Of a DNA stretch of 64,000 nucleotides, positions 1-64,000 are shown piece by piece. The stretch is taken from positions 352,001 through 416,000 of the forward strand of contig JAXDQS010000003.1 of the NCBI GenBank assembly GCA_034667725.1, given 5' to 3'. The translations under genes were made by a program, and so were the position numbers. This stretch comes from Thermoplasmata archaeon. GTDB taxonomy: Archaea; Thermoplasmatota; E2; JACPAO01; JAHFTW01. Numbering within the stretch: position 1 is the first letter of the stretch; each line of letters begins with the position of its first letter. The notes below the pieces were generated by a model. That model searched no databases. It was not told where the DNA came from and saw nothing but the letters and a program-made list of their open reading frames with translations.

Positions 1-422
1 TCCAGCACTTGGTTCATGCAGGCGGCGATGCGGTCGAGGCAGGCGTCGCGGACCCGACGGTCGTCCCTGAGCTTCTTGTCCTCCTCGCAGTGGCTCCCGG
101 GGTGGAAGTTGAGGTAGTGGACGCCGAGCAGCTCGCTGCGCTGGTACTCGTCCAAGAAGGCAAGGCGGGCCTGCTCGCGCTTGCCGTCGTCCGGGTGGCC
201 CATGTTGATGAGGTACGAGTCGTGCACCATGAGGGGCCCGACCTTGGCGGCGGCCACCGCGTCCCGGAACGCCTTGGCGTCCTCGGGCGCGATGGGCTTC
301 GCCTTCCACTGGCGCTGGTTCTTGCAGAACATCTGCAGCGCGTCGCCGCCGATCGCGACGCACTCCGCGACCGCGTTGTGGAGTCCCCCGGCGATGGAGT
401 TGTGGGCGCCGAGCTTCATCAT
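1..422 (-). CDS. nfo: Endonuclease IV (AP endonuclease), 3' part outside window
   Basis: Hand translation, not in the ORF track: MMKLGAHNSIAGGLHNAV...LQMFCKNQRQW...VHDSYLINMG...LNFHPGSH, matching the Nfo motifs GAH.SIAGG, H..YLIN and HPG. Confidence 0.93.
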   Translation of the reverse strand, partial: MMKLGAHNSIAGGLHNAVAECVAIGGDALQMFCKNQRQWKAKPIAPEDAKAFRDAVAAAKVGPLMVHDSYLINMGHPDDGKREQARLAFLDEYQRSELLGVHYLNFHPGSHCEEDKKLRDDRRVRDACLDRIAACMNQVL

Positions 423-451
423 GGCAGGCGCGCCAAGCCGCGGCCCCGGGT

Positions 452-1081
452 TTACTTTTTGGCCTTCACGACGGCCTTGACGGCGCCGTTGTGCGCGGCC
501 TGGAAGTACGCCTGCGACTTCTTCGGGTCCGCCACCATCGCGGGCGCGCCGGGCTTCCAGTCGGCGGGGCAGACCTCGCCGTGCGTCTCGTTGTGCTGCA
601 AGGCGTCCACGACGCGGATGGCCTCGTCGATGCTGCGGCCCAGCGGATGGTCGTTGACGAGGGCCTGGCGCACGACGCCCTTGCGGTCGATCAGGAACAG
701 GCCACGGTAGGCGGTGCCGTCGTCGGCCAGCACGTCGTAGGCGTTGACGATGGTGCGCTTCAGGTCGGCCACGAGCGGGTAGCGGACGTCGCCGATGCCG
801 CCCTGGCTGCGGGGCGTGTTCTTCCAGGCGAGGTGGCTGAACTCGGAGTCCACGCTGACGCCGACGACCTGGACGTTGCGCTGCTCGAACTCGGCCACGC
901 GGTCGCTGAACGCGATGATCTCCGTCGGGCAGACGAACGTGAAGTCCAGGGGATAGAAGAACAGCAGCGTGTACTTCGGCGACTTGCCCGACCAGTTCTT
1001 GGACAGCGTGTAGTCGACGAAGTCTTGGCCGACGACGGCCTTGGCGGTGAAGTCGGGGGCAGGCTTGCCAACGAGGACCAT
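452..1081 (-). CDS. ahpC: Typical 2-Cys peroxiredoxin (AhpC/TSA)
   Basis: [13 protein letters not shown] and GEVCPADW motifs; start taken at [11 protein letters not shown]. Confidence 0.95.
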
Positions 1082-1255
1082 GGGCCGGCCGACGAAGGGG
1101 GGCGCTTTAGGGGTTCTGGCAGGAGTGGGCTCCAATCCCATGCTGGAAAAGCAAGCAGATCGGGCCGATTGTTGATGGAAAAGCCGCGATTAGCCAAAAC
1201 CTTCATGGGAGACACAAGGGTCCGACGTTCGGTCTTCGGACCAAGGTTGAACACC

Positions 1256-1576
1256 ATGAACAAGACAATCGTGCTAGGAATCGTATTGCTGATGTTGGGG
1301 ACGCTGGCCTTGGTCCCATCGGCGGCGGCGCAAAAGCCAAAGCCCATTGACTGCACCATTCATGGGCCCCCGCGGGGAACCATTGTCGGAGAGGTCCTCT
1401 ACATGGCGGGGGTCGCCGTCGAAGGCGCCTGCATCATCGCGAACCTCGCCGCGGATGGAAGCAAGGAAACAATCGACCGCACGCTTGATTACGCCGACGA
1501 AACAGTTAGCCGTACGCGTGCGATGGCCATGGAAGTAGTGCACAGCTGGTGCGTCATTGTCGGCCTCCCGTGCTAA
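1256..1576 (+). CDS. Small secreted hypothetical protein (106 aa)
   Basis: MNKTIVLGIVLLMLGTLALVPSAAA signal peptide; four Cys; lower-GC patch. Confidence 0.65.
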   Translation: MNKTIVLGIVLLMLGTLALVPSAAAQKPKPIDCTIHGPPRGTIVGEVLYMAGVAVEGACIIANLAADGSKETIDRTLDYADETVSRTRAMAMEVVHSWCVIVGLPC

Positions 1577-1785
1577 CCTTCAGATTTCCTGATGAACAGG
1601 CCCTGACGGAGTTCTCTTCGTAAGAAGCCTAGGAAGGACCTTTTTCTTTTTTCGGCACAGCTTTTGCACTTCAAATCAAAGGCAAGCGGGCCAACCACGA
1701 ATTGCACGCCCGAAGTTTCGTGCACTTTATGGGATTCGTGGTCTGCATGGGCCTTCACCATCTGGCGTGCAAAACCCCTTGGCAC
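1573..1785 (-). CDS. Possible small basic protein with His residues and CKSC
   Basis: ORF overlapping the neighbouring stop; AT-rich; no recognisable family. Confidence 0.3.
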   Translation of the reverse strand: MPRGFARQMVKAHADHESHKVHETSGVQFVVGPLAFDLKCKSCAEKRKRSFLGFLRRELRQGLFIRKSEG

Positions 1786-1824
1786 GCGTTCAATCCGTGC
1801 CGCCAGCCGGACCGCAAGCGACGT

Positions 1825-3159
1825 TTATTCGGGAACCGTCACCAATCCCCTCAACTGCACCGCTTCCGCCACCCGCCCCACCGCGACGACGTACGCCGCG
1901 GTGCGCATGTCGGTCTTGAGGCGCTTGTGGGTCTCGTAAACCGCCTTGAACGCGGCCGTCATCTTGGCGTCGAGCTTCTGGTAGACCTCCTCGGCCGGCC
2001 AGTAGTAGCCGTAGAGGTTCTGGACCCATTCGAAGTAGGACACGGTGACGCCGCCGGAGTTGGCGAGGAAGTCCGGGATCTGCAGGATGCCCTTCTGGAA
2101 CAGGATCTTGTCGGCCTCGGGGGTGGTGGGGCCGTTGGCGAGCTCGACGACGATGCGGGCCTTGACCTTGGCCGCGTTGCCTTGGTGGAGTTGGTTCTCG
2201 ATGCCGGCGGGGATGAGGACGTCGACGTCCAGCTCCAGGAGCTCCTCGTTGGTGATGCGGCGGGTGCTGGGGAAGCCTTGGACGACGCCCTTGCGCTCCT
2301 TGAAGTCGGCCAGCTTGGCGTAGTCGAGGCCGGTGGGGCTGTAGACGCCGCCCTTGGAGTCGGACACGGCGACGACCTTGGCGCCGAACATCTCGGTGAC
2401 GAGCTTGTGGGCGAACTGGCCGGCGTTGCCGAAGCCTTGGATGGCGACGGTGGCGCCCTTGAGCTTGAGGCCGATCTCGCGGGCGGCTTCCCGGAGGTGG
2501 TACATGCCGCCGCGGGCGGTGGCGTCGCCGCGTCCGGCCGAGCCGCCCAAAGGCAGCGGCTTGCCCGTGATGAAGCCGGGCTCGTTGGCGCCGTGGATGA
2601 CCGACATCTCGTCCATCATCCAGGCCATGATTTGGGGCGTGGTGTAGACGTCGGGGGCGGGGACGTCCTTGTAGGTGCCGACGATCTGGTGGACGGCGCG
2701 CACCCAGCCGCGGCTCAGGCGCTCCAATTCGCCGGCGCTCATCGCCTTGGGGTCGCAGATGACGCCGCCCTTGCCGCCGCCGTAGGGAATGTCCGCGACG
2801 GCGCACTTCCAGGTCATCCAGGCCGCGAGGGCGCGCACGGTGTCGGCGGTCTCCTCGGGGTGGTAGCGGATGCCGCCCTTGGTGGGGCCGCGGGCGTCGT
2901 TGTATTGGCAGCGGAAGCCGGTGAACGTCTTGGTGGTGCCGTCGTCCATCCGCACCGGGATGCGGACCTGGAGGAACCGTTGCGGCTCGGAGAGGTACTC
3001 GTGCATCGCGGCGTCGAGGCCCATGACCTTGGCGGCCTTGGCCAACTGGGACTGGGCGATGCGGAAGGGGTTGAGCTCCTCCTGCGCCGGCAGGTGGCCG
3101 TTGGCCTCCAGGCGGACGATGGTCTTGCTTGGGCGCGGCTGCGTGACGGTCTTGGCCAT
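1825..3159 (-). CDS. gdhA: Glutamate dehydrogenase (Glu/Leu/Phe/Val DH family)
   Basis: [45 protein letters not shown]. Confidence 0.96.
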
Positions 3160-3248
3160 GGAAGCACCCCAAAAGGAGGTGCGTCGGGATGTTGGGTGCC
3201 GCACTTGAAGGTGATGCACCTGCACCGTTCAGCCGATGGCCTCTGGGC

Positions 3249-3488
3249 TCAGACGTTCACGACGGCCTTGACTTCGGGCACCCGCTCCTTCAGGATGCGC
3301 TCGATGCCGGCCTGCAAGGTCAGCGTGCTCATCCCGCACCCCTGGCACGCGCCGTGCATCCGCAACTGGACGACGCCGGTGTCCTCGGAGAAGTCCACCA
3401 GCTCCGCGTCGCCGCCGTCGAACTGCAGCGCCGGCCGGATCTCGTCGAGCGCCGCCTGCACCCGCACCAACAGCTCCTCTTTGCTCAT
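3249..3488 (-). CDS. NifU/NfuA C-terminal-type Fe-S cluster carrier
   Basis: IRPALQFDGGD...GACQGC motif. Confidence 0.93.
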   Translation of the reverse strand: MSKEELLVRVQAALDEIRPALQFDGGDAELVDFSEDTGVVQLRMHGACQGCGMSTLTLQAGIERILKERVPEVKAVVNV

Positions 3489-3570
3489 CGCTGGTTTTCA
3501 GGGTGGAGCTTCGCTTAAGGCTTGGCGGTGGGGGCGGCGGGTTCATGAGGTCCCCCGCCCCCTTGGGAGC

Positions 3571-4341
3571 GTGCGCCTGCCCGCCTTCCTCGCGCTGCTC
3601 CTGCTGGCCGGCTGCCTGTCGCCGCCGCCTGCGGACGACTGGAGGCCGATGGCCTGCGCCGGGGGCACCGAGCGCTCCGCCAACGCGTCGCTGGCGGCGT
3701 TCTGGGCGGGCTCCCCCGAGACGGTCGCGCGCCGGGTGGGCGACGCCTTGGACGAGCCCGTGCGCGCCCGCGCCGAGGCGAGCGGGTGGGCGTGGACGAC
3801 GCCGCACGGCACCATCCGGGTCGAGCCCGAGGTGCCGATGGTGTCGTTCTTCGGCACCGGCGAGGCGTGGCTCGACGCGGCGCGGATGCAGCGGGCCTTG
3901 GAGCGGCTGGGCGTCTGGGACGAGGTGGCCGCCGAGCCCGACGGCGACTGGTCGACGACGTACCTCCAGCGTTGGGCGGGCGCCGCCGTCGCGCGGGCGT
4001 CGTTTTCGAGCACGCCGGACCACGTGAGCGAGGGCGCGGGCTACGGCACCTTCACGGACATGAACCTCGGCGACCTGCGCGACCTGTCCGGCGCCGCCGC
4101 CCGCCTGACGCGCGCCGAGGCCGAGGCGAAGGCGGCGGCGTTCGTGGCGTGCCGCGGCGACTGGCCGCAGGCGGCCTTGCAGCATGGCGGCGGCTTCGAC
4201 GTGGCGGCCGACTCGCTGGCGCACCGCGTCACGTACGGCTACCCGACGCCGGACGAGCACTGCACGACGTCGTACGTCGACGTGCTCGTGGACGCGATGA
4301 CGGGGACCGTGCTGGCGGCCGAGCCGAGCCTGTGCGCCTGA
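3571..4341 (+). CDS. Putative lipoprotein with a C-terminal PepSY-like segment
   Basis: GTG start, RLPAFLALLLLAGC lipobox; C-terminal LTRAEAEAKA...VLVDAMTGTVL. Confidence 0.7.
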   Translation: MRLPAFLALLLLAGCLSPPPADDWRPMACAGGTERSANASLAAFWAGSPETVARRVGDALDEPVRARAEASGWAWTTPHGTIRVEPEVPMVSFFGTGEAWLDAARMQRALERLGVWDEVAAEPDGDWSTTYLQRWAGAAVARASFSSTPDHVSEGAGYGTFTDMNLGDLRDLSGAAARLTRAEAEAKAAAFVACRGDWPQAALQHGGGFDVAADSLAHRVTYGYPTPDEHCTTSYVDVLVDAMTGTVLAAEPSLCA

Positions 4342-5910
4342 TCAGAGGCCGAGCAGGCTCGCGGCCGCCTTGAACGAGGCGTCCATGAACGGCTGCGGCC
4401 AGACGCCCATCACGACGATGGCGACCGCGCACACCAGCACCGCGGCCATGACGCCGACGGGCGCGTCGAGGCGGCCGGGCTCGCCTTCCTCGACCCACAT
4501 CGCGCGCATGACGCGGAGATAGTAGTACAGCGAGATGGCGGAGTTGACGACGGCCGCGATGGCGATCCAGAGCAGCCAGCCCATCTGGTGGGTGGTGGCG
4601 GCGTCGACGGCGCCCGAGAACAGCACGAGCTTGCTCTGGAAGCCGCCGAGCGGGGGCAGGCCGGCCATCGACAGCAGGAACAGCGTCATGCAGAACGCCA
4701 GCACGGGAGCGCGCCGGCCGAGGCCGCGCCAGCCTTCGACGGTGTCGGGGACGCCGGCGAACAGCACGGCACCCACCACGAGGAAGGCGCCGAGCTTCAT
4801 GGCGGCGTTCGTCATGAGGTGGAAGTAGCCGCCGCCGAGGGCGAACACGGCGGTCGAGGCGCCGGGGCCGACGCCGCCCGCCATGGCGCCCACCACGATG
4901 GGGGCGATGAGGAGGTAGCCGGCCTGGGCGATGGCGGAGTAGGCCAGCATGCGGCGCAGGTTGGTCTGCTGGAGGGCGACCAGGTTGCCGAAGAACATGC
5001 TCGCCAGTGCTACCAAAGCCAATGCGTATTGCCAGTCGCTGGCGCTGCCGACGAGGCCGACGAGGAAGACGTTGAAGACGGCGGCGAAGCCCATCGCCTT
5101 GCTGCCGGCGGCGAGCATCCCGGCGACGGGGACGGGGGCGCCGGAGTAGACGTCGGGGGCCCAGGCGTGGAACGGCACGCTGCTGATCTTGAAGCCGAGG
5201 CCGGCCAGCACCAAGACGGTGGCCATGAGGCTGATGCCGGCGAACGGGCCGCCCGAGAACGCGGCGCCGGTGAGCGACGAGATGTGGGTGGTGCCGGCGA
5301 TGCCGTAGAGCAGGCTGACGCCGAACAGCAAGAGGCCGCTGGAGACGGCGCCGACGGTGAAGTACTTCAGGCTGGCCTCGGCGCCGACGCGGTCGCGCCG
5401 GAAGCCGGCCAGGAGGTAGCTGCACATGCTGGCCATCTCGATGCCGAGCACCAGGACGATGAGGTCGGTGGCGGAGGCGACGACCATCATGCCGAGGGTG
5501 GCGAACAGGATGAGGCTGCAGAACTCGCCCCAGTCCTCCTCGGCCCTGCCCCGAAGGGGGCGGCCGACGCCGAGGATGGCGACGAAGGCGACGGCGAGCA
5601 CGATGAGCTTCAGCAGCTGGCTGGCATACGTGACCTGGTATGCGTTCCACAGGGTGACGCCGATGCCGACCATCGAGAACTCGCGCTCGACGACGGGGAT
5701 GGTGAAGTGCCAGTCCAGCAGGCTTCCGAGCGTCATGAGGATGGCGCCGCCGAGGCCGAACAGGGTGAAGTTGCGCATGCCGCGGCGGTCGTTGTCCGAG
5801 AGCGCGACGAGCGGGGCCAGGAGGCCGAACAGCAGCAGGATGAGCTCGGGGACCAGGCCTTGCAGGCTGACGCCGTTGACCATGTCGCCGACCCAGGAGA
5901 AGTCGACCAT
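4342..5910 (-). CDS. nuoN: Complex I-like subunit N
   Basis: EASLKYF, GFKISSVPFHAWAPDVY, AGLPPLGGF. Confidence 0.95.
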   Translation of the reverse strand: MVDFSWVGDMVNGVSLQGLVPELILLLFGLLAPLVALSDNDRRGMRNFTLFGLGGAILMTLGSLLDWHFTIPVVEREFSMVGIGVTLWNAYQVTYASQLLKLIVLAVAFVAILGVGRPLRGRAEEDWGEFCSLILFATLGMMVVASATDLIVLVLGIEMASMCSYLLAGFRRDRVGAEASLKYFTVGAVSSGLLLFGVSLLYGIAGTTHISSLTGAAFSGGPFAGISLMATVLVLAGLGFKISSVPFHAWAPDVYSGAPVPVAGMLAAGSKAMGFAAVFNVFLVGLVGSASDWQYALALVALASMFFGNLVALQQTNLRRMLAYSAIAQAGYLLIAPIVVGAMAGGVGPGASTAVFALGGGYFHLMTNAAMKLGAFLVVGAVLFAGVPDTVEGWRGLGRRAPVLAFCMTLFLLSMAGLPPLGGFQSKLVLFSGAVDAATTHQMGWLLWIAIAAVVNSAISLYYYLRVMRAMWVEEGEPGRLDAPVGVMAAVLVCAVAIVVMGVWPQPFMDASFKAAASLLGL

Positions 5911-7434
5911 CTAAGTGCCTCCGAGGAAGGCCAGGAGGCCCAAGGTCCAGTCGTTCATCTGGCCCATCAAGAGGCCGGGCAGGATGCCGAACAGCAGAGC
6001 CAGCAGGATGAGGGCGACCATGGCCCACTGCTCGGTGCGCGGGACGTCGTGGATGTGGTGCCAGTCGACGTCGGGGTGGCGGCGCTCGGGGCCGTAGAAC
6101 GCGCGCTGGAGGGCCCAGAGGTAGTAGCCGGCGGTGACGAGGATGCTCCAGATGGGCAGCAGGATCCACCAGCCGAACGCCTGCCAGACGCCGGCGAAGA
6201 TGGTGAACTCGGCGATGAAGCCCATCAGGCCGGGCAGGCCGAGGCTGGCCAGGAACAGCGTGGCGGTGAGGCCGGTGAGCTTCGGCACCGTGGCGCCGAC
6301 GCCGCCGAGCCGGGACACCAGGCGGGTGCCGGTGGCGTGCTGGAGGGAGCCGGCGGCCATGAACATCCCGGCGCTGATGACGCCGTGGGCGATGTTCATG
6401 TAGGCGGCGCCCGCGAGGCCGAGCGGCGTCATGGTGGCGAGCGCGATGGTGATCATGCCCATGTGCGAGACCGACGAGTAGGCGATCAGGCTCTTCATGT
6501 CGTCCTGGGCGAGGCAGAGGAAGGCGCCGTAGAGGACGGACACGGTGCCGAGGACGAAGAACAGCCACTGGTAGGACCAGCCGAACGCGAACAGGCCGAG
6601 GTCCACCGTGTGCATCAGGGTGAAGGCGTCGCCGAACATCGGGATGGCGATGCGCATCAGGCCGTAGCTGCCCATCTTCAGCAGCACTCCGGCCAAGAGG
6701 ACGGAGCCGGCGGTGGGGGCCTGGACGTGGGCGTCGGGGAGCCAGGTATGGAACGGCGCGCTCGGCATCTTGACGAGGAAGCCGAGGGCCAAGAGGCCGA
6801 ACGCGATGGCGGCGAAGTCGGCGGCGAGGGCCGCGTGCTGGAACTGCGCGACGATGGTGGGGATGCTCCAGGTGCCGCCGGCGGCGAACGCGACCGCCAT
6901 GAAGCCGACCAGCATCACCAGCGAGGCGGCGCCGGTGTAGACGAAGAACTTGGTGCTGGCGTACTTCCGGTTGGGCCCGCCCCAGACCGCGATGAGGAAG
7001 TACATCGGGATCAGGACGAACTCCCAGAAGACGTAGAACAGCAGCAGGTCGAGCGCGGAGAACACGCCCATGACGCTGGCGTTCAGGAGCAGGATGAGGC
7101 TGTAGAACATCTTGGGCTTGTGCGCCTCGTTCCACGAGTACAGGATGACAAGCGGCGTCAGGAGCGCGGTCAGCCAGGCCAGCGAGGCGCTGAGGCCGTC
7201 GACGCCGAACTCCAGGTTGGCGTTGATGGCGGGGATCCAGGCCCACTTGACATGGTCGATGTAGCCGCCGCCTCCGCCGATGCCGGCCTGCCAGAACAGC
7301 ACGGAGGTGATGGCAAGTGCTGGGGCGCAGAACGCCAACGCGACGAGGCGGCTGGTGCGGGCGGAGGCGCGGGCGGTCGCCAGGGCCCCGACCAGGGTGG
7401 TGGCGATCGCGATGGGCATGAGGCCGTCGATCAT
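5911..7434 (-). CDS. nuoM: Complex I-like subunit M
   Basis: FYVFWE, PFHTWLPDAHVQAPT, LLKMGSYG. Confidence 0.95.
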   Translation of the reverse strand: MIDGLMPIAIATTLVGALATARASARTSRLVALAFCAPALAITSVLFWQAGIGGGGGYIDHVKWAWIPAINANLEFGVDGLSASLAWLTALLTPLVILYSWNEAHKPKMFYSLILLLNASVMGVFSALDLLLFYVFWEFVLIPMYFLIAVWGGPNRKYASTKFFVYTGAASLVMLVGFMAVAFAAGGTWSIPTIVAQFQHAALAADFAAIAFGLLALGFLVKMPSAPFHTWLPDAHVQAPTAGSVLLAGVLLKMGSYGLMRIAIPMFGDAFTLMHTVDLGLFAFGWSYQWLFFVLGTVSVLYGAFLCLAQDDMKSLIAYSSVSHMGMITIALATMTPLGLAGAAYMNIAHGVISAGMFMAAGSLQHATGTRLVSRLGGVGATVPKLTGLTATLFLASLGLPGLMGFIAEFTIFAGVWQAFGWWILLPIWSILVTAGYYLWALQRAFYGPERRHPDVDWHHIHDVPRTEQWAMVALILLALLFGILPGLLMGQMNDWTLGLLAFLGGT

Positions 7435-9449
7435 GGCAGCCACCCCAGGCGCGGGAGGACTTGGCTCACGAACAGGAGGAGCACGGTGAGGCCGACGGCG
7501 ACGCTTGCGACGTAGGTGGTGAGGCGGCCGTCCTGCCAGCGGCGGGCGCGGGCGCCGGCGTTGTCGGTGCGGTGGGCGATGCCGTTGACGGCGCCGTCGA
7601 TGCCCTTGCGGTCGAACCAGTCGCTGAGGCGGGCGATGCCGTAGGCGACCGTGTTGCCGAGCGGGTTGTAGATGCCCTGCGTCACGTAGTAGCGGTTGTA
7701 GAGGAGGCCGCGCCAGCCGCGGGTCGGCGTCTCCTCCTCGCTGCGCGGGAGGCCCTTGCGGTAGCGGGCGCGCGCCACCAGGATGCCCGTGACGGCGACG
7801 CCGAGGCTGAGGTAGGTGAGCGGGCTCGCCAGGATGTGGCCCAAGGTGTAGCCGGGGTCGTGGACGAGGTGGACGCCTTCATGCTCGAAGGCGACGAGGG
7901 GCTGGGCGATGAGCTCTCCAAAGCCGCCGGCGAAGCTTGTGACCAGCCACAGGCCGGCGATGGCGGCGAAGACGGCGAGGACCATGAGCGGGACCGTCAT
8001 GACGGCGGGCGACTCGTGGGCGTGCTCGGCGGATTCCGTGCGGGGCCGGCCGTAGAAGGCGAGCCACATCATGCGGAACATGTAGAACGCGGTCAGCCCG
8101 GCGGTCAGGATGCCCATGGCCCACAGCAGCGTGAACATGGGGTTGAGGTGGCCGGCCTCGAAGGCGGTGCTGAGGACCTCGTCCTTCGACCAGAAGCCGC
8201 TCAGGGGGATGATGCCCGCGATCGCGAGCGAGCCGATGAGCATGGTGGCGTGCGTGGTGGGCATGTGCTTGCGCAGGCCGCCCATCTCGCGCAGGTCCTG
8301 GTGGTGGTGCATCCCGAGGATGACCGAGGCGCTGCCCAGGAACAGGAGGGCCTTGAAGAAGGCGTGGTTCATCAGGTGCAGCAGGGCGGCGACGAAGCCG
8401 AGGGCGCTGCCGGTGTGCATGAACAGGACGCCGCCGGCGCCGAGGGCGAGGAACATGTAGCCAAGCTGCGACAGCGTGGAGAACGCCAGCACGCGCTTGA
8501 TGTCGGTCGCGACCAGGGCCATGGTGGCGGTGTAGAGGGCGGTGATGCCGCCGACCAGGCCGACCAGCAGGAACAGCGAGTCGCCGCTGGCGAACAGCAG
8601 CGGCCAGGAGCGGGCGACGAGGTAGACGCCGGCCTTGACCATGGTGGCGGCATGGATGAGCGCCGAGACGGTGGTGGGGCCTTCCATGGCGTCGGGCAGC
8701 CACAGGTCGAGCGGGAACTGGGCGGACTTGCCGACGGCGCCGAAGAAGATGAACAGGCCCGCGAAGAACGCCTCGGACTGGTGGGCGGCGAGGTCCATGG
8801 CGAACAGCTCGCGGTAGCTGAAGGTGCCGAACGTGGTCGCCAGGATGATGATGCCCAAAAACAGGAAGATGTCGCCGAGGCGGGTGGTCAGAAACGCCTT
8901 CTTGGCGGCGCTCGCGGCGCTGGCCTTGTGGTACCAGTAGCCGATGAGGAGGTACGAGCACAGGCCCATGACCTCCCAGAAGATGAACATCAGGAGGTAG
9001 TTGTCCATCACGACGGTGCCGAGCATCCCCGCGACGAACAGTGCCTTGACGGCGTAGTAGCGGCGGAGCTTGCTGTCCGGCTCGTCGGCCAGGTAGCCCG
9101 TCGAGAACACGATGATGAGGAACGAGAGCAGGCTGACCAGGGTCATCAGCCAGACGCTGAGGTTGTCCAGCAGGAAGCCGACGGTGAAGGTCATGTCGCC
9201 GACGACGAACCACTCCGTCTCCCATGCCATCGGCCCGCCGCCGCCGATCATGCGCAGGAAGAAGTAGAGGCTCGCGGCCAGGGAGCCGGCCACGGCCGCG
9301 ATGGGCAGCAGGGCGCCGCCGCGCCACATGCGCTTGCCGACGAGGAAGGTGATGGCGGCGGCCGCGATGGGCAGCAGCGGGATGGCGATGGCGAGCCAGA
9401 GCTCGGTGCCTGCCAGGTGCGCGATGTCGGCTGCGTGCTCGGTCGCCAA
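7431..9449 (-). CDS. nuoL: Complex I-like subunit L (TTG start)
   Basis: GKSAQFPLDLWLPDAMEGPTTVSALIHAATMV, HAFFKALLFL. Confidence 0.96.
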   Translation of the reverse strand: MATEHAADIAHLAGTELWLAIAIPLLPIAAAAITFLVGKRMWRGGALLPIAAVAGSLAASLYFFLRMIGGGGPMAWETEWFVVGDMTFTVGFLLDNLSVWLMTLVSLLSFLIIVFSTGYLADEPDSKLRRYYAVKALFVAGMLGTVVMDNYLLMFIFWEVMGLCSYLLIGYWYHKASAASAAKKAFLTTRLGDIFLFLGIIILATTFGTFSYRELFAMDLAAHQSEAFFAGLFIFFGAVGKSAQFPLDLWLPDAMEGPTTVSALIHAATMVKAGVYLVARSWPLLFASGDSLFLLVGLVGGITALYTATMALVATDIKRVLAFSTLSQLGYMFLALGAGGVLFMHTGSALGFVAALLHLMNHAFFKALLFLGSASVILGMHHHQDLREMGGLRKHMPTTHATMLIGSLAIAGIIPLSGFWSKDEVLSTAFEAGHLNPMFTLLWAMGILTAGLTAFYMFRMMWLAFYGRPRTESAEHAHESPAVMTVPLMVLAVFAAIAGLWLVTSFAGGFGELIAQPLVAFEHEGVHLVHDPGYTLGHILASPLTYLSLGVAVTGILVARARYRKGLPRSEEETPTRGWRGLLYNRYYVTQGIYNPLGNTVAYGIARLSDWFDRKGIDGAVNGIAHRTDNAGARARRWQDGRLTTYVASVAVGLTVLLLFVSQVLPRLGWLP

Positions 9450-9450
9450 G

Positions 9451-9753
9451 TTACCACCTCAGCTGCGTGTTGGCGTTGACGTCCACGGTCTTGGCGTGGC
9501 GGTACAGGTGAATCAGGATGCCCAGGCCGACGGCGGCCTCGGCGGCGGCCAAGGCGATGCTGAACAGCGTCAGCACGAGGCCGTTGGGGTCGCCGTGGTA
9601 GTTGGCGAACGCGACGAAGTTGATGTTGGCGGCGTTCAGCACCAGCTCGACCGAGACCAAGACCCGGAGGGCGTTGCGCTGGGTGAGGAGGCCGAGGACG
9701 CCGATGGCCAGGAGGGCGGCGGCGAGGGTGACGCTCCAGGCGACGGGGATCAC
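9451..9753 (-). CDS. nuoK: Complex I-like subunit K
   Basis: SVELVLNAANINF, LAAAEAAVGL; GTG start overlapping the nuoJ stop. Confidence 0.93.
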   Translation of the reverse strand: MIPVAWSVTLAAALLAIGVLGLLTQRNALRVLVSVELVLNAANINFVAFANYHGDPNGLVLTLFSIALAAAEAAVGLGILIHLYRHAKTVDVNANTQLRW

Positions 9754-10580
9754 TTGGGCACCTCCGAGACGCGCTGGGACTCGCGCACCTGCTCGGCGGT
9801 GACGCTCTGGTAGTGCGACTCGTCGGCCACGACGCCCATGGGGCGGGCGATGACGAGGGCGCCGATCATGACGGCGGTGAGCAGGATGCCGAGGACCTCG
9901 AGGGCGATGACCTGGGGGCCGAACATGACGGCGACGATGCCGTCGATGTCGTTGGCGGCGGCCTGGGTCGCCTCGGTGGCGCTGCCGGCCCAGGGGGCGA
10001 CCGCCATGGTGACGCCGACCATGAGGCCGAACAGGGCGGCCGCGACGGCGCCGCCCACGATGCGGCCCCAGGTCCAGGCGCGCAGGACGTGGTCGATGCC
10101 GATCCAGGCCACGATGGCGGCCACCACGACGGCGCCGAGGAACACGAGGCCCAAGACGAAGCCGAGGATCTCGCCGCCGACGCCGGGGACGCGGTTGTAG
10201 GCGACGTTGTAGGCGCGGTGGGCGTAGAGGAAGAACACGACGAGCGCCACGAGGGCGACGGCGATGCCGGCCATGGTGCTCCAGGCGCGGCTGCGCGGCG
10301 CCACGGTGGGCGGGATGGCCTCGGTGGCCTCGTCGCCGCTCACGAACATGACGGCGAAGATGAACAGCGTGAGGATGCCGCCGACGTAGACCAGGATTTG
10401 GATGACGCCGACGAGGGCGGAGCCGAGGAGGATGTAGAGCGCGGCGGCGGCCACCAGGGTGACGCCGAGGAACATGACGCTGTGGAAGGTGCGCTTGACC
10501 ATCGAGCTGGCCAAGGCGGAGGCAAGGAGGGTGAAGGCAATGGTGCCGAAGGCGATGGTCTCGCCGAGGTCGGGGCTCAT
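9750..10580 (-). CDS. nuoJ: Complex I-like subunit J (elongated, 276 aa)
   Basis: IQILVYVGGILTLFIFAVM, LEVLGILLTAVMIGA. Confidence 0.9.
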   Translation of the reverse strand: MSPDLGETIAFGTIAFTLLASALASSMVKRTFHSVMFLGVTLVAAAALYILLGSALVGVIQILVYVGGILTLFIFAVMFVSGDEATEAIPPTVAPRSRAWSTMAGIAVALVALVVFFLYAHRAYNVAYNRVPGVGGEILGFVLGLVFLGAVVVAAIVAWIGIDHVLRAWTWGRIVGGAVAAALFGLMVGVTMAVAPWAGSATEATQAAANDIDGIVAVMFGPQVIALEVLGILLTAVMIGALVIARPMGVVADESHYQSVTAEQVRESQRVSEVPK

Positions 10581-10597
10581 GGAGCCGCCTCCTGGCG

Positions 10598-10680
10598 AAC
10601 CACGGATCGCCCGGATTCCACGGATGCACGGTCGTTCCGTGCGATCCGTGCAATCCGTGGTTGGGCCACAAGGGCGAAGC
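10598..10680. repeat. Imperfect palindrome of CACGGATnn nonamers (nuoI-nuoJ spacer)
   Basis: AACCACGGATCGCCCGGATTCCACGGA ... TCCGTGCGATCCGTGCAATCCGTGGTT; related copy at 13405. Confidence 0.85.
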
Positions 10681-11118
10681 TCACTTGTACGGCCCCCTGC
10701 CGAGCGAGGCCTCGTTCTGGCTGAGGCGGTCGGGCTTGTAGTCGAAGTCGCGCACGTAGGCGGCGGTCTCGAACTCCTTGCCCATGCGGATCGAGTCGGT
10801 GGGGCAGGCCTCCTCGCACAGCGAGCAGTACATGCACTTCGAGATCTCGACGGCGGGGAACTTCTTGCGCTTGTTCTGGGGCGTGTCGAAGCCGGGGTCG
10901 TAGTCGACCATGTAGCACGAGCCGTTGGGGCACGCTTGGGCGCAGAGGGTGCAGCCGATGCAGGTCTCGAGCTTGAGGTAGATGCGGCCGCGGAACCGGT
11001 CGGCGACGGGCCGCTTGTCCTCGGGGTACTCCACCGTCACGGGCTTCTTGAAGAAGTGCTGGAGGGTGACTCCCATGCCTTGCAGGATGGGGACGAGCGG
11101 GACCGGGTTGCGCACCAT
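10681..11118 (-). CDS. nuoI: Complex I-like subunit I (2x[4Fe-4S])
   Basis: CIGCTLCAQACP and CMYCSLCEEACP. Confidence 0.95.
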   Translation of the reverse strand: MVRNPVPLVPILQGMGVTLQHFFKKPVTVEYPEDKRPVADRFRGRIYLKLETCIGCTLCAQACPNGSCYMVDYDPGFDTPQNKRKKFPAVEISKCMYCSLCEEACPTDSIRMGKEFETAAYVRDFDYKPDRLSQNEASLGRGPYK

Positions 11119-11119
11119 T

Positions 11120-12187
11120 TCACATCACTCCGGCCTTGACCAGGACGGCAACGAGCACGAAGTTCACGATCGAGAGGGGCAGCATGACCTTCCAGGCGAC
11201 GCTGAGGTACTGGTCGACGCGGACGCGGGGCAGGGTGACCCAGACCCAGAAGACCACGAAGCACATGAGAAGCGACTTGCCGAGGAACCACAGCACCGGC
11301 GTGAAGGGGCCGAGGAAGGTGTCGAGGGCGGGGACGGTGGCGCTGAAGGGGGCGTGCCAGCCGCCGAGGTAGAGCATGGTGATCATCGCGGAGACGAAGA
11401 ACACGTTCGAGAACAGCACGACGAAGAACATGCCGAAGCGCATGGCGCCGTATTCGGTGGTGAAGCCGGCGACCAGCTCGGACTCGGACTCGGCGAGGTC
11501 GGTGGGGACCAGGCCGGCCTTGGCGAGGGCGGTGATGAAGAAGATGACGAAGCCGATGATCTGGGGCAGGAAGAACCAGAGGTGGCCTTCCTGGGCGTTG
11601 ACGATGTCGAGGGTGCTGAGGCTGCTGGTCTGCAGGATGATGGCGGCGACGGCGAACACCATCGGGATCTCGTAGCTGACGTCGAGGGCGGCCGCGCGGA
11701 CGCCGCCGTAGAGCGAGTACTTGTTGTTGGAGCCCCAGCCGGCGAGGATCTCCGCGAGGGGGGCGATGGCGCCCATGGCGAGCACGAGAAGGATGCCGGT
11801 GCCGACGTTGGCGAACACGACGTCGCCGGACCAGGGGATGGGCGCCCAGGCCATGACGGTGAAGACGACGGCGACGTAGAGCGCCGCGGTCCAGGCCATC
11901 TTGTCGACGCGGGCGGGGCGGACGTCCTCCTTGCTGATCAGCTTGGCGCCGTCGGCGAGGAACTGGAAGATGCCTTGGGGGCCGACGCGGTTGGGGCCGG
12001 GGCGTTGGCCCATGCGGGCGAAGATGCGGCGGAACGCGAAGGTGAAGATGCCGCCGATCGAGAGGACCACGGTGAACAGCAGGACGGCGCCGATGAGGCT
12101 GGCCACGACGATGACGAACCATTCGGGCGGGGATTGCCAGCCGAGCGCCTGGAGGAGGCCGATGATCCAGTCCGTGAGAACGCCCAT
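11120..12187 (-). CDS. nuoH: Complex I-like subunit H
   Basis: RPGPNRVGP, ADGAKLISKE, SNNKYSLYGG, DLAESESELVAGF. Confidence 0.96.
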   Translation of the reverse strand: MGVLTDWIIGLLQALGWQSPPEWFVIVVASLIGAVLLFTVVLSIGGIFTFAFRRIFARMGQRPGPNRVGPQGIFQFLADGAKLISKEDVRPARVDKMAWTAALYVAVVFTVMAWAPIPWSGDVVFANVGTGILLVLAMGAIAPLAEILAGWGSNNKYSLYGGVRAAALDVSYEIPMVFAVAAIILQTSSLSTLDIVNAQEGHLWFFLPQIIGFVIFFITALAKAGLVPTDLAESESELVAGFTTEYGAMRFGMFFVVLFSNVFFVSAMITMLYLGGWHAPFSATVPALDTFLGPFTPVLWFLGKSLLMCFVVFWVWVTLPRVRVDQYLSVAWKVMLPLSIVNFVLVAVLVKAGVM

Positions 12188-12192
12188 TCAGG

Positions 12193-13377
12193 TCACCTGT
12201 CCACGTCGCCGAGCACGATGTCGATGGAGCCCAAGGTCGCGATCATGTCCGCGATTTTCTGGCCGCGCGCCATGAGGGGGAGGACCTGGAGGTTGGCGAA
12301 CGAGGGGGCGCGCACGTGGACGCGCACCGGGTTCTGCTTGCCGTCGCCGATGACGTGGCAGCCGTACTCGCCCTTCGGGTGCTCGGTGCGCGAGTAGGCC
12401 TCGCCTTTGGCCTTGATGCGCAGGATCTTGCCGCCGGCGTAGTCGGGGTTGAGGTGGAGGCCGTCGAGGTCGCGCTTCTCGAGGCGGTCGAGCACTTGGT
12501 CGAGGATGCGGCACGACTGGACCATCTCGGCCCAGCGGAGCTGGAGGCGGCCGTAGCAGTCGGACTGGTGCGTGGTGGGCACCTCGAAGTTGAGCCGCTT
12601 GTAGATGGAGTAGGGCGCGACCTTGCGGAGGTCATGGGCGACGCCGGTGGCCCGCAGCATCGGGCCCGTGATGCCCCAGTCGAGCGCCTGGTCGCGGGTG
12701 AGGGGGCCGGTGCCGGTGAGGCGGGACAGGATGATGTCGTTCTTCTTCAGGAGCTTCTCGTACATCGCGACCTGGCCGGGCATCCGGCGCACGAAGTCGC
12801 GGACGCGGGGCAGGAAGGTCGGGTCCTGCGGCAGGTCGTACTTGACGCCGCCGAAGCGCATGTAGTTGAAGGTGAGGCGGGCGCCGCACAATTCCTCCAT
12901 GAAGCCGAGGATCTCCTCGCGCTCCCGGAGGGCGTAGAACAGGGGCGTGATGGCGCCCAGGTCCAGCATGAAGGTGCCCATCCAGAACAGGTGGTTGGCG
13001 AGGCGGTTCAGCTCGACCGCGAGGACGCGGATGTGCTCGGCGCGCTCGGAGACGATCTGCTCGTCGGGGCCGCCCAAAAGCTGCTCGACGGCCAGGACGT
13101 AGCCGTGGTTGTTGGCCATGGCCGAGATGTAGTCCATCCGGTCGGTGAGCGGGATGAACTTGATCCAGTGCATGCCCTCCGCGAGCTTCTCCGAGCCGCG
13201 GTGCAGGTAGCCCAGGACGGGTTCGACGTCGACGACGATCTCGCCGTCCAAGAGGAGCTTGAGGCGGAGCACGCCGTGGGTGGACGGGTGCTGGGGGCCC
13301 ATGTTGAGGGTCATGAGCTGCGCCGTTGGGGCCGAGCCGTCGGGCATCCTGGGGTTGTTGAAGTCGACCTGGCCCAT
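12193..13377 (-). CDS. nuoD: Complex I-like subunit D
   Basis: NMGPQHPSTHGVLRL, GYLHRGSEK, C-terminal DIVLGDVDR. Confidence 0.96.
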   Translation of the reverse strand: MGQVDFNNPRMPDGSAPTAQLMTLNMGPQHPSTHGVLRLKLLLDGEIVVDVEPVLGYLHRGSEKLAEGMHWIKFIPLTDRMDYISAMANNHGYVLAVEQLLGGPDEQIVSERAEHIRVLAVELNRLANHLFWMGTFMLDLGAITPLFYALREREEILGFMEELCGARLTFNYMRFGGVKYDLPQDPTFLPRVRDFVRRMPGQVAMYEKLLKKNDIILSRLTGTGPLTRDQALDWGITGPMLRATGVAHDLRKVAPYSIYKRLNFEVPTTHQSDCYGRLQLRWAEMVQSCRILDQVLDRLEKRDLDGLHLNPDYAGGKILRIKAKGEAYSRTEHPKGEYGCHVIGDGKQNPVRVHVRAPSFANLQVLPLMARGQKIADMIATLGSIDIVLGDVDR

Positions 13378-13404
13378 CACGCCACGCTCCTGCGGGCGGA
13401 TGGG

Positions 13405-13477
13405 ACCACGGATTGCACGGAGGTCACGGTTCCGTGGAATCCGTGCGATCCGTGGTTGGGCCCGGTGAAAGCGAAGC
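13405..13477. repeat. Imperfect palindrome of CACGGATnn nonamers (nuoC-nuoD spacer)
   Basis: ACCACGGATTGCACGGA...TCCGTGGAATCCGTGCGATCCGTGGTTGGGCC...GCGAAGC. Confidence 0.85.
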
Positions 13478-14092
13478 TCACCAGGCGCCCTCCTCGGGAT
13501 GCTTGACGGTGACGTCCTCGCCGTCGCGCAGGGCGACGTACTGCTCGGGCTCCTTGTTGTCCTTGCGCATGGGATGGCCGGTCCAGTCGGACGGAAGGAA
13601 CATGCGGCGCAGGTCGGGGTGGCCCTCGAACCGGATGCCGTACATGTCGAACATCTCGCGCTCCTGCCAGTCGGCGGCAGGGAACAGCGACACGAGGCTG
13701 GGGACGACCGGCTCGACGACGGCGTTGGTGGCGGCGTCCTTCTTGGGGACCGTCACCCGCAGGCGCAGCTCGGCGAACTCGGCGGGGGCGGCCGCGAGCT
13801 TGACGAAGGCGTACAGGACGCCGAAGTGGTCGCCGCGGTCGTAGCCGGAGAGCAGCGACAGGATGCGGTAGCCCATGGCCTTGGCCTCGGCGGCCACGGC
13901 GAACAGGCCGTCGGGCGAAACGTGCAGCACGCCCACGCCGTCCTGCAGCACCTCGTAGCGGACCACGTCGGGCGCGTGCGCGTCGCGCAGCATCGCGTGG
14001 TCGCCGGTGGGCTCGGGGGCGGGCGGGGGCGGCGGGGCGGCGGGCTTGGCCGCGGGCGGGGGGGCAGCGGCGGGGGCGGGGGTGTCGGCCAT
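13478..14092 (-). CDS. nuoC: Complex I-like subunit C with Pro/Ala-rich N-terminus
   Basis: [31 protein letters not shown]. Confidence 0.94.
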
Positions 14093-14634
14093 CAGAACCC
14101 GAGCTCCAAGGCGTTGTTCTGGTCGCGGATTTTCGCCTGCAGCTTCTGGAGGCCGTCCAGGAGGGCCTCGGGGCGCGGCGGGCAGCCGGGGATGTAGACG
14201 TCGACGGGGATGATCTTGTCCACGCCCTTCACGACGAAGTAGGAGTCCTGGTAGGGGCCGCCGTTGGTGGCGCAAGCACCCATGGCGATGACGTACTTCG
14301 GGTCGGCCATCTGGTCGTAGAGGACCTTGATGCGGGGCGCCATCTTCTTGGTGACCGTGCCGGGGACGATCATGAGGTCGCATTGGCGGGGGCTGGCGCG
14401 GCTGACCTCGGAGCCGAAGCGGCTCATGTCGAAGGTGCTGCCCTGGGTGCCGATCATCTCGATGGCGCAGCAGGCCAGGCCGAAGGTGAAGGGCCAGAGC
14501 GAGTTGCTGCGGCCCCAGTTGAAGATCTTGGACGCCACCGTCATGATGACGCCCTCGCGCTGCTCCTCGACCACGATGGGGATGCGCTCGTCGAGGCGGG
14601 ACGGCTCGTAGGCGGGCACGTCCATGGCGTTCAT
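14092..14634 (-). CDS. nuoB: Complex I-like subunit B
   Basis: [32 protein letters not shown]. Confidence 0.96.
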
Positions 14635-14975
14635 TCGAGCACCCGCCAGCCCAGTAGCTTCTTGCGGATTTCGTAGAGGAACCCGACCAGGATCAAGGAG
14701 ACGAAGACGGCGATGGCGAGGATGGGGGCCCAGCCGAGGTCGCGGAACTTGATCGCGAACGGGATGAGGAACATCGCCTCGACGTCGAAGATGAGGAACG
14801 TCAGGACGTACATGTAGTACTGGACGTCGATGGGGCCGCGGGCGCCGGGGGTCGCCTTCTCGCCGCACTCGTAGGTGCTGACCTTGCCCACCGACGCGCG
14901 CTTGGGGCCGAGGAACTTGTTGCCCACCAGGGTGAGGAACACCAGGAGGAACGCGACAAGGCCGAGGATGGCCAT
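14631..14975 (-). CDS. nuoA: Complex I-like subunit A (true start may be upstream and non-ATG)
   Basis: [19 protein letters not shown]. Confidence 0.92.
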
Positions 14976-15087
14976 CGGCAGGTACGTCAGGGCCTCGTTC
15001 GCCGTATTTGAACCCCCTTCGGGCGCGGCCAAAGTGGGGTGGGTTATAGCCGCTTGGATGGCGTGTTTCCAGAGGAAGGACACGTTC

Positions 15088-16161
15088 ATGGACGGCGGCG
15101 GCGTCGGCGCCGCGATGGCCGACCCGCTCGCATCGAGGCTGCGCGCGGCCATCCGCCAGCAAGGCCCCATGCCGTTCTCCGCGTGGATGGAAGCCTGCCT
15201 GCACGACCCCGCCGACGGCTTCTACACCCGCGGCGGCGTGACCGGCTCCGGGCCCGACCGGCACTTCACCACCAGCCCGGCCTTGCACCCGTTCTTCGGC
15301 GCGGCCGTCGCCATGGAGGCCGCCGCCGCGTGGCGCGCGCTTGGCCAGCCCGACCCGTTCGAGGTGGTCGAGTTCGGCGGCGGCGAGGGCGGGCTGGCCC
15401 GCGCGGCGCTCGCCTGGCTGGACGCGCACGAGCCCGCCCTGGCCGCCCGGACGCGCTGGCTGCACGCGGAGCGCAGCCCGGCGCACAGGGCGATGCAGGC
15501 GGCCGGCGGCGACCCGCGCGTGGGCGCCGGCGACGGCGGCGTGGCCGGCCGGAGCGTGTTCGTGGTGGCCAACGAGTTCGTGGACGCGCTGCCGTTCGAG
15601 TGGCTGGAGCGCGCGGCCGACGGCGCGGGCTGGTCGCGCGTCTGCGTCGGCGTGGGCGCGGACGGCGGCTTCCGCGAGGCGCTGGAGCCGTGCCCGCCGC
15701 CCGGCGTGCCCAACGTGGCGCCGGGGACGCGGTGCGCCGTGATGCGGGAGGCGGCCCGTTGGCTGGAAGGGTTGGCGCAGGCGCGGCGCGTGGTGGCGCT
15801 GGTGGTGGACTACGGCGAGCGCGGCCAGCGGCTATGGGACGGGTCGCGGCCGGACGGGACCGTGCGCGGCTACCGCGGCCACGCCTTCGCGCCGGTGCTT
15901 GCGGCGCCGGGGGAGGCCGACATCACGGCGTCGGTGGACTTCTCGTTCCTGCGCCAGGCGGCGGAGGCGGCGGGGCTGGCCGAGGCGTCGTTCGAGACGC
16001 AGGAGGCGTTCCTGCTGCGGCACGGCATCCTGGATGAATTGAACCGGACGGAGCGCGCCACGATGGAGGGGGCGTCGTCCTACCTGCGGCTGCGCCAGCT
16101 GCTATTGCCGACCGGGATGGGGACGGCGTTCAAGGTGGCGCGGTACGTCAAGCAGACCTAG
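15088..16161 (+). CDS. SAM-dependent methyltransferase, MidA/NDUFAF7 (DUF185) family
   Basis: [61 protein letters not shown]; alternative start 15115. Confidence 0.9.
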
Positions 16162-16173
16162 GCGGAAAGGGTG

Positions 16174-16274
16174 CGCCGTCAGGCGCCGCCGCTGGCCGAA
16201 GGCCGCGGCGATGCGTGGGTCGGCCGCGGAGCGGTGCCGACCCGCGAAGGGGTCCTAGGGGGCGGAGCCCCCTA
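16174..16274. repeat. Cluster of GC-rich hairpins between convergent genes (REP-like/terminator)
   Basis: CGCCGCTGGCC-GAA-GGCCGCGGCG; GGGTCGGCCGC-GGA-GCGGTGCCGACCC; CTAGGGGGC-GGA-GCCCCCTAG. Confidence 0.6.
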
Positions 16275-16688
16275 GACTGGAATCAGTTGCCGCACCTTGT
16301 AGTGCATCCGCTGGCACAATTTCTCCAGCTTGTGCCGCAGCTGGGCGAAGTCGAAGTCCACCTTGTCGTAGGTGAGCTTCAAGAGTTGCGACTGGCGCTC
16401 GTAGGCCGTGCGCTCCCAGATGGTGCCGACGCGGTAGGCTTCGTCGCGGGGCCGCAGGTCGGGGGCCAGCTCGACCGTGTCGGAGGCGCCGCGCTCGAAC
16501 AGGGTCTCGTGGACGAGGACGGTGCGGTCGGGCTCGTCCACCTCGAACTGGAGGCGGTAGCGCAGCAGGCGGAGGTGGCCGGCCTCGCGTTGCGCCACCG
16601 TCCACTCGGCGGTGAGGCGGTCCTTGTCCCGCCGCGGCTCGGCGCCGCAGGCTTGGGCCCAATCGGCAAGCGCGGACCAGACGTCCAT
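16272..16688 (-). CDS. Hypothetical protein (138 aa)
   Basis: Host-like codon bias; fills the gap between genes. Confidence 0.75.
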   Translation of the reverse strand: MDVWSALADWAQACGAEPRRDKDRLTAEWTVAQREAGHLRLLRYRLQFEVDEPDRTVLVHETLFERGASDTVELAPDLRPRDEAYRVGTIWERTAYERQSQLLKLTYDKVDFDFAQLRHKLEKLCQRMHYKVRQLIPV

Positions 16689-16793
16689 GGCGAGAGCGTT
16701 GTTTCTTCGGGGTGGTTGATATTGGTTCCGGCGCAGGGGTGGAACGGCCGAACCAAAAGCGAAGGAAGGAGGGGAAAAAGGGGGCTGGCGGGC

Positions 16794-17540
16794 TCAGGCG
16801 CCGTAGAGGGCGCGGATGCCCAGGATGTCGCCGTCGCCCAAGGTGCGCTTCATGGTCTCGCCGTTGTTGGCGTAGGCGTACATCGTGAGGCAGCCGATGC
16901 CGGACCCGCTCGGGTGGTCGAGGCCGAAGGTGTGGCCGACCTCGTGGGTGGCGATGTTCAGGACGTCCATGGCGCCGGCGCGGCCGTCGGTGGCCCACGT
17001 GTAGTAGGTGTTGTACTGCCCGTCCGACTCGACGGCCTGGCCGGTGAAGCGGTTGTACCAGGTCGTGGTCACGGCGATGGTGGTCGAGGCGCCGAGCGAC
17101 ACGAAGTCGAGCTGGTTGGCGCCGTCGTAGGTGCCGGCGGCGCCGCGGGAGCCGGAGGTGATGCCGCCGAAGATGGCGGCGCCGGTGGCGGCGTCCCAGG
17201 CCTGGCCGGCCGCGTTGAACAGGCTGGCCTGCGACGAGGCGGTGGCGGAGTAGGGGGAGCTCCACTTCCACGGGGCCGCGCGGTAGCTGGTCGAGGCGCA
17301 GTCGGTGCCGGGGCTGCCACCTCCGCCGCCGGGCTTGGCCTTGGCGCCGGCGTGGTGGTACACGCGCTCGAAGGCGATGGCGTCGTTGTCGGTGCGGAGG
17401 CCGGTCTCCCACGCCAGCCGGCCGTCGCCGTCGAAGGCCTGGTCGGTGACGCGGTCGGAGCCGCGGCCTTCAGGGGGGACGGCGCCGACGGGGAGGGCGA
17501 TCGCGAGGGCAAAGAGCAATGCAAGCAGGGTCGCGCGCAT
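16794..17540 (-). CDS. Secreted matrixin-like (M10) zinc metalloprotease
   Basis: Signal peptide MRATLL...; HEVGHTFGLDH zinc motif plus Met-turn (LTMY). Confidence 0.9.
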   Translation of the reverse strand: MRATLLALLFALAIALPVGAVPPEGRGSDRVTDQAFDGDGRLAWETGLRTDNDAIAFERVYHHAGAKAKPGGGGGSPGTDCASTSYRAAPWKWSSPYSATASSQASLFNAAGQAWDAATGAAIFGGITSGSRGAAGTYDGANQLDFVSLGASTTIAVTTTWYNRFTGQAVESDGQYNTYYTWATDGRAGAMDVLNIATHEVGHTFGLDHPSGSGIGCLTMYAYANNGETMKRTLGDGDILGIRALYGA

Positions 17541-17633
17541 CTGGGCCGGCACGGACAAGGTTGGTGCAAGGGCGTGGCGGTGGCGGCAACGCCCAAGTGG
17601 GCCCATGCGCCCGGTTTGGCTGCCCAGTTCTGT

Positions 17634-18803
17634 TCAAGGCGCCGGCGTGAAGCGGCCGACTTGGTATTGCGCCGACTTGATGGAGGGGTCCACGAGCGCG
17701 TAGGCAGGCGCCAGCGCCGCGTCCAGGGTCGGGTCGCCGGAGCGCACGAGGGCGGTGGGCAGTGGGTCGCCGGTCTCGGGCGTGTAGGTCCCCGTGAGCA
17801 CCGGCTGGGCCGTGGCCGCGATGGTCTTGGCGACTATCTTGAGCACCAGCTCCTTGCCGGCGGACTGGTGGTCGGGCAGGCCGAGGCCGTTGATGCCGTT
17901 CGGGTAGAGCCCGGGCGCGCCGGGGTCGGGCGTGCGGAACGTGCCGCGGAAGGGAACGGCGTACATCGTGACCGGGATGCCCTGCGCGGCCAGCGTCGCC
18001 TGGAGCTGGGTGCCGTGGTCCGGCGGGACGATGGGGTCGGCGGCCTCGTAGAGCAGGTAGGCGCGGGCCAGGCCGGCGCCGGCCCAGGCCGTCGGGTTGA
18101 GCGCCGGCGACGACGCGACCAGGTCGGCCTCGCGGCCGGCGTAGGCGGCGGCCACGGCGTTCACCAGCGTGATGCCGGCGAGGCAGGCGTTGTTGGAGGT
18201 GGTGACGGTGGGGTCCTTGCACGGGTCGGGCGCCAGCGGGGCGGTGGCCTCGCTCCAGCCGTAGCTCGCGCCGTACACGACGCCGCCGGGCACGAGGGTG
18301 GCGAGCAGCTCGGGGATGTTGCTGGGGCCGACGTCATCGACCAGGTAGTCGGCGAGGCCCGGGTTCTGCATGATGGCCAGCGCGGAGATGTGGCCACCCA
18401 TCGAGGTGCCCCACAGCACGACGCGCGTCAGGTTGGGGCATTGGGCCTGGAAGTCGTGCACGGCGGCGGCCACGTCCTGGGCGCCAGTGAACACCTTGTA
18501 TTCTGTGCTAAGGCCACGGTAGTCCATCGCGACCGCGACGGCGCCGGCGCGCGACAGGGTGGTGAGGGTGCTGCCCATGGTGGATGCCTTGCCGCCGTAG
18601 CCGTGGTTGACCAGGACGAGGGTGTCGCCCAGGTTGGTGGGCCAGGCGTAGAGGCCGGCGGCGGACTGGCCTGCGACCTCCACGTCGTAGGGCTGGGCGA
18701 CGTTGGAGCCGACGCCGAAGCAGCTGACGGCGGTCGAGGCCGACGAGGGCGGAGCGAGCAAGGGCGCAAGTGCTAGCACGGCAAGGATGGGAGCGAACCG
18801 CAT
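17634..18803 (-). CDS. Secreted alpha/beta hydrolase
   Basis: Signal peptide; NHGYGG, GTSMGG nucleophile elbow, DPIVPP. Confidence 0.85.
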   Translation of the reverse strand: MRFAPILAVLALAPLLAPPSSASTAVSCFGVGSNVAQPYDVEVAGQSAAGLYAWPTNLGDTLVLVNHGYGGKASTMGSTLTTLSRAGAVAVAMDYRGLSTEYKVFTGAQDVAAAVHDFQAQCPNLTRVVLWGTSMGGHISALAIMQNPGLADYLVDDVGPSNIPELLATLVPGGVVYGASYGWSEATAPLAPDPCKDPTVTTSNNACLAGITLVNAVAAAYAGREADLVASSPALNPTAWAGAGLARAYLLYEAADPIVPPDHGTQLQATLAAQGIPVTMYAVPFRGTFRTPDPGAPGLYPNGINGLGLPDHQSAGKELVLKIVAKTIAATAQPVLTGTYTPETGDPLPTALVRSGDPTLDAALAPAYALVDPSIKSAQYQVGRFTPAP

Positions 18804-18859
18804 CGCGCGGCAAGGCGGACACCCTCGGAATAAGGATGAGTGGACGTTCTTGTCCATTC

Positions 18860-20608
18860 TCACCAAGCGTACACGACGCTCGTGGCCGTGGCGCCCTGGC
18901 CCGACACTGCCGTGAACACGACCTGCGTCCCCTTGGGCGCGTTGACGCTGCGGGCCCAGGTGCCCCAGTCGGTGCGGGGCAGGTCGTAGGCCGTGGCGCC
19001 GACCGTCGCCGTCACCTTGGCGACCGGCTCGCTGGCGGACACGGTGACCTCGACCCACCAGGCGTTGCCCATCCCCTTGGGCGTGAAGGTGGGCGCGAAC
19101 GGCCCGGCCGGCGCGGGCGCGGGCGCGGGCCCGAGCCACGCCATGGGCTCCGACGCCGCGGCCTGGCCTTGGGCGTTGGCCGCCGTGAACGCCATCATGG
19201 TGCCGCGCACGGCGTGGAAGCTCGCGGCCCACGTGCCCCAGCTGGTCTTCGCGAGCGCGTGGACGACGCCGTCCGCGACGGCGTCCACGCGCACGGGGTC
19301 GCCGCCTTGCACCCGGACGTCCACCCACCACTCGTTGGAGCCGGAGGACACGGTGAAGGCGGGCGGCCAGCCCGTCGTGCCGCCCACGGCCACCGTGCCC
19401 GGGCAGGTCCGGGCGAGCAGGCGGTCGGCGCGCACCAGGCCATGGCCGTAGGTGTCGTCGCGGCCGGCGGCCCCCAGGTCCTCGGCGCTTGCCTGCAGGT
19501 GGCCGACGAGGGTCGCGGCGTCGAGCGTGGGCGCGCACGCCAGCGCGAGCGCCACGGCGCCGGCCACGTGCGGCGCGGAGTAGCTGGTGCCGCCGCCGGA
19601 GCCGTAAGCGCTGCCGGGCCGCAGCACGTCGATGTTCACGCCGGGGGCGACGAAGTCGAGCTGCGGGCCGCGGTTCGACCACGACGCCACCGTCTTGCTG
19701 GCGTCCACGGCGCCGATGGCGAGGGCGTTCGGGTCGGAGGCGGGGTACTTGATGCCGACCTGGCCGTTGTTGCCGGAGCCGGCCACGACCACGACGCCGC
19801 GGTCGCGGGCGTACTTGATGGCGGCCGCCGTCGTCGAGTCGCTGGAGGTGGCGGCCAGGCTGAGGTTGATCACCTTGGCACCTTGGTCGGTGGCGTCCGT
19901 GACGGCGCGCGCCACGTTGGCCATCGAGCCGGTGCAGGCGCCCGTCGACGCGTCCCGGGCCGTCACCTTGAGCGGCAGCAGCGTGGCTTGGGCGATGCCG
20001 GCCAGCCCGACGCCGTTGTTGGTGGTCGCCGCCACGATGCCGGCCACCGCGGTGCCGTGGCCGCAGTCGTCCTCCGGCGTGCCGTCGCGGTGGACGTAGT
20101 CGTAGCCGACCAGCACGCGCGACGCCGCCAGATCCGGGTGGGCCCGGTCGAGGCCGGAGTCGATCACCGCCACCTTGACGCTGGCCGCGCCGTAGCCCGC
20201 GCCGCCGTCCCAGGCCGCGGGGACGCCCATCAAGCGCGGCCCGTACTGGTTCGGGTAGCGCGGGTCGTTGGGGGTCGCAAGGGCCTCCGCGACCCCGTCC
20301 GGCTCGGCGTAGCGCACCTCCGGGCGCTCCTGGAGGTCGCGGCGCGCGGCGGCCGGGTCGGCGTCGCGGTCCAGCTCGACCACGACGGCGTCGAGGGCAG
20401 GCAGGGCCGCAACGACGCGGTGGCCGTGCAGCGTGCCGCCCTCGGCCACCATGGCGTGGCGCTGCAGGCCGACCACCAGAAGGGCGGAAGGGGCGTCTGG
20501 GCGGGCCCGGCCTGCGTCGTCCTGGGGATGGACCGCGACCGCGACCAGCGAGGCCGCCAGCAGCATCCCGACCCAGACCGCCCCCTCGCCCCGACGCACA
20601 GCTGCCAT
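18860..20608 (-). CDS. Secreted subtilisin-like S8 protease with two C-terminal Trp-rich domains
   Basis: VAVIDSG, GHGTAVAG, GGTSYSAPHVAG catalytic triad. Confidence 0.93.
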   Translation of the reverse strand: MAAVRRGEGAVWVGMLLAASLVAVAVHPQDDAGRARPDAPSALLVVGLQRHAMVAEGGTLHGHRVVAALPALDAVVVELDRDADPAAARRDLQERPEVRYAEPDGVAEALATPNDPRYPNQYGPRLMGVPAAWDGGAGYGAASVKVAVIDSGLDRAHPDLAASRVLVGYDYVHRDGTPEDDCGHGTAVAGIVAATTNNGVGLAGIAQATLLPLKVTARDASTGACTGSMANVARAVTDATDQGAKVINLSLAATSSDSTTAAAIKYARDRGVVVVAGSGNNGQVGIKYPASDPNALAIGAVDASKTVASWSNRGPQLDFVAPGVNIDVLRPGSAYGSGGGTSYSAPHVAGAVALALACAPTLDAATLVGHLQASAEDLGAAGRDDTYGHGLVRADRLLARTCPGTVAVGGTTGWPPAFTVSSGSNEWWVDVRVQGGDPVRVDAVADGVVHALAKTSWGTWAASFHAVRGTMMAFTAANAQGQAAASEPMAWLGPAPAPAPAGPFAPTFTPKGMGNAWWVEVTVSASEPVAKVTATVGATAYDLPRTDWGTWARSVNAPKGTQVVFTAVSGQGATATSVVYAW

Positions 20609-20714
20609 TGGCCCGCCCAGGTCCAAGCCACGCCGCTCCGGGCGGCCGAAGGGTGGCCCCCGGGAAGCCCGGCCGCCTTCGGGATGGGTCCGTGGAACCG
20701 GCGGGTCAGCAGCT

Positions 20715-21064
20715 CGACGGCTCACTCCGTCAAACCGCTTCGATGCCCCTTCCGTCTACGGACGGAAGGCCCGGCGCCGCCCTCCGGGCGTGCCTGCACC
20801 CGAGCGACCACGGTCGCTTCGCTGCGCATCGCTCTCATGAATCGCTCAGGTGCCCCTTCCGGCCTGCGGCCGGAAGGTCCGCCGCGGCCCTTCGGGCCTG
20901 GCTGCATCGAACCGGTCGCCGCCCGTTCGCTTCGCTCACTCCGTCAAACCGCTTCGATGCCCCTTCCGGCCTCACGGCCAGAAGGCCCGGCGCCGCCCTG
21001 CGGGCGTGCCTGCATCGAAGCGACCGCCGTCGCTCGCTCCGCTCGCTTCGTCAAGCCTCTTCGA
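20715..21064 (-). repeat. tRNA-linked tandem array: three 107-bp structured units plus a partial fourth
   Basis: The GC that starts each unit on the + strand recurs at 20745, 20852, 20959 and 21066 (the last inside the tRNA 3' end). Confidence 0.9.
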
Positions 21065-21135
21065 TGCACCGTGCGGGATTTGAACCCACGCTGGCGGCTT
21101 GGAAGGCCGAAGTCATACCCCTAGACCAACGGTGC
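21065..21135 (-). tRNA. tRNA-Gly(TCC), no encoded CCA
   Basis: GCACCGTTGGTCTAGGGGTATGACTTCGGCCTTCCAAGCCGCCAGCGTGGGTTCAAATCCCGCACGGTGCA cloverleaf. Confidence 0.95.
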
Positions 21136-21181
21136 GCGGGCGGCGCGACTCAAGCGGTCGCCATAAACCACACGGCCGTGC

Positions 21182-23761
21182 TCACGCCTTCTTCTTGGCC
21201 GCCTTCTTGCTTGCGGCCTTGCGGGCGGGGCGCTTCTTGCTGGGCGCGCGGCCCTCCTTCTCGGCCAGCAGGGCCACGGCCTCGTCCATGGTGACGGCGC
21301 CCACGTCCATTCCCTTCGGCAGGGTGGCGTTGGTGTCGCCGTGCTTGAGGTAGGGCCCGAAGCGGCCGTCGAGGATGCGCACGGGCTTGCCGTCGGCGGG
21401 GTGGTCGCCGACCTCGCGCAAGGCCGAGGCGGCAGCGCGTTGGCCGCGACCGCGCTTGGGCTGCGCGAGCAGGGCCAAGGCTTCGTCCAGGCCGATGGTG
21501 CCCAGCTGGGCCGGCGGGATGCTGCGGTACTCCAGCTTGCCGCCGACGTCGTGGGCGATGTAGGGGCCGAAGCGGCCGAGGCCGACGATGACGCGGCCGC
21601 CGTCGGGGTGCTCGCCCAGCTCCTTGGGGAGGCTGAGGAGGAACAGCGCTTCGTCGAGGTCGGCGTTGTCGGGGGTCTTGCCCTTGGGGAGGCTGGCGCG
21701 CTTGGGCTTGCCGTCGGCGGCGTCCTCGATGGTGCCGAGCTGGTAGTAGGGGCCGAAGCGGCCGTCGAGCACGAAGACGCGCAGGCCGGACTCGGGGTCT
21801 TCGCCGACGACTTGGGGGCCTTCCGCCTTCTGCTTCAGCAGGCGCTCGACGGTGGCTTCGTCCAGTTCGTCGGGGGTGACAGCCTCAGGGAGGCTAGCCG
21901 TGAGCTTCTCGCCGTCGCGCTCCACTTCGATGTAGGGGCCGAAGCGGCCGATCTTGACCTTGCAGGGCAGGTCGCCCAAGTCCACTTCGCGGCCTTCGCC
22001 GGGCGGGATCGACTCGAGGCGTTCCTGGATCTGGGCCTGCAGGCCGTCGGGGCCGAGGAAGAACCCGGTGAGGAACGGGACCCATTCGGCCTCGCCGGCG
22101 GCGATGAGGTCGAGCTTTTCCTCCATCTCGGCGGTGAAGGCGAGGTCCACCAGCTTGGGGAAGTGCTTCTCCAGGAGGCCGACGACGGCGAACGCGGTGA
22201 AGGTGGGGACGAGCGCCTTGCCCTTGGAGGCGACGTAGCCGCGGTTCTGGATGGTGTCCAGGATGGCGGCGTAGGTGCTGGGGCGGCCGATGCGCTCCTC
22301 GACGAGGGCCTTGACCAGGCTGGCTTCCGTGTAGCGCGCCGGCGGCTTGGTCTCGTGGCCTTCGGCGGCGACCTCCTTGCATTCCGGCTTGTCGCCTTGC
22401 TTGAGCGGGGGGAGGCTGCCTTCCTCGTCCTCGGTGGCGCCGTAGGCGGCGCGGTGGCCGGCGAAGTCGACGCGCTTGCCGCTGGCGGTGAAGGTGGCGT
22501 CGAGCGCCTGCAGGGTGACGGTCGTGGCGGTGAAGCGCTCGTTGGCCATCTGCGACGCGAGGGTGCGGGCCCAGACGAGGCGGTAGAGCGCCAGGTCGAT
22601 GCCGGCCAGGCCGGTGCGGTCGGGGTGCTGGAACTCGGCGCCGGCGGGGCGGATGGCCTCGTGGGCCTCCTGGGCGCCCTTCTGCTGCTTGCCGGCGTAG
22701 TCGCGCGGCTGCGGGTGCAGATAGTCGGCCCCAAACTCGGCACGCACCGCGGCCGCGGCGCCCTTCTGGCCTTCCTCGCTGAGGGCCGTCGAGTCGGTCC
22801 TCATGTAGGTGATGAACCCGTTCTCGAACAGCCGCTGGGCGGCCTGCATCGCCTGCTTGGCGCTGAGGTTGAGGCGGTTGTTGGCCTCCTGCTGGAGCGT
22901 GCTGGTGACGAACGGCGGCTGCGGGCTGCTCTGGCGCTGGGCCTCCGTGACCTCGGCGACCTTCCACGGCGCCTTCCTGAGGGCGGCCTGGAGCGTCTTG
23001 GCCTGCGCCTCCTCCAGCAGCAGGACGTCCTTGCCGGCGGCGAGCTTGCCCGTGTCGGGGTCGAAGTCCTTGCCGGTGGCCAGCCGCTTGCCGGCAAGGG
23101 CGACCATGCGTGCCTCGAACGGCCCGCCCTTGACGAGGCTCGCGGTGAGGCCCCAGTAGGCGCCGGCGCGGAAGGCGCGGCGCTCGCGCTCGCGCATCAC
23201 CACAAGGCGCACGGCGACCGACTGGACGCGGCCGGCGCTGAGGCCGCCGCCCACCTTCTTCCACAAGAGCGGGGACAGGGCGTAGCCGTAGAGGCGGTCG
23301 AGGATGCGGCGGGTCTCCTGCGCCTGCACCAGGTTGAGGTCCAGTTCGCGCGGCTTGGCGAGCGCCTTCAGCACGGCGTCCTTGGTGATCTCGTTGAAGA
23401 CCATCCGGCGCACGGGCACCTTGGGCTTGAGGGCCTCCACCAGGTGCCAGCTGATGCTCTCGCCCTCGCGGTCCTCGTCGGTGGCCAGGAACAGCTCGTC
23501 GGCGTCCTTCAGCTTGGAGCGCAACTCTCGCAGCACCTTCTCCTTGCCCGGGATGGTGACGTAGTAAGGCTGGAAGCCGTGCTCGATGTCCACGCCGTAG
23601 TCCGCCCACGGCTTGCCCTTGATCTCGGCCGGGATGACCGCCTTGCTGGTGGGCAGGTCGCGGATGTGGCCGACGCACGAGTCGACGACGTAGCCCTTGG
23701 GGAGGTAGCCCTGGATCTTCTTGCTCTTCGTCGGGGATTCCACGATGACGAGTTTGGGCAT
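21182..23761 (-). CDS. topA: DNA topoisomerase I, bacterial type with GRFGPY C-terminal repeats and a Lys-rich tail
   Basis: LVIVESPTK, ATDEDREGE, SAGRVQS, ITYMRTDS, AHEAIRP, GRPSTY; four GRFGPY repeats. Confidence 0.97.
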   Translation of the reverse strand: MPKLVIVESPTKSKKIQGYLPKGYVVDSCVGHIRDLPTSKAVIPAEIKGKPWADYGVDIEHGFQPYYVTIPGKEKVLRELRSKLKDADELFLATDEDREGESISWHLVEALKPKVPVRRMVFNEITKDAVLKALAKPRELDLNLVQAQETRRILDRLYGYALSPLLWKKVGGGLSAGRVQSVAVRLVVMRERERRAFRAGAYWGLTASLVKGGPFEARMVALAGKRLATGKDFDPDTGKLAAGKDVLLLEEAQAKTLQAALRKAPWKVAEVTEAQRQSSPQPPFVTSTLQQEANNRLNLSAKQAMQAAQRLFENGFITYMRTDSTALSEEGQKGAAAAVRAEFGADYLHPQPRDYAGKQQKGAQEAHEAIRPAGAEFQHPDRTGLAGIDLALYRLVWARTLASQMANERFTATTVTLQALDATFTASGKRVDFAGHRAAYGATEDEEGSLPPLKQGDKPECKEVAAEGHETKPPARYTEASLVKALVEERIGRPSTYAAILDTIQNRGYVASKGKALVPTFTAFAVVGLLEKHFPKLVDLAFTAEMEEKLDLIAAGEAEWVPFLTGFFLGPDGLQAQIQERLESIPPGEGREVDLGDLPCKVKIGRFGPYIEVERDGEKLTASLPEAVTPDELDEATVERLLKQKAEGPQVVGEDPESGLRVFVLDGRFGPYYQLGTIEDAADGKPKRASLPKGKTPDNADLDEALFLLSLPKELGEHPDGGRVIVGLGRFGPYIAHDVGGKLEYRSIPPAQLGTIGLDEALALLAQPKRGRGQRAAASALREVGDHPADGKPVRILDGRFGPYLKHGDTNATLPKGMDVGAVTMDEAVALLAEKEGRAPSKKRPARKAASKKAAKKKA

Positions 23762-23905
23762 CCAGGGCTCCGCGGGGTCGGCCGACGCCGGGTGTGCCGG
23801 AAAACCCTTCGCCCGCGGGCCGGCATTGCGCACCCCCCGTAGGGGGGTGTCGCGTTCGCCGGCGGCTGCCAAGCTTCTTGACGCCCGGGCGGGGTGGGTC
23901 GCGGC

Positions 23906-24241
23906 ATGGCCGAGCAGCTGACCTTGGATGCGATCGAGACCCGCGACATCGCGGAGGACCGGCTGGAGGTCGCCACCGTCCTGCTGGAGGCGGTCTTGGC
24001 GGCCGGCTTTCGAGCGCGGCGGCCCGACCTCGAGCTGGGCCACTTCGAGTTCACCGACGGCCAGGCCAAGGACCACGTGGTCACGGTTGACCTGGTGGCG
24101 TTGGGCCCGAAGGCCACGCGCGCCGTCGTGATGTCGCGCATCCTGTGGGGGCCGAAGCACGCCAACTTCACGAGCGCCCAGCGCAACGGCGACAATGTCC
24201 AGCGCGTCGTGGCCTTGATGGCGCGCTGGCCGAAGGCGTAG
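23906..24241 (+). CDS. Hypothetical protein (111 aa)
   Basis: Host-like codon bias; divergent from topA. Confidence 0.65.
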   Translation: MAEQLTLDAIETRDIAEDRLEVATVLLEAVLAAGFRARRPDLELGHFEFTDGQAKDHVVTVDLVALGPKATRAVVMSRILWGPKHANFTSAQRNGDNVQRVVALMARWPKA

Positions 24242-24244
24242 CGG

Positions 24245-25756
24245 CTACGCGAACCCGGTCAGGGCAGGGTCGCCGAGCGCGTCGCCCGTGTAGCCGAAGA
24301 CCCAGAGGCCGGTGGCGCGGTCGGTGCCGTAGACGTGGCCGTCCACGACGTTGACGTCCCAGGTGTTCAGGACGGCGTTCGGCACGTGGTCGTCGGGGAT
24401 GGGCGTGCGGGCGAGGTTGTAGCCGAGGACGGCCTGGGCGTTGTCGCCGGCCAGGATCTGCCCGAAGTCGAGCACCCAGACGCCGGCGTGGTTGTAGGTG
24501 AGGTAGACGCGGACGTCCTCGACGCTGACGTCGTCGCCGCGGGGCGCCACCTGCCACTGGTGGGTGGTGAGGTAGAGGCCTTGGCTGCCGTGCAGGCCCG
24601 GGTGGAACCACTCGGCCACGAGCTGGAGGTTGCCGAGGTCGTCGGCGTCCAGCACCCAGAGGCTGGGGACCGTCGTGCCGGCGGTGTACTCGGGGCTGGC
24701 CATGATGTAGCGGTGGCCGGCGGCACGGAACATCATGGCGGTGTGGACGTTGCCGTCGTAGTGGGTGGCGCCCTCGCCGTTCCAGGCGCCGACCTCGGTG
24801 ATCAGCGGCGCTTGCGAGATGTCGAGCACCTTGAGGCCCTCGTCCCAGTGCGACACCACGGCGTAGGAGCCGGCGCCGAAGGTGCCGTTCTCGTGGGTGA
24901 CGGTGACGTCGTGCGGGCCGCTGGAGAACAAGGTGCCGGCGACGCAGGTGGCCGGCTCGGGCAGGTCGCAGCTCGGGTCGCCGACGGCGGGCACCGCGCT
25001 GGGCATGGGGAGGCCGCCGCGGGTGGGCACGTACTCCACGAAGCCGAGGTTGAGGATGAACGGGCCGTCGCGCTGGATGAGGTAGCTGCGGACGTGCTGG
25101 CTGATGCAGAACACGGCGTCCTGGTTGGCGGCGACCTGGACGGGCTCCAGCATGTGGCAGCCCACCTGCGTGTCGAAGACGGCGCCGAGGTGCTGGGGCG
25201 CCTTGGGGTCGGTGAGCGAGTAGGCCGTGAAGCCGGCGGGGGAGGCGGGCGCCATGGGGTCCGCGACGCCGGCGGTGGCCAGGGCTTGGCTGGCGGTGTA
25301 GAGGATCTTGCCGTCGTCGCTGATCTTCACGTCGGTGACGTGCAGGCCCGGCTGCGGGATGAACGACAGCACCTTGGGCGCAGCGCGGTCGGCGATGTCG
25401 AGGACGTAGACGCCGCCGGGCTCGCCGGAGCCGACGACCGCCACGGCGCCCAGGTCGAGGTCGCCGCGCATGTCCATCTCGCCGAGGTACTTGTGGGGCA
25501 CGCCGTCCTGCCGCAGCGCCGTCCAGCCGATGGCGGGCAGGGTGCAGGTGCGGACGTTGGTGGTGGCGAACTCGGTGGCGTTGTCCTTGTCGTCCGAGAT
25601 GGGGTCGAACGTGGGCTCGGCCAGCAGGACGCCTTCCTGGTCGTACGGGCTGGACGGGCACAGCTGCGCCTGGTCGAGGACGTCGTCGTCCGTCGTGGGG
25701 GTCGTGCAGCCGGCCAACAGGAGGGCAAGGCCGAGGGCGAGGGGCGTCCAGCGCAT
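24245..25756 (-). CDS. LVIVD-repeat beta-propeller-like lipoprotein
   Basis: MRWTPLALGLALLLAGC lipobox; GVYVLDIAD, GLKVLDIS, GVWVLDF repeats. Confidence 0.82.
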   Translation of the reverse strand: MRWTPLALGLALLLAGCTTPTTDDDVLDQAQLCPSSPYDQEGVLLAEPTFDPISDDKDNATEFATTNVRTCTLPAIGWTALRQDGVPHKYLGEMDMRGDLDLGAVAVVGSGEPGGVYVLDIADRAAPKVLSFIPQPGLHVTDVKISDDGKILYTASQALATAGVADPMAPASPAGFTAYSLTDPKAPQHLGAVFDTQVGCHMLEPVQVAANQDAVFCISQHVRSYLIQRDGPFILNLGFVEYVPTRGGLPMPSAVPAVGDPSCDLPEPATCVAGTLFSSGPHDVTVTHENGTFGAGSYAVVSHWDEGLKVLDISQAPLITEVGAWNGEGATHYDGNVHTAMMFRAAGHRYIMASPEYTAGTTVPSLWVLDADDLGNLQLVAEWFHPGLHGSQGLYLTTHQWQVAPRGDDVSVEDVRVYLTYNHAGVWVLDFGQILAGDNAQAVLGYNLARTPIPDDHVPNAVLNTWDVNVVDGHVYGTDRATGLWVFGYTGDALGDPALTGFA

Positions 25757-25854
25757 CGAGGCAAGCGACTTGGGGGGAGGTGATGAAGGATGCGGCAGTG
25801 GGCTTTTGGCGCGACCAGTCCCCTGAACCGTTTTGCAGGTCGCCCAAGTTCGGG

Positions 25855-26072
25855 GGTCTCGGTGGATTCCTGAGAACTCTGTGGAATCTGTGTCCAGCCG
25901 GCGGCCGACGGGCACCGATTTCCCCAGATTCGGAAGATTCCCACAGAGGTCTGTGGAGTCTGTGTCCAGCCGGCGGCCCGCGACGAGCACTGATTTTCCC
26001 AGATTCGGAAGATTCCCGCAGAGGTCTGTGGAATCTGTGTCCAGGGGGCCGCTCTGTGGAGTCTGTGTCCAG
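25855..26072. repeat. Mosaic palindromic repeat cluster A (~75-bp units)
   Basis: CGACGRGCACYGATTT-CCCAGATTCGGAAGATTCCCRCAGAGGTCTGTGGARTCTGTGTCCAG tandem units. Confidence 0.92.
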
Positions 26073-26085
26073 TTGGGGCAGACCC

Positions 26086-26238
26086 CTAGTTCGGTGGGCT
26101 CGGACCCAGGCCGCCGTTGCCAAGGTTCGCCCGCAGCCCCGCAAGCGCCAGCTCCTTCAGGCTCCGCCCCGCGTTCTCCGGCCGCAGCGGGCACAGCACG
26201 CATTCCGGCTCGCTCCGGCAGCACGCCAGTTCCCGCAT
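26086..26238 (-). CDS. Small Cys-rich protein (50 aa)
   Basis: MRELACCRSEPECVLCPLRPEN...; stop lies just before repeat cluster A. Confidence 0.5.
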   Translation of the reverse strand: MRELACCRSEPECVLCPLRPENAGRSLKELALAGLRANLGNGGLGPSPPN

Positions 26239-26372
26239 CCGCAGCGTCTCCAACGAATTGCGGCAGAAGTGCTGCGCACAAGAGGATGGCGCCTGAAATT
26301 CTCCACCGGAAACCGCAGCCGCGGAATGCCAAACCCCCAAATACTGCCCAAGTTTGTGCATCGGCGGTCGGT

Positions 26373-26780
26373 ATGGACGAAGTCGACAAGAAGATCGTTT
26401 TGATCCTGCGCCAGAACGCCCGCGAGTCGTTCACGCAGATCGCGGAGCAGGTCGGGACGTCGGAGGGCACGGTGCGGGCCCGCGTGAAGAAGCTCACGGA
26501 GGACGGCACCATCCGCCAGTTCACCATCCGCACGGCGGGCAGCCACGTCAAGGCCTTGGTCGAGGTCAACGTGACCGCCAACGTGCACACCTCGGACGTG
26601 GCCAAGACCATCCGGCAATGGGCCGGCGTGGACGCGGTCTGGGAGGTCACCGGGGACAACGACATCATGGTGGTGGCGGACTGCCCGACGACCGAGGAGC
26701 TCAACGGCATCATCGACAAGATTCGCGACGTGCCGGGGACCCAGGCGACGCGGTCGCGGCTCATCCTGAAGGAGCACTAG
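26373..26780 (+). CDS. Lrp/AsnC family transcriptional regulator
   Basis: MDEVDKKIVLILRQNARESFTQIAEQVGTSEGTVRARVKKL HTH; VTGDND. Confidence 0.93.
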   Translation: MDEVDKKIVLILRQNARESFTQIAEQVGTSEGTVRARVKKLTEDGTIRQFTIRTAGSHVKALVEVNVTANVHTSDVAKTIRQWAGVDAVWEVTGDNDIMVVADCPTTEELNGIIDKIRDVPGTQATRSRLILKEH

Positions 26781-26803
26781 GCTGCGGCCCTCCCCACCCA
26801 CTA

Positions 26804-26838
26804 GACACAGATTCCGAAGATTCTGTGGAATCTGTGTC
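26804..26838. repeat. Minimal palindromic unit (cluster B) between convergent genes
   Basis: GACACAGATTCC ... GGAATCTGTGTC perfect 12-bp inverted repeat. Confidence 0.85.
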
Positions 26839-26862
26839 AGGTCCATCGGTCGGGTCAAGCGG

Positions 26863-27510
26863 TCAAGCGCGCGCCGCCAGCCACCCGTCGATGCCATCGA
26901 GGACGTACTGCACGGCGAACGCCACGGTCAGCAGGCCCATGATGCGGGTGATGACGCGGCGGCCGTTGTCGCCGATGATGTGGCTGGCGCGGGCGGTGGC
27001 CAGCAGGATCGCGAGCGCGCCCACCATGGCCAGCAGGATGGCGACGCTGATGGTGGCCAGGTCATGGCGGGTGCCTTGCACGATGACCAGGCTGATGGCG
27101 CCCGGGCCGGCGAGCATGGGAAGCCCGAGAGGCACCAGGCTCGGGTCGTGGGCAACAGGGCCGCCGCGGTGGGTGCCGCCGGTCGTGACCTCCAGCTCCC
27201 CTTCCGCGATCTCGCGCAGGGGGACCTCCTCGCCTTCGCGCAGCATGTTGAGGCCAATCAGCACCAGCAGGATGCCGCCGGCGACGCGAAGGCTGTAGAG
27301 CTCGATGCCGAGGTGGCGCAGCAGGGCTTGGCCGGCGACCGCGAACAGCAGCAGCACCGCTGCGGCGAACATGCAGGCCTTGAGGGCGATGCGGTCGCGG
27401 GCAGGCCGGTCGGCGCGCGCCGTGAGGCCGAGATAGAGGCCGATGGAGGCCAGCGGGTCCACCACCACGAAGAGCGGGACGAGGGCGAGCACCAGCTCCT
27501 GCGGGTCCAT
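26863..27510 (-). CDS. MarC family membrane protein
   Basis: LFVVVDPL, VAGGILL, PLGLPMLAGPGAI, ITRIMGLL. Confidence 0.93.
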   Translation of the reverse strand: MDPQELVLALVPLFVVVDPLASIGLYLGLTARADRPARDRIALKACMFAAAVLLLFAVAGQALLRHLGIELYSLRVAGGILLVLIGLNMLREGEEVPLREIAEGELEVTTGGTHRGGPVAHDPSLVPLGLPMLAGPGAISLVIVQGTRHDLATISVAILLAMVGALAILLATARASHIIGDNGRRVITRIMGLLTVAFAVQYVLDGIDGWLAARA

Positions 27511-27516
27511 GGGGCC

Positions 27517-28476
27517 TCAGTAGGCGACCGTCATGCGACGGCGCGGGTTGCGCGGGCGCTCCATCTCGTCCACGAAGGCCACGGCGTAGTCCTCCATGCT
27601 GATGCGGCTCTCGCCCTTGGCGTCGGCCAGGAGCTGGTCGGTGCCGGCGCGGTACTTGCCGGTGCGCTTGCCGGGCTCGACCATGGCGGGCGGGCTGATG
27701 CAGGTCCACTGCAGGTCGCCGGCGCGCTCGGCCAGCACCTGCATGGCGTCGCGGTGCGCGAGGGCCAGCGGGCGCCACTCGGCGGGGAAGCTGGGCGAGT
27801 CCAGCAGCTGCTTGCCGCCGGGGACCTGGAGGCTGCCGGCGCCGCCGACCCACAGCAGGCGCGGGACGTTGGCCTCGCGGGTGCCTTGCGTCAGCGCGAC
27901 CGCGGCGTCCGACAGCTCGTCGGGGCTCTCCAGCCGCGGCGCCACGGCGGCGGCCACCACGTCGTGGCCCTTGGCGACGGCGCGGACCATCAAGGGGTCG
28001 GAGGCGTCGGCGCGCACCGCCCGCAGGTTGGGGTGGCGCAGCTGGAGCTTCTCCGGGTGCCGCATGGCGGCCGTGACCTGGTGGCCGCGCGCGAGCGCCT
28101 CCTGCGCGATGCGCGAGCCGATGCGGCCCGACGCGCCAAAGAGCGCGACCCGCAGCGGCTTGACGACCTCGCGGAACTCGACCTCGGGCGCGGCGGGGGC
28201 CGGGCGCGCCGCGGCCGTGCGCACGGCGGGCTTCGCCTTCGCCGGCGCCGCGGCCTTCTTGGCCGGCGGCCGGGCCGCGGCCTTGCGGACGGCCGGCTTG
28301 GACGCGCGCTTGGGCACCTTCTTGGCCGCCGGGCGCGCCGCCTTGCGGACGGCCTTCTTCGGGGCCTTGCGGGCGACGGCCTTCTTGGGGGCACGCGCCG
28401 GGCGCTTGGCGGGGCGGGGGGAACGCGCGGAGCGGGCGGGGCGGGCGGCCTTCTTCGGGGCCTTGCGGGCGGCCAT
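27517..28476 (-). CDS. NAD(P)H-binding oxidoreductase (atypical SDR/flavin-reductase-like) with histone-H1-like basic N-terminal extension
   Basis: GASGRIG, VGGAGSL, ISMEDYAVA; first ~95 aa are K/R/A/P repeats. Confidence 0.88.
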   Translation of the reverse strand: MAARKAPKKAARPARSARSPRPAKRPARAPKKAVARKAPKKAVRKAARPAAKKVPKRASKPAVRKAAARPPAKKAAAPAKAKPAVRTAAARPAPAAPEVEFREVVKPLRVALFGASGRIGSRIAQEALARGHQVTAAMRHPEKLQLRHPNLRAVRADASDPLMVRAVAKGHDVVAAAVAPRLESPDELSDAAVALTQGTREANVPRLLWVGGAGSLQVPGGKQLLDSPSFPAEWRPLALAHRDAMQVLAERAGDLQWTCISPPAMVEPGKRTGKYRAGTDQLLADAKGESRISMEDYAVAFVDEMERPRNPRRRMTVAY

Positions 28477-28556
28477 GGCCGTGCCAAGGGCCTCGCGGCC
28501 ATAAGCGATGCCCCTGCGGAAAGCGGTATCAAGGACCACGACCACACTAGAGGCTA

Positions 28557-28660
28557 GCCACGCCGCAGTGACGCAAGCCTTCGAGGGCTCGCCCTCCACC
28601 GGCCTGGACCCGCTTCGCGGCAGTCCCAGGCCAAATCTGTGCCGTGATCCTCGGCGTGGC
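28557..28660 (-). ncRNA. Candidate structured ncRNA (three-way junction)
   Basis: Terminal stem GCCACGCCG/CGGCGTGGC plus two internal hairpins; G-U pairs favour the minus strand. Confidence 0.4.
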
Positions 28661-28707
28661 GTTCTTCTCCTCCCGTTTTTATCCCCCCGCCCGGTGGCCG
28701 CGCGTCC

Positions 28708-30162
28708 ATGCCCGCCACCGCCGTTGCCAAGTCCAAGGACTTCATGGAGTGGTACAACGAGATTGTCGAGGTCGCGGAGCTGACGGACAAGCGCTACCCG
28801 ATCAAGGGCATGAACATCTGGCGCCCGTACGGCCAGCGCATCATGTCGGCGATCGACGGCTTCACCCGCGCCGAGATGGCCCGCACCCACCACGACGAGG
28901 TGTCGTTCCCGCTCTTGATCCCGGAGAAGCTGTTCATGAAGGAGGCCGACCAGATCAAGGGCTTCGGCTCCGAGGTGTTCTGGGTGACGCACGCCGGCGA
29001 CAACAAGCTGCCCGACGGCGAGCGCTGGATCGTGCGCCCCACGTCAGAGTGCGCGATGTACGAGATCTTCCCGCTCTGGATCCGCAGCCACTCGGACCTG
29101 CCGCTCACCACCTACCAGATCTGCAACGTGTTCCGGTACGAGACCAAGCAGACACGGGCCTTCATGCGGGTGCGCGAAATCCACTTTTTCGAGGACCACT
29201 CCGTCTTCGCCGACGAGAAGTCCGCCCGCGAGCACGTCGAGCTGGACCTGCAGATCGTCCGCAACGTGTACCAGAAGCTCGCCCTGCCCGCGCTCTACTC
29301 GAAGCGCCCCGACTGGGACAAGTTCCCGGGGGCCGTGGACTCCACCGGCGCCGACGTCGTCATGCCGTCGGGCCGCACCCTGCAATGCGCCACGGTCCAC
29401 TACTACGGCGAGAACTTCGCGCGCGCCTACGACATGAAGTATGAGGCCGAGTCCGGCGGGCACAAGCACTGCCACCAGACCACCTACGGCATGAGCGAGC
29501 GCCTGGTCGGCGCCATCGTGGGCTGCCACGGCGACGACAACGGCCTGATTCTCCCGCCGGACATCGCGCCCCTCCAGGTCGTCGTCGTGCCCGTGCTGTT
29601 CAAGGGGGACGCCGAGCCCGTGCTGAAGGCGTGCCGCGAGGTGGCGGCCCGGCTGCGCGCCGCCGGCTTCCGCGTCGAATTGGACGAGCGCAACAAGTCG
29701 AGCGGCGAGAAGTACTACCACTGGGAACTGCGTGGCGTCCCGCTCCGGCTCGAGGTCGGCCCCAAGGACGTCGAGAAGCAGTCGGTGTTCGCCGCCCGCC
29801 GCGACATGGGCAAGGAGGGCAAGAAAGCCATCCCGATGGCGGAGCTGGAGACCGGCGTGCGCGCCATCCTGGACTCGGTCCAGAAGGCCTTGTTCGAGAA
29901 GCAGGCCGCGTTCGTCGCCACCCGGGTCCAGCACCCGAGGACGCTGGAGGAGGCAAAGACGCTCGACGCCGACGGGCAGGCCTCCGGCACCGGCTACATC
30001 CTCGCCATGGCGATCTGCGGCAACGCGTGCGCCGCCCAGGTCGAGAAGGGCCTCGACATCAAGACCCTCGGCGTGCCCGTGGACAAGGAGTATGCGCCGG
30101 CGCCATGCGCGGTGTGCGGCACGCAGGCCAAGGACACGCTCAGGTTCGCGCGGACGTACTGA
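28708..30162 (+). CDS. proS: Proline--tRNA ligase, archaeal/eukaryote-like type
   Basis: VRPTSE, FRYETKQTRAFMRVREI, QTTYGMSER, HGDDNGLILPP, C-terminal ARTY. Confidence 0.96.
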   Translation: MPATAVAKSKDFMEWYNEIVEVAELTDKRYPIKGMNIWRPYGQRIMSAIDGFTRAEMARTHHDEVSFPLLIPEKLFMKEADQIKGFGSEVFWVTHAGDNKLPDGERWIVRPTSECAMYEIFPLWIRSHSDLPLTTYQICNVFRYETKQTRAFMRVREIHFFEDHSVFADEKSAREHVELDLQIVRNVYQKLALPALYSKRPDWDKFPGAVDSTGADVVMPSGRTLQCATVHYYGENFARAYDMKYEAESGGHKHCHQTTYGMSERLVGAIVGCHGDDNGLILPPDIAPLQVVVVPVLFKGDAEPVLKACREVAARLRAAGFRVELDERNKSSGEKYYHWELRGVPLRLEVGPKDVEKQSVFAARRDMGKEGKKAIPMAELETGVRAILDSVQKALFEKQAAFVATRVQHPRTLEEAKTLDADGQASGTGYILAMAICGNACAAQVEKGLDIKTLGVPVDKEYAPAPCAVCGTQAKDTLRFARTY

Positions 30163-30191
30163 GCCTCCTTCGTTTGTCTCGGTGCGGCGCG

Positions 30192-30497
30192 GCGGGCACT
30201 GATTTACCCAGATTCGGAAGATTCTCGCAGAACTCTGTGGAATCTGTGTCTAGTTGCGGCGACGGGCACCGATTCGCACAGATTCGGAAGATTCCCACAG
30301 AGGTCTGTGGAATTTTTTGGCTAGGCCCCGCCAGAACCAAAGTCAGGGTCTGTGGAATCTGCGTCCAGTCGGCGGCCCCGCGACGAGCACTGATTTCCTC
30401 AGATTCAGAAGATTCCCACAGAAATCTGTGGAATCTGTGTCCAGTCGGCGGTGAGGCGTCGCCCACCCATCCCCCAAACCCACCGGGGACCCCGAGC
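30192..30497. repeat. Mosaic palindromic repeat cluster C
   Basis: Core units plus TTTTTGGCTAGGCCCCGCCAGAACCAAAGTCAGGG module and CCAGTCGGCGGTGAGGCGTCGCCC end. Confidence 0.92.
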
Positions 30498-32005
30498 TAG
30501 GCCTTCGGCCCGTTCGGGTACACCGTCGGCCCCAAGTCCAGCCCGCCGTCGGTCGCGATGAACCGGTTCGTCAGTCCCGCCGCGTCGCGCTTGGCGTACA
30601 CGCCCATGAGGCGGCCGTCGGGGGCGATGTCGGATTGCAGGAAGTCGCCGAGGTTGCGGCCGATGGGTCCGCGCAGGAGGTTGGGGTCCGCGACGCCGGA
30701 CTGGAAGCTGGGGGTCTCCTGGTCGGCGTCGATGCTGGCGGCGGCCATGAGGCTCCAGGTCCGTTGGGCGGGCTCGACGTCGGCGTCGGCGTGGTACCAG
30801 AGGATGCCGACATGGCCGGCGCGGCCGGCGGCGGGCCAGGGGAGGGTGTTGTCGCCCGGGGCGCCGAGGGCCACGGTGGGAAGCCAGGACCCGTCGGGGC
30901 GCTGGCGGGCCAGGAACAGGTCGGTGGTCTTCGGGTCGAGGCTGTGCACGAAGGCCACGTAGAGGTTGCCGGCCTCGTCCACGACGGGGGGAATCTGGAT
31001 GTCCCAGCCGCCGGGGCGTTCGGTGTCGGGGAGGGGCAGGGGCTCGTCGTCGCTCCAGGTCGTGCCGCCGTCGAGGCTGCGCCACAGGCGAATGGTGTCG
31101 CCGCAGCTTGCGACCACGGCGAGGTCGTCGCGCTGGGGGCCTTGGCCGAGGTTGCCGAGGCCGCAGGGGAACGAGCCGCGGGCGGTGGCGTCCCAGGTCT
31201 CGCCGCCGTCGGTGGAGCCGTAGACGCGGGTGGCGCTGCCCGTGTTGTAGGCGATCCACACTTGGCCGGGGGCGCCGGCGCGGACCCAGGGGCGGTCCAC
31301 GATGGGCTCGACGGGCCAGGCGCCTTGGAACTCCAGCTCGCCGGTGGCGGAGTAGCGGGAGAACCAAGTGCTGCCGACGGCGATGTCGAAGAAGTAGACG
31401 TCGCCGGCGTCGTCGATGGCGAAGTCGCCCTCGATGCCGAAGGCGTCGCGCGCGATGCCTTGCGAGGTGCCGGCCTCAAGGGTCTGGAAGGTCTTGCCGC
31501 CGTCGCGGGAGGTCCAGATGGGCGGGGACTGGCCGATGCAGCACACGGCGCTGGCCCAGACGGTGCCGTCGCCGGCGACCTCCAGCTGGGGCTCGCCGAA
31601 GTCGCCGCAGCCGCGGGCCTGGAACGGCGTCGGCTGGCACACCAGGTCGACGGGGGCCAGGAAGCCGAGCGTGCCCGGGAGGGCGGCCTCGGTCGCGGGC
31701 TGGAGCTCCAGGCGGTCGCCGAGCGTGTCCGCGGCGGCGAGGGCGGCAAGGCCGCCGAAGCGCACGGCGACGGTGGCGCCTGGGGGCACGGCCGCGCGGG
31801 GGAAGCGGCCGTCGGCGCCGGTCTCGAAGGCGGCCAGGGTGGCGTTGCCGGCGGAGACGCCGACGAAGGCGCCGCGGACGGGGGCGCCCGCCTCGTCGAC
31901 GACCAGGATGGTGCTGGACGGGGGCGGCGCGACCGGGGCGGGGGTCGTGCAGCCGGCCAGGAGGGCGCCCAGCAGGAAGGCGGCAAGGAGGACGGGTGTG
32001 CGCAT
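30497..32005 (-). CDS. BNR/Asp-box (sialidase-like fold) lipoprotein
   Basis: LLAGC lipobox; SRDGGKTF, STDGGETW, SLDGGTTW. Confidence 0.85.
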   Translation of the reverse strand: MRTPVLLAAFLLGALLAGCTTPAPVAPPPSSTILVVDEAGAPVRGAFVGVSAGNATLAAFETGADGRFPRAAVPPGATVAVRFGGLAALAAADTLGDRLELQPATEAALPGTLGFLAPVDLVCQPTPFQARGCGDFGEPQLEVAGDGTVWASAVCCIGQSPPIWTSRDGGKTFQTLEAGTSQGIARDAFGIEGDFAIDDAGDVYFFDIAVGSTWFSRYSATGELEFQGAWPVEPIVDRPWVRAGAPGQVWIAYNTGSATRVYGSTDGGETWDATARGSFPCGLGNLGQGPQRDDLAVVASCGDTIRLWRSLDGGTTWSDDEPLPLPDTERPGGWDIQIPPVVDEAGNLYVAFVHSLDPKTTDLFLARQRPDGSWLPTVALGAPGDNTLPWPAAGRAGHVGILWYHADADVEPAQRTWSLMAAASIDADQETPSFQSGVADPNLLRGPIGRNLGDFLQSDIAPDGRLMGVYAKRDAAGLTNRFIATDGGLDLGPTVYPNGPKA

Positions 32006-32089
32006 GGCTGTCGAGAGGCCGCCCGCCATTTGATGGTTTCACCCGCCCCCCGAAACGGCTGGAATACCCCCGGCGGCTTTCTGTCCCTC

Positions 32090-32320
32090 ATGGCCCGCCT
32101 TACCCTCACCACCGGCCTCTGCCCCGTCTGCGGGGACGAGGTCACGCGCACCGTCAGCATCCACCACGGCCTCGCCTCCGAAGCCTACCATTGCCCCGTG
32201 CATGGCCGCCGCGCCGCCAGTCCCTCCGGCCTGAACGCCCTCGAATGGGCCGCCACCCCCAGCATGTCCACCCTCGGCGAGGTCCTCGGCTTCGCCACCC
32301 CGGCCCCCTGGGTCCGTTAG
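32090..32320 (+). CDS. Small zinc-ribbon protein (CPxCG...CPxH)
   Basis: CPVCGD and CPVHG; strong GC3 bias. Confidence 0.75.
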   Translation: MARLTLTTGLCPVCGDEVTRTVSIHHGLASEAYHCPVHGRRAASPSGLNALEWAATPSMSTLGEVLGFATPAPWVR

Positions 32321-32429
32321 CTCATCGGAAGCCGCAGGGGCGCAGCCGGGACGCAGCCCCCCTTGGTCACCACCCCTGCGGCCTCCCCCTGCCAAAAGCC
32401 TCATGTCGGCCCATCCGCGGTTCCCCCTG

Positions 32430-34412
32430 ATGCACAAGACCGTCGTCGCCCTCCTCGTCGCCGCCCTGCTGGCCGGCTGCGTCAACCCTGACCCCAGCGG
32501 GTCGGACGAGCCTGCGCCTGCGCGGTTGCGCGCCGAGGACATCGTGGTCCCCGCCGGCGCCACCCTGAAGGCCATCGAGGGCGGCTTCGCGCTTGCCTTC
32601 GGCGCCGACAAGCTGCCCTTCGAGTTCAGCCTCCCCGCCGGCGCCACGATGGTGCGCGCCACCTCGGACGACGTCCGGCTCACGATGGTCAACGCCGACA
32701 CCGGCCGCCGCCGCTGCAACACGCCCACCGTCGAGTCGTTCTCCGTCAGCCATGGCCCGCCCTACACCTGCTCCTCCGTGGCCGCCTTGGACGAGGCGGG
32801 CGCCAAGTGGCGCGTCGGCGGCACCGGCTCGGGCGCGGTCCGCGTCGAGCTCCTGGACCTCCCGCTCGACGGCCTGGCCGGCATGGTCCGGCTCGACGGC
32901 CTCAGCAAGCCCACCCTGAAGCTCCAGGAGACCCAGGTCCTCGCGGTCCCGAGCTTCGACGGCACCACCCTCCGCGTCGAGGTCACCATCCCCGAAGGCG
33001 ACGGCCCCTGGCCCGCGATCATCGAGTCGAGCCCCTACCACGGCGACGGCGCCCGCGACGCGCCCGCCTCCTGGGCCTACTTCGTGCAGGACTGGGCCAA
33101 GCGCGGCTACGCCGTGGTGGTCGCCGACGTGCGCGGCTTCGGCCACTCCGGCGGCTGCGTCGAGGTCTGGGGCCCCAACGAGCAGGCCGACCAGCGCTTC
33201 CTGGTGGACTGGACCGCCAAGCAGTCGTGGTCGAACGGCCGCGTCGGCTTCTACGGCCAATCCTACGTCGCCACCACGCCCGTCGAGGCCGCCGTCCAAG
33301 CCCCCGAGGCGCTGAAGGCCATCATCGCGGTGGCGCCCGTCATCAACGCCTACAACGACTGGCACTTCGGCGGCGTCCCCAACGGCGAGAACGCCCTCAG
33401 CCCGGTCGCCTACCAGGCCCAGACCGACTCTCAGGAGCCGTCCACCGACCCCGCCTTCCTGCTGTCGTCCGCCAGCAACGGCCCCTGCGACCCGGCCCTG
33501 GTGGTCCGCGCCAACGACCCGCGCGCCGTCTACGACGCCTTCTACCGCGAGCGCGACTTCTCGCGGAGAGCCGGCGAGGTCCGGGCCGCCGTCCTCTACA
33601 CCCAAGGCTTCGAGGACGCCAACGTCAAGTCTGCCATGATCCCCGGCTGGTTCAACGAGCTCCAAGGCCCCAAGCTGGGCGTGTTCGGCCACTGGCTGCA
33701 CCAGCACCCGTCCCGCCTCGACACGGAGCTCCTGATGGTCGCCTGGATGGACCACTACGTCAAGGGCGTGGACCTCGGCCTCGACCAGCTCCCGCAAGCC
33801 GTCATCACGGCCGACCGCGGCCGCGAGCGCTACGCGGACACCTGGCCGCCGGTCGAGCCGGAGGTCGCGACCCTCCACGCCGACTTCGCGGGCGGAACGC
33901 TCGGCCCCGACCCCGCCGACGGCAGCGCCACCCTCGCCCTCGACCCGGCGGGCACGGGCACCTCGCCCCTCGGCGACGACCTCCTGGTCACGCTGGAGGG
34001 CACGCTGGACGCGCCGCTCGCGCTCGCAGGCACCGGCCTGCTGCACGTCGCCGGCACCCTCGAAGGCGCCGCCAACGCCTACGTGGCCGCCTACCTCTAC
34101 GACGGCGCCAACCTGGTGGCCTGGGGCCAGTTCAACATGGCCCACCGCGACGGCCACGAGGCGTTCTCGCCCGTCGTCCCAGGCAACCGCATTGCCTTCG
34201 ACCTGCCGCTGCGGCCGACCGAGCACGTCTTCGAGGCGGGCAGCACCCTTCGCCTCGAACTGCGCGGCGTCACCGCGGCCGACGCCGTCCACCCCGGCGG
34301 CATCCTGGGCGCCCGCTTCACCTTCGAAGGCGGCCCGGACGGCACGGCCTTGCTGTTGCCGACGGTCCCCGCTGACAGCTACCACGCCATCCCGCTGTCG
34401 GCCATGCCCTAG
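32430..34412 (+). CDS. CocE/NonD (S15-like) hydrolase lipoprotein
   Basis: LLAGC lipobox; DVRGFGHSGG, WSNGRVGFYGQSY. Confidence 0.9.
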   Translation: MHKTVVALLVAALLAGCVNPDPSGSDEPAPARLRAEDIVVPAGATLKAIEGGFALAFGADKLPFEFSLPAGATMVRATSDDVRLTMVNADTGRRRCNTPTVESFSVSHGPPYTCSSVAALDEAGAKWRVGGTGSGAVRVELLDLPLDGLAGMVRLDGLSKPTLKLQETQVLAVPSFDGTTLRVEVTIPEGDGPWPAIIESSPYHGDGARDAPASWAYFVQDWAKRGYAVVVADVRGFGHSGGCVEVWGPNEQADQRFLVDWTAKQSWSNGRVGFYGQSYVATTPVEAAVQAPEALKAIIAVAPVINAYNDWHFGGVPNGENALSPVAYQAQTDSQEPSTDPAFLLSSASNGPCDPALVVRANDPRAVYDAFYRERDFSRRAGEVRAAVLYTQGFEDANVKSAMIPGWFNELQGPKLGVFGHWLHQHPSRLDTELLMVAWMDHYVKGVDLGLDQLPQAVITADRGRERYADTWPPVEPEVATLHADFAGGTLGPDPADGSATLALDPAGTGTSPLGDDLLVTLEGTLDAPLALAGTGLLHVAGTLEGAANAYVAAYLYDGANLVAWGQFNMAHRDGHEAFSPVVPGNRIAFDLPLRPTEHVFEAGSTLRLELRGVTAADAVHPGGILGARFTFEGGPDGTALLLPTVPADSYHAIPLSAMP

Positions 34413-34456
34413 CGCGTTGGCGAAGGCTTAAGCACCGCGGACGGAGGGCGACAGCC

Positions 34457-35659
34457 ATGGCCCATCCCCTGGGCGGACCGGACCTCGTCGACTCGCCGAC
34501 GGCGGAGCGGTACGCAGGGTCGCGCCACCTCGGCGTCCTCCCCCTCGGCTGCATCCAGTGCCGCGAGGGCGCCAAGCTGGTGCTGTTCGTGACGGGCCTG
34601 TGCGACAAGGAGTGCTTCTACTGCCCCGTGTCGCGCAACAAGATGTACCGCGACGTCATGTTCGCCAACGAGCGGCCCATCCACCCCGGCAAGTGGGACG
34701 ACTTGATCGACGAGTGCCAGCTGATCGGCGCCAAGGGTGCCGGCATCACCGGCGGCGACCCCATGATGGTCCCCGAGCGCGTCTGCGAGGCCATCTGTGT
34801 CCTGAAGGAGCGCTTCGGCGCCGACTTCCACACCCACCTCTACACCTCGTGCAGCTTCGACCTCGCCTGGATCGCCAAGCTCAAGGAGGCCGGCCTGGAC
34901 GAGATTCGCTTCCACCCGGAAGTTTCCGACTACGCCCGCCTGGAGGAGTCGTGGCACGGCCCCGCCGTCAAGGAGGCCCGCCGCGTCGGCCTCACCACCA
35001 CCATCGAGATCCCCTGCATCCCCGGCAAGGCCGCCGACATCCTCCAATTGGCCCGCGACGCCGAGCGGCTGGGCTGCAACGGCCTCAACATGAACGAGCT
35101 GGAGTTCAGCGACCCCAACATCGCCAACCTCAAGGCGCGCGGCTTCACAGTGGCGGACGACGAGTCCCAGCGCGTGGCCGGCAGCCGCGACACGGGCATG
35201 GAAGTCCTCGACGCATGGCAGACGGAGGCCCGCGGCAAGGGCACCATGGGCGGCAGCCGCGGCACCAGCCAGTTCGCCGTCCACTTCTGCAGCAGCCCCT
35301 ACAAGGACGCCATCCAGCTCATGCAGCGCTTCCGCCGCCGCGCCAGCAACACCGCCCGCCCCTTCGAGGAGGTCACGGACGAAGGCACCATCGTCTACGG
35401 CGTGCTGCGGCCCCACGACCCCGCGACCCTGGGCGAGGCGGCCGAGCGGCTCCGCACCGAGTACGAGGTCCCCATGGAGTGGGTCGCCGTCGTGGGCGAC
35501 CGCATCGAGACCGCGCCGGCCGTGGCCGAGGAGCTGGCCGAGTCGGGCGAGCTTGAAGGGCTAGGCTGCAAGGCGTGGTTGAGCGAAGTCCACCCGACGG
35601 CGGACCGGCTCGAGGTGGAGCGGGTGCCGCTGCCCATCGTGGATGCTCCTGAGGAATGA
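34457..35659 (+). CDS. Archaeal radical SAM protein (COG2108-like)
   Basis: GCIQC..GAKLVLFVTGLCDKECFYCP, ANERP, ITGGDP, GLDEIRFHP. Confidence 0.9.
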   Translation: MAHPLGGPDLVDSPTAERYAGSRHLGVLPLGCIQCREGAKLVLFVTGLCDKECFYCPVSRNKMYRDVMFANERPIHPGKWDDLIDECQLIGAKGAGITGGDPMMVPERVCEAICVLKERFGADFHTHLYTSCSFDLAWIAKLKEAGLDEIRFHPEVSDYARLEESWHGPAVKEARRVGLTTTIEIPCIPGKAADILQLARDAERLGCNGLNMNELEFSDPNIANLKARGFTVADDESQRVAGSRDTGMEVLDAWQTEARGKGTMGGSRGTSQFAVHFCSSPYKDAIQLMQRFRRRASNTARPFEEVTDEGTIVYGVLRPHDPATLGEAAERLRTEYEVPMEWVAVVGDRIETAPAVAEELAESGELEGLGCKAWLSEVHPTADRLEVERVPLPIVDAPEE

Positions 35660-35661
35660 GC

Positions 35662-36022
35662 GGTCGGTGTCCTCGGTGGCGACGCCTCACCGCCGACTGG
35701 ACGCAGATTCGGCAGAGTTCTGTGAGAATCTTCTGAATCTGAGGAAATCAGTGCTCGTCGCGGGCCACCGACTGGACACAGATTCCACAAATCTTCTGTG
35801 GGAATCTTCTGAATCTGAGCGAATCGGTGCCCGTCGGGTGACCGACGCACACAGATTCCACAGACCCTGACTTTGGTTCTGGCGGGGCCTAGCCAAAAAC
35901 TCCACAGGGTTCTGTGGGAATCTTCCGAATCTGGGGAAATCAGTGCCCGTCGCGCGCCGCCGACCGGACACAGATTCCACACAAAGTTCCGAGGGAATCC
36001 ACCGAGGGCACCGCGACCGACC
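35662..36022. repeat. Mosaic palindromic repeat cluster D (reverse orientation) with inverted ends
   Basis: Core units plus invariant module; CGGTGTCCTCGGTGG (35665) and CCACCGAGGGCACCG (35999) are a 14/15 inverted match. Confidence 0.92.
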
Positions 36023-36023
36023 G

Positions 36024-36422
36024 TCAGCCGACGTGCACCACGCCGCGCATGTCCGACTCGTGGTGGCGGTGGCACCAGATGGTCCAGGCCCCGTCCTCAT
36101 TGAGGGTCGCGTTGTACGACATCCCGGCGTCCACCGAGTATTGCGGCTCGTGCAGCTTGGGCGAGAAGAACCGCGGGTAGTCCTCGCTCGGCGGGTCGCC
36201 CACGTAGGCGGCCACGTCATGCGCCTCCTGCCCCGCGTTGACCCACACCACGGTGGCGCCGGAGGGGACGCGCGCCTCCGCCGGCTCGAACCGCAGCGCG
36301 TCGGTCATCCGGATGACGTAGCGGCCTTGGTCGTCCATGGGCGGCACCGTGCCCTTCGCAGAGCAGCCCGCGGCCATCACGGCGACCAAGACCAAGGCGA
36401 GCCAAGGACCATAGGTGGGCAC
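36024..36422 (-). CDS. Type-1 copper (plastocyanin/halocyanin-like) lipoprotein
   Basis: AAGC lipobox; FEP...V.W.N...HDV and WCHRHHESDM ligand pattern. Confidence 0.87.
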   Translation of the reverse strand: MPTYGPWLALVLVAVMAAGCSAKGTVPPMDDQGRYVIRMTDALRFEPAEARVPSGATVVWVNAGQEAHDVAAYVGDPPSEDYPRFFSPKLHEPQYSVDAGMSYNATLNEDGAWTIWCHRHHESDMRGVVHVG

Positions 36423-36521
36423 GACGCCCCATCGGGCCCTCCTGAATCTAGGTTTTGGCTATTGCCGGCAAGCGGGGGCCCTTCAATCGCCCTTATCTAG
36501 CGGCGTTTCCTCGAACGCGTC

Positions 36522-36938
36522 ATGACGCAACGGCAGGTCCGCATCCTGGTGGCAAAACCTGGGCTGGACGGCCACGACCGCGGCGCCAAGGTGGTCGCCC
36601 GTGCCCTGCGCGACGCCGGCTACGAGGTCATCTACACGGGGTTGCGCCAGACGCCCCAGCAGATCGCGGCGGCGGCCGTCCAGGAGGACGTCCATCTGGT
36701 GGGCCTGAGTTGCCTCAGCGGCGCCCACATGACCCTGTTCCCCAAGGTGAAGCAGCTTCTCGTCCAGGAGGGCGCGGAGGACGTCATCGTGTTCGGCGGC
36801 GGCATCATCCCCGACGACGACGCCAAGCGCCTGCGGGAGTCCGGCATCGAGGCGGTCTTCGGCCCCGGCACCGACACCCGCGACATCGTGAAGTTCATCG
36901 AGCAGCACCCCCGCCTCGCCGCGGCCGCGACCGCGTAG
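36522..36938 (+). CDS. Methylmalonyl-CoA mutase cobalamin-binding subunit
   Basis: [28 protein letters not shown]. Confidence 0.95.
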
Positions 36939-36941
36939 GCC

Positions 36942-37907
36942 ATGCAGCTCGCCGACGTCGTCGCAGGCGTCCAGGCCGGCCAACGCCGCGCCATCGGGCG
37001 CCTCATCACCCTCTTGGAGTCGGACGACCCGACGGGCCCCGCCGCCCTGCACGCCCTGCGGGAGCGGCTCGGCCGCGCCCACGTCGTCGGCGTCACCGGC
37101 GCCCCCGGCACCGGCAAGTCCACCCTCGTGGACCGCCTCATCGCGGAGGCGCGCCGCCGCGGCTTGCGGGTCGGCGTCGTCGCCGTCGACCCCTCCAGCC
37201 CCTTCACCGGCGGCGCCATCCTGGGCGACCGCATCCGCATGGGCGGCCACGCCAACGACCCCAACGTCTTCATCCGCAGCATGGGCAGCCGCGGCGCCCT
37301 CGGCGGCCTCAGCACCCACACCTTGGAGGCCGTGCAGGCGCTCGACGCCGCCGGCTTCGACCTGGTGCTGGTGGAGACCGTCGGCGTCGGCCAGGCCGAG
37401 GTGGACGTCGCCCGCCTCGCCGACACCGTCCTCGTCGTCCTGGTCCCCAACCTCGGCGACGACGTCCAGGCCGTCAAGGCCGGCATCATGGAGATCGCCG
37501 ACGCCTTCGTCGTCAACAAGGCCGACCTGGTGGGCTCCGACAAGGTGGCCGCCGAGGTCGAGGCCAGCCTCATGCTCGCCCACCCCGCCATGCCGCCCGC
37601 CGGCGAGCCCTGGACGCCCCCGATCCTGCGCACCGTCGCCGAGCGCGCCGACGGGGTCGCCGCCGTGCTGGACGCCGTCGCCGCCCACAAGGCCTGGAGC
37701 CAAGCCTCCGGCACGTGGGCGGGCCGCCGCCGCGCCCGCCTCGCCGCCGAGGTGCGCGCGCATTTGCAGCGCGCCGTCTGGGAACGCGCCTTCGCCCGCG
37801 ATGGCTCCTTCCGCCCAGGCTACGCCGCCCTGGAGGCGCGGCTGGCCCGCGGCGAGCTGTCCGCCCGCGAGGCGGCCGCCCAGGTGCTGGCGTCGCCTAC
37901 GCCGTGA
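36942..37907 (+). CDS. meaB: MeaB/ArgK G-protein chaperone of methylmalonyl-CoA mutase
   Basis: GVTGAPGTGKST, AVDPSSPFTGGAILGDRIRM, ETVGVGQ, NKAD. Confidence 0.95.
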   Translation: MQLADVVAGVQAGQRRAIGRLITLLESDDPTGPAALHALRERLGRAHVVGVTGAPGTGKSTLVDRLIAEARRRGLRVGVVAVDPSSPFTGGAILGDRIRMGGHANDPNVFIRSMGSRGALGGLSTHTLEAVQALDAAGFDLVLVETVGVGQAEVDVARLADTVLVVLVPNLGDDVQAVKAGIMEIADAFVVNKADLVGSDKVAAEVEASLMLAHPAMPPAGEPWTPPILRTVAERADGVAAVLDAVAAHKAWSQASGTWAGRRRARLAAEVRAHLQRAVWERAFARDGSFRPGYAALEARLARGELSAREAAAQVLASPTP

Positions 37908-38595
37908 CGGCGGGCCGGCTCATCGGCGGCGGCACGCTCGCCTGCATCGCCTGGACCTGCGCGTCGGTGTAGTTGCCGAACGCGAACAGCACCGCCTCGC
38001 CGTCCTTGACCTGATAGTCGAGGTAGTCGCCCATCGGGTGCTCGGCCCACTCGCCGTCGACGTCCTGGAGCCAGAACCGCAGCGTCTGGTTGCCGTTGTT
38101 CTCCCACTCGCCGGCGAACCCGGTGGTGGCGTGCTGGCCTGCGATGACCAGGCCGTCGGCGCTGAGGCCCACGTCGGCGATGTCGAGCGCGGTGCGCAAT
38201 CCGACGCAAGTGCCCCCTTCGTAGTGCAACTGGGCAGGACCCAACGCCTCGGAGCCTTGCTCAGGGCCCGACTGGTGCATGTGGATGGCGAGGCGCATCT
38301 TGCCGGTGCCCAGGTCGTAGTAGGGCCGGCCGCCGGCGTCCTTGGGGAGGTTCATGTCCAGCATCCGGGGCGACCCGTCCTCGTTCGGCGTGTAGACGCG
38401 GAACGTCCCATGCCAGTGGTCCGGGCACTCCGGCCGCAGGTTCTTGAGGGCGACGATCGCCAAGGCGCCCAAGCCGATCACCAGGAAGATGACCAGGGGA
38501 ACCTTCCAGGCGCCGGCCTTCGACGGGCCCTTGTGCTTGGTGCCGGCTTCCTTGGCGCGCTGGGCACGGCGTTCACGAGGCGAAAGGTCGTCCAT
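37897..38595 (-). CDS. Membrane-anchored His-motif protein, paralog 1
   Basis: Basic N-terminus plus TM; HWH, HMH and LHYE motifs; paralog at 39938. Confidence 0.8.
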   Translation of the reverse strand: MDDLSPRERRAQRAKEAGTKHKGPSKAGAWKVPLVIFLVIGLGALAIVALKNLRPECPDHWHGTFRVYTPNEDGSPRMLDMNLPKDAGGRPYYDLGTGKMRLAIHMHQSGPEQGSEALGPAQLHYEGGTCVGLRTALDIADVGLSADGLVIAGQHATTGFAGEWENNGNQTLRFWLQDVDGEWAEHPMGDYLDYQVKDGEAVLFAFGNYTDAQVQAMQASVPPPMSRPAVTA

Positions 38596-38734
38596 GGGTG
38601 CGGCTCCGACTTGGGGGCGCGTTTAGAACCTTGTTGATGCAGAAAGTTGCAACGACGCGGCGCGCCTTGGGGCATGCCGTGGGCTGGGGAAGGGAAAACG
38701 TTTGCGTGGACCTGGGCGTTCGGCGCCGGGCCGG

Positions 38735-38770
38735 TCCACCGAGCCCACCGAGGGCACCGAGACGTCGGTT
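38735..38770. repeat. CACCGAGnn nonamer run (end module of the repeat family)
   Basis: TCCACCGAGCCCACCGAGGGCACCGAGACG just past the acyl-CoA DH stop. Confidence 0.65.
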
Positions 38771-38779
38771 TCGCCCAAC

Positions 38780-39913
38780 CTAGCCCTTGAGCAGGTTGTT
38801 CGCGATGACCATCCGCTGGATCTCGCTGGTGCCTTCGTAGATCTCGGTGATCTTGGCGTCACGGAAGTGGCGCTCGACGGGGTAGTCCTTGGTGTAGCCG
38901 TTGCCGCCGTGGATCTGGATGGCCTGCGTCGAGGCCCACATCGCGGTCTCGCTGGCGAACACCTTGGCCATGCTGGCCTCCTTGGAGTAGGGGACCTTGT
39001 CGTCCTTCATGCGGGCGGCGCGGTGGATGAGCAGGCGGGCGGCGTCGATGCGGGTCGCCATGTCCGCGAGCATCCACTGGATGGCCTGGTTGCTGCCGAT
39101 GGGCCGGCCGAACTGCTTGCGCTCCTGGGCGTAGGCGAGGCTGGCCTCGAAGCTGGCGACCGCGATGCCAAGGGCTTGGGAGGCGATGCCGAGGCGGCCG
39201 CCGTCCAGCGTCTTCATGGCGACCTTGAAGCCCTCGCCGACGGGGCCGAGGACGTTCTCCTGGGGCACCTCGACGCCTTCGAAGAACAGCGGGCAGCAGG
39301 GGGCGGCGCGGATGCCGAGCTTGTCCTCGGGCTTGCCGATGCCGAAGCCGGGCGTGCCCTTCTCGACCAGGAAGGCGGTCTGGCCCTTGTGGCCGGCGGC
39401 CTTGTCGGTCTGGGCGAAGACGACGTAGGTCTCGGCGAGGCCGGCGTTGGTGATGAACAGCTTCTGGCCGTCGAGGATCCAGGCGTTGCCGCGCTTGGTG
39501 GCCGAGGTCTGCATCGACACGACGTCGCTGCCGGCGTTGGGCTCGGTGAGGCCGTAGGCGCCGAGCTTCTTGCCCTCCAGCATGGGGCGCAGGTAACGCT
39601 CGTGCTGCTCGGCGTTGCCGTAGGTGTGGATGGGCCAGCCGGAGAGGGAGTTGTTGACGCTGCAGATGACGCCGGTGGCGGCGCACGCCCGCGACAGCTC
39701 CTCGATGGCGATGCAGTAGCTCACCATGTCGGCGCCGGCGCCGCCCAATTCGGCGGGGAAGTTCATGCCCATGAGGCCGAGGCTGCCCATCTCGCCGGCT
39801 AGGCTCGCGTCCCATTGGTGGGTGTCGTCCATCCGCTTGGCTTGCGGCTTGACGCGGCGCTCGGCGAACTCCCGGACCGTCTGACGGATGAGGTCGTGCT
39901 CGGGCGTGTGCAC
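38780..39913 (-). CDS. Acyl-CoA dehydrogenase (short/branched-chain type)
   Basis: [45 protein letters not shown]. Confidence 0.96.
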
Positions 39914-39937
39914 GGGGGCGGCGACGGGCTCGCGGCT

Positions 39938-40615
39938 TTAGACCTGCGCGGGGCGGCCGATGGGCGCCGGCACGAGGTCCTGCATCTCGGCCACTTGGGC
40001 GTCGGTGTAGTCGCCGAAGGCCACCAGGATGGATTCGCCGTCGCGCAGCTGGGTCTCCAGCACGTCCGCGGGGGCGTGCTCGGCCCAGGCCCAGTCGATG
40101 CCTTGGATCCACGTCCGCAGCACGCCGCCCTGGCCGTCGGTCCAGTTGCCCGTCGAGCCGGTCTGGCTGTGCTGGCCGTACACGCGCAGCGAGGCGGCCT
40201 GGAGGTCCACGTCGGCCACCATGAGGGAGTTGTGGACGTCGACGCAGACGCCGCCCTCGTAATGGAGCTGCGCGGGCCCGAGGGCCGCCGACCCTTGCTC
40301 GGGGCCCGACTGGTGCATGTGGATGGCGAGGCGCATCTTGCCGGTGCCCAGGTCGTAGTAGGGCCGGCCGTGGGCGTCCTTGGGCGCGTTCAGGTCGAGC
40401 ATCCGGGGCGCGCCGTCGTCGCCGGGGAGGAAGACGCGGAAGGTGGCGTGCCCGTGCGCCGGGCAGGCGTCAGGCTCGGCGGGCGCGGCGCGCGTCGCCA
40501 GCGTGGCCTTGGTCGCGGCCGTCGTCGTCCCCGTCGAGGTGGTCTTGGCGCCGGGGGCGGCGCAGCCGGCCAGCACGATGAGGGCAGCCAGGGACAAGGC
40601 GAGGAGGACACGCAT
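39938..40615 (-). CDS. His-motif lipoprotein, paralog 2
   Basis: MRVLLALSLAALIVLAGC; shares PYYDLGTGKMRLAIHMHQSGPEQGS with the 37897 gene. Confidence 0.8.
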   Translation of the reverse strand: MRVLLALSLAALIVLAGCAAPGAKTTSTGTTTAATKATLATRAAPAEPDACPAHGHATFRVFLPGDDGAPRMLDLNAPKDAHGRPYYDLGTGKMRLAIHMHQSGPEQGSAALGPAQLHYEGGVCVDVHNSLMVADVDLQAASLRVYGQHSQTGSTGNWTDGQGGVLRTWIQGIDWAWAEHAPADVLETQLRDGESILVAFGDYTDAQVAEMQDLVPAPIGRPAQV

Positions 40616-40666
40616 GCGCCTGCCACGCCACGGCGGCTTCTTGGACCCCGCGGTCCTGGCGCCGGC

Positions 40667-41854
40667 GTGGACGACGTGCACGCGCCGCTGGGCGACGGCT
40701 CGCCGCTGGCGGAGGCCGCCCTGGAGGCCTACCTCGCCGGGGTCGCGGCCGTCGACCCCACCGTCCTGGTGCGCGGCGCCGTCCGCCAAGGCCTGCTCGA
40801 CGACTGGCTGGTGTCGCGCGAGCGGCCGCACGCCCTCCAAGTCCTCGCCCTTGGGAAGGCCGCGCCGCGGATGCTGTGGGGCCTCGTCGAGACCGCGGTG
40901 CCGTTCTTCGGCTTGGGTGTGGCCCCGCGTGGCGTCCCGGCCCCGACGGTGGACACGTTCCGCTGGCTGCCCGGCGACCACCCGGTCCCCGCCGCCGCCT
41001 CGTTCGCCGCCGGCCAGGCCGTCCTCGACTGGGCCGCCGCGCTTCCCAACGACGCCCCGGTCCTGGTCCTGCTGTCGGGAGGCGCCAGCGCCTGCGCCGA
41101 GGCGCCCGCCGACGGCTGGGCCCCGGCCGAGGTGGCTGCGCTCCACACGCTGTTGCTGGCCTCCGGCAAGCCCATCGAGGCCGTCAACCGGGAACGCGCC
41201 GCCGCGTCGCGCCTCAAGGCCGGCGGCCTCGGCCGCGCCCTGCTGGCGCGCACGCCCCGGGTCCGCGTCTGGCTCCTCGCCGACACCGACCCCGCCCACG
41301 CGCAGGCGGCGGTCGGGTCGGGCCCGTGCGACGCGCCCGGCGTGCCCCATCGCGTCCTCGCCTCGGCCAGCGAGGCCATCGTCGGCGCCGGCCTCCGGCT
41401 CGGCGCCCTCGGCTGGCAGGCCTACCGCCACGCGCCGCGCGTCGAAGGCGACGCCGCGGCCGCGATGGAGGGGTTCCTCGCGGCGCTCGACGCGCTGCCG
41501 GCCGACCGCGACGTGGCGCTCGTCGGCGGCGGCGAGGCCACGGTGCAGGTCCCGCCCGGGGCGCCGCCCGGCGGGCGCTGCCAGCACGCAGCACTCGCCG
41601 CCGCCCGCGGCCTGGCGGCGCGCGGCTCCGAGGCGCTGGTGCTGTGCGGCGCCACCGACGGCGTCGACGGCGCCGGCGCGGCCGGCGCGTGGGCCAGCGC
41701 GCGCGACTGGGACGAGGCGGCCGGCACGGCCGCCCTCGCCCACGGCGCCGCGCAAGGCTACCTGGCGGCGCGCGGGCGGCTGATCCCTGCGGACCCGACC
41801 GGGACGAACGTCAACGACCTGTGGATCGCGCTCAGGCCAGGCCGGCGCCGCTGA
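40667..41854 (+). CDS. Glycerate kinase type-2 (DUF4147/MOFRL), divergent
   Basis: ALGKAAPRM, DHPVP, LLSGGASA, GGGEATV, GGRCQH, ATDGVDG, TGTNVND. Confidence 0.88.
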   Translation: MDDVHAPLGDGSPLAEAALEAYLAGVAAVDPTVLVRGAVRQGLLDDWLVSRERPHALQVLALGKAAPRMLWGLVETAVPFFGLGVAPRGVPAPTVDTFRWLPGDHPVPAAASFAAGQAVLDWAAALPNDAPVLVLLSGGASACAEAPADGWAPAEVAALHTLLLASGKPIEAVNRERAAASRLKAGGLGRALLARTPRVRVWLLADTDPAHAQAAVGSGPCDAPGVPHRVLASASEAIVGAGLRLGALGWQAYRHAPRVEGDAAAAMEGFLAALDALPADRDVALVGGGEATVQVPPGAPPGGRCQHAALAAARGLAARGSEALVLCGATDGVDGAGAAGAWASARDWDEAAGTAALAHGAAQGYLAARGRLIPADPTGTNVNDLWIALRPGRRR

Positions 41855-43010
41855 GGCAGTCGGCCTCGTTGGCGGCGGCCTGCGCGCACCAGGCGCGGCG
41901 GGCGCCGTCGTCGGTCTCCAGCACGGACAGCATGGCGCCGACGGCGCGCCAGCAGGTGGCGCGGCTGGCGGTCGGTGTCGTGGGGCAGAACGCGAAGCCG
42001 GGCGCGACGTCGCCGGCGTAGTTGACCATCTCCTGCGCCGCGCCGTAGATGCAGTCCGGGACGTAGGGCTCGGAGCCTTGGCCGCACTGCTGGAGGATTT
42101 GCGGACCGTCGCGCAAAGTGCGGCCCGAGATGTCGCGGCCCATGGACTGGTAACACAGCCGGACGTATTCTTCGGGGGCGCCGTCGCAGGTGGCGAACGC
42201 CTCCGTGAGGCCGAAGCCCTGCTGAAGGACGGCGGAGGACTGGAGGAACCAGCAGGTGCGCTGGTGGCGCGGCTCCACGACGTCGCAGGGATAGCTCAGG
42301 TCGTCGGGCTTGAGGCGGACCCAGGTCGAGGCGTTGCCGTGGTGATGGTGGTCCGCCACCATGGTCTCGCCCATGATGTTCTCCATGAAGGCGCCGCCGT
42401 GGCACGAGTCCTGGTGGCCGCCGTCGCCCAACAGGTCGCACCACGCCAAGGCCTGGGGCAGGTCGTGGCCGGCCACCATCGTGAGCCCGTGGCCGAGGCC
42501 GTGCAGGCACTGGAACTGCCGGTTCCAGCCGCCGTCGGGGGTGCACAGGCCGGCGACGTCCGCGGCGGCCGCGGGCGGGCCCTGCCGGCCGAAGTGCGCC
42601 TCCAGCACGCCGTGGAAGCAGCCGGACGCCATGTTGAACGGGCACACCGCCAGCGCCGCCGTGGTGTTCGGGTAATGGTCGATGCTCGCCCGGCCCAGGT
42701 CGTGGGCAAGCTGGTGGTCCTGCGGCCGCAGCGACGCGTCGGCCTGCGTCGTCTCGGCCAGCAGGCGGAACGCCTCCGGCGAGCCGCGCACGGCCAGCAC
42801 CCGCTCGGCCTCCTGGAGCACGCAGCCCTGCAGGTCGGGCTGCGGGCGGCAGAACGCCAGCAGCTCCGCAGCCCTTGCGTGCAAGGGGCCGGCGTCGGCG
42901 GCGTCAGCGTCCGGGCCGGCCGAGCGATCGGGGTCGGCCGCAGGCGCCGCGGGCCAGAGCAGCCCGACGGCCAACGCGAGGCCGGCCACGACGACGCCGA
43001 CCCGGGACAC
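41832..43010 (-). CDS. Secreted Cys/His-repeat protein
   Basis: N-terminal hydrophobic signal; HQLAHDLG, GCFHG, CLHGLGHG, CHGGAFMEN. Confidence 0.8.
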   Translation of the reverse strand: MSRVGVVVAGLALAVGLLWPAAPAADPDRSAGPDADAADAGPLHARAAELLAFCRPQPDLQGCVLQEAERVLAVRGSPEAFRLLAETTQADASLRPQDHQLAHDLGRASIDHYPNTTAALAVCPFNMASGCFHGVLEAHFGRQGPPAAAADVAGLCTPDGGWNRQFQCLHGLGHGLTMVAGHDLPQALAWCDLLGDGGHQDSCHGGAFMENIMGETMVADHHHHGNASTWVRLKPDDLSYPCDVVEPRHQRTCWFLQSSAVLQQGFGLTEAFATCDGAPEEYVRLCYQSMGRDISGRTLRDGPQILQQCGQGSEPYVPDCIYGAAQEMVNYAGDVAPGFAFCPTTPTASRATCWRAVGAMLSVLETDDGARRAWCAQAAANEADCLSGAGLA

Positions 43011-43141
43011 CGCATCCACGCCGACCCATGGGCGGGCCGCTCTTGGACCCTGCGACGGCGGCCTCCGCGCCCCCGCTTGCGCCCGCGGCAGCCGCCGTGG
43101 CAAAGCCAAAACGTGCCGCGGCGAACGCCTGGACGCGAGCC

Positions 43142-44032
43142 ATGTCCGCAGCGCAAGCAGTCGATCCGTTCCCGTACGGCCGCGATCCCTGGTGGGGCAA
43201 GGCGCTCATCCTCACCATCGTCATCCTGCCGCTGTTCGCCCTCGCCTACGCGGCGTGGCGCTGGTGGGGCCACGGCGTCACCGGCCTCGAGGTCGGCCTC
43301 CTGCTCGGCCTGTGGGCCTTCACGGGGCTCGGCATCTCGGTCGGCTTCCACCGCATGGTGACCCACCGCGCCTTCGTCGCCAAGCCCGCCGCGCGCGCCG
43401 TCCTGCTCTTGGCCGGCACCATGGCGGTCGAGGGCCCGCCCTCCGGCTGGGCGGCGACCCACCTGCGCCACCACGCCATGGCCGACCGCGACGGCGACCC
43501 GCACAGTCCGCTCGAAGGGTTCTGGCACGCGCACTTCGCCTGGATGCTGCGCGACCGCATGGTGCACGGCGGCCTGGCGCACGACAAGCTGATGCGCGAC
43601 CCCGTGGTGGCGTTCTTCTCGCGCACCTGGATCTTCTGGACCTTCCTCTCGTTCCTGCTGCCCGCCCTCGTCGGGCTCGCCGTCCACGGGACCTTCTGGG
43701 GCATGGTGGACGCCTTCGTCTGGGGCGGCCTGCTGCGGATTTTCCTGCTGCACCACACCACCTGGGCCGTCAACTCCATCGGCCACATGTTCGGCACCCG
43801 CCCCTACCGAAGCCCCGACCGGGGGGCCAACAACGCCATCGTCGCCGTGCTGGGCTGGGGCGAAGGCTGGCACAACAACCACCACGCCTTCCCGCGCGCC
43901 GCCTACATCGGGATGCGCTGGTACGAGTTCGACCCCGGCCGCTGGGTCATCCAGCTCCTCAAGGCCTTGGGCCAAGTCGAGCATGTTTGGAACCCGACGC
44001 CGGAGGAGCGGGCGCAAAGGCTGCGGGCGTGA
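43142..44032 (+). CDS. Delta-9-type membrane fatty-acid desaturase
   Basis: His boxes HRMVTH, HLRHH, HNNHH; DPHSP; GEGWHNNHH. Confidence 0.93.
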   Translation: MSAAQAVDPFPYGRDPWWGKALILTIVILPLFALAYAAWRWWGHGVTGLEVGLLLGLWAFTGLGISVGFHRMVTHRAFVAKPAARAVLLLAGTMAVEGPPSGWAATHLRHHAMADRDGDPHSPLEGFWHAHFAWMLRDRMVHGGLAHDKLMRDPVVAFFSRTWIFWTFLSFLLPALVGLAVHGTFWGMVDAFVWGGLLRIFLLHHTTWAVNSIGHMFGTRPYRSPDRGANNAIVAVLGWGEGWHNNHHAFPRAAYIGMRWYEFDPGRWVIQLLKALGQVEHVWNPTPEERAQRLRA

Positions 44033-44033
44033 G

Positions 44034-44440
44034 CCGCCGACTGGACCCGGATTCCACAGAGTTCTGTGGGAATCTTCCGAATCTGAGGGAATCAGTGCCC
44101 GTCGCGGGGTCGCCGACCGAACAAAGATTCCGCAGAGGTCTGCGGGAATCTTCCGACTCTGAGCGAATCGGTGCCCGTCGGGTGGCCGACGCACACAGAT
44201 TCCACAGACCCTGACTTTGGTTCTGGCGGGGCCTAGCCAAAAAATTCCACAGATCTCTGTGGGAATCTTCCGAATCTGGGAAAATCAGTGCCCGTCGCGG
44301 GCCACCGACTGGACACAGGTTCCGCAGAGTTCTGTGGGAATCTTCTCAATCTGTGCGAATCAGTGCTCGTGGCGGGGCCGCCGGCTGGACGCAGATTCCA
44401 CAGAGTTCTAGAGGAGTCCGCCGAGGGAACCGAGACGAGC
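44034..44440. repeat. Mosaic palindromic repeat cluster E (largest)
   Basis: Four to five core units plus invariant module at 44197-44243. Confidence 0.92.
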
Positions 44441-44447
44441 GTGGACC

Positions 44448-44786
44448 CTAACGCCAGGTCGAGTAGCGGTCCATGATGCCCAGGATCCGCTGCTGCGTGG
44501 CGGGGTCGACCGCCTTCTCCTTGACCTTCTCCATGAGCCAGACCTTCGCCTCGGTGACGGCGTCGCGCGAGCCCTTGGCCCACAGCGTCTGGATGAGCGA
44601 GTTGTGCAGCTCCACGGCCACGGGGGAGGCCTTCAGGATGTCCTGCAGGTCGTACTTGAAGTAGTTCGCCTTCGACTGGTCCAAGAGCTTCTCCCGCTGG
44701 CGCGACTCGCGGGTGTTCTTGTTCGTCTGGTTGTGCTTGGGCGCCCGCGGCGTGCCCGGCACTTGCGGGACCCGCGGCGCGCGCAT
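44448..44786 (-). CDS. Hypothetical protein (112 aa)
   Basis: MRAPRVPQ...AKGSRDAVTEAK...DRYSTWR; host-like codon bias. Confidence 0.8.
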   Translation of the reverse strand: MRAPRVPQVPGTPRAPKHNQTNKNTRESRQREKLLDQSKANYFKYDLQDILKASPVAVELHNSLIQTLWAKGSRDAVTEAKVWLMEKVKEKAVDPATQQRILGIMDRYSTWR

Positions 44787-44891
44787 CCGGCGTGCCACGC
44801 CTTCCCCTGAACGGCGCAAGCATATCGCCGTGCCGGTGAGGCCATCGTCTGCTGCCTTGGCGCGACAATGCTGCTTATCTGGAGCGCTCCC

Positions 44892-46157
44892 ATGGCAAAG
44901 TCCGTGCCCAAGGCGGTCGCGTCCGGCCTGCTGGAAGAAGGCGTCCGCCGCATCGCGTGGGCGCGCACCCACATGCAGGTGCTGGCGGCCATCCGCGCGC
45001 GCTTCGCCGAGGAGCAGCCGTTCGCGGGCCTTCGGGTCGGCATGGCGCTGCACGTCGAGGCCAAGACCGCGAACCTTGCCCTCGCGCTCCAAGAAGGTGG
45101 CGCCGACGTGCGCCTGGCCGGCTGCAACCCGGAGTCCACGGACGACCGGGTCGTGGCCGCCCTCAACGAGCACCACGGCCTTGCCACCATGGCGCACAAG
45201 GGCCAGGACCGCAAGGCCTACTACGCCGCGCTGGACTGGGTCCTCGACCACAAGCCGCACTTGGTGATCGACGACGGCGGCGACCTCGGCTTCCTGGCGC
45301 ACACCCGCCGCACCGACGCCCTGAAGCACCTCAAGGGCGGCGCGGAGGAGACCACCACCGGCGTGATGCGCTTCAAGGCCATGCACGCGGAGGGCAAGCT
45401 CCAGGTGCCCATCCTGAACGTCAACGACGCCCAGATGAAGCACCTGTTCGACAACCGCTACGGCACCGGCCAGAGCACCTTCGACGGCCTGTTCACGGCC
45501 ACCAACCTGCTCATCGCGGGCAAGAACATCGTCGTGGCCGGCTACGGCTGGTGCGGCAAAGGCATCGCGATGCGCGCCAAGGGGCTCGGCGCCACCGTCA
45601 CCGTCACCGAGGTGGACCCCGTCAAGGCCATCGAGGCCCGGCTGGACGGCCACCAGGTGGCCCCCATGCTGGAGGCGTGCGCCCACGCCGACTTCATCGT
45701 CACCGCCACCGGCTGCAAGGACGTCGTCGCCGAGAAGCATCTTGGGAAACTGAAGGACGGCTGCGTGCTGGCCAACGCGGGGCACTTCAACAACGAGGTC
45801 AGCCTCACGGCGCTCCAGGCCCGCAGCAAGTCCGCCAAGACCGTCCGCGCCGGCGTCACCGAGTACCTGCAGGCCGACGGCCGCCGCCTCTACCTGGTCT
45901 CCGACGGCCGCCTCGTCAACCTCGCCAGCGGGCAGGGCCACCCCGTCGAGATCATGGACATGAGCTTCAGCATCCAAGCCCTTGGCCTGGAGCACCTCGC
46001 GCTGCACCACAAGCAGCTCGCGCCCGGCGTCCACGACATCCCGCCGCACATGGACCTTGACGTCGCCCGCCTCAAGCTCGCCACCCTCGGCCTGCGCATC
46101 GACACGCTCACCAAGGACCAGACCGCCTACCTCAGCACTTGGGAGCATGGCACGTGA
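44892..46157 (+). CDS. ahcY: Adenosylhomocysteinase
   Basis: LHVEAKTA, DDGGDL, EETTTG, FDNRYGTGQS, GYGWCGKG, GHPVEIMDMSF. Confidence 0.97.
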   Translation: MAKSVPKAVASGLLEEGVRRIAWARTHMQVLAAIRARFAEEQPFAGLRVGMALHVEAKTANLALALQEGGADVRLAGCNPESTDDRVVAALNEHHGLATMAHKGQDRKAYYAALDWVLDHKPHLVIDDGGDLGFLAHTRRTDALKHLKGGAEETTTGVMRFKAMHAEGKLQVPILNVNDAQMKHLFDNRYGTGQSTFDGLFTATNLLIAGKNIVVAGYGWCGKGIAMRAKGLGATVTVTEVDPVKAIEARLDGHQVAPMLEACAHADFIVTATGCKDVVAEKHLGKLKDGCVLANAGHFNNEVSLTALQARSKSAKTVRAGVTEYLQADGRRLYLVSDGRLVNLASGQGHPVEIMDMSFSIQALGLEHLALHHKQLAPGVHDIPPHMDLDVARLKLATLGLRIDTLTKDQTAYLSTWEHGT

Positions 46158-47095
46158 CCACGGTCGCCCCCGCCGCCTTCCTCGCCGTCTGCGGCCACAC
46201 CAACCTCGACGTCCACCTCCAGGTGCAGGACCTGCCGCGGCCCGGCCAGTCCGTCCCCGTGCTGGAGCGCCGCACCCTGTGGGGCGGCACCGCGGCCAAC
46301 ATCGCCCGCCAAGCCGCCGGCCTCGGCGTGCCGACCCGGATGTGGAGCCGCGTCGGCGACGACTTCCCCGCCGCCTGGCGCCAAGCCTTGGCGGACGAGG
46401 GCGTAGACCTCGCGTTCCTGGAGACGGTGCGCGGCGGCCGCACCCCGACCTGCTTCATCCTCACCGACCTGCTGGACCGGCAATGCTACGCCATCGACCA
46501 GGGCCCCATGGCGCGCATGGAGGAGGCCCCCATCGGCAAGGAGTTCCTCAACGGCCTCCCCGACGGCGCGTGGCTGCACGTCAGCACCGGCAACCCCATC
46601 GCCTACGCCCAGGTGGCGCACGCCGCCCGCGACTCCGGCCTGCACGTCGGCTTCGACCCCGGCCAGGAGATGCGCTTCCAGTACGACACCCGCAGCTTCG
46701 AAGGCCTCCTCGACACCGCCGAGGTGTTCTTCTGCAACGAGGAGGAGCTCCGCGTCGCCTGCGACTTCCTGAGCTACGGCGACCCCGTCCAGTTCCTCGA
46801 CCACGTCGACGCCGTCGTCGTCACCCGCGCCGCCAAGGGCGCCAGCCTGTACCGGTCGGGCAAGAAGGCCGTGACCGTCCCCGCGTTCCCCACCCGCGTC
46901 GTCGACCCCACCGGCGCCGGTGACGCCTTGCGGGCCGGCTGGTACGCCGCGTTGCGCGCCGGCAAGGGCATGGAGGAGGCGCTGCGCTGGGGCAACGCCG
47001 CCGCCGCGCTCAAGCTGCCGCACATGGGCGGGCAGGAGCACGTCCTCCGGATGCCCGAGATGGCGCGGCTGCTGGAGAAGGAGACGCTGGCGTAG
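46154..47095 (+). CDS. PfkB family nucleoside/carbohydrate kinase
   Basis: GGTAANIA, FDPGQ, VDPTGAGDA; GTG start overlaps the ahcY stop. Confidence 0.92.
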   Translation: MTTVAPAAFLAVCGHTNLDVHLQVQDLPRPGQSVPVLERRTLWGGTAANIARQAAGLGVPTRMWSRVGDDFPAAWRQALADEGVDLAFLETVRGGRTPTCFILTDLLDRQCYAIDQGPMARMEEAPIGKEFLNGLPDGAWLHVSTGNPIAYAQVAHAARDSGLHVGFDPGQEMRFQYDTRSFEGLLDTAEVFFCNEEELRVACDFLSYGDPVQFLDHVDAVVVTRAAKGASLYRSGKKAVTVPAFPTRVVDPTGAGDALRAGWYAALRAGKGMEEALRWGNAAAALKLPHMGGQEHVLRMPEMARLLEKETLA

Positions 47096-47155
47096 CCGCC
47101 CCATTCGATTCCGATCAGCCAATGCCGTTAAGCCGCCCCCGGCCGGCTCCCCCGC

Positions 47156-48697
47156 ATGGCAAGCCTGGGCGCGTTCGGCCAGTTCCTTCTCGACGGCGAG
47201 GCCCGGCTGCAGGAGTCCGCCCGCAAGGCGGCGCCCGCCATCGGCCCCATCCTGCGCAACGGCAGCGGCAACGACCTGCGAGACTGGATGCGCAAGGTCT
47301 ACGCTGATGCCTATGGCTCCGGCCATGCCTTCGTCCAAGCGCTCGCGCAGCCGGGCGTGAACTACTACCGCATCGACTCCGCCAAGGCCATCCAGTATCC
47401 CTTCGCCCCCGCCGCCCGGCCGCTCATCCTGTTCCTCGCCAACCAGGCCGACTGTCCACCAACCCGATTCGCATGGGAGGCCACGGCCGAGGAGCGGTTC
47501 CGCGAATACATGGGATGCGGCCCAGGCCCGTTCGCGGCCGCCGTGGCCCAAGGCCTTTTGCTCCCCACCGTCGGCCCGATGCGTCCCGACGGCAAGCCCG
47601 GCTACACGGGACCGTTCATGCGAGGCCTGTTCCAGCGCCTGGCCGCCTTGGACGACCGGACTTGGCCCGTCTCCGCGAACGTGCTGGACATGCTGGGCCT
47701 GCGGCCGGGCCGCCACGCTCGCCGCTGGGCCGGCGCCCTCGACGCCATCGGCAAGCGGCACCCCCGTCTCCTGGAGGACCGCTACACCCACCGAATCCTT
47801 GGCGAGGACAGCACGCTGGCGCCCGTGGTCCCCCGTGCCTACCTGAAGGAGCGGGCGCCGTGGTTCGACCTCGCCATGCCCGACACGCCGCGCGCCGTTT
47901 TTGACGTCCAGCTCCGGCAGCTGCGGCGCGAGCCGGGCCCCAAGCGGTTGGCGCGACTGATGGATTCCGCCTTCGTGCTGCACCATCTCTACGCTGCTCC
48001 CGCCTACTACTCGAAGGGCCCCTCCATCCGGGTCAGTGGCCGCGACCTGGGCCACTGGGTCTCGGTCCTGCAGCAGGCAGGCCAGGCCTTGGACGAGGAG
48101 GCCCGCCGCCACCGGGATGCCAAAGAGCGGCTGGAGCATGCCCGGAACGCCCTCGACACCGTGGCGCAGCATCTGCCTGCGGTCGTCGTGGGAGGCATCG
48201 AGGGCGTCGGCCGCCGAGCCGGCCGGCGGTTCGAGCGCCACATTCCCCAGTGCCTCTCCGACGACCGGATGGAGGCCATCCTCGACGCCCTGGACCGGAT
48301 CGGCGGGCCGCCTGACCCGGAGGCGGCCGCCGCGCACCAGGACGCCCAGAAGGTCTTCATCGAGCGGCCTCCCGGCAAGGAGCCGGACATGGCGCGGCTC
48401 CAGCGCTCCGTCGAGGCGCTCAACGACACCATTGGCGGCCTGGACGCCTGGAAGAGCCGCTTCGACTTCGCGCGGCGGGAACGGGTCCGGGCCACGGTCC
48501 AGGTCGGCGGCACCGTGCCCGCCCTTGCGATGCCCGCCCTCAAGCCCGCCCTTCGCATCCTGGACTCGGCCTGGTTGGCAGCCAACAAGCTCCGCCACGC
48601 CCAGGCGCCCAAGGACGGCGCAGGCAGCAATCCGAACCTGCAGCTCGGCCTTGACTACCTCCAGACGCCGCCAGGCGACCCGTTCGTGCGGGCCTAG
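47156..48697 (+). CDS. Hypothetical protein (513 aa), no recognised motifs
   Basis: Long ORF filling the gap; TTAAG box about 28 nt upstream. Confidence 0.7.
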   Translation: MASLGAFGQFLLDGEARLQESARKAAPAIGPILRNGSGNDLRDWMRKVYADAYGSGHAFVQALAQPGVNYYRIDSAKAIQYPFAPAARPLILFLANQADCPPTRFAWEATAEERFREYMGCGPGPFAAAVAQGLLLPTVGPMRPDGKPGYTGPFMRGLFQRLAALDDRTWPVSANVLDMLGLRPGRHARRWAGALDAIGKRHPRLLEDRYTHRILGEDSTLAPVVPRAYLKERAPWFDLAMPDTPRAVFDVQLRQLRREPGPKRLARLMDSAFVLHHLYAAPAYYSKGPSIRVSGRDLGHWVSVLQQAGQALDEEARRHRDAKERLEHARNALDTVAQHLPAVVVGGIEGVGRRAGRRFERHIPQCLSDDRMEAILDALDRIGGPPDPEAAAAHQDAQKVFIERPPGKEPDMARLQRSVEALNDTIGGLDAWKSRFDFARRERVRATVQVGGTVPALAMPALKPALRILDSAWLAANKLRHAQAPKDGAGSNPNLQLGLDYLQTPPGDPFVRA

Positions 48698-48747
48698 CCG
48701 CCGCCACCCCCACAACCTTCATCCCACCCTCCCAAGTCGCGCCCTCC

Positions 48748-49212
48748 ATGGCACTCCAGACCGGCCAGAAGCTCCAGGACTTCACCCTCAAGTTGGCGAC
48801 CAAGGACGGGGCGCAGGAGTTCACCCTGAGCCAGCACCTTTGGCAGGGCCCGCTGGTGATCGGGTTCTTCCCGCTCGCCTTCAGCGGCACCTGCACGAAG
48901 GAGATGTGCGAGTTCCGCGACACGCTCGACAAGTTCGGCGGCCTCGGCGCCAAGGTGGTCGGCTTCAGCACCGACTCCCACTTCACCAACATCCACTTCG
49001 CCAAGGAGCACGGGCTGCCGCTGGGCATCCTGTCCGACCCGAACCGCGAGGTCGTGGGCAAGATTTGGCAGACGATGGAGGTCGCGGGCGTCAAGAACGT
49101 GGCCAAGCGCGGCGTGATGGTGCTGGACGCCGACGGGACCGTGAAGTGGACCAGCGTGTCCGACGACCCGAAGGTCTGGATCGGCACCGACGAAGTGCGC
49201 AAGCACCTCTAG
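48748..49212 (+). CDS. Peroxiredoxin, BCP/PrxQ-AhpE-like
   Basis: FFPLAFSGTCTKEMC. Confidence 0.9.
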   Translation: MALQTGQKLQDFTLKLATKDGAQEFTLSQHLWQGPLVIGFFPLAFSGTCTKEMCEFRDTLDKFGGLGAKVVGFSTDSHFTNIHFAKEHGLPLGILSDPNREVVGKIWQTMEVAGVKNVAKRGVMVLDADGTVKWTSVSDDPKVWIGTDEVRKHL

Positions 49213-50186
49213 ACGACGACGAGCACGGCGGCGGCGTTGTTGGCGTAGTCCGACTCGACGTAGAGCCGCTCGGGGTTGACCTCGGCCTCCAGGACGTACG
49301 GCCCCGGCGCCAGCCCGGTCACGTCGACCCATTGGCCGTCGAGGAACAGGGAGTACTTGTCGGCCCAGAACGAGGTGATGCCCTGGCCCTCGGAGCAGTA
49401 GCGGAACTGGCGCGGGTTCACGGTGCCGGCGACGGGGCTGCCCCAGGGCAGGAAGTCGATGATGCAGAAGCCCTGCTTGTGTCCGGCCACCATGTGCTCC
49501 AGCAGCTCGGGGTAGGCGGCCAGCACGGCGGCGGGCGGCATCCCCGGGTGGGCGGCGCGCACGGCCTGCCACGCGGCGTAGCCGGCGGGGTCCCACAGGC
49601 GGTAGTCGGCGTACTCGCTGAAGTGCCAGTGGCCGTGGCAGGTCCCCCACTCGAACCATTCGGGGTGGTCGGCGGGCCGTCCGACCTCGAGGTCGCCGAG
49701 GCCGATGTTGGGGCTCACGAAGTCGAACCGCAGCAGCGTCCGGGTGCCGGCGGCCGTGCTGTTCTCCGCGACCGCGCAGTGGTCGGCGGCGAACGCGCGC
49801 GTGTCGAGCCGCACGGTCGAGGCCAGCGAGACGGGATCCACGATGAGGTCCGGGCAGTGCGGCGCGTCCGCGCACGGCACCTGGCCGGAGGCGCCGTCGC
49901 CCTCGCCGTCGGTCCAGCCGGCGTCCGCGCCGACGGCAAGGAAGCCGCCGAGGACGGCCGAGGCGTGGGCGTCCACCGACGGCAGGCCGACGGGCACCGC
50001 CGTCATGCCGAAGTCGGCCGGGTCCAGGTCGCCGCAGGCGCGCAGCAGCGCCTCGCACAGGCCGTGCAAGTCGGCCTCCACGGCGACGGGGCCATGGACG
50101 CCGACGGTCGCGGCGGGCCCGCCTTGGGCGGCGGCGCCGAGGGCAAGGACGAAGGCAAGGAGGGCGGCCGTCGGGAGGCGGGCCAT
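49209..50186 (-). CDS. Secreted lysyl oxidase-like protein
   Basis: Signal peptide; LLRF, EWGTCHGHWHF, GHKQGFC, WADKY, QWVDVT, ESDYANN. Confidence 0.88.
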   Translation of the reverse strand: MARLPTAALLAFVLALGAAAQGGPAATVGVHGPVAVEADLHGLCEALLRACGDLDPADFGMTAVPVGLPSVDAHASAVLGGFLAVGADAGWTDGEGDGASGQVPCADAPHCPDLIVDPVSLASTVRLDTRAFAADHCAVAENSTAAGTRTLLRFDFVSPNIGLGDLEVGRPADHPEWFEWGTCHGHWHFSEYADYRLWDPAGYAAWQAVRAAHPGMPPAAVLAAYPELLEHMVAGHKQGFCIIDFLPWGSPVAGTVNPRQFRYCSEGQGITSFWADKYSLFLDGQWVDVTGLAPGPYVLEAEVNPERLYVESDYANNAAAVLVVV

Positions 50187-50279
50187 GCGGCTCGATGCGG
50201 GCCGCGGTATTTCATGCGCGTTGCCGCTTCCTGACCCACCCCCCGGCGACTTTAAGCGGCGAGGGCCTCGCGCGGTCGA

Positions 50280-50942
50280 ATGACCTGGCTGTGGACGGTG
50301 ATGCGGCCGCTGGCGGTGCCGGTCGTCCGCCTCGGCTTGCGGGTCAAGGTGAAGGGGCGCCGCCACATCCCGAGGAAGGGGGCCGCCATCCTCGCCTCCA
50401 ACCACTTGTCCGCGCTCGACCACGTCGTGCTACCGATGGCGACCCGGCGCACCATCGTCAACATCAGCAAGGCCGAGCACTTCGCCAAGCCCGTCAAGGC
50501 CTGGTTCTTCCGGCAATGGGGCGTCATCCGGCTGCAGCGTGGCGCCGGCGACAAGGGCGCCTTCGAGGCCGCCAAGAACGCCCTGCTGGAGGGCCACCTG
50601 TTCTGCATCTACCCGGAAGGGACCCGCAGCCTCGACGGCAAGCTGCACAAGGGCCACACCGGCGTCGCCCGCCTCGCGCTGGCGACCAAGTCCCCTGTCG
50701 TCCCGGTCGCCATGGTCGGCACCTTCGAGTCCTGGCCCAAGGGCGGCAAGCTCCGGCTGTTCAAGCCGACCGGCGCCCTCGTCGGCCCGCCCCTCGACTT
50801 CAGCCGCCACTGGGGCAAGCAGGACGACAAGGCCGTCTGCCGCGAGGTCACGGACGAGGTCATGCGCGCCATCCAGAAGCTCTCGGGCCAAGAGTACGTC
50901 CACGAGTACCAGCGCAACCCCGAGGTCCCCACCCACCGGTGA
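50280..50942 (+). CDS. plsC: 1-acyl-sn-glycerol-3-phosphate acyltransferase (PlsC family)
   Basis: SNHLSALD (HxxxxD) and YPEGTRS motifs. Confidence 0.9.
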   Translation: MTWLWTVMRPLAVPVVRLGLRVKVKGRRHIPRKGAAILASNHLSALDHVVLPMATRRTIVNISKAEHFAKPVKAWFFRQWGVIRLQRGAGDKGAFEAAKNALLEGHLFCIYPEGTRSLDGKLHKGHTGVARLALATKSPVVPVAMVGTFESWPKGGKLRLFKPTGALVGPPLDFSRHWGKQDDKAVCREVTDEVMRAIQKLSGQEYVHEYQRNPEVPTHR

Positions 50943-50945
50943 CCC

Positions 50946-51296
50946 ATGGCGTCCGGCATCACGCTGTGGGGACGCGCCGGCGAGCCGGACACCGCCGACG
51001 CGTTGCAGTTCCTCAAGCGCCACGGCTACGCCGCCGACGCCGTGCGCGACCTTGCCAAGTCGCCGCCCAGCCCCACGGAGCTGGCGGCCTTGGGCAAGGG
51101 CTTCGGCGGCTCGCTGCTGCCGCTTGTGGCCCCCGGCGCCGCCCCGCCCGCCGGCGACGACGTCGCGGCGTGGCTTGCGGCCGACTGGAGCCGGGCCCGG
51201 AGCCCGGTGCTCTTGACGCCAAAGGGCGCGGTGGCGGGGTTCCGGGAACGGCGGTGGAGCGAGTTCCTGGGGATCACGGGCCGGCAGCGGGGCTGA
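50946..51296 (+). CDS. ArsC/Spx-like thioredoxin-fold protein lacking Cys
   Basis: ITLW...DTADALQFL...DLAKSPPS.TEL...SPVL...GF..RW pattern. Confidence 0.6.
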   Translation: MASGITLWGRAGEPDTADALQFLKRHGYAADAVRDLAKSPPSPTELAALGKGFGGSLLPLVAPGAAPPAGDDVAAWLAADWSRARSPVLLTPKGAVAGFRERRWSEFLGITGRQRG

Positions 51297-51302
51297 GGAA
51301 GG

Positions 51303-51472
51303 TTCGGTGGTCTCGGTGCCCTCGGTGGATTCCCTCTGTGTCTAGTTGCGGTCCGCGACGAGCACTGATTCGCACAGATTCAGAAGATTCCCACAGAACT
51401 CTGCGGAATCCGTGTCCAGTCGGCGGTGAGGCGTCGCCCCACCAATCCACCGAAACCACCAAGGACACCGAA
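51303..51472. repeat. Mosaic palindromic repeat cluster F with 29-bp inverted ends
   Basis: 51303-51331 and 51444-51472 are a 23/29 inverted match flanking one core unit. Confidence 0.9.
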
Positions 51473-51476
51473 GGCG

Positions 51477-51767
51477 CTACCAGTTCTGCTTGTCCGCCAC
51501 GTCGTAGTTGCGGATCACCGACAGCGTGCCCCGCTTCGAGATGGCCTTGACCTTGCGCATGTCCTCGGCGGACAGCTCGATGTCCTCGAACTTCAGCACG
51601 TCCTTCTGGCCGCCGCGGCCGGAGGGCAGGTTCATCGCGACCGAGACCACCTTGCCGGAGCCGCGCACGGGGTGGCCGAGCGCCTGGAGGATTTCCAGGG
51701 CCTTGCCGGGCTCGACGTGGTCGAGGACGGTGCCGTTGCGGATGGGGACGATCTTGAACTCCTTCAT
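51477..51767 (-). CDS. pyrI: Aspartate carbamoyltransferase regulatory chain, allosteric domain only
   Basis: PIRNGTVLDH, MNLPS, KDVLKFE, IRNYDV; no Cys or zinc domain. Confidence 0.85.
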   Translation of the reverse strand: MKEFKIVPIRNGTVLDHVEPGKALEILQALGHPVRGSGKVVSVAMNLPSGRGGQKDVLKFEDIELSAEDMRKVKAISKRGTLSVIRNYDVADKQNW

Positions 51768-52645
51768 GCGGCGCGCTCCAGAAGATGGGCGAGGACCGCC
51801 ATCCGGACGGGCACGCCATTCCGGGCTTGGTCAAAATACTTGGCCGCAGGCAGCGCGTCGACGTCGGTCGCGATCTCGCCGACGCGCGGCAGCGGGTGCA
51901 GCACGATGGCCTTGCTGGCGGTGCGCGCAAGCAAATCGGCGTCGACCGTGTAGTGCAGCTTGACGCGCTCGTACTCGGAGGCGTCGGTGAAGCGCTCGCG
52001 CTGGACCCGGGTCATGTAGAGCACGTCGCACTCGCGCGCCGCCGTCTCCAAATCGGTTTCCGGGATGCCGTCGGACAGCTTGGCGGGCAGGCCCAGGCCG
52101 GGGGCCGCGACCGCGACCGGCTTGGCACCGAGGCGGTGCAGCGCAGGGACGAGGCTGTGCACGGTGCGGCCGAACTTCAGGTCCCCGACCAAGGCGACCT
52201 TGAGGCCGCGGACGTCGCCGCACGCCTTCTGCATCGTGTAGACGTCCAGCAGCGTCTGGGTCGGGTGCTCGCCGGGGCCGTCGCCGGCGTTGACGATCGG
52301 CACCGACGAGACCACGGTGGCGGCGCGCGCGGCGCCCTCCTTCGGGTGGCGCATCACGATGAGGTCGGAATACCCGCCCATCATGCGCACCGTGTCCTCC
52401 AGCGACTCGCCCTTCGAGGTGCTGGTGTTGGCCGGGTCGGAGAAGCCGAGGACGCGGGCGCCGAGGCGGTGGGCGGCGGCCTCGAAGCTCAGGCGCGTCC
52501 GGGTCGACGGCTCGAAGAACGCGGTGCAGACGATGCGGTCCACCAGGCGCTCGCGTTGGCCCTGCTGCTCCATCCCGGCCGCCGCCTCCAGGATGCCGCG
52601 CATCTCCTTGTCGGAGAGGTCATGGATGCTGACCAAGTGCTGCAA
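51764..52645 (-). CDS. pyrB: Aspartate carbamoyltransferase catalytic chain (TTG start)
   Basis: FFEPSTRTRLSF, HPTQTLLD, HPLPR. Confidence 0.96.
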   Translation of the reverse strand: MQHLVSIHDLSDKEMRGILEAAAGMEQQGQRERLVDRIVCTAFFEPSTRTRLSFEAAAHRLGARVLGFSDPANTSTSKGESLEDTVRMMGGYSDLIVMRHPKEGAARAATVVSSVPIVNAGDGPGEHPTQTLLDVYTMQKACGDVRGLKVALVGDLKFGRTVHSLVPALHRLGAKPVAVAAPGLGLPAKLSDGIPETDLETAARECDVLYMTRVQRERFTDASEYERVKLHYTVDADLLARTASKAIVLHPLPRVGEIATDVDALPAAKYFDQARNGVPVRMAVLAHLLERAA

Positions 52646-52646
52646 G

Positions 52647-52719
52647 TAGCCCCGACCGGATTCGAACCGATGCCAAAAGCTCCAGAGGCTCCTATCCTTG
52701 ACCACTAGACTACGGGGCT
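52647..52719 (-). tRNA. tRNA-Gln(CTG), archaeal A1-U72 type
   Basis: AGCCCCGTAGTCTAGTGGTCAAGGATAGGAGCCTCTGGAGCTTTTGGCATCGGTTCGAATCCGGTCGGGGCTA. Confidence 0.94.
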
Positions 52720-53116
52720 GAGTGTCTCTCTTTGGTGCGTATCCATACGGTGTTGGGCAGCTCTGGACGCTGTCCATGGACACGGGGAGAAGGGACAGGT
52801 GCCGGCGACTCGGCCCCGCTACATAAACCGGACGGGAAACCGATGACCGCCAGCCAGCACAGCACCACGAAGAACACCGACGCCGCCCTCGCCCGCTTCA
52901 GCGACGCCAACCGCGCCTTCATGCGGACCTTCATCCAACTGCGCCGCCACAGAGGTTCCCCGGATTGGGGGTTACGGCAAGGCTGGAAGCGTCCTGGTCG
53001 AGGAAGACGTGATCGACATGGACCCTCAGCATTCGGGCCGTGGGGCCGTGGCGACCATGGCAAGGGGCCCGGCCTGGCTGCCGCCTTGTGGGAGCCAGGG
53101 CCGGGCAGGCCTTTGT

Positions 53117-54202
53117 CTAGGCGACCAAGGAGCCGTCGGTGGCGTCGATGACGAAGACGCCGCCCAGCCGCTGCTGGCTGGCCGTGATGCGCCACAAGGG
53201 GTGGGGGTTCGTCGTGCGCTTCGTGAGCGTGTACTGGCTCCAGACTCCCGGAGCCACGCCCGCGGCCGCCATCGCGTCGTCGGCGTCCATGTAGGTGCCG
53301 CTGAGCTGCATGGCGGTGTACTCGTCGGCCGTCCAGTAGGTGGTCAGCGAGTCCCCCTTCACGGGGACGAGCCCGCCGACCAGGATGATGGGGTACGTCT
53401 CGCCGGTGTTGGCGTTGTGGTAGATGAGCACCCACTGCACGGCCTTGCCGTCGCCGGGGAACAGGTCGGGGGCGAAGAGCAGGGAGTCCAGGTCGTGGTA
53501 GTTGAGGTACACCTCAATGGAGCCGCCCAGTTGGCTCTCCACGGTCGTGACCTCCACCAGCTGGTCGCCTGGCAGAAGCAGGCCGGGGGAGGCCTCCACC
53601 GTCGTGATGGCGGTGTCCATGTCGATCTCCGCGGACGGCACGAGCGCCGTGACCGTGCCTAGGAAGGCATCGACGTAGATGGTCGAGGGCGTGCCCACCG
53701 CGGGCATGAACACGATCTGCCAGACGTCCAGCGTCCCCACCTTGGAGAGCCAGTAGTTGATGGTGTCCCCGACCGTGGGCGTGGCCAAGGAGGCCTTCAG
53801 GGCCGTGACGGCGGCCTTGAGCGCCGCCGCCGAGCCGACCGTCACCGTCGGGCTCACGGGCTGGACGTAGAGCTGGTAGTCCATCGCCGCAGGCAGGTCC
53901 TGCTCGGCGGTCGTGCCATCGGCGAAGACGTCCACGAGGTGGAACGCCTGGTGCTCGGGGACGTAGTAGCCGATGGTCCACTTCTGGAGGGCGCCGTCCG
54001 CGACGCCGGCGCCGGTGAAGCTGGTGTAGCCTTCGGAGCCGGAGACGTAGACGAGCTGCGCTGTGCCGGGGAGGAGGGCGCGGACCATGTCGAGCGCCGT
54101 CTCGGCGTCGATCTGGACCACGGCAAGCGGGGCGTTGGCCGGGCTCATGCAGCCGGCCACGAGGACGGCCGCGAGGGCCGCGACAAGGGTTTTGGTGTTC
54201 AT
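53117..54202 (-). CDS. Lipoprotein with about four PepSY-like repeats
   Basis: MNTKTLVAALAAVLVAGC; repeats of the type I(D/G)xxxAxxxA...W.I...VDA..G. Confidence 0.75.
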   Translation of the reverse strand: MNTKTLVAALAAVLVAGCMSPANAPLAVVQIDAETALDMVRALLPGTAQLVYVSGSEGYTSFTGAGVADGALQKWTIGYYVPEHQAFHLVDVFADGTTAEQDLPAAMDYQLYVQPVSPTVTVGSAAALKAAVTALKASLATPTVGDTINYWLSKVGTLDVWQIVFMPAVGTPSTIYVDAFLGTVTALVPSAEIDMDTAITTVEASPGLLLPGDQLVEVTTVESQLGGSIEVYLNYHDLDSLLFAPDLFPGDGKAVQWVLIYHNANTGETYPIILVGGLVPVKGDSLTTYWTADEYTAMQLSGTYMDADDAMAAAGVAPGVWSQYTLTKRTTNPHPLWRITASQQRLGGVFVIDATDGSLVA

Positions 54203-54204
54203 GT

Positions 54205-57200
54205 TCAGCACCCCGTGCAGGTGGGGATGTAACGGACTGCGTCGAACGGCCCGGCCGCCGCGGCCGTGGCGGTGTAGGCCCCGTCCCAACCGGCGCGGTT
54301 GCTCACGCTGCCGGCCGACCCGTCGAGGTCGAAGTCAAGCTCTTTCGCGTAGGCGCTGCCGGCCGGCCACGTGTTGTCGTGGTAGTGATCAAAAATCATG
54401 CGCCACGTGGAGGGCGCAATGTTCGGCGCAGGGGCGTCCTTGAAGCGGTAACCGTCCAGGTACGCGGCCACGTCCGCGTACGCTGTCGCGTACCCTGGCG
54501 CCCCCGGCATCAAACCGGTCTGCTCCGGCGTGTAGGCGGTCCCGGCCGGCTCGTTGTACGCCGCGCCGTAGAAGCGCCACTGGATGGCGTCTTGGTTGCA
54601 TGGGCCGCCGGCAGCGTAGTCCGCGTCGCGCGAGAACTCGGTCGCGTCGCGGGGGTTGGGGATTGCGGATGCGCCCATGATGCTGGGCGGGCACCAAGCG
54701 CCGCATTGTCCGTGGCCTCCATTATCGAACTGCACGTATTCCTCGTGCAGGAAGAAGGCGAAATGGCCCCACTCGTGGACAAGCATGTTGGGCCAGATGT
54801 CATCGCCGGGGTTGTGGCCGTTGACCAGGTAAGGCATCTCGATGGGTGCGTCGTTCCCGCCACTTTGGATGCCTCCAAACCATGCGGTCCCTGCCTCAAA
54901 TCCGCCGCCAGTGCAGGAGCCAGTGGAATCGGTGTTGGTGCCGGTCCAGATGCGCACGTCCGCATCGTCCCACTCGCCGGTGGAGGCCGACATTTGGACC
55001 TTGACGGGGCCGAACAGGAACCTGCCATCCGTGAGGTCCCACAGGAGGTCGTTGGCCTGCTGGACGGCCTCTTTGAGGCTCGCTTTCCAAGTGGCGTCTC
55101 CCGGGCCGTTCACGGCGATGGTCAGGGGCATGGCGTTGACGTCCTTCCACAGCGGGTCGAGGCCCAGCTTGTACTCCTGGAGGTTCGTGAGGCCGTCGCC
55201 TTGGGCAACGCTGGAGGTCCGGTGGATATCGATGTCGTCGCCGTCGTCGGGGGTGAAGGGCGTCAGGTCGGTCCAGAACTGGCCGAGGGTGGCGGTGGGC
55301 CGCCGGTCGTACTCGTAGTAGAACGGCAGGAAGTCGCCGTCGGCGCCCGCGGCGCCGCTGGCCCCGCCTTGGAAGGCGTGGAACCAGACCTCGCCCTCGT
55401 CGGAGCCGGACGGCATGCCGTCCTCGGCGCCGCTGCAGTGGCCATAGCCGTTGGGGTCGAAGTAGGAGGTGCCGCCGCCGCGGGGCTCGTCGTCGCCGTA
55501 CCATTCGCCGCTCCATGGGTCGTAGACGATGACGCACTCGCTGTTGGAGACCGAGATGTCCATCTGGTCGTCGGCGCCCGAGACGCCGCTGTCGACGTCG
55601 ATGAGGTCGATGTGGACCACGGAGTAGGCGTCATCCGGGGTGTCGAAGACGAAGTCCTTCTGGAAGTCGCGCCGCGTCGGCGTGTTGTCCACGCTGTCGC
55701 CCTCGTTGTCCTGGGTGGCGACGCCGACGACCTCGACCTTGTAGTAGGCGTCGATCTCGGAGCCGTCGTCGACGGTGTGGCTCAGGTCCTGGAAGCCCAG
55801 CATGCGGATGGTGACGGACAGCTTGGTCTGCGGGTCGGCGTCGTGGCGGTCGTTGACGCCGTCGCCGTCGCGGTCCACCGCGAGCAGCGCCGTCGTCATG
55901 GTGCCGGAGGCGAGCTGGGCCTTGTTGGTCGGGTAGGTGCCCAGGTCGTAGGCCTCGTACTTGTCCCCCAAGCCGTCGCCGTCCGAGTCCCATCGGTTGG
56001 GGTCGGTGAAGAACTTTCCAATGGTCGGGAACATGTCCGCGGGGGTCGCGCCAGGGCCGTGCGGCGGGTTCCAGCCTTGGTCCTCCTCGTGGTCCATGAG
56101 GCCGTCGCCATCCGTGTCGGGGTTGGTAGGGTTGGTGCCAATCTGGCCCTCGCGACAGTTGCCGAGCAGGTCGGTGTCGGTGTTGGCGTTGGTCACGGTG
56201 ACCGTGCGCTGGAAGGGCGCGGAGCTGGCGCCGCTGGGGTCCTTCGCGACCAAGCGGATGTTGAAGTCGCGGCTGGGCGGGGGCGGGCAGGCGTAGTCGT
56301 GGGTGGCGGTCGGGCCGGGGGAGGAGCTGCCGTCGTCCCAGTTCCACGTGAACGTCAGCGTCGAGGTAGGGTCGTCGGCGTCCTTGGTCACGTCGGGTGC
56401 GTAGTTGACGGCATCCACGCTGACCTTGTAGCCGCCAATGCCCGTCTGGCTCACGACGCGGAAGTTTGCCACCGGCGGGTCGTTGACGGCGGCGATGGTC
56501 AGGGTCACGGTCCCGACGTTGCTGCACAGCGAGCCGGCGCAGGCCTTGAAGGTGAAGCTGTCGGCGCCGTTGTAGTTGGCCGTCGGCGTGTAGGTCCGCG
56601 TCGCGCCGGAGCCCGACACGGTCCCGTAGTAGGGGTTCCGGACGATGCTGTAGGTGGCCGTGGCCGCCGAGGTGGCCGACAGGGTCATCGTCTTCGAAGT
56701 GTCCTCGTTGAGGGTGTAGGCCCCGTCATGCGCGACCGGCGCGGTGGGCGAGGGGGGTGGCGCCGAGGTGGTGGTCGTCGAGGGCGGGCCGTAGCAGAAG
56801 GTGCAGGGGGAGCTGCCGCCTGCGCCCGAGGAGCTGCCGGTCGTCCAGCTCACCGCGACGTTGTCGGTGTAGCCGATGACGGCGGGGGTGATGGAGCCGC
56901 CGTAGCCGTAGGTCGTGACGCCGACCTTGGTGAAGGAGAAGTCCGACGACGACGTCACCGTGTAGGATCCGGACCCGCAGGTCGTGCTGCCCTCGTCCAG
57001 CGCCAGCGTCATCACGCGAGAACTGGGGCTGTAGGTCATCCGGAAGGTGTAGGTTGGGCCTGACAGCGAGGTCGGGGTGCAGTGGGCGTGGATGCGCTGG
57101 TTGCCGTAACGATCGATGTAGCCCAAGTGGTACACTGGGAGGGCGGAGGGCGATCCGGACTCGTACCAGAGGTAGGCCGCGTTGCCGTCCTCGATGGGGG

Positions 57201-58785
57201 CGGAGGTCGAGGAGCCGCCGATGAAGATGGGAATGGCGAACTGGCCGTCGCCGTGCTGGGTGGTCCGCCAGGTGGCGCTCATGCTGATGGTCTGCGCCGT
57301 CGTGAGCGTGGAGCCCAGCGACCGGCTGACGACCTCGTCCCAGGGGTCGTCCTTGTAGGACATCACCCGCAGCGCCTTCGCGGACGAGCTCCACGAGATT
57401 TCGCTGTAGGTCTGGTAGGCCTCCTTGGTGAAGCCGTCCGCGCTGCTGGCGAAGCTGGCGGTCATGGTGCTGAAGTGCGGCATCTCGACGTAGTAGGCGT
57501 CGTCGTCCTCGGTGAACGGCAGGACGTGGCCGTCGTCGTTGGTGAAGCGGACGCTCCACAGGCCCATGCCGTCGAGCCACTTCCGGTTGAGGCGGACCTG
57601 CTGGCCGGAGTGGTCCACGCCGTCGAAGCCCAGCACGAGGTTGCCCGCGGGGGGCGCGGCCACCAAGGTGCGGGTGGCGGGCGGGGACGGGAAGGCCTCG
57701 TTGGAGATGTCGAGGCGGGTGTCCGGCGGCGACGAGGGCGCGGCCGGCATGGACAGGAGGCTGATTTTCATGGCGCGGTCGGCGAGCTGGACCGACGCCG
57801 TGGAGCCCAGCGTGTACGCGCCGGCCGGGCCGCCAAAGGGGGACGAGACGTACAGCCAGGAGGAGGAGCTCGGGGAGTCGAAGAAGCGCAGGAACGTCGT
57901 GCCGATGCTGGGGAGCACCTCGAAGGCATGGGCAGAGGCCAACGACAGGGAGGGCGGGACCACGATGGCGGCGAGGTCGTAGAGCTGGACGTCGGGGCTG
58001 CTGGGCACGAGGCCGCGCATGGCGCCGCTGGCGGCGAGCTGCTGGGCCGCCTGCCAAGCCTGGTCGGGCAGGTGCTGGACCATGCCGATGGCGGCCTGGC
58101 CGGGCACGTCGGAGGGAATCTCGACCGCGCCGTTGACCGTCGTGATCTCGACGTGGGCGGCGGCCTCGAAGACCGCGGCCTTGACGTCCAAGGGCATCGT
58201 GTATTCGATGGCGGCGGGCCCGCGCACCATGGGGACGACGGCGCGCTGCTGCAGCAGGTTGTCGCCCTCGGAGACCTCGGTGGCCTCGTTGGCCGAGTCC
58301 GCAAAGGCCTCGAAACTGTGCAGGCCGGGATGCCAGGTGGGCCACTGGACGGGGACGGCCTGGGAGGCCCCGGCGGGGATCGTGATGTCGGGAACCGTGG
58401 CAATGAAGATCGCCGGGCCGACCACGGGATAGACCGAGAACCGGACATCGATGCCGACCGCGGCCTGGAAGCCATCGTTGGCCACCTCGGCCAGGACGGC
58501 GACGCCTGCGGCCGTCTGGCGCAGCTCGATGCCGCGCACGGCCAGGTTGGGGCCCGTCGTGGCGGCCGCGGCCAGCTCCTCCAGCGTGGGCACCGGGGGC
58601 GCATCGACCGACGGCTGGAGGCCGAGCAGGTTCTGCTCCTGGCCCTCGAGGAAGCGGGGGGCGTCCTGGACCTCACGGGCCACATCGTCGGGGCTGATGG
58701 CGTTCGCGAACGACGGGACGCACATCAGAAACAACAGGATGCAAGCAACGGCGACGCGCCGCGACGAGGGCGGAAGGGACGGCAT
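54205..58785 (-). CDS. Large secreted multidomain surface protein (CARDB-like, Ig/cadherin-like, PKD, DxDGDG repeats, C-terminal CLCA-like zinc protease)
   Basis: Signal peptide; PNLAV..EVSEGDN; EDT..NYNGADSFTF; WNWDDG..H.Y; DTDGDGL; HEWGHFAFFLHEEY. Confidence 0.85.
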   Translation of the reverse strand: MPSLPPSSRRVAVACILLFLMCVPSFANAISPDDVAREVQDAPRFLEGQEQNLLGLQPSVDAPPVPTLEELAAAATTGPNLAVRGIELRQTAAGVAVLAEVANDGFQAAVGIDVRFSVYPVVGPAIFIATVPDITIPAGASQAVPVQWPTWHPGLHSFEAFADSANEATEVSEGDNLLQQRAVVPMVRGPAAIEYTMPLDVKAAVFEAAAHVEITTVNGAVEIPSDVPGQAAIGMVQHLPDQAWQAAQQLAASGAMRGLVPSSPDVQLYDLAAIVVPPSLSLASAHAFEVLPSIGTTFLRFFDSPSSSSWLYVSSPFGGPAGAYTLGSTASVQLADRAMKISLLSMPAAPSSPPDTRLDISNEAFPSPPATRTLVAAPPAGNLVLGFDGVDHSGQQVRLNRKWLDGMGLWSVRFTNDDGHVLPFTEDDDAYYVEMPHFSTMTASFASSADGFTKEAYQTYSEISWSSSAKALRVMSYKDDPWDEVVSRSLGSTLTTAQTISMSATWRTTQHGDGQFAIPIFIGGSSTSAPIEDGNAAYLWYESGSPSALPVYHLGYIDRYGNQRIHAHCTPTSLSGPTYTFRMTYSPSSRVMTLALDEGSTTCGSGSYTVTSSSDFSFTKVGVTTYGYGGSITPAVIGYTDNVAVSWTTGSSSGAGGSSPCTFCYGPPSTTTTSAPPPSPTAPVAHDGAYTLNEDTSKTMTLSATSAATATYSIVRNPYYGTVSGSGATRTYTPTANYNGADSFTFKACAGSLCSNVGTVTLTIAAVNDPPVANFRVVSQTGIGGYKVSVDAVNYAPDVTKDADDPTSTLTFTWNWDDGSSSPGPTATHDYACPPPPSRDFNIRLVAKDPSGASSAPFQRTVTVTNANTDTDLLGNCREGQIGTNPTNPDTDGDGLMDHEEDQGWNPPHGPGATPADMFPTIGKFFTDPNRWDSDGDGLGDKYEAYDLGTYPTNKAQLASGTMTTALLAVDRDGDGVNDRHDADPQTKLSVTIRMLGFQDLSHTVDDGSEIDAYYKVEVVGVATQDNEGDSVDNTPTRRDFQKDFVFDTPDDAYSVVHIDLIDVDSGVSGADDQMDISVSNSECVIVYDPWSGEWYGDDEPRGGGTSYFDPNGYGHCSGAEDGMPSGSDEGEVWFHAFQGGASGAAGADGDFLPFYYEYDRRPTATLGQFWTDLTPFTPDDGDDIDIHRTSSVAQGDGLTNLQEYKLGLDPLWKDVNAMPLTIAVNGPGDATWKASLKEAVQQANDLLWDLTDGRFLFGPVKVQMSASTGEWDDADVRIWTGTNTDSTGSCTGGGFEAGTAWFGGIQSGGNDAPIEMPYLVNGHNPGDDIWPNMLVHEWGHFAFFLHEEYVQFDNGGHGQCGAWCPPSIMGASAIPNPRDATEFSRDADYAAGGPCNQDAIQWRFYGAAYNEPAGTAYTPEQTGLMPGAPGYATAYADVAAYLDGYRFKDAPAPNIAPSTWRMIFDHYHDNTWPAGSAYAKELDFDLDGSAGSVSNRAGWDGAYTATAAAAGPFDAVRYIPTCTGC

Positions 58786-58961
58786 CGCGCCAACGACTCT
58801 GCGGGCTTACTTCAGGCTTGGTGTCGCTTTGTTCCTCCGCAACGGCAAAGCTGGCGCAGTAGGCTTGCCGTCTCTGCGGCCTGCCCGAGAGCACCAAGGC
58901 CTGCCAGGTCCGCTCGTCCGGGCCCGGGCTCCCTTTCCCCGCTCCCATTTCCCCGACCGAG

Positions 58962-59035
58962 TGGGCCCGGCCGGAATCGAACCGGCGGCCTGCGCTTTGT
59001 AAGAGCGCCGTCATGGACCGCTAGACCACGGGCCC
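58962..59035 (-). tRNA. tRNA-Val(TAC)
   Basis: GGGCCCGTGGTCTAGCGGTCCATGACGGCGCTCTTACAAAGCGCAGGCCGCCGGTTCGATTCCGGCCGGGCCCA. Confidence 0.95.
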
Positions 59036-59076
59036 GCGCTCGCGGCACCTGGCCGGCGCGATAAAACGCGGCCGGG

Positions 59077-59738
59077 TCAGGCGCGGCGGGCCGCGGCGGG
59101 CTCCTTGGCGGGCTCCAGCGCGTGGGTGGCGGGGCCGCGCCGCACCTTGCCGTCGGGCGCGAAGCGCGACCCGTGGCACGGGCAGTCCCAGCTTTGCTTC
59201 GCCGTGTTCCAGCCGACGATGCAGCCCATGTGGGAGCAGGCGGCGGACACGGCGTGCAAGGCGCCGTCGCGGCTCCGGCAGACCGCGACCTTGTCGAGGC
59301 CGTGGTTCATGACGCGGCCTTCGCCGGGCGCCAGCTCGCCGGCCAGGTGGTGCTGGAGGCGCTGCCCGACGAGGCCTTCGAGGCTTTTCCCGGCCTCGCG
59401 GTAGAGGGCGGGGCGGGCAAGCTGCTTGAGGGCGCGGGCGGCGTGGAACGGGCCGTACGGCTCGCCCCAGGGGCTCTTGTCCTTGAGGACGAGGTCCGTG
59501 AGGATCATGGCGGCGAAGGTGCCTTGCGTCATGCCCCTGTGACCCCTTCGAGGATGTGGCCGCGGTCCACCAGCACGACCGACTTGCCCTCCCGCGCCAG
59601 CAGGTAGGCGGCGGTGACGCCGACGATGCCGGCCCCGACGATGGCGACGTCCGCCTCCGCCATGCCCGAAAGCGGCGGCCGCGGGCCGGAGGGCGCGGTC
59701 GCGATCCACAGCGATTTGTGGGCGCCAGGGAGCTCCAC
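59077..59738 (-). pseudogene. Internally deleted YhfW-like FAD oxidoreductase/Rieske gene: N-fragment 59529-59738 and Rieske fragment 59077-59532
   Basis: SLW...DVAIVGAGIVG jumps out of frame to GMTQGT...CSHMGC...DCPCHGSRF. Confidence 0.8.
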
Positions 59739-59821
59739 GCCACCGCCCCCTTCGGTCCAATATCGGCGGCCCGATCGCGGCAAAAAAGGTCATGTCGGCA
59801 GCCCCCTTTGCGCCCTGGTCC

Positions 59822-60523
59822 ATGGACGGCTTCGTCATCCGCGCCGACCGCCTGGAGCGCGTCTATGGGAGCCAGCCCAGCCAGGAGGCCGCGTTGCGCG
59901 GCGTCGACTTCCGCGTCCGCCCCGGCGAGATGGTCGCCATCATGGGCCCTAGCGGCTGCGGCAAGACGACGCTCTTGAACTGCCTCTCCGGCCTCGACAC
60001 GCCCACCAAGGGCACGGTGGTCTTGGCCGGCCAGTCCCTCGGCGCCTTGCGCGAGCCGCGGCTCACGCGCCACCGCGCCCGTTCGGCCGGCTTCATCTTC
60101 CAGGCCTACAACCTGATTCCGGTCCTCACCGTCGAGGAGAACGTCATGCTGCCGCTGGTCACGGCCGGCATCAAGGAGGCGGAGGCCCGGCCCAGGGCGC
60201 GCGACCTGCTGGCCCGCCTCGGCATGGCTGGCCTCGAGGGCCGCCTGCCGTCGGAGCTGTCGGGGGGCGAGCAGCAGCGCGTCGCCATCGCGCGCGCCTT
60301 GGTGGCCAAGCCCGCGGTCGTGTTCGCGGACGAGCCGACCGGCAACCTCGACAGCGCCCGCGCCGCCGCCCTCCTGGACCTGCTGCGCGCCGCCAACCGC
60401 GACGGGCAGACCTTCGTCATCGTGACCCACGACGCCCAGGTCGCGGCGGCGTGCGGCCGCGTGGTCCGGATGGCGGACGGCCGCATCGTCGGCGACGACG
60501 GGCGCGACGGGCAGGCGGCCTGA
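59822..60523 (+). CDS. ABC transporter ATP-binding protein (LolD/MacB type)
   Basis: GPSGCGKT, LSGGEQQRVAIARA, ADEPTGNLD, VTHD. Confidence 0.95.
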   Translation: MDGFVIRADRLERVYGSQPSQEAALRGVDFRVRPGEMVAIMGPSGCGKTTLLNCLSGLDTPTKGTVVLAGQSLGALREPRLTRHRARSAGFIFQAYNLIPVLTVEENVMLPLVTAGIKEAEARPRARDLLARLGMAGLEGRLPSELSGGEQQRVAIARALVAKPAVVFADEPTGNLDSARAAALLDLLRAANRDGQTFVIVTHDAQVAAACGRVVRMADGRIVGDDGRDGQAA

Positions 60524-63500
60524 TGGCCCGCCGGGGCGGCCTGGTCCGGTTGCCGATGCTGGCCCGCCTCGCGGCCCGCTACGCCCGGCGGCACCGCGCC
60601 CAGACGGTGCGGGCGGTCCTCGGGCTCTTGGTCGTGTCGCTCATCCTGACCGTGGGCATGGGCCTCGGCGACTCGTTGCAGGCCTCCTTGGGCCAGTCGG
60701 TCGAGACCCGGTTCGGCCCGGTCGATGTCGTGGTGCGCGGCCCGCCGCAGTTCAATGCCACCTTGCTGCCCGAGCTGGAGCAGGTCGCCGGCGTCCAAGG
60801 CGTCCCGACCCTCGTCGTGGTGGGCTCCGCGAGCAACCCGCGCAGCGCACGGGCGGAGGCGTTCGCGTCGCTGCGCGGCGTCGATTCCAAAGAGCCCGCC
60901 CTGCTCGGCCCTCTGCCCGGCGGCGTGGCGGAGCCCGGCCCGGGCGAGGTGGTGCTGTCGGCCGGCCTGGCGACCCGCCTCGACGCCCAGCCTGGGGACC
61001 TGCTGACGCTGCGCCTGCTGCCGCAGGACCTGAACGAGACCCTCGGCATCCAGGCCACGACGGCCGCGGGCAACCTGACGGCAGGCGGCCGCGTCGAGGT
61101 GCCGTTCACGGTCGGCGCCGGCGCGCTCGGCGTGCTGGCCAACGCCGACGGGGCCGGGCTGGAGGCCGCGCTCCGGTCGCCCACCGGGCAGATCCACCCC
61201 GCCGAGCAGGGGGAGGTGCGCGTCCTCGGGCAGGTGGCGGCCGGCGGCTGGAACCTCACCCTCACGGCGTCGGCGGCAACAAGCTACGAGGCGGTCGTGC
61301 GGGTCGGCTACACGCCGCCCGACCTGGAGGCGCTCGTGGTGGTGCTCAACGCCACCGTGGCCGGGATCGCGCCGACCGAAGGCCGCGCCGCCATCACGCC
61401 CCGCCCCGGCGCCCTGCTGCCGCTGGCCGACCTGGAGGCCGCGCTGGGCCAGACGGGCCTGGCGTCGCACGCCTACTTCACGGCGCCCGGGCCCGGCGAG
61501 GCCGTCCGCGCCGCCGAGGCGCTGCGGGCGCACCTCGACAACCGCACCTGGCGCGCCGACGCCGTCAAGGAGGACGCCGTCACCCGGATCCGCACCGAGG
61601 CCGGGCAGGTGACGGGCTTCATCCTGGTCATGGGCGGCTTCACCATGGTCGCGAGCATGCTGCTGGCCTACGTGCTGTTCAGCTCCTTGGTGGAGGAGCG
61701 CCGCGTCGAGCTCGGCATCGCGCGCGCCCTCGGGCTCACCCGCGGCGAGGTCGGCCTCGCCATGCTGCTGGAGGCGCTGCTCTACTCCGTCCTTGCCGCC
61801 GTCGCCGGCGTCGTCGCGGGCCTCGGCCTGCTGCTGGCGCTCCAGCCGGTGGCCAACGGCTACTCGGCGCAGTTCAACGGCCCGCCGCTGTTCTTGCACC
61901 TTGAGCCGAACACCGTCCCGCTCGCGTTGGCCGGCGGCGTCCTGCTGCCGCTTGCGACCATCGCCCTCGGCACGCTGCGCTTCACCCGCCTCGACCCGTC
62001 GCGCGCCATCCGCGGCTCCCCCGAGGACGTCCGGGTCCACCGCCGCCTCGCCGACGTCGCTGGCTGGCTCCTGTTGGCCTTCGGCCTCGCCCTCCTGCTG
62101 GACCCGCTCGGCCGGCTCGTCGGCATGGGCGTCGCCGCCGCGGGTGCCGCGACCTTGCTGCTGGCCGCCCGCCGCCGCGGCTGGGCCGCCGTCGCCGCCC
62201 TCGCCGGCATCGCCGCCACCGCCTGGACGCTCTACACGTTCGAGGAGTTCCCCCGCCTGCGCCGCGACCTCGACCCGGTGTTCACCATGCTGCGCGCCCT
62301 CATGCTGGCCCTGCTGTTGGCGACCCTCGCGGTGTGCTCGCCGCGGCCGTTTGGCGCCGCCGGCCGTCTGTTCGCGCGCGTCGCGGGGCTGCGCCGCGCC
62401 GCCTACGCCGCGTTCCGCTACCTCGGTGCCCGCCGCGTCCAGGCCGGCCTCACCGCCGCCATGGTCGCGGTCGTCGCCGTCGTCGTCACCGTCATGGGCA
62501 CGCTTGCCGCCGTGTTCGCGGGCACGCTCGTGACCCAGGAAGCCGGCTACGACCTGATCGGCCAAAGCCCGTTCCCGCTCACCACCTTCCCGCGGCCCTT
62601 GGACCCCGCCGACGCGGCCGGCATCGCGCGGGCCGACTTCGTCGCGGTCCACAACCCGTTCGGCGGCGCCCGCGTCCTGTTCGAGGGCGAGCCGTTCCGC
62701 GAAGGCCGCTTCGTCCGCTTCGGCGGCGTGACCCCCGGCTTCGCCGGCGCCAACGAGTACCAGTTGAGCGACCGCGACGCCCGCTACCCGAGCGACCGCG
62801 CGGCATGGGAGGCCGTCGCCCGCGGCGAGGCCGCCCTGCCGCCGTCGTGGTACTTCGGCAACGGCGAGCTGGAGGTCGGCGGCACGCTCCAGGTCGGCGC
62901 CGGCGCCGGCGAGCGCAGCTACGTGGTCGCGGGCGCCATCGCCAACGCGCGCCGCGGCGAGATTTTCCTGGCCCACGACCACGTGCGCGGCATGGGCTTC
63001 CCGCAGTCGGCCATCGTGTTCGTGCGGGTGGCGCCCGGCACCGACCCGGCGCGGCTGGCGCACAGCCTCACCGACGCCTACCAGGCGGACGGCCTCGCCT
63101 TCGAGAGTGTTGCGGAGGAGGCGCAGGAGGCCGCCGACCTGCTGCAGGCGAGCATCCTCATCGTGCAGGCGTTCCTGTTCCTCGGCGTCTTCGTCGGCAT
63201 CGCCTCCACCGGCTTCCTGGCCGCGCGCGCCGTCCACGAGCGCATGCGCGAGATCGGCACGCTCCGGGCCCTCGGCTACGAGGAAACCGACGTCCGGCGC
63301 GCCTTCGTGCTGGAGTCCACCGTCGTGGCCGCCCTCGGGCTCCTGCTCGGGACCGCAGTCGGCCTGCTGGTGGCGCACAGCATCTGGTGGCGCACGGTGC
63401 GGCAGGGCGCCGGCCCGTTCAACGTCCCGTGGGACGTGCTGGCGGTCTTCTGGGCGGCCGTGCTGCTGCTCACGGCACTGGCGTCGTGGAGCCCGACCCG

Positions 63501-63549
63501 GCGCGCCGCCCGCCTCGACCCGGCCGCGGCGCTACGCCACGTCGAGTAG
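60523..63549 (+). CDS. FtsX-like ABC permease (tandem-duplicated)
   Basis: ERRVELGIARALG, ERMREIGTLRALG, RAARLDPAAALR. Confidence 0.92.
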   Translation: MARRGGLVRLPMLARLAARYARRHRAQTVRAVLGLLVVSLILTVGMGLGDSLQASLGQSVETRFGPVDVVVRGPPQFNATLLPELEQVAGVQGVPTLVVVGSASNPRSARAEAFASLRGVDSKEPALLGPLPGGVAEPGPGEVVLSAGLATRLDAQPGDLLTLRLLPQDLNETLGIQATTAAGNLTAGGRVEVPFTVGAGALGVLANADGAGLEAALRSPTGQIHPAEQGEVRVLGQVAAGGWNLTLTASAATSYEAVVRVGYTPPDLEALVVVLNATVAGIAPTEGRAAITPRPGALLPLADLEAALGQTGLASHAYFTAPGPGEAVRAAEALRAHLDNRTWRADAVKEDAVTRIRTEAGQVTGFILVMGGFTMVASMLLAYVLFSSLVEERRVELGIARALGLTRGEVGLAMLLEALLYSVLAAVAGVVAGLGLLLALQPVANGYSAQFNGPPLFLHLEPNTVPLALAGGVLLPLATIALGTLRFTRLDPSRAIRGSPEDVRVHRRLADVAGWLLLAFGLALLLDPLGRLVGMGVAAAGAATLLLAARRRGWAAVAALAGIAATAWTLYTFEEFPRLRRDLDPVFTMLRALMLALLLATLAVCSPRPFGAAGRLFARVAGLRRAAYAAFRYLGARRVQAGLTAAMVAVVAVVVTVMGTLAAVFAGTLVTQEAGYDLIGQSPFPLTTFPRPLDPADAAGIARADFVAVHNPFGGARVLFEGEPFREGRFVRFGGVTPGFAGANEYQLSDRDARYPSDRAAWEAVARGEAALPPSWYFGNGELEVGGTLQVGAGAGERSYVVAGAIANARRGEIFLAHDHVRGMGFPQSAIVFVRVAPGTDPARLAHSLTDAYQADGLAFESVAEEAQEAADLLQASILIVQAFLFLGVFVGIASTGFLAARAVHERMREIGTLRALGYEETDVRRAFVLESTVVAALGLLLGTAVGLLVAHSIWWRTVRQGAGPFNVPWDVLAVFWAAVLLLTALASWSPTRRAARLDPAAALRHVE

Positions 63550-64000
63550 CGCCGGCAGCGCCACGCGCAGCCCGCCGAACTCTGCGACCCCCGAGGGCGC
63601 CGGCGCCGCGGCGTAGAGCGCGTGGTGGCCTGCGACCGCGAGCCGCAGCGTCTCGCCTGCGCGCAGGCGCAGCGCCACGGGCGCCAGGTCGAAGGCGAAC
63701 GGCTGCGGCGAGCCGGAAGGCACGACGCGCTGCGGCATGGCTTGGCCGTTGGCGGCGCGCGCGTGCCCTTCGGCGTCGACCGCCTCCAGCGACCAGTAGA
63801 CCACGCCGCTTGCCGCGGTGGGCGCGACGGTGCCTTCCAACCGCGGGACGCCGACGAGGGCCCCGTCCCCGCCGGCGGGCCGGACGGGCGTCGCGGCGCG
63901 CGCCGTCATGTTGCCGACCTGGAGCCGAAGCGGATCGGCGGGATGCGTGGCGTGGTTCGGCTCGGGCAACGCAGGGAGGGTGAGGACGCCGCCGCCGTCG
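63532..64000 (-). CDS. C-terminal part of a probable CocE/NonD-type hydrolase (5' part outside window)
   Basis: GVPRLE...FDLAPVALRLRAGETLRLAV, resembling the C-terminus of the 32430 protein. Confidence 0.65.
   Translation of the reverse strand, partial: DGGGVLTLPALPEPNHATHPADPLRLQVGNMTARAATPVRPAGGDGALVGVPRLEGTVAPTAASGVVYWSLEAVDAEGHARAANGQAMPQRVVPSGSPQPFAFDLAPVALRLRAGETLRLAVAGHHALYAAAPAPSGVAEFGGLRVALPALLDVA

Follow-up and report, generated by a model that had tools for sequence, protein, structure and literature searches.

The repeat array behind the tRNA-Gly(TCC) gene in the DNA analyzed here (64,000 nt from a Thermoplasmata archaeon; this whole stretch is referred to as the window) is probably a stack of three gene-free, self-folding mini-cassettes, belonging to a type of ~80–125-nt element that is specific to one uncultured family of Thermoplasmatota. 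Each cassette follows the same plan: a copy of the 3' end of the target gene (X), a loop containing GAGCGNAGCGA, an inverted copy of that end (X') that forms stem 1 with X, a short hairpin 2, a longer and variable hairpin 3, and a G run, after which comes X_old, the displaced end of the resident gene. The cassettes lie on the strand of the gene that they target. Based on comparison of sequences among loci and genomes, we infer that they are, or recently were, mobile DNA.

The genome (2.32 Mb in 26 contigs, 71% G+C, 90% complete) encodes an RNase P RNA of the archaeal type, which scores 107.9 bits and passes the Rfam threshold, and none of the bacterial type, so a bacterial origin, which the bacterial-type topA described below could suggest, was rejected. 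On the minus strand of the window, the order is topA, tRNA-Gly(TCC), the repeat region, and a subtilase gene (Table 1). The topA gene (21182–24160) encodes a bacterial-type topoisomerase I, here in an archaeon, with four Toprim_C_rpt repeats and a lysine-rich tail. The tRNA is the sole TCC glycine tRNA found in the 90%-complete assembly. Anchor words at 21070, 20963, 20856, and 20749 on the minus strand bear out the exact 107-bp period that a preliminary description of this DNA had noted behind the tRNA; TRF reports a 108-nt period with 3.3 copies and 74% matches. The full units have their first bases at 21067, 20960, and 20853, and a fourth, partial copy starts at 20746, consisting of 27 nt that match the start of unit 2 and then passing into unique sequence. 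The units had been described as starting from the terminal GCA of the tRNA. This holds for unit 1, in which the last 3 nt of the tRNA (21065–21067) double as the first 3 nt of cassette 1, but the stretch common to the units and the partial copy is 27 nt long (GCA plus 24 nt of trailer). Since X at this locus comprises the terminal GCA and 24 nt of trailer, the final three bases of tRNA-Gly(TCC) now come from cassette 1. Stem 1 was also thought to sequester the tRNA 3' terminus, an effect that would be marginal, as only 3 nt of the tRNA are in this stem.

Table 1. Features of the tRNA-Gly(TCC) locus, in window coordinates.
Feature	Position	Strand	Basis
topoisomerase I (topA), upstream neighbor: Toprim, Topoisom_bac, four C-terminal repeats	21182..24160	-	Pfam
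TATA-like AT-rich word, ~29 nt upstream of tRNA 5' end	21161..21167	-	sequence reading
tRNA-Gly(TCC), no encoded CCA	21065..21135	-	ARAGORN; Rfam RF00005, 60.4 bits
cassette 1, 107 nt	20961..21067	-	fold; R1 100.7 bits
cassette 1, target-end copy X	~21041-21067	-	
cassette 1, stem-1 5' arm	21055-21067	-	
cassette 1, loop motif	21034-21044	-	
cassette 1, inverted copy X'	21012-21024	-	
cassette 1, hairpin 2	20987-21009	-	
cassette 1, hairpin 3, then terminal G run	20962-20984	-	
cassette 2, 107 nt	20854..20960	-	R1 98.8 bits
cassette 3, 107 nt	20747..20853	-	R1 92.1 bits
displaced resident end X_old, 27 nt	20720..20746	-	nhmmer partial match, model positions 1-27
subtilase (Peptidase_S8), downstream neighbor	18860..20608	-	Pfam PF00082, 1.8e-45

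The three window units form a mosaic. X is common to cassettes 1 and 2, hairpin 2 is common to cassettes 1 and 3, where it is nearly identical, and the hairpin-2 flanks of cassette 2 are unlike those of the other two. Compared with cassette 1, cassette 3 has three double compensatory changes in stem 1, and no donor for this divergent stem was found in the 32 genomes of the family. The displaced native end is identical to the first 27 nt of cassette 2; it runs on into non-repeat sequence and pairs with it, giving a hairpin that extends to ~20705 and contains three G·U pairs.

The TATA-like word upstream of the tRNA is, from its sequence and position, a candidate archaeal promoter of tRNA-Gly(TCC). 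By reading of the sequence, no run of four or more T occurs between the tRNA and the subtilase gene, and given this lack of an oligo-T tract after the tRNA, transcription from the tRNA promoter probably continues through the array. The array is thus probably co-transcribed with tRNA-Gly(TCC), in which case its hairpins would form in RNA as well. In this DNA of 71% G+C, the array is also crossed by mechanical ORFs (18860–20725 on the minus strand and 18770–21124 on the plus strand). The likely ATG of the subtilase (20606–20608) is in frame with the minus-strand ORF, which reaches 20725 inside the repeat; as this ORF extends 39 codons upstream of the likely ATG, into cassette-derived sequence, automatic annotation may mis-start the subtilase.

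The same three hairpins form in every full unit (~−62 kcal/mol), in agreement with the three stems per unit described previously, and the compensatory differences between units in stem 1 and hairpin 3 are likewise present. The loop motif GAGCGNAGCGA occurs in the window units as had been reported, slightly changed in unit 3. Folding of the array region gives −247 kcal/mol on the sense (tRNA) strand (z −6.25 vs shuffles) and −216.6 kcal/mol on the antisense strand (z −4.33 vs shuffles), so the sense fold is better by 30 kcal/mol. Six units from four genomes, when aligned, have double changes in 16 of 32 predicted pairs. Conservation of the structure survives in a larger alignment of 49 sequences, obtained by building a covariance model (R1) and searching genomes with it. 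In these 49 aligned hits, standard pairs occupy 92.7% of cells, compared with 62.5% in shuffled alignments and 35–41% with slid partners, covariation is found in 32 of 32 pairs, and both-side changes number 398 cells vs 98 in shuffles, all of these pairing counts being inflated somewhat by the fit of the alignment to the R1 model. Stem 1 is paired in 94% over the 49 units. G·T pairs outnumber A·C (51 vs 11), an excess that indicates that the folding strand is the gene-sense strand of the upstream gene.

The loops are also of recurrent types. Hairpin 2 is closed by a GNA triloop in 34 of 48 units, and the mini-hairpin of the loop mostly has a GNA triloop too; triloops of this kind are known mainly from DNA, where they are very stable. 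Hairpin 3 is variable; it has a CTTG or GNRA loop in 19 of 49 units, and 20 of 49 have loops of the stable RNA tetraloop classes CUUG, GNRA, or UNCG. Tandem G·A pairs in the loop motif suggested a K-turn/L7Ae site, which reading of the sequence rules out, as the required 3-nt bulge is missing. The likeness of stem 1 to a minihelix mimic for RNase P or RNase Z stems from the palindromic TGCA at the tRNA end. The preliminary description took pairing that persists despite sequence change to imply selection on structure. The compensatory change itself holds, but much of the covariation in stem 1 comes from each unit carrying forward and inverted copies of its own target end, so that it cannot simply be taken as a sign of conserved RNA function.

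R1 was built from six units that include the three of the window, which consequently reach their scores of 92–101 bits partly by construction; independent matches elsewhere score up to 94.7 bits. The model has ~95 matches in 28 of the 32 genomes of the archaeon's family (f1). At E ≤ 1e-5, it matches 12 of the 32 f1 genomes, this one included, and none of the 89 genomes of nine sister families of the same class (f2–f10). Among the 49 aligned hits, 15 begin 2–4 nt before a tRNA 3' end, with Gly-TCC, Gly-CCC, Glu-TTC, Glu-CTC, Leu-GAG, and Leu-TAG as targets, while 21 have the stop codon of an upstream ORF (at least 100 codons) within their first 30 nt. All tRNA-end and ORF-end hits are on the strand of the upstream gene, and the remaining hits are inner tandem units or are located near contig ends. 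Two R1 units of this genome lie behind protein genes; one further hit (C2:44841-44936) was treated as false, being without the cassette motifs and having no gene end at its start. A tRNA-targeting element, one of the candidates put forward previously, is close to the evidence, but the family is not restricted to tRNAs, as its units are also found where protein genes end.

BLAST and nhmmer searches with the window units found no copy in this genome beyond this locus, and pattern scans of metagenomes found no further copies of it. A motif scan of the genomes of 185,579 species recovered the full pattern mainly in Thermoplasmatota metagenome-assembled genomes (MAGs). Matches in Natronococcus, an Actinomycetota MAG, Nocardia, and a Planctomycetota MAG proved to be other GC-rich repeats; as these have only the short motif in common with the cassettes, they are no evidence for the family outside the lineage. 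The word GAGCGNAGCGAGCGGAC is found inside other tandem or hairpin repeats in Actinomycetota MAGs (L108, L115, L116, L107), Nocardia (L112), and Natronococcus (L104, L111, L122). Its presence in unrelated high-GC bacteria and haloarchaea looks like the recurrence of a stable hairpin word, rather than common ancestry.

Related units occur at other tRNA 3' flanks, a place where the preliminary description had suggested looking. At least 10 of the 46 other tRNAs in this genome (Asn, Thr-TGT, Tyr, Pro-GGG, Leu-TAG, Lys-CTT, Leu-CAG, Arg-CCT, Lys-TTT, and Thr-CGT, on contigs C3, C4, C5, and C10) are each followed by one to three units of 83–177 nt ending in a copy of the tRNA's own 3' end. The copy matches exactly over 14–28 nt in eight of these tRNAs and over 7–8 nt in two. 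In the cases examined, an inverted tRNA-end copy is found upstream of the direct copy, with two G+C-rich hairpins between them. tRNA-Leu(CAG) is followed by three tandem units. At tRNA-Tyr, the duplication also takes in the pyrimidine tract behind the tRNA.

Among relatives, compared as species-level representatives only, cassettes are present at 6 of 17 orthologous tRNA-Gly(TCC) loci, in one to three copies and two registers, and absent from the other 11. Four genomes (this one, G006, G011, and G016) have one to three window-like units, and two (G004 and G005) have a variant that ends in an 18-nt tRNA-end copy. Rfam 15 returns only tRNA matches in the region 19500–22500 at E ≤ 1, and only tRNAs window-wide at gathering scores, so the proposed search of Rfam gave no match to the units. 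The lack of units at 11 of 17 orthologous loci, together with this lack of an Rfam match, argues against a conserved tRNA-linked RNA gene. In G005 (L041), ~110–230 nt downstream of tRNA-Gly(TCC), there is a 5'-truncated copy of this tRNA with a ~60-nt insert of two hairpins inside its anticodon loop, flanked on both sides by cassettes that end in 18-nt tRNA-end copies; tRNA loops, too, can therefore hold the hairpin insert.

The displaced ends of protein genes bear on how the cassettes arrived. In nine clean coding cases, the peptides encoded by the X that the cassette carries (X_new) and by X_old are identical or almost so, with 30 synonymous and 3 non-synonymous codon differences between the two ends; in one case, seven of eight codons differ, all synonymously. 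Because the differences are almost exclusively synonymous, X and X_old must both have been working gene ends while they diverged. The pattern favors a cassette that would have come from another lineage together with its X over a duplication of the target that later decayed. As X is non-coding at the tRNA-Gly(TCC) locus, this argument rests on the other loci. Pairing of X' with the X of the same unit holds at 118 of 127 positions, compared with 100 of 127 for the downstream X, and this better fit indicates that the inherited unit spans X to the G run.

Similarities among cassette bodies at different targets suggest that cassettes were copied from one target to another. G019 has cassettes at tRNA-Leu(GAG) and tRNA-Leu(TAG) that differ in X and in the loop but have almost the same sequence between the end of X' and the following X (~72 nt). 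In G006, the cassette at tRNA-Gly(TCC) and one at a protein gene have an identical hairpin-3 stem. The two members of a tandem pair at L091 are near-identical, with bodies 98% identical. Overall, body similarity is slightly higher within genomes than between them (0.698 vs 0.671), a value reached by 31 of 2000 permutations.

In the movement that we propose, a cassette would bring a replacement end with it and insert at the 5' border of the resident X. Conceivably, a folded single strand, with stem 1 mimicking the target duplex, would swap one strand with the target, and replication would then fix the insertion. The target would be set by homology, unlike in the fixed-site recombination of CTXphi and integron attC. 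It is possible, although we hold it only tentatively, that the cassettes are a new class of mobile DNA, in which gene-free units of ~100 nt use their folded forward and inverted target-end copies as a guide, enter conserved gene ends by single-strand exchange through host recombination or repair or an unrecognized protein instead of a transposase of their own, and leave rows of displaced ends. No Y1 transposase (no PF01797 match), reverse transcriptase, or Cas1 was found in the 90%-complete genome. There is one weak tyrosine-recombinase match (Phage_integrase, 24–27 bits), on another contig and unlinked to any cassette. This gene (G000:C10:27530-28180; ~2530–3181 of L129) is the only one of its kind in the genome, and its end overlaps tRNA-Pro(TGG) on the opposite strand, an arrangement typical of an integrated element. 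Comparison of species-level representatives yielded no empty/filled pair within one species and no excised form.

We found no description of such elements, and no published name, in the literature. Mobile endonuclease ORFs of fungal mitochondria carry the C-terminus of the host gene. In yeasts, WHO homing elements, which encode their own endonuclease, substitute a new end for that of FBA1, and relic ends stay behind (PMC7282813). The WHO elements are the closest functional parallel to the cassettes: as with the mitochondrial elements, a new, recoded 3' end is brought in, the old end is left downstream, and rows of relic ends result. However, both kinds of element are kilobases long and encode an endonuclease, whereas the cassettes are ~107 nt, contain no ORF, include an inverted target-end copy, and are also found at tRNA genes. 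A WHO-like or other endonuclease-driven homing element is ruled out by units of 107 nt without an ORF.

A folded single-strand hairpin acts as a recombination partner in integron attC cassettes and in CTXphi attP(+) with XerCD (PMC3089051). The cassettes are similar in their stacking in one orientation, in G·T pairing that points to one functional strand, and in the hairpin as partner, as proposed for them here. They differ from integrons in having no integron-type core sites at their borders and no genes; no IntI was found in the genome, and a sequence-specific recombinase would not accept a stem that, as here, takes on a new sequence at every target. An integron cassette array at this locus is ruled out, as the neighbors are topA and a subtilase gene, the borders are a G run followed by GCA, and there is no ORF. 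A CRISPR array is ruled out as well, since the whole 107-nt unit is repeated, variation is spread along the unit, and there is no Cas1.

The cassettes have several properties in common with REP/BIME sequences, MITEs, and Rickettsia palindromic elements: all are short and non-coding, form hairpins, occur in multiple copies, and are specific to a lineage. Unlike the REP and MITE types, the cassettes have no fixed terminal inverted repeats, no fixed-length target duplication, and no Y1 (RAYT) enzyme, and they are placed exactly at gene 3' ends and carry a copy of the gene end. We rejected derivation from a MITE or IS, as the terminal stem is target-specific, the repeated target segment varies from 3 to ~28 nt and is often recoded, and a Y1 transposase is lacking. 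A REP/BIME system with RAYT was also rejected: there is no PF01797 match, and nhmmer finds the sequence family solely at this locus in the genome. As BLAST likewise finds the units only here, they are not REP-like at the sequence level. Integrative elements that target tRNAs encode an integrase, have an att core of at least ~15 nt in the tRNA, and restore the tRNA with element-borne sequence. The cassettes likewise have a tRNA 3' end as insertion site and complete the tRNA with insert-borne sequence, but here 3 nt of the tRNA are involved, and ends of protein genes are used too. The array does not consist of the att repeats of such an element, as only the GCA of the tRNA is repeated and there is no integrase or remnant of one between the tRNA and the subtilase gene.

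A different reading is that the units are primarily functional RNA: structured 3' trailers, transcribed together with the tRNA here and with mRNAs elsewhere, that would act as terminators, as blocks to 3' exonucleases, or as precursors of small RNAs freed by tRNA processing, this last being the main idea of the preliminary description. We judge this reading unlikely, although much of the evidence is compatible with it. The covariation in the 49-hit alignment is strong, the sense strand has the excess of G·T over A·C pairs and the more stable fold, 20 of 49 hairpin-3 loops are of stable RNA classes, every hit with an assignable upstream gene is on that gene's strand, and the trailer lacks a T run that could end transcription before the next gene. 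However, a functional RNA would not be expected to be missing at most orthologous loci and to vary between one and three copies where present, nor to have a stem 1 whose sequence is set by the end of the neighboring gene and is not conserved. This reading also leaves unexplained the displaced gene ends that were once coding, and the GNA triloops of hairpin 2 and the loop mini-hairpin, being chiefly DNA-type loops, as well as the lack of an Rfam match, speak against it. An RNA role and cassette mobility could both be true, and a selected RNA function, as a 3' stabilizer or terminator, could maintain the features of the cassettes.

There are two further explanations. In one, integrase-borne elements repeatedly integrated and decayed at the tRNA 3' end, leaving tiny remnants that could be mobilized only in cis. 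The location of the array, the direct repeats of the target end that flank each unit, the att-like 14–28-nt copies at other tRNA ends in this genome, and the tyrosine-recombinase gene that adjoins tRNA-Pro would fit such accretion. We nevertheless consider it improbable, as the tRNA repeat here is only 3 nt, the same units are found behind protein genes with recoded ends, and every unit has an inverted target-end copy, a feature that is not generated by att accretion. Moreover, the units are only ~100 nt long, their internal layout is conserved from one unrelated target to another, and no remnant of an integrase adjoins them. In the other, replication went wrong locally, through fold-back or a switch of template at short hairpins, giving a forward-inverted-forward trailer that was then duplicated in tandem, with no mobile element involved. 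ODIRA, in which fold-back or closed-fork replication errors give rise to inverted triplications, yields kilobase amplicons with junctions from local inverted repeats (PMC4689423). The X, X', X order of the cassettes is that of an inverted triplication, their junctions also form hairpins, the tandem pair at L091 is near-identical, and no enzyme was found. Yet the cassette junctions are not local repeats but a consensus common to many loci and genomes, which argues against purely local errors: the loop motif, hairpin-2 flanks, and G run are conserved across dozens of unrelated loci in ~28 genomes. In addition, the three window units are a mosaic, not simple duplicates, and the many synonymous differences between X_new and X_old imply separate histories. 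We therefore regard an origin by local error as very improbable.

If the cassettes are mobile as proposed, this archaeal family would harbor selfish or semi-domesticated DNA that matches no described class, having no gene, no fixed ends, and no fixed target, yet being placed with precision at the ends of essential genes. Such gene ends would have been rewritten without loss of function; at the locus described here, the final three bases of the one TCC glycine tRNA found in the assembly come from an insert. This would raise the question of how ~100 nt of folded DNA is targeted and inserted. It would also bear on the annotation of tRNA and gene 3' ends in high-GC archaeal MAGs, and the stacks of displaced ends would be a natural record of exchange between lineages.

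Other small inserts or repeats are found near the cassettes and elsewhere in the window. The last cassette is often followed by four target-end bases and then by a stand-alone hairpin of ~22–28 nt with a GCGC..GCGC core (L026, L029, L055, L058, L059, L062, and L102), which may be a second, smaller type of insert or part of the outer border of the cassette. A second, unrelated repeat family (D1, D3, D5, D6, and D14), with units of ~75–130 nt, is found in the window at 25903–26069, 30187–30469, 35684–35981, 44028–44424, and 51353–51444 and has no Rfam match at gathering scores over the whole window. Its G+C content is clearly below that of the genome, and its copies occur in both orientations, often in pairs 75 or ~190 nt apart.

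Follow-up and report, generated by a model that had tools for sequence, protein, structure and literature searches.

Dispersed arrays of phased-word hairpins at gene ends in an uncultured soil archaeon, with a GxxExxY nuclease as candidate partner

The window, that is the whole stretch of 64,000 nucleotides analysed here, contains six clusters of a short hairpin-forming repeat (Table 1), all of which were found where the initial annotation had placed them. Matches to the 13-nt core of the repeat (up to 2 mismatches) numbered 18 in the window, compared to 0.46 expected from shuffled sequences. Gene context was taken from our own simple codon-usage gene caller, and these calls likewise placed five of the six clusters between convergent genes; the accompanying claim that every cluster lies just past a stop codon was wrong for the cluster at 25855-26070, because this cluster sits between divergent gene starts. 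The short palindrome of cluster 2 gave a DNA fold z of -5.0. At cluster 6, CACCGA-type words at approximately 51436-51472 mirror the TCGGTG words on the 5' side, such that arms of a second word family enclose the CAGATTC-type unit. RAYT, GxxExxY, four-helix-bundle and TnpB genes were all absent from the window, which had indeed been described as lacking a mobiliser gene.

Table 1. Repeat clusters and anchor genes in the window (positions are those of the window)
Feature	Position	Strand	Composition	Context
Cluster 1	25859..26072	+	partial unit 25859-25900; full units 25903-25972 and 25975-26046; right-arm fragment to 26072	divergent spacer; gene starts 25756 (-) and 26373 (+); flanking genes 24245-25756 (-) and 26373-26780 (+)
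Cluster 2	26797..26843	.	solo short palindrome, two-word hairpin; model matches both strands	stop of Lrp/AsnC-like gene (26780, +) versus stop of gene 26863-27510 (-)
Cluster 3	30187..30448	+	unit 30187-30256; long unit 30259-30372 (35-nt internal stem-loop segment 30314-30348); unit 30376-30448	fills convergent spacer; proS (stop 30162) versus gene 30497-32029 (-)
Cluster 4	35693..36005	-	units 35693-35766 and 35768-35840; long unit to 35958 (internal segment 35865-35899); partial unit 35960-36005	convergent spacer; radical-SAM-like gene (stop 35659) versus gene 36024-36422 (-)
Cluster 5	44037..44424	-	units 44037-44108, 44113-44184 and 44305-44376; long unit to 44303 (internal segment 44209-44243); partial unit 44381-44424	convergent spacer; gene 43142-44032 (+) versus gene 44448-44798 (-)
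Second word family	51303..51334	.	three TCGGTG words, 9-nt spacing	5' of cluster 6
Cluster 6	51351..51423	+	one full unit	convergent spacer; gene 50946-51296 (+) versus gene 51477-51767 (-)
proS, archaeal-type prolyl-tRNA synthetase	28708..30162	+		stop codon is the anchor for orthologous-site comparison
Radical-SAM-like gene	34457..35659	+		stop codon is the second anchor for orthologous-site comparison

The repeat unit is approximately 75 nt long and carries three words of the CAGATTC type at a phasing of 9-10 nt, followed by an inverted copy. A consensus of 94 units from the whole genome agreed with the sequence initially given for the unit, including its phased GATT motifs (spaced 10 and 9 nt) and core hairpin (a 12-bp stem with one bulged C). 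Some 57 nt of the unit are conserved, and these are composed of the 9-10-nt words. Unit lengths are 75-118 nt and the repeat period ranges from 70 to 121 nt; the long units in clusters 3, 4 and 5 are marked by the 35-nt internal stem-loop segment. The arms of solo hairpins begin with the letters CTRGACACAG. The linkers between units (12-18 nt) are conserved across loci, and the arrays were rejected as CRISPR, which requires identical repeats and unique spacers. A coding repeat was also considered, as a 75-nt period corresponds to 25 codons and one frame is open through cluster 1, and was rejected because the period varies and G+C content by codon position gave no coding signal.

An nhmmer census of the genome (a 2.3-Mb metagenome bin, 90% complete) returned 162 matches at 53 loci on 8 contigs, which extends the family well outside the window; approximately 94 full units account for 0.44% of the DNA. 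None of the 53 loci is inside a gene, in keeping with the proposed dispersed, gene-less, hairpin-forming family, and 31 are in convergent spacers (16% expected, P = 4e-12), so that the suspected bias towards gene 3' ends is strong. Arrays in tandem spacers lie on the stop-codon side. The arrays contain 1 to 6 units, arranged head-to-tail in a single orientation. Similarity between units was 82.9% within an array and 82.5% between arrays, only 3 of the 94 units had their nearest relative in their own array, and whole arrays resembled other arrays by up to 91% over 265 nt. As similarity is no higher within arrays and whole arrays are alike, the arrays arose by dispersal and not by local slippage. 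An origin by slippage or tandem duplication, or as an assembly artefact, without any dispersal would account for the tandem structure; it is already contradicted by the spread of loci over contigs and by units whose nearest relative is almost never a neighbour, units approximately 83% alike can be resolved by short-read assembly, and we give this explanation next to no credence. The median identity of a unit to its nearest copy was 93%, with only 2 identical pairs, which does not bear out the suggestion that the element is actively spreading.

No match to an already described family emerged. An array compared by BLAST with plasmid and phage collections gave no match, Rfam reported only three tRNAs at gathering score in the window and nothing for cluster 5 at E values up to 1, and exact unit patterns had no match in two metagenome scans in which strain-level polymorphism was sought.

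The initial annotation had proposed a comparison of orthologous loci in sister genomes; sister species were compared at the two anchor stop codons, and the orthologous sites were found to be empty or to carry other hairpins. The proS 3' site holds an array in G000, hairpins of three other words in three sister species, and a spacer of only 3 nt in one; the species with the empty site is approximately 15% diverged in the proS protein. At the 3' site of the radical-SAM gene, five word types were found across six species, and none in three species. Hairpins with other words, or none, at orthologous gene ends argue for repeated insertion and fit the non-autonomous mobile element that had been suggested. 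No target-site duplication was visible at the array edges.

The same comparison bears on whether the arrays serve the host, either as terminators or insulators of convergent genes or as phased sites for a chromatin or regulatory protein. Their position at gene 3' ends would suit such a role, as would the long-unit hairpin, behind which lies a stretch of 5-6 T (rare in 71% G+C DNA), and with 10-nt phasing the sites would all face the same side of the helix. The words are, moreover, conserved with no compensatory changes at stem positions within the family, as protein recognition would predict; stem covariation is essentially absent because these positions are nearly invariant. A host role is, however, difficult to reconcile with sister sites that are empty or carry unrelated words, with copy numbers of 1 to 6, with the mixed orientation of arrays relative to the upstream gene and with the cluster in a divergent promoter spacer, and it is judged improbable. 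The initial alternative of a 3'-end RNA structure is likewise not favoured, because orientation is mixed and compensatory stem changes are lacking.

A search for mobilising enzymes was extended to the whole genome. A search for the Y1/RAYT transposase (PF01797), which did give matches in control genomes, found nothing in the 90%-complete genome; TnpB (PF07282) gave nothing above cut-off in the genome; and no four-helix-bundle IVS protein (PF05635) was associated with the arrays. No small GIY-YIG gene was found, the sole PF01541 match being a 945-amino-acid frame (C3:190555) far from any array. No transposase adjoins the arrays, and a reading of inverted array pairs as composite transposons was rejected because the genes between them are all housekeeping genes. 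These results make a classical REP/BIME-RAYT or IS200/IS605-derived (PATE) system, with its transposase in the 10% of the genome that was not assembled, very improbable. The distribution and the hairpins resemble those of REPs, and self-targeting by IS200/IS605 elements typically gives head-to-tail stacking, but neither Y1 transposase nor TnpB was found, the GTAG/CGTC head is absent and, unlike REPs, the units consist of 9-nt words.

The initial annotation had also proposed looking for copies beside a nuclease gene, and one such case was found outside the window. The genome encodes a single GxxExxY protein (PF13366, PD-(D/E)XK; TIGR04256, 2.4e-37), on a different contig (C5:135449-135904), with its catalytic residues (D71, E81, K83) and G..E..Y motif preserved. 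On its 3' side the gene abuts an array of four units with the word found in the window, and this array starts within the non-domain C-terminal tail of the gene, while on the 5' side the left arm is nearly gone and one worn single word is left. This adjacency of one gene and one array has, on its own, a roughly 5% probability of occurring by chance. The array was considered as a clean gene-deletion derivative of a cassette, which was downgraded; it represents adjacency and not a deletion junction, because in the alignment the first unit starts inside the gene's tail. Homology between the 35-nt long-unit segment and a segment after the GxxExxY gene was marginal (P approximately 0.01-0.06).

PF13366 was detected in every one of the 12 other genomes of the genus, whereas the 25 genomes from other genera of the order had none. 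Clear mirror-image arms, inverted with respect to each other and composed of two or three direct 8-10-nt words, flank 18 of the 30 gene copies in the genus, and the same design is found in the repeat units and solo hairpins. The genes of G006 and G007 are bracketed by CACAGATT-type arms, a word family common to the array genome. Hairpins of the CACGAATT type are most numerous (239) in the genome whose gene carries CACGAATT arms, as are CACGGAA hairpins (127) in the genome whose gene has CACGGAA arms. Proteins with the same word group together in the resolved parts of the protein tree, although joint inheritance of whole cassettes could also account for this agreement. Three bacterial plasmid examples of the word-arm design were identified: on plasmids of Sphingomonas and Treponema the genes lie between word arms, and in Gemmatirosa a triple-word hairpin lies next to the gene.

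The preferred reading, to which we assign a rough probability of 0.55, is that the clusters are non-autonomous hairpin elements of a nuclease-associated 'word-arm' class whose presence at gene 3' ends is tolerated. Each unit combines a left arm, in which three 9-10-nt words of the CAGATTC type run in direct order, with a right arm in inverted orientation, and either DNA strand can thus fold back. GxxExxY genes, both of this archaeal genus and of bacteria, have arms of that architecture, with a different word in each lineage, and the units would then be non-autonomous relatives of GxxExxY cassettes. We infer a role for the candidate nuclease in the repeats: the phased words would most likely be recognised by the single GxxExxY nuclease of the genome or by a lost paralogue, and copying would start through a nuclease cut at or near the hairpin. 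Units may have been copied to new sites both singly and as multi-unit blocks, with copies surviving where they would be harmless, in the few bases between convergent stops and, in tandem spacers, towards the stop codon.

The hairpins could instead form an independent family moved by some other mechanism, with the GxxExxY gene a homing-type passenger whose arms are its target and not its own ends. Hairpin centres do serve as landing places, as illustrated by CAGATTC units between second-family arms and by a CACGGAG hairpin nested within an element of G002, and hairpin-rich genomes without a cognate gene exist. In G002, a sister with a 90%-complete assembly, 167 copies of the CACAGATT word were counted and no GxxExxY gene with this word was found; further genomes also have many hairpins without a cognate gene, and the repeats can therefore persist in a genome without a cognate nuclease of its own. 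Against a passenger gene stands the failure to find any other mobilising enzyme, while genus-level co-occurrence of the gene family and the hairpins is compatible with this explanation and the preferred one alike; we regard a passenger gene as unlikely. A wider proposal is offered tentatively, at short of even odds: the arrays may be the non-autonomous half of an undescribed system of bacteria and archaea, in which the GxxExxY nuclease would read three helically phased 9-nt words per arm, the word being specific to each nuclease lineage, and set off copying of whatever the arms enclose or adjoin. With hairpin centres as the landing sites of such a system, nesting of elements and their stacking into arrays would follow.

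Prokaryotic genomes commonly encode GxxExxY proteins, which are still annotated as being of unknown function (PMC3424549). Should the word arms prove to be the substrates of these proteins, there would be a testable function for a large orphan family, a source of programmable, word-specific nucleases, and an explanation for many of the intergenic hairpins so far unaccounted for in metagenome-derived genomes. The practical consequences for this genome are that convergent spacers are inflated by the arrays, that neighbouring genes can take their stop codons from them, and that assemblies are likely to break there.

A few bacterial groups have provided well-studied cases of dispersed hairpin repeats with a dedicated enzyme, namely REP/RAYT and, recently, NTS/Ssn. 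The family described here lacks defining features of REP/RAYT, MITE, IS200/IS605, Ssn/NTS and CRISPR systems. No archaeal hairpin-repeat system with a dedicated enzyme partner was found described in the literature, nor any paper on this family, in agreement with the initial view that such arrays had not been described for this archaeal group; the word shared by the clusters and the arms of the nuclease gene points to a partnership of repeat and nuclease of which the literature searched gives no account. The label 'REP/BIME-like' holds by analogy only, and gives way on the head-to-tail arrays, the 9-nt words and the absence of RAYT. What is shared with REP/BIME and REPIN sequences and RAYT (PMC2817692, PMC3116915, PMC3733652) is high-copy extragenic hairpins, 3'-end bias, composite arrays, apparently vertical persistence in one lineage and a single-copy partner gene. 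REPs are, however, palindromes of 20-40 nt with a GTAG/CGTC head, in alternating composite arrays and with a Y1/HUH RAYT gene flanked by the repeat, compared to headless 75-118-nt units of sub-words, stacked head-to-tail, in an archaeal host without a Y1/HUH gene. MITEs, as internally deleted insertion sequences, are also gene-less and dispersed, with inverted arms and nested insertions; here there is no transposase-bearing parent, target-site duplications were not seen and the arms are word arrays and not simple terminal repeats. Eukaryotic foldback (FB) elements have long inverted arms of short tandem sub-repeats, and most are gene-less while a few have a central gene; they are much larger and use other enzymes, and the likeness is structural only. 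In the Ssn system, a site-specific nuclease is paired with hundreds of dispersed cognate repeat copies (Chenal et al. 2025, PMC11893778), and the NTS/SRM repeats share with the present family a small nuclease gene, dispersed short structured cognate repeats and nuclease subfamilies each with their own sequences. Ssn is a GIY-YIG enzyme, whereas the candidate here is a PD-(D/E)XK protein (PF13366), and the repeats that would be its partners have arms with three 9-nt words in phase and frequently form stacked arrays.

The core motif of the dispersed hairpin repeat occurred 18 times in the window, compared with an expectation of 0.46, and all six clusters claimed in the initial annotation were found at their positions. 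A unit consensus was derived from an alignment of 94 full units from the whole G000 genome (the Thermoplasmata metagenome bin under study; 2.32 Mb, 26 contigs, 71% G+C, 90% completeness; the window is C3:352001-416000). It starts with a GC-rich linker and three GATT-containing words (direct sub-repeats of 8-10 nt that build a hairpin arm) at spacings of 10 and 9 nt, followed by CACAGA, a variable loop of 2-4 nt and an inverted arm with a GTCCAG end; the inner stem has 12 pairs and one bulged C. Three forms were distinguished, namely a short unit (~75 nt), a long unit (~115 nt), in which a 35-nt stem-loop segment is flanked by two copies of the 10-nt right-arm word, and a solo two-word hairpin. 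The 35-nt segment (28 copies) had a constant position within the unit and never occurred outside one. When folded as single-stranded DNA, the solo hairpin in the table was strong (z = -5.0) and the full unit only moderate (z = -2.5).

A census of the G000 genome using an iterated nhmmer model gave 162 matches at 53 loci on eight contigs (10.3 kb, 0.44% of the genome), so that motif, clusters and a genome-wide family were all confirmed. Our own codon-usage caller predicted 2116 genes, which take up 91% of the DNA, and by these calls none of the 53 loci was inside a gene; 31 were in convergent, 16 in tandem and 6 in divergent spacers, of which the genome has 341, 1407 and 342, respectively, a significant excess in convergent spacers (binomial test: P = 4e-12 when spacers are counted, 9e-10 when they are weighted by length). 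Arrays in tandem spacers were on the stop-codon side, array edges were frequently no more than ~10 nt from a stop codon and in a few cases the repeat itself contributed the stop codon. Orientation relative to the upstream gene was mixed. The claim that all clusters lie just past a stop codon failed for cluster 1. The loci were mildly clustered (median nearest-neighbour distance 8.2 kb versus 15.5 kb for random spacers, P ~0.01), and the density seen in the window, six loci in 26 kb, was reached in 2 of 1000 randomisations.

Coordinates of features (window positions unless a contig or extracted locus is named)
Feature	Coordinates	Strand	Remarks
Three GC-rich folded units, ~108 nt each	20758-21034		Behind tRNA-Gly(TCC)
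tRNA-Gly(TCC)	21065-21135	-	
Spurious 839-aa ORF	24245-26776	-	Single open frame from lipoprotein gene across cluster 1 to Lrp gene (antisense)
Cluster 1	25855-26070		Flanked by two gene starts
Solo two-word hairpin	26797-26843		Variable loop
TCGGTG / CACCGA arms around cluster 4	35660-35690 and 35990-36024		
300-nt stretches, repeat family D4	38104-38403 and 40142-40441		75% identity, 2 kb apart
TCGGTG / CACCGA arms around cluster 6	51303-51334 and 51436-51472		
GxxExxY gene, sole copy in G000	G000:C5:135449-135904	-	TIGR04256 2.4e-37, PF13366 1.6e-34
Two G002 elements	L064:100-470 and L065:80-520		~370-420 nt arm to arm, three-word CACAGATT arms
Winged-helix regulator-like gene, 202 aa	L079:765-1840 (G000:C12)		CACCGAG-family hairpin upstream

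The 75-nt unit would be translated as a 25-residue repeat in the spurious ORF across cluster 1, which is a pitfall for automatic annotation. Elsewhere in the window, each of the ~108-nt units terminates in a copy of the last bases of the tRNA-Gly (GCATCGA), and these repeats are a family distinct from the CAGATTC units; the D4 pair is probably paralogous coding sequence.

Unit identity was 82.9% within arrays and 82.5% between arrays, and only 3 of the 94 units had their closest relative in their own array, which rules out local slippage as the origin of the arrays. Whole arrays resembled arrays at other loci (up to 91% over 265 nt), and a core of long unit, linker and short unit was common to five arrays with differing numbers of flanking units. 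The arrays are therefore mosaics, formed as units and blocks of several units dispersed and loci recombined with each other. Identity to the nearest copy (median 93%, with two identical pairs) indicates that some copying was fairly recent but does not establish that the family is actively spreading. Metagenome scans for array polymorphism gave no match.

Twelve other genomes of the genus (G001-G012) were compared. The full 74-nt unit was specific to G000, and only the right-arm module was matched in congeners. Copies of the 15-nt double word (at most 1 mismatch) numbered 167 in G002, 130 in G000 and 43 in G001, with fewer in the remaining ten genomes and no more than 1 match per genome in reversed-sequence controls. 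The G002 hairpins of this word are canonical, with three words per arm and a 9-nt period. The two longer G002 elements in the table share a conserved non-coding interior, one has a CACGGAG hairpin nested within it, and neither had a credible Rfam match.

Comparison of orthologous loci, as proposed in the initial annotation, revealed empty or other-word sites in sister species. Directly 3' of the proS stop (proS in the window is of archaeal type, as befits the uncultured archaeal host), the CAGATTC array of G000 is replaced by hairpins of CACGAA words in G012, CACGGAA words in G007 and CGCGGATT words in G011, and by a 3-nt spacer and a convergent stop in G009. On the 3' side of the radical-SAM gene, where G000 has an array, there is a worn CACAGATTC hairpin in G001, a CGCAGATT hairpin in G006, a CACCGATT hairpin in G008, other words in G004 and G005, and no hairpin in G003, G007 or G009. 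Gene 3' ends of the genus are thus filled repeatedly by hairpins of the same architecture and differing words, and these site differences are the best evidence here for probable insertion and turnover.

A search of G000 for candidate enzymes found no Y1/RAYT, four-helix-bundle IVS protein or small GIY-YIG gene and no TnpB above cut-off. The nuclease search suggested at the outset identified exactly one GxxExxY gene, adjoining a same-arm array. Its protein retains every residue near-invariant across 30 genus homologues (G28, E31, Y34, D71, E81 and K83), the last three forming the PD-(D/E)XK signature. An array of four long-type units with the same arms starts within the C-terminal, non-domain tail of the gene, and one worn word lies ~65 nt upstream of its start; taken alone, this adjacency has a ~5% probability of arising by chance. 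The comparative data add weight to a putative gene-repeat link. Each of the 12 other genus genomes had 1-8 copies of PF13366, which was absent from all 25 genomes representing the order's other genera. Of the 30 genus genes, 18 lie between inverted arms built from two or three phased words, each with its own word, including CACAGATT-type words in G006 and G007. The sole gene of G001 has CACGAATT arms and one G010 gene has CACGGAA arms; these double words reach 239 and 127 copies in their own genomes, in each case the highest of five genomes tested. Word arms also bracket GxxExxY genes on Sphingomonas (between fabD and fabG) and Treponema plasmids, and a triple-word hairpin lies beside the gene on a Gemmatirosa plasmid, the three plasmids being unrelated. 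Most genus cassettes (L010-L039) share a conserved GGCCAAC-type motif between left arm and start codon, 40-130 nt before the latter, with a possible role as a promoter or in processing of the cassette.

In resolved parts of the protein tree, same-word genes group together, which may reflect descent of entire cassettes (gene plus flanking arms). Homing of the nuclease gene into hairpins already present, with hairpin centres as landing places, fits equally well: a second word family encloses clusters 4 and 6, with three TCGGTG words in one flanking arm, CACCGA words in the opposite one and a 9-nt period, an arrangement which suggests that elements land in one another's centres, as does the nested hairpin in G002. 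This second family also occurs elsewhere in G000, as ordinary short hairpins and as pairs that face outward. At the regulator-like gene on contig C12, a lone downstream arm matches one of the upstream arms exactly in inverted orientation. The CACAGATT family is largest in G002, yet no GxxExxY gene with such arms was found in the 90%-complete assembly of that genome, and hairpin families lacking a cognate gene occur in several genomes.

Overall, the first reading of the repeats was partly supported. Our main reading, with a probability of about 0.55, is that they are gene-less hairpin elements of a nuclease-associated word-arm class; that the GxxExxY nuclease moves or maintains them is proposed more tentatively, at rather under even odds. 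The function of PF13366 is given as unknown (PMC3424549), and the literature searched contained only passing mentions of GxxExxY and no description of CAGATTC-type repeats in Thermoplasmatota. The CAGATTC family resembles REP/REPIN and NTS/Ssn in that its hairpins are extragenic, occur in many copies and probably have as their partner a nuclease encoded by one gene, but departs from both in their defining tests; it is a variant of dispersed hairpin repeats and may be part of a nuclease-associated class not described so far.
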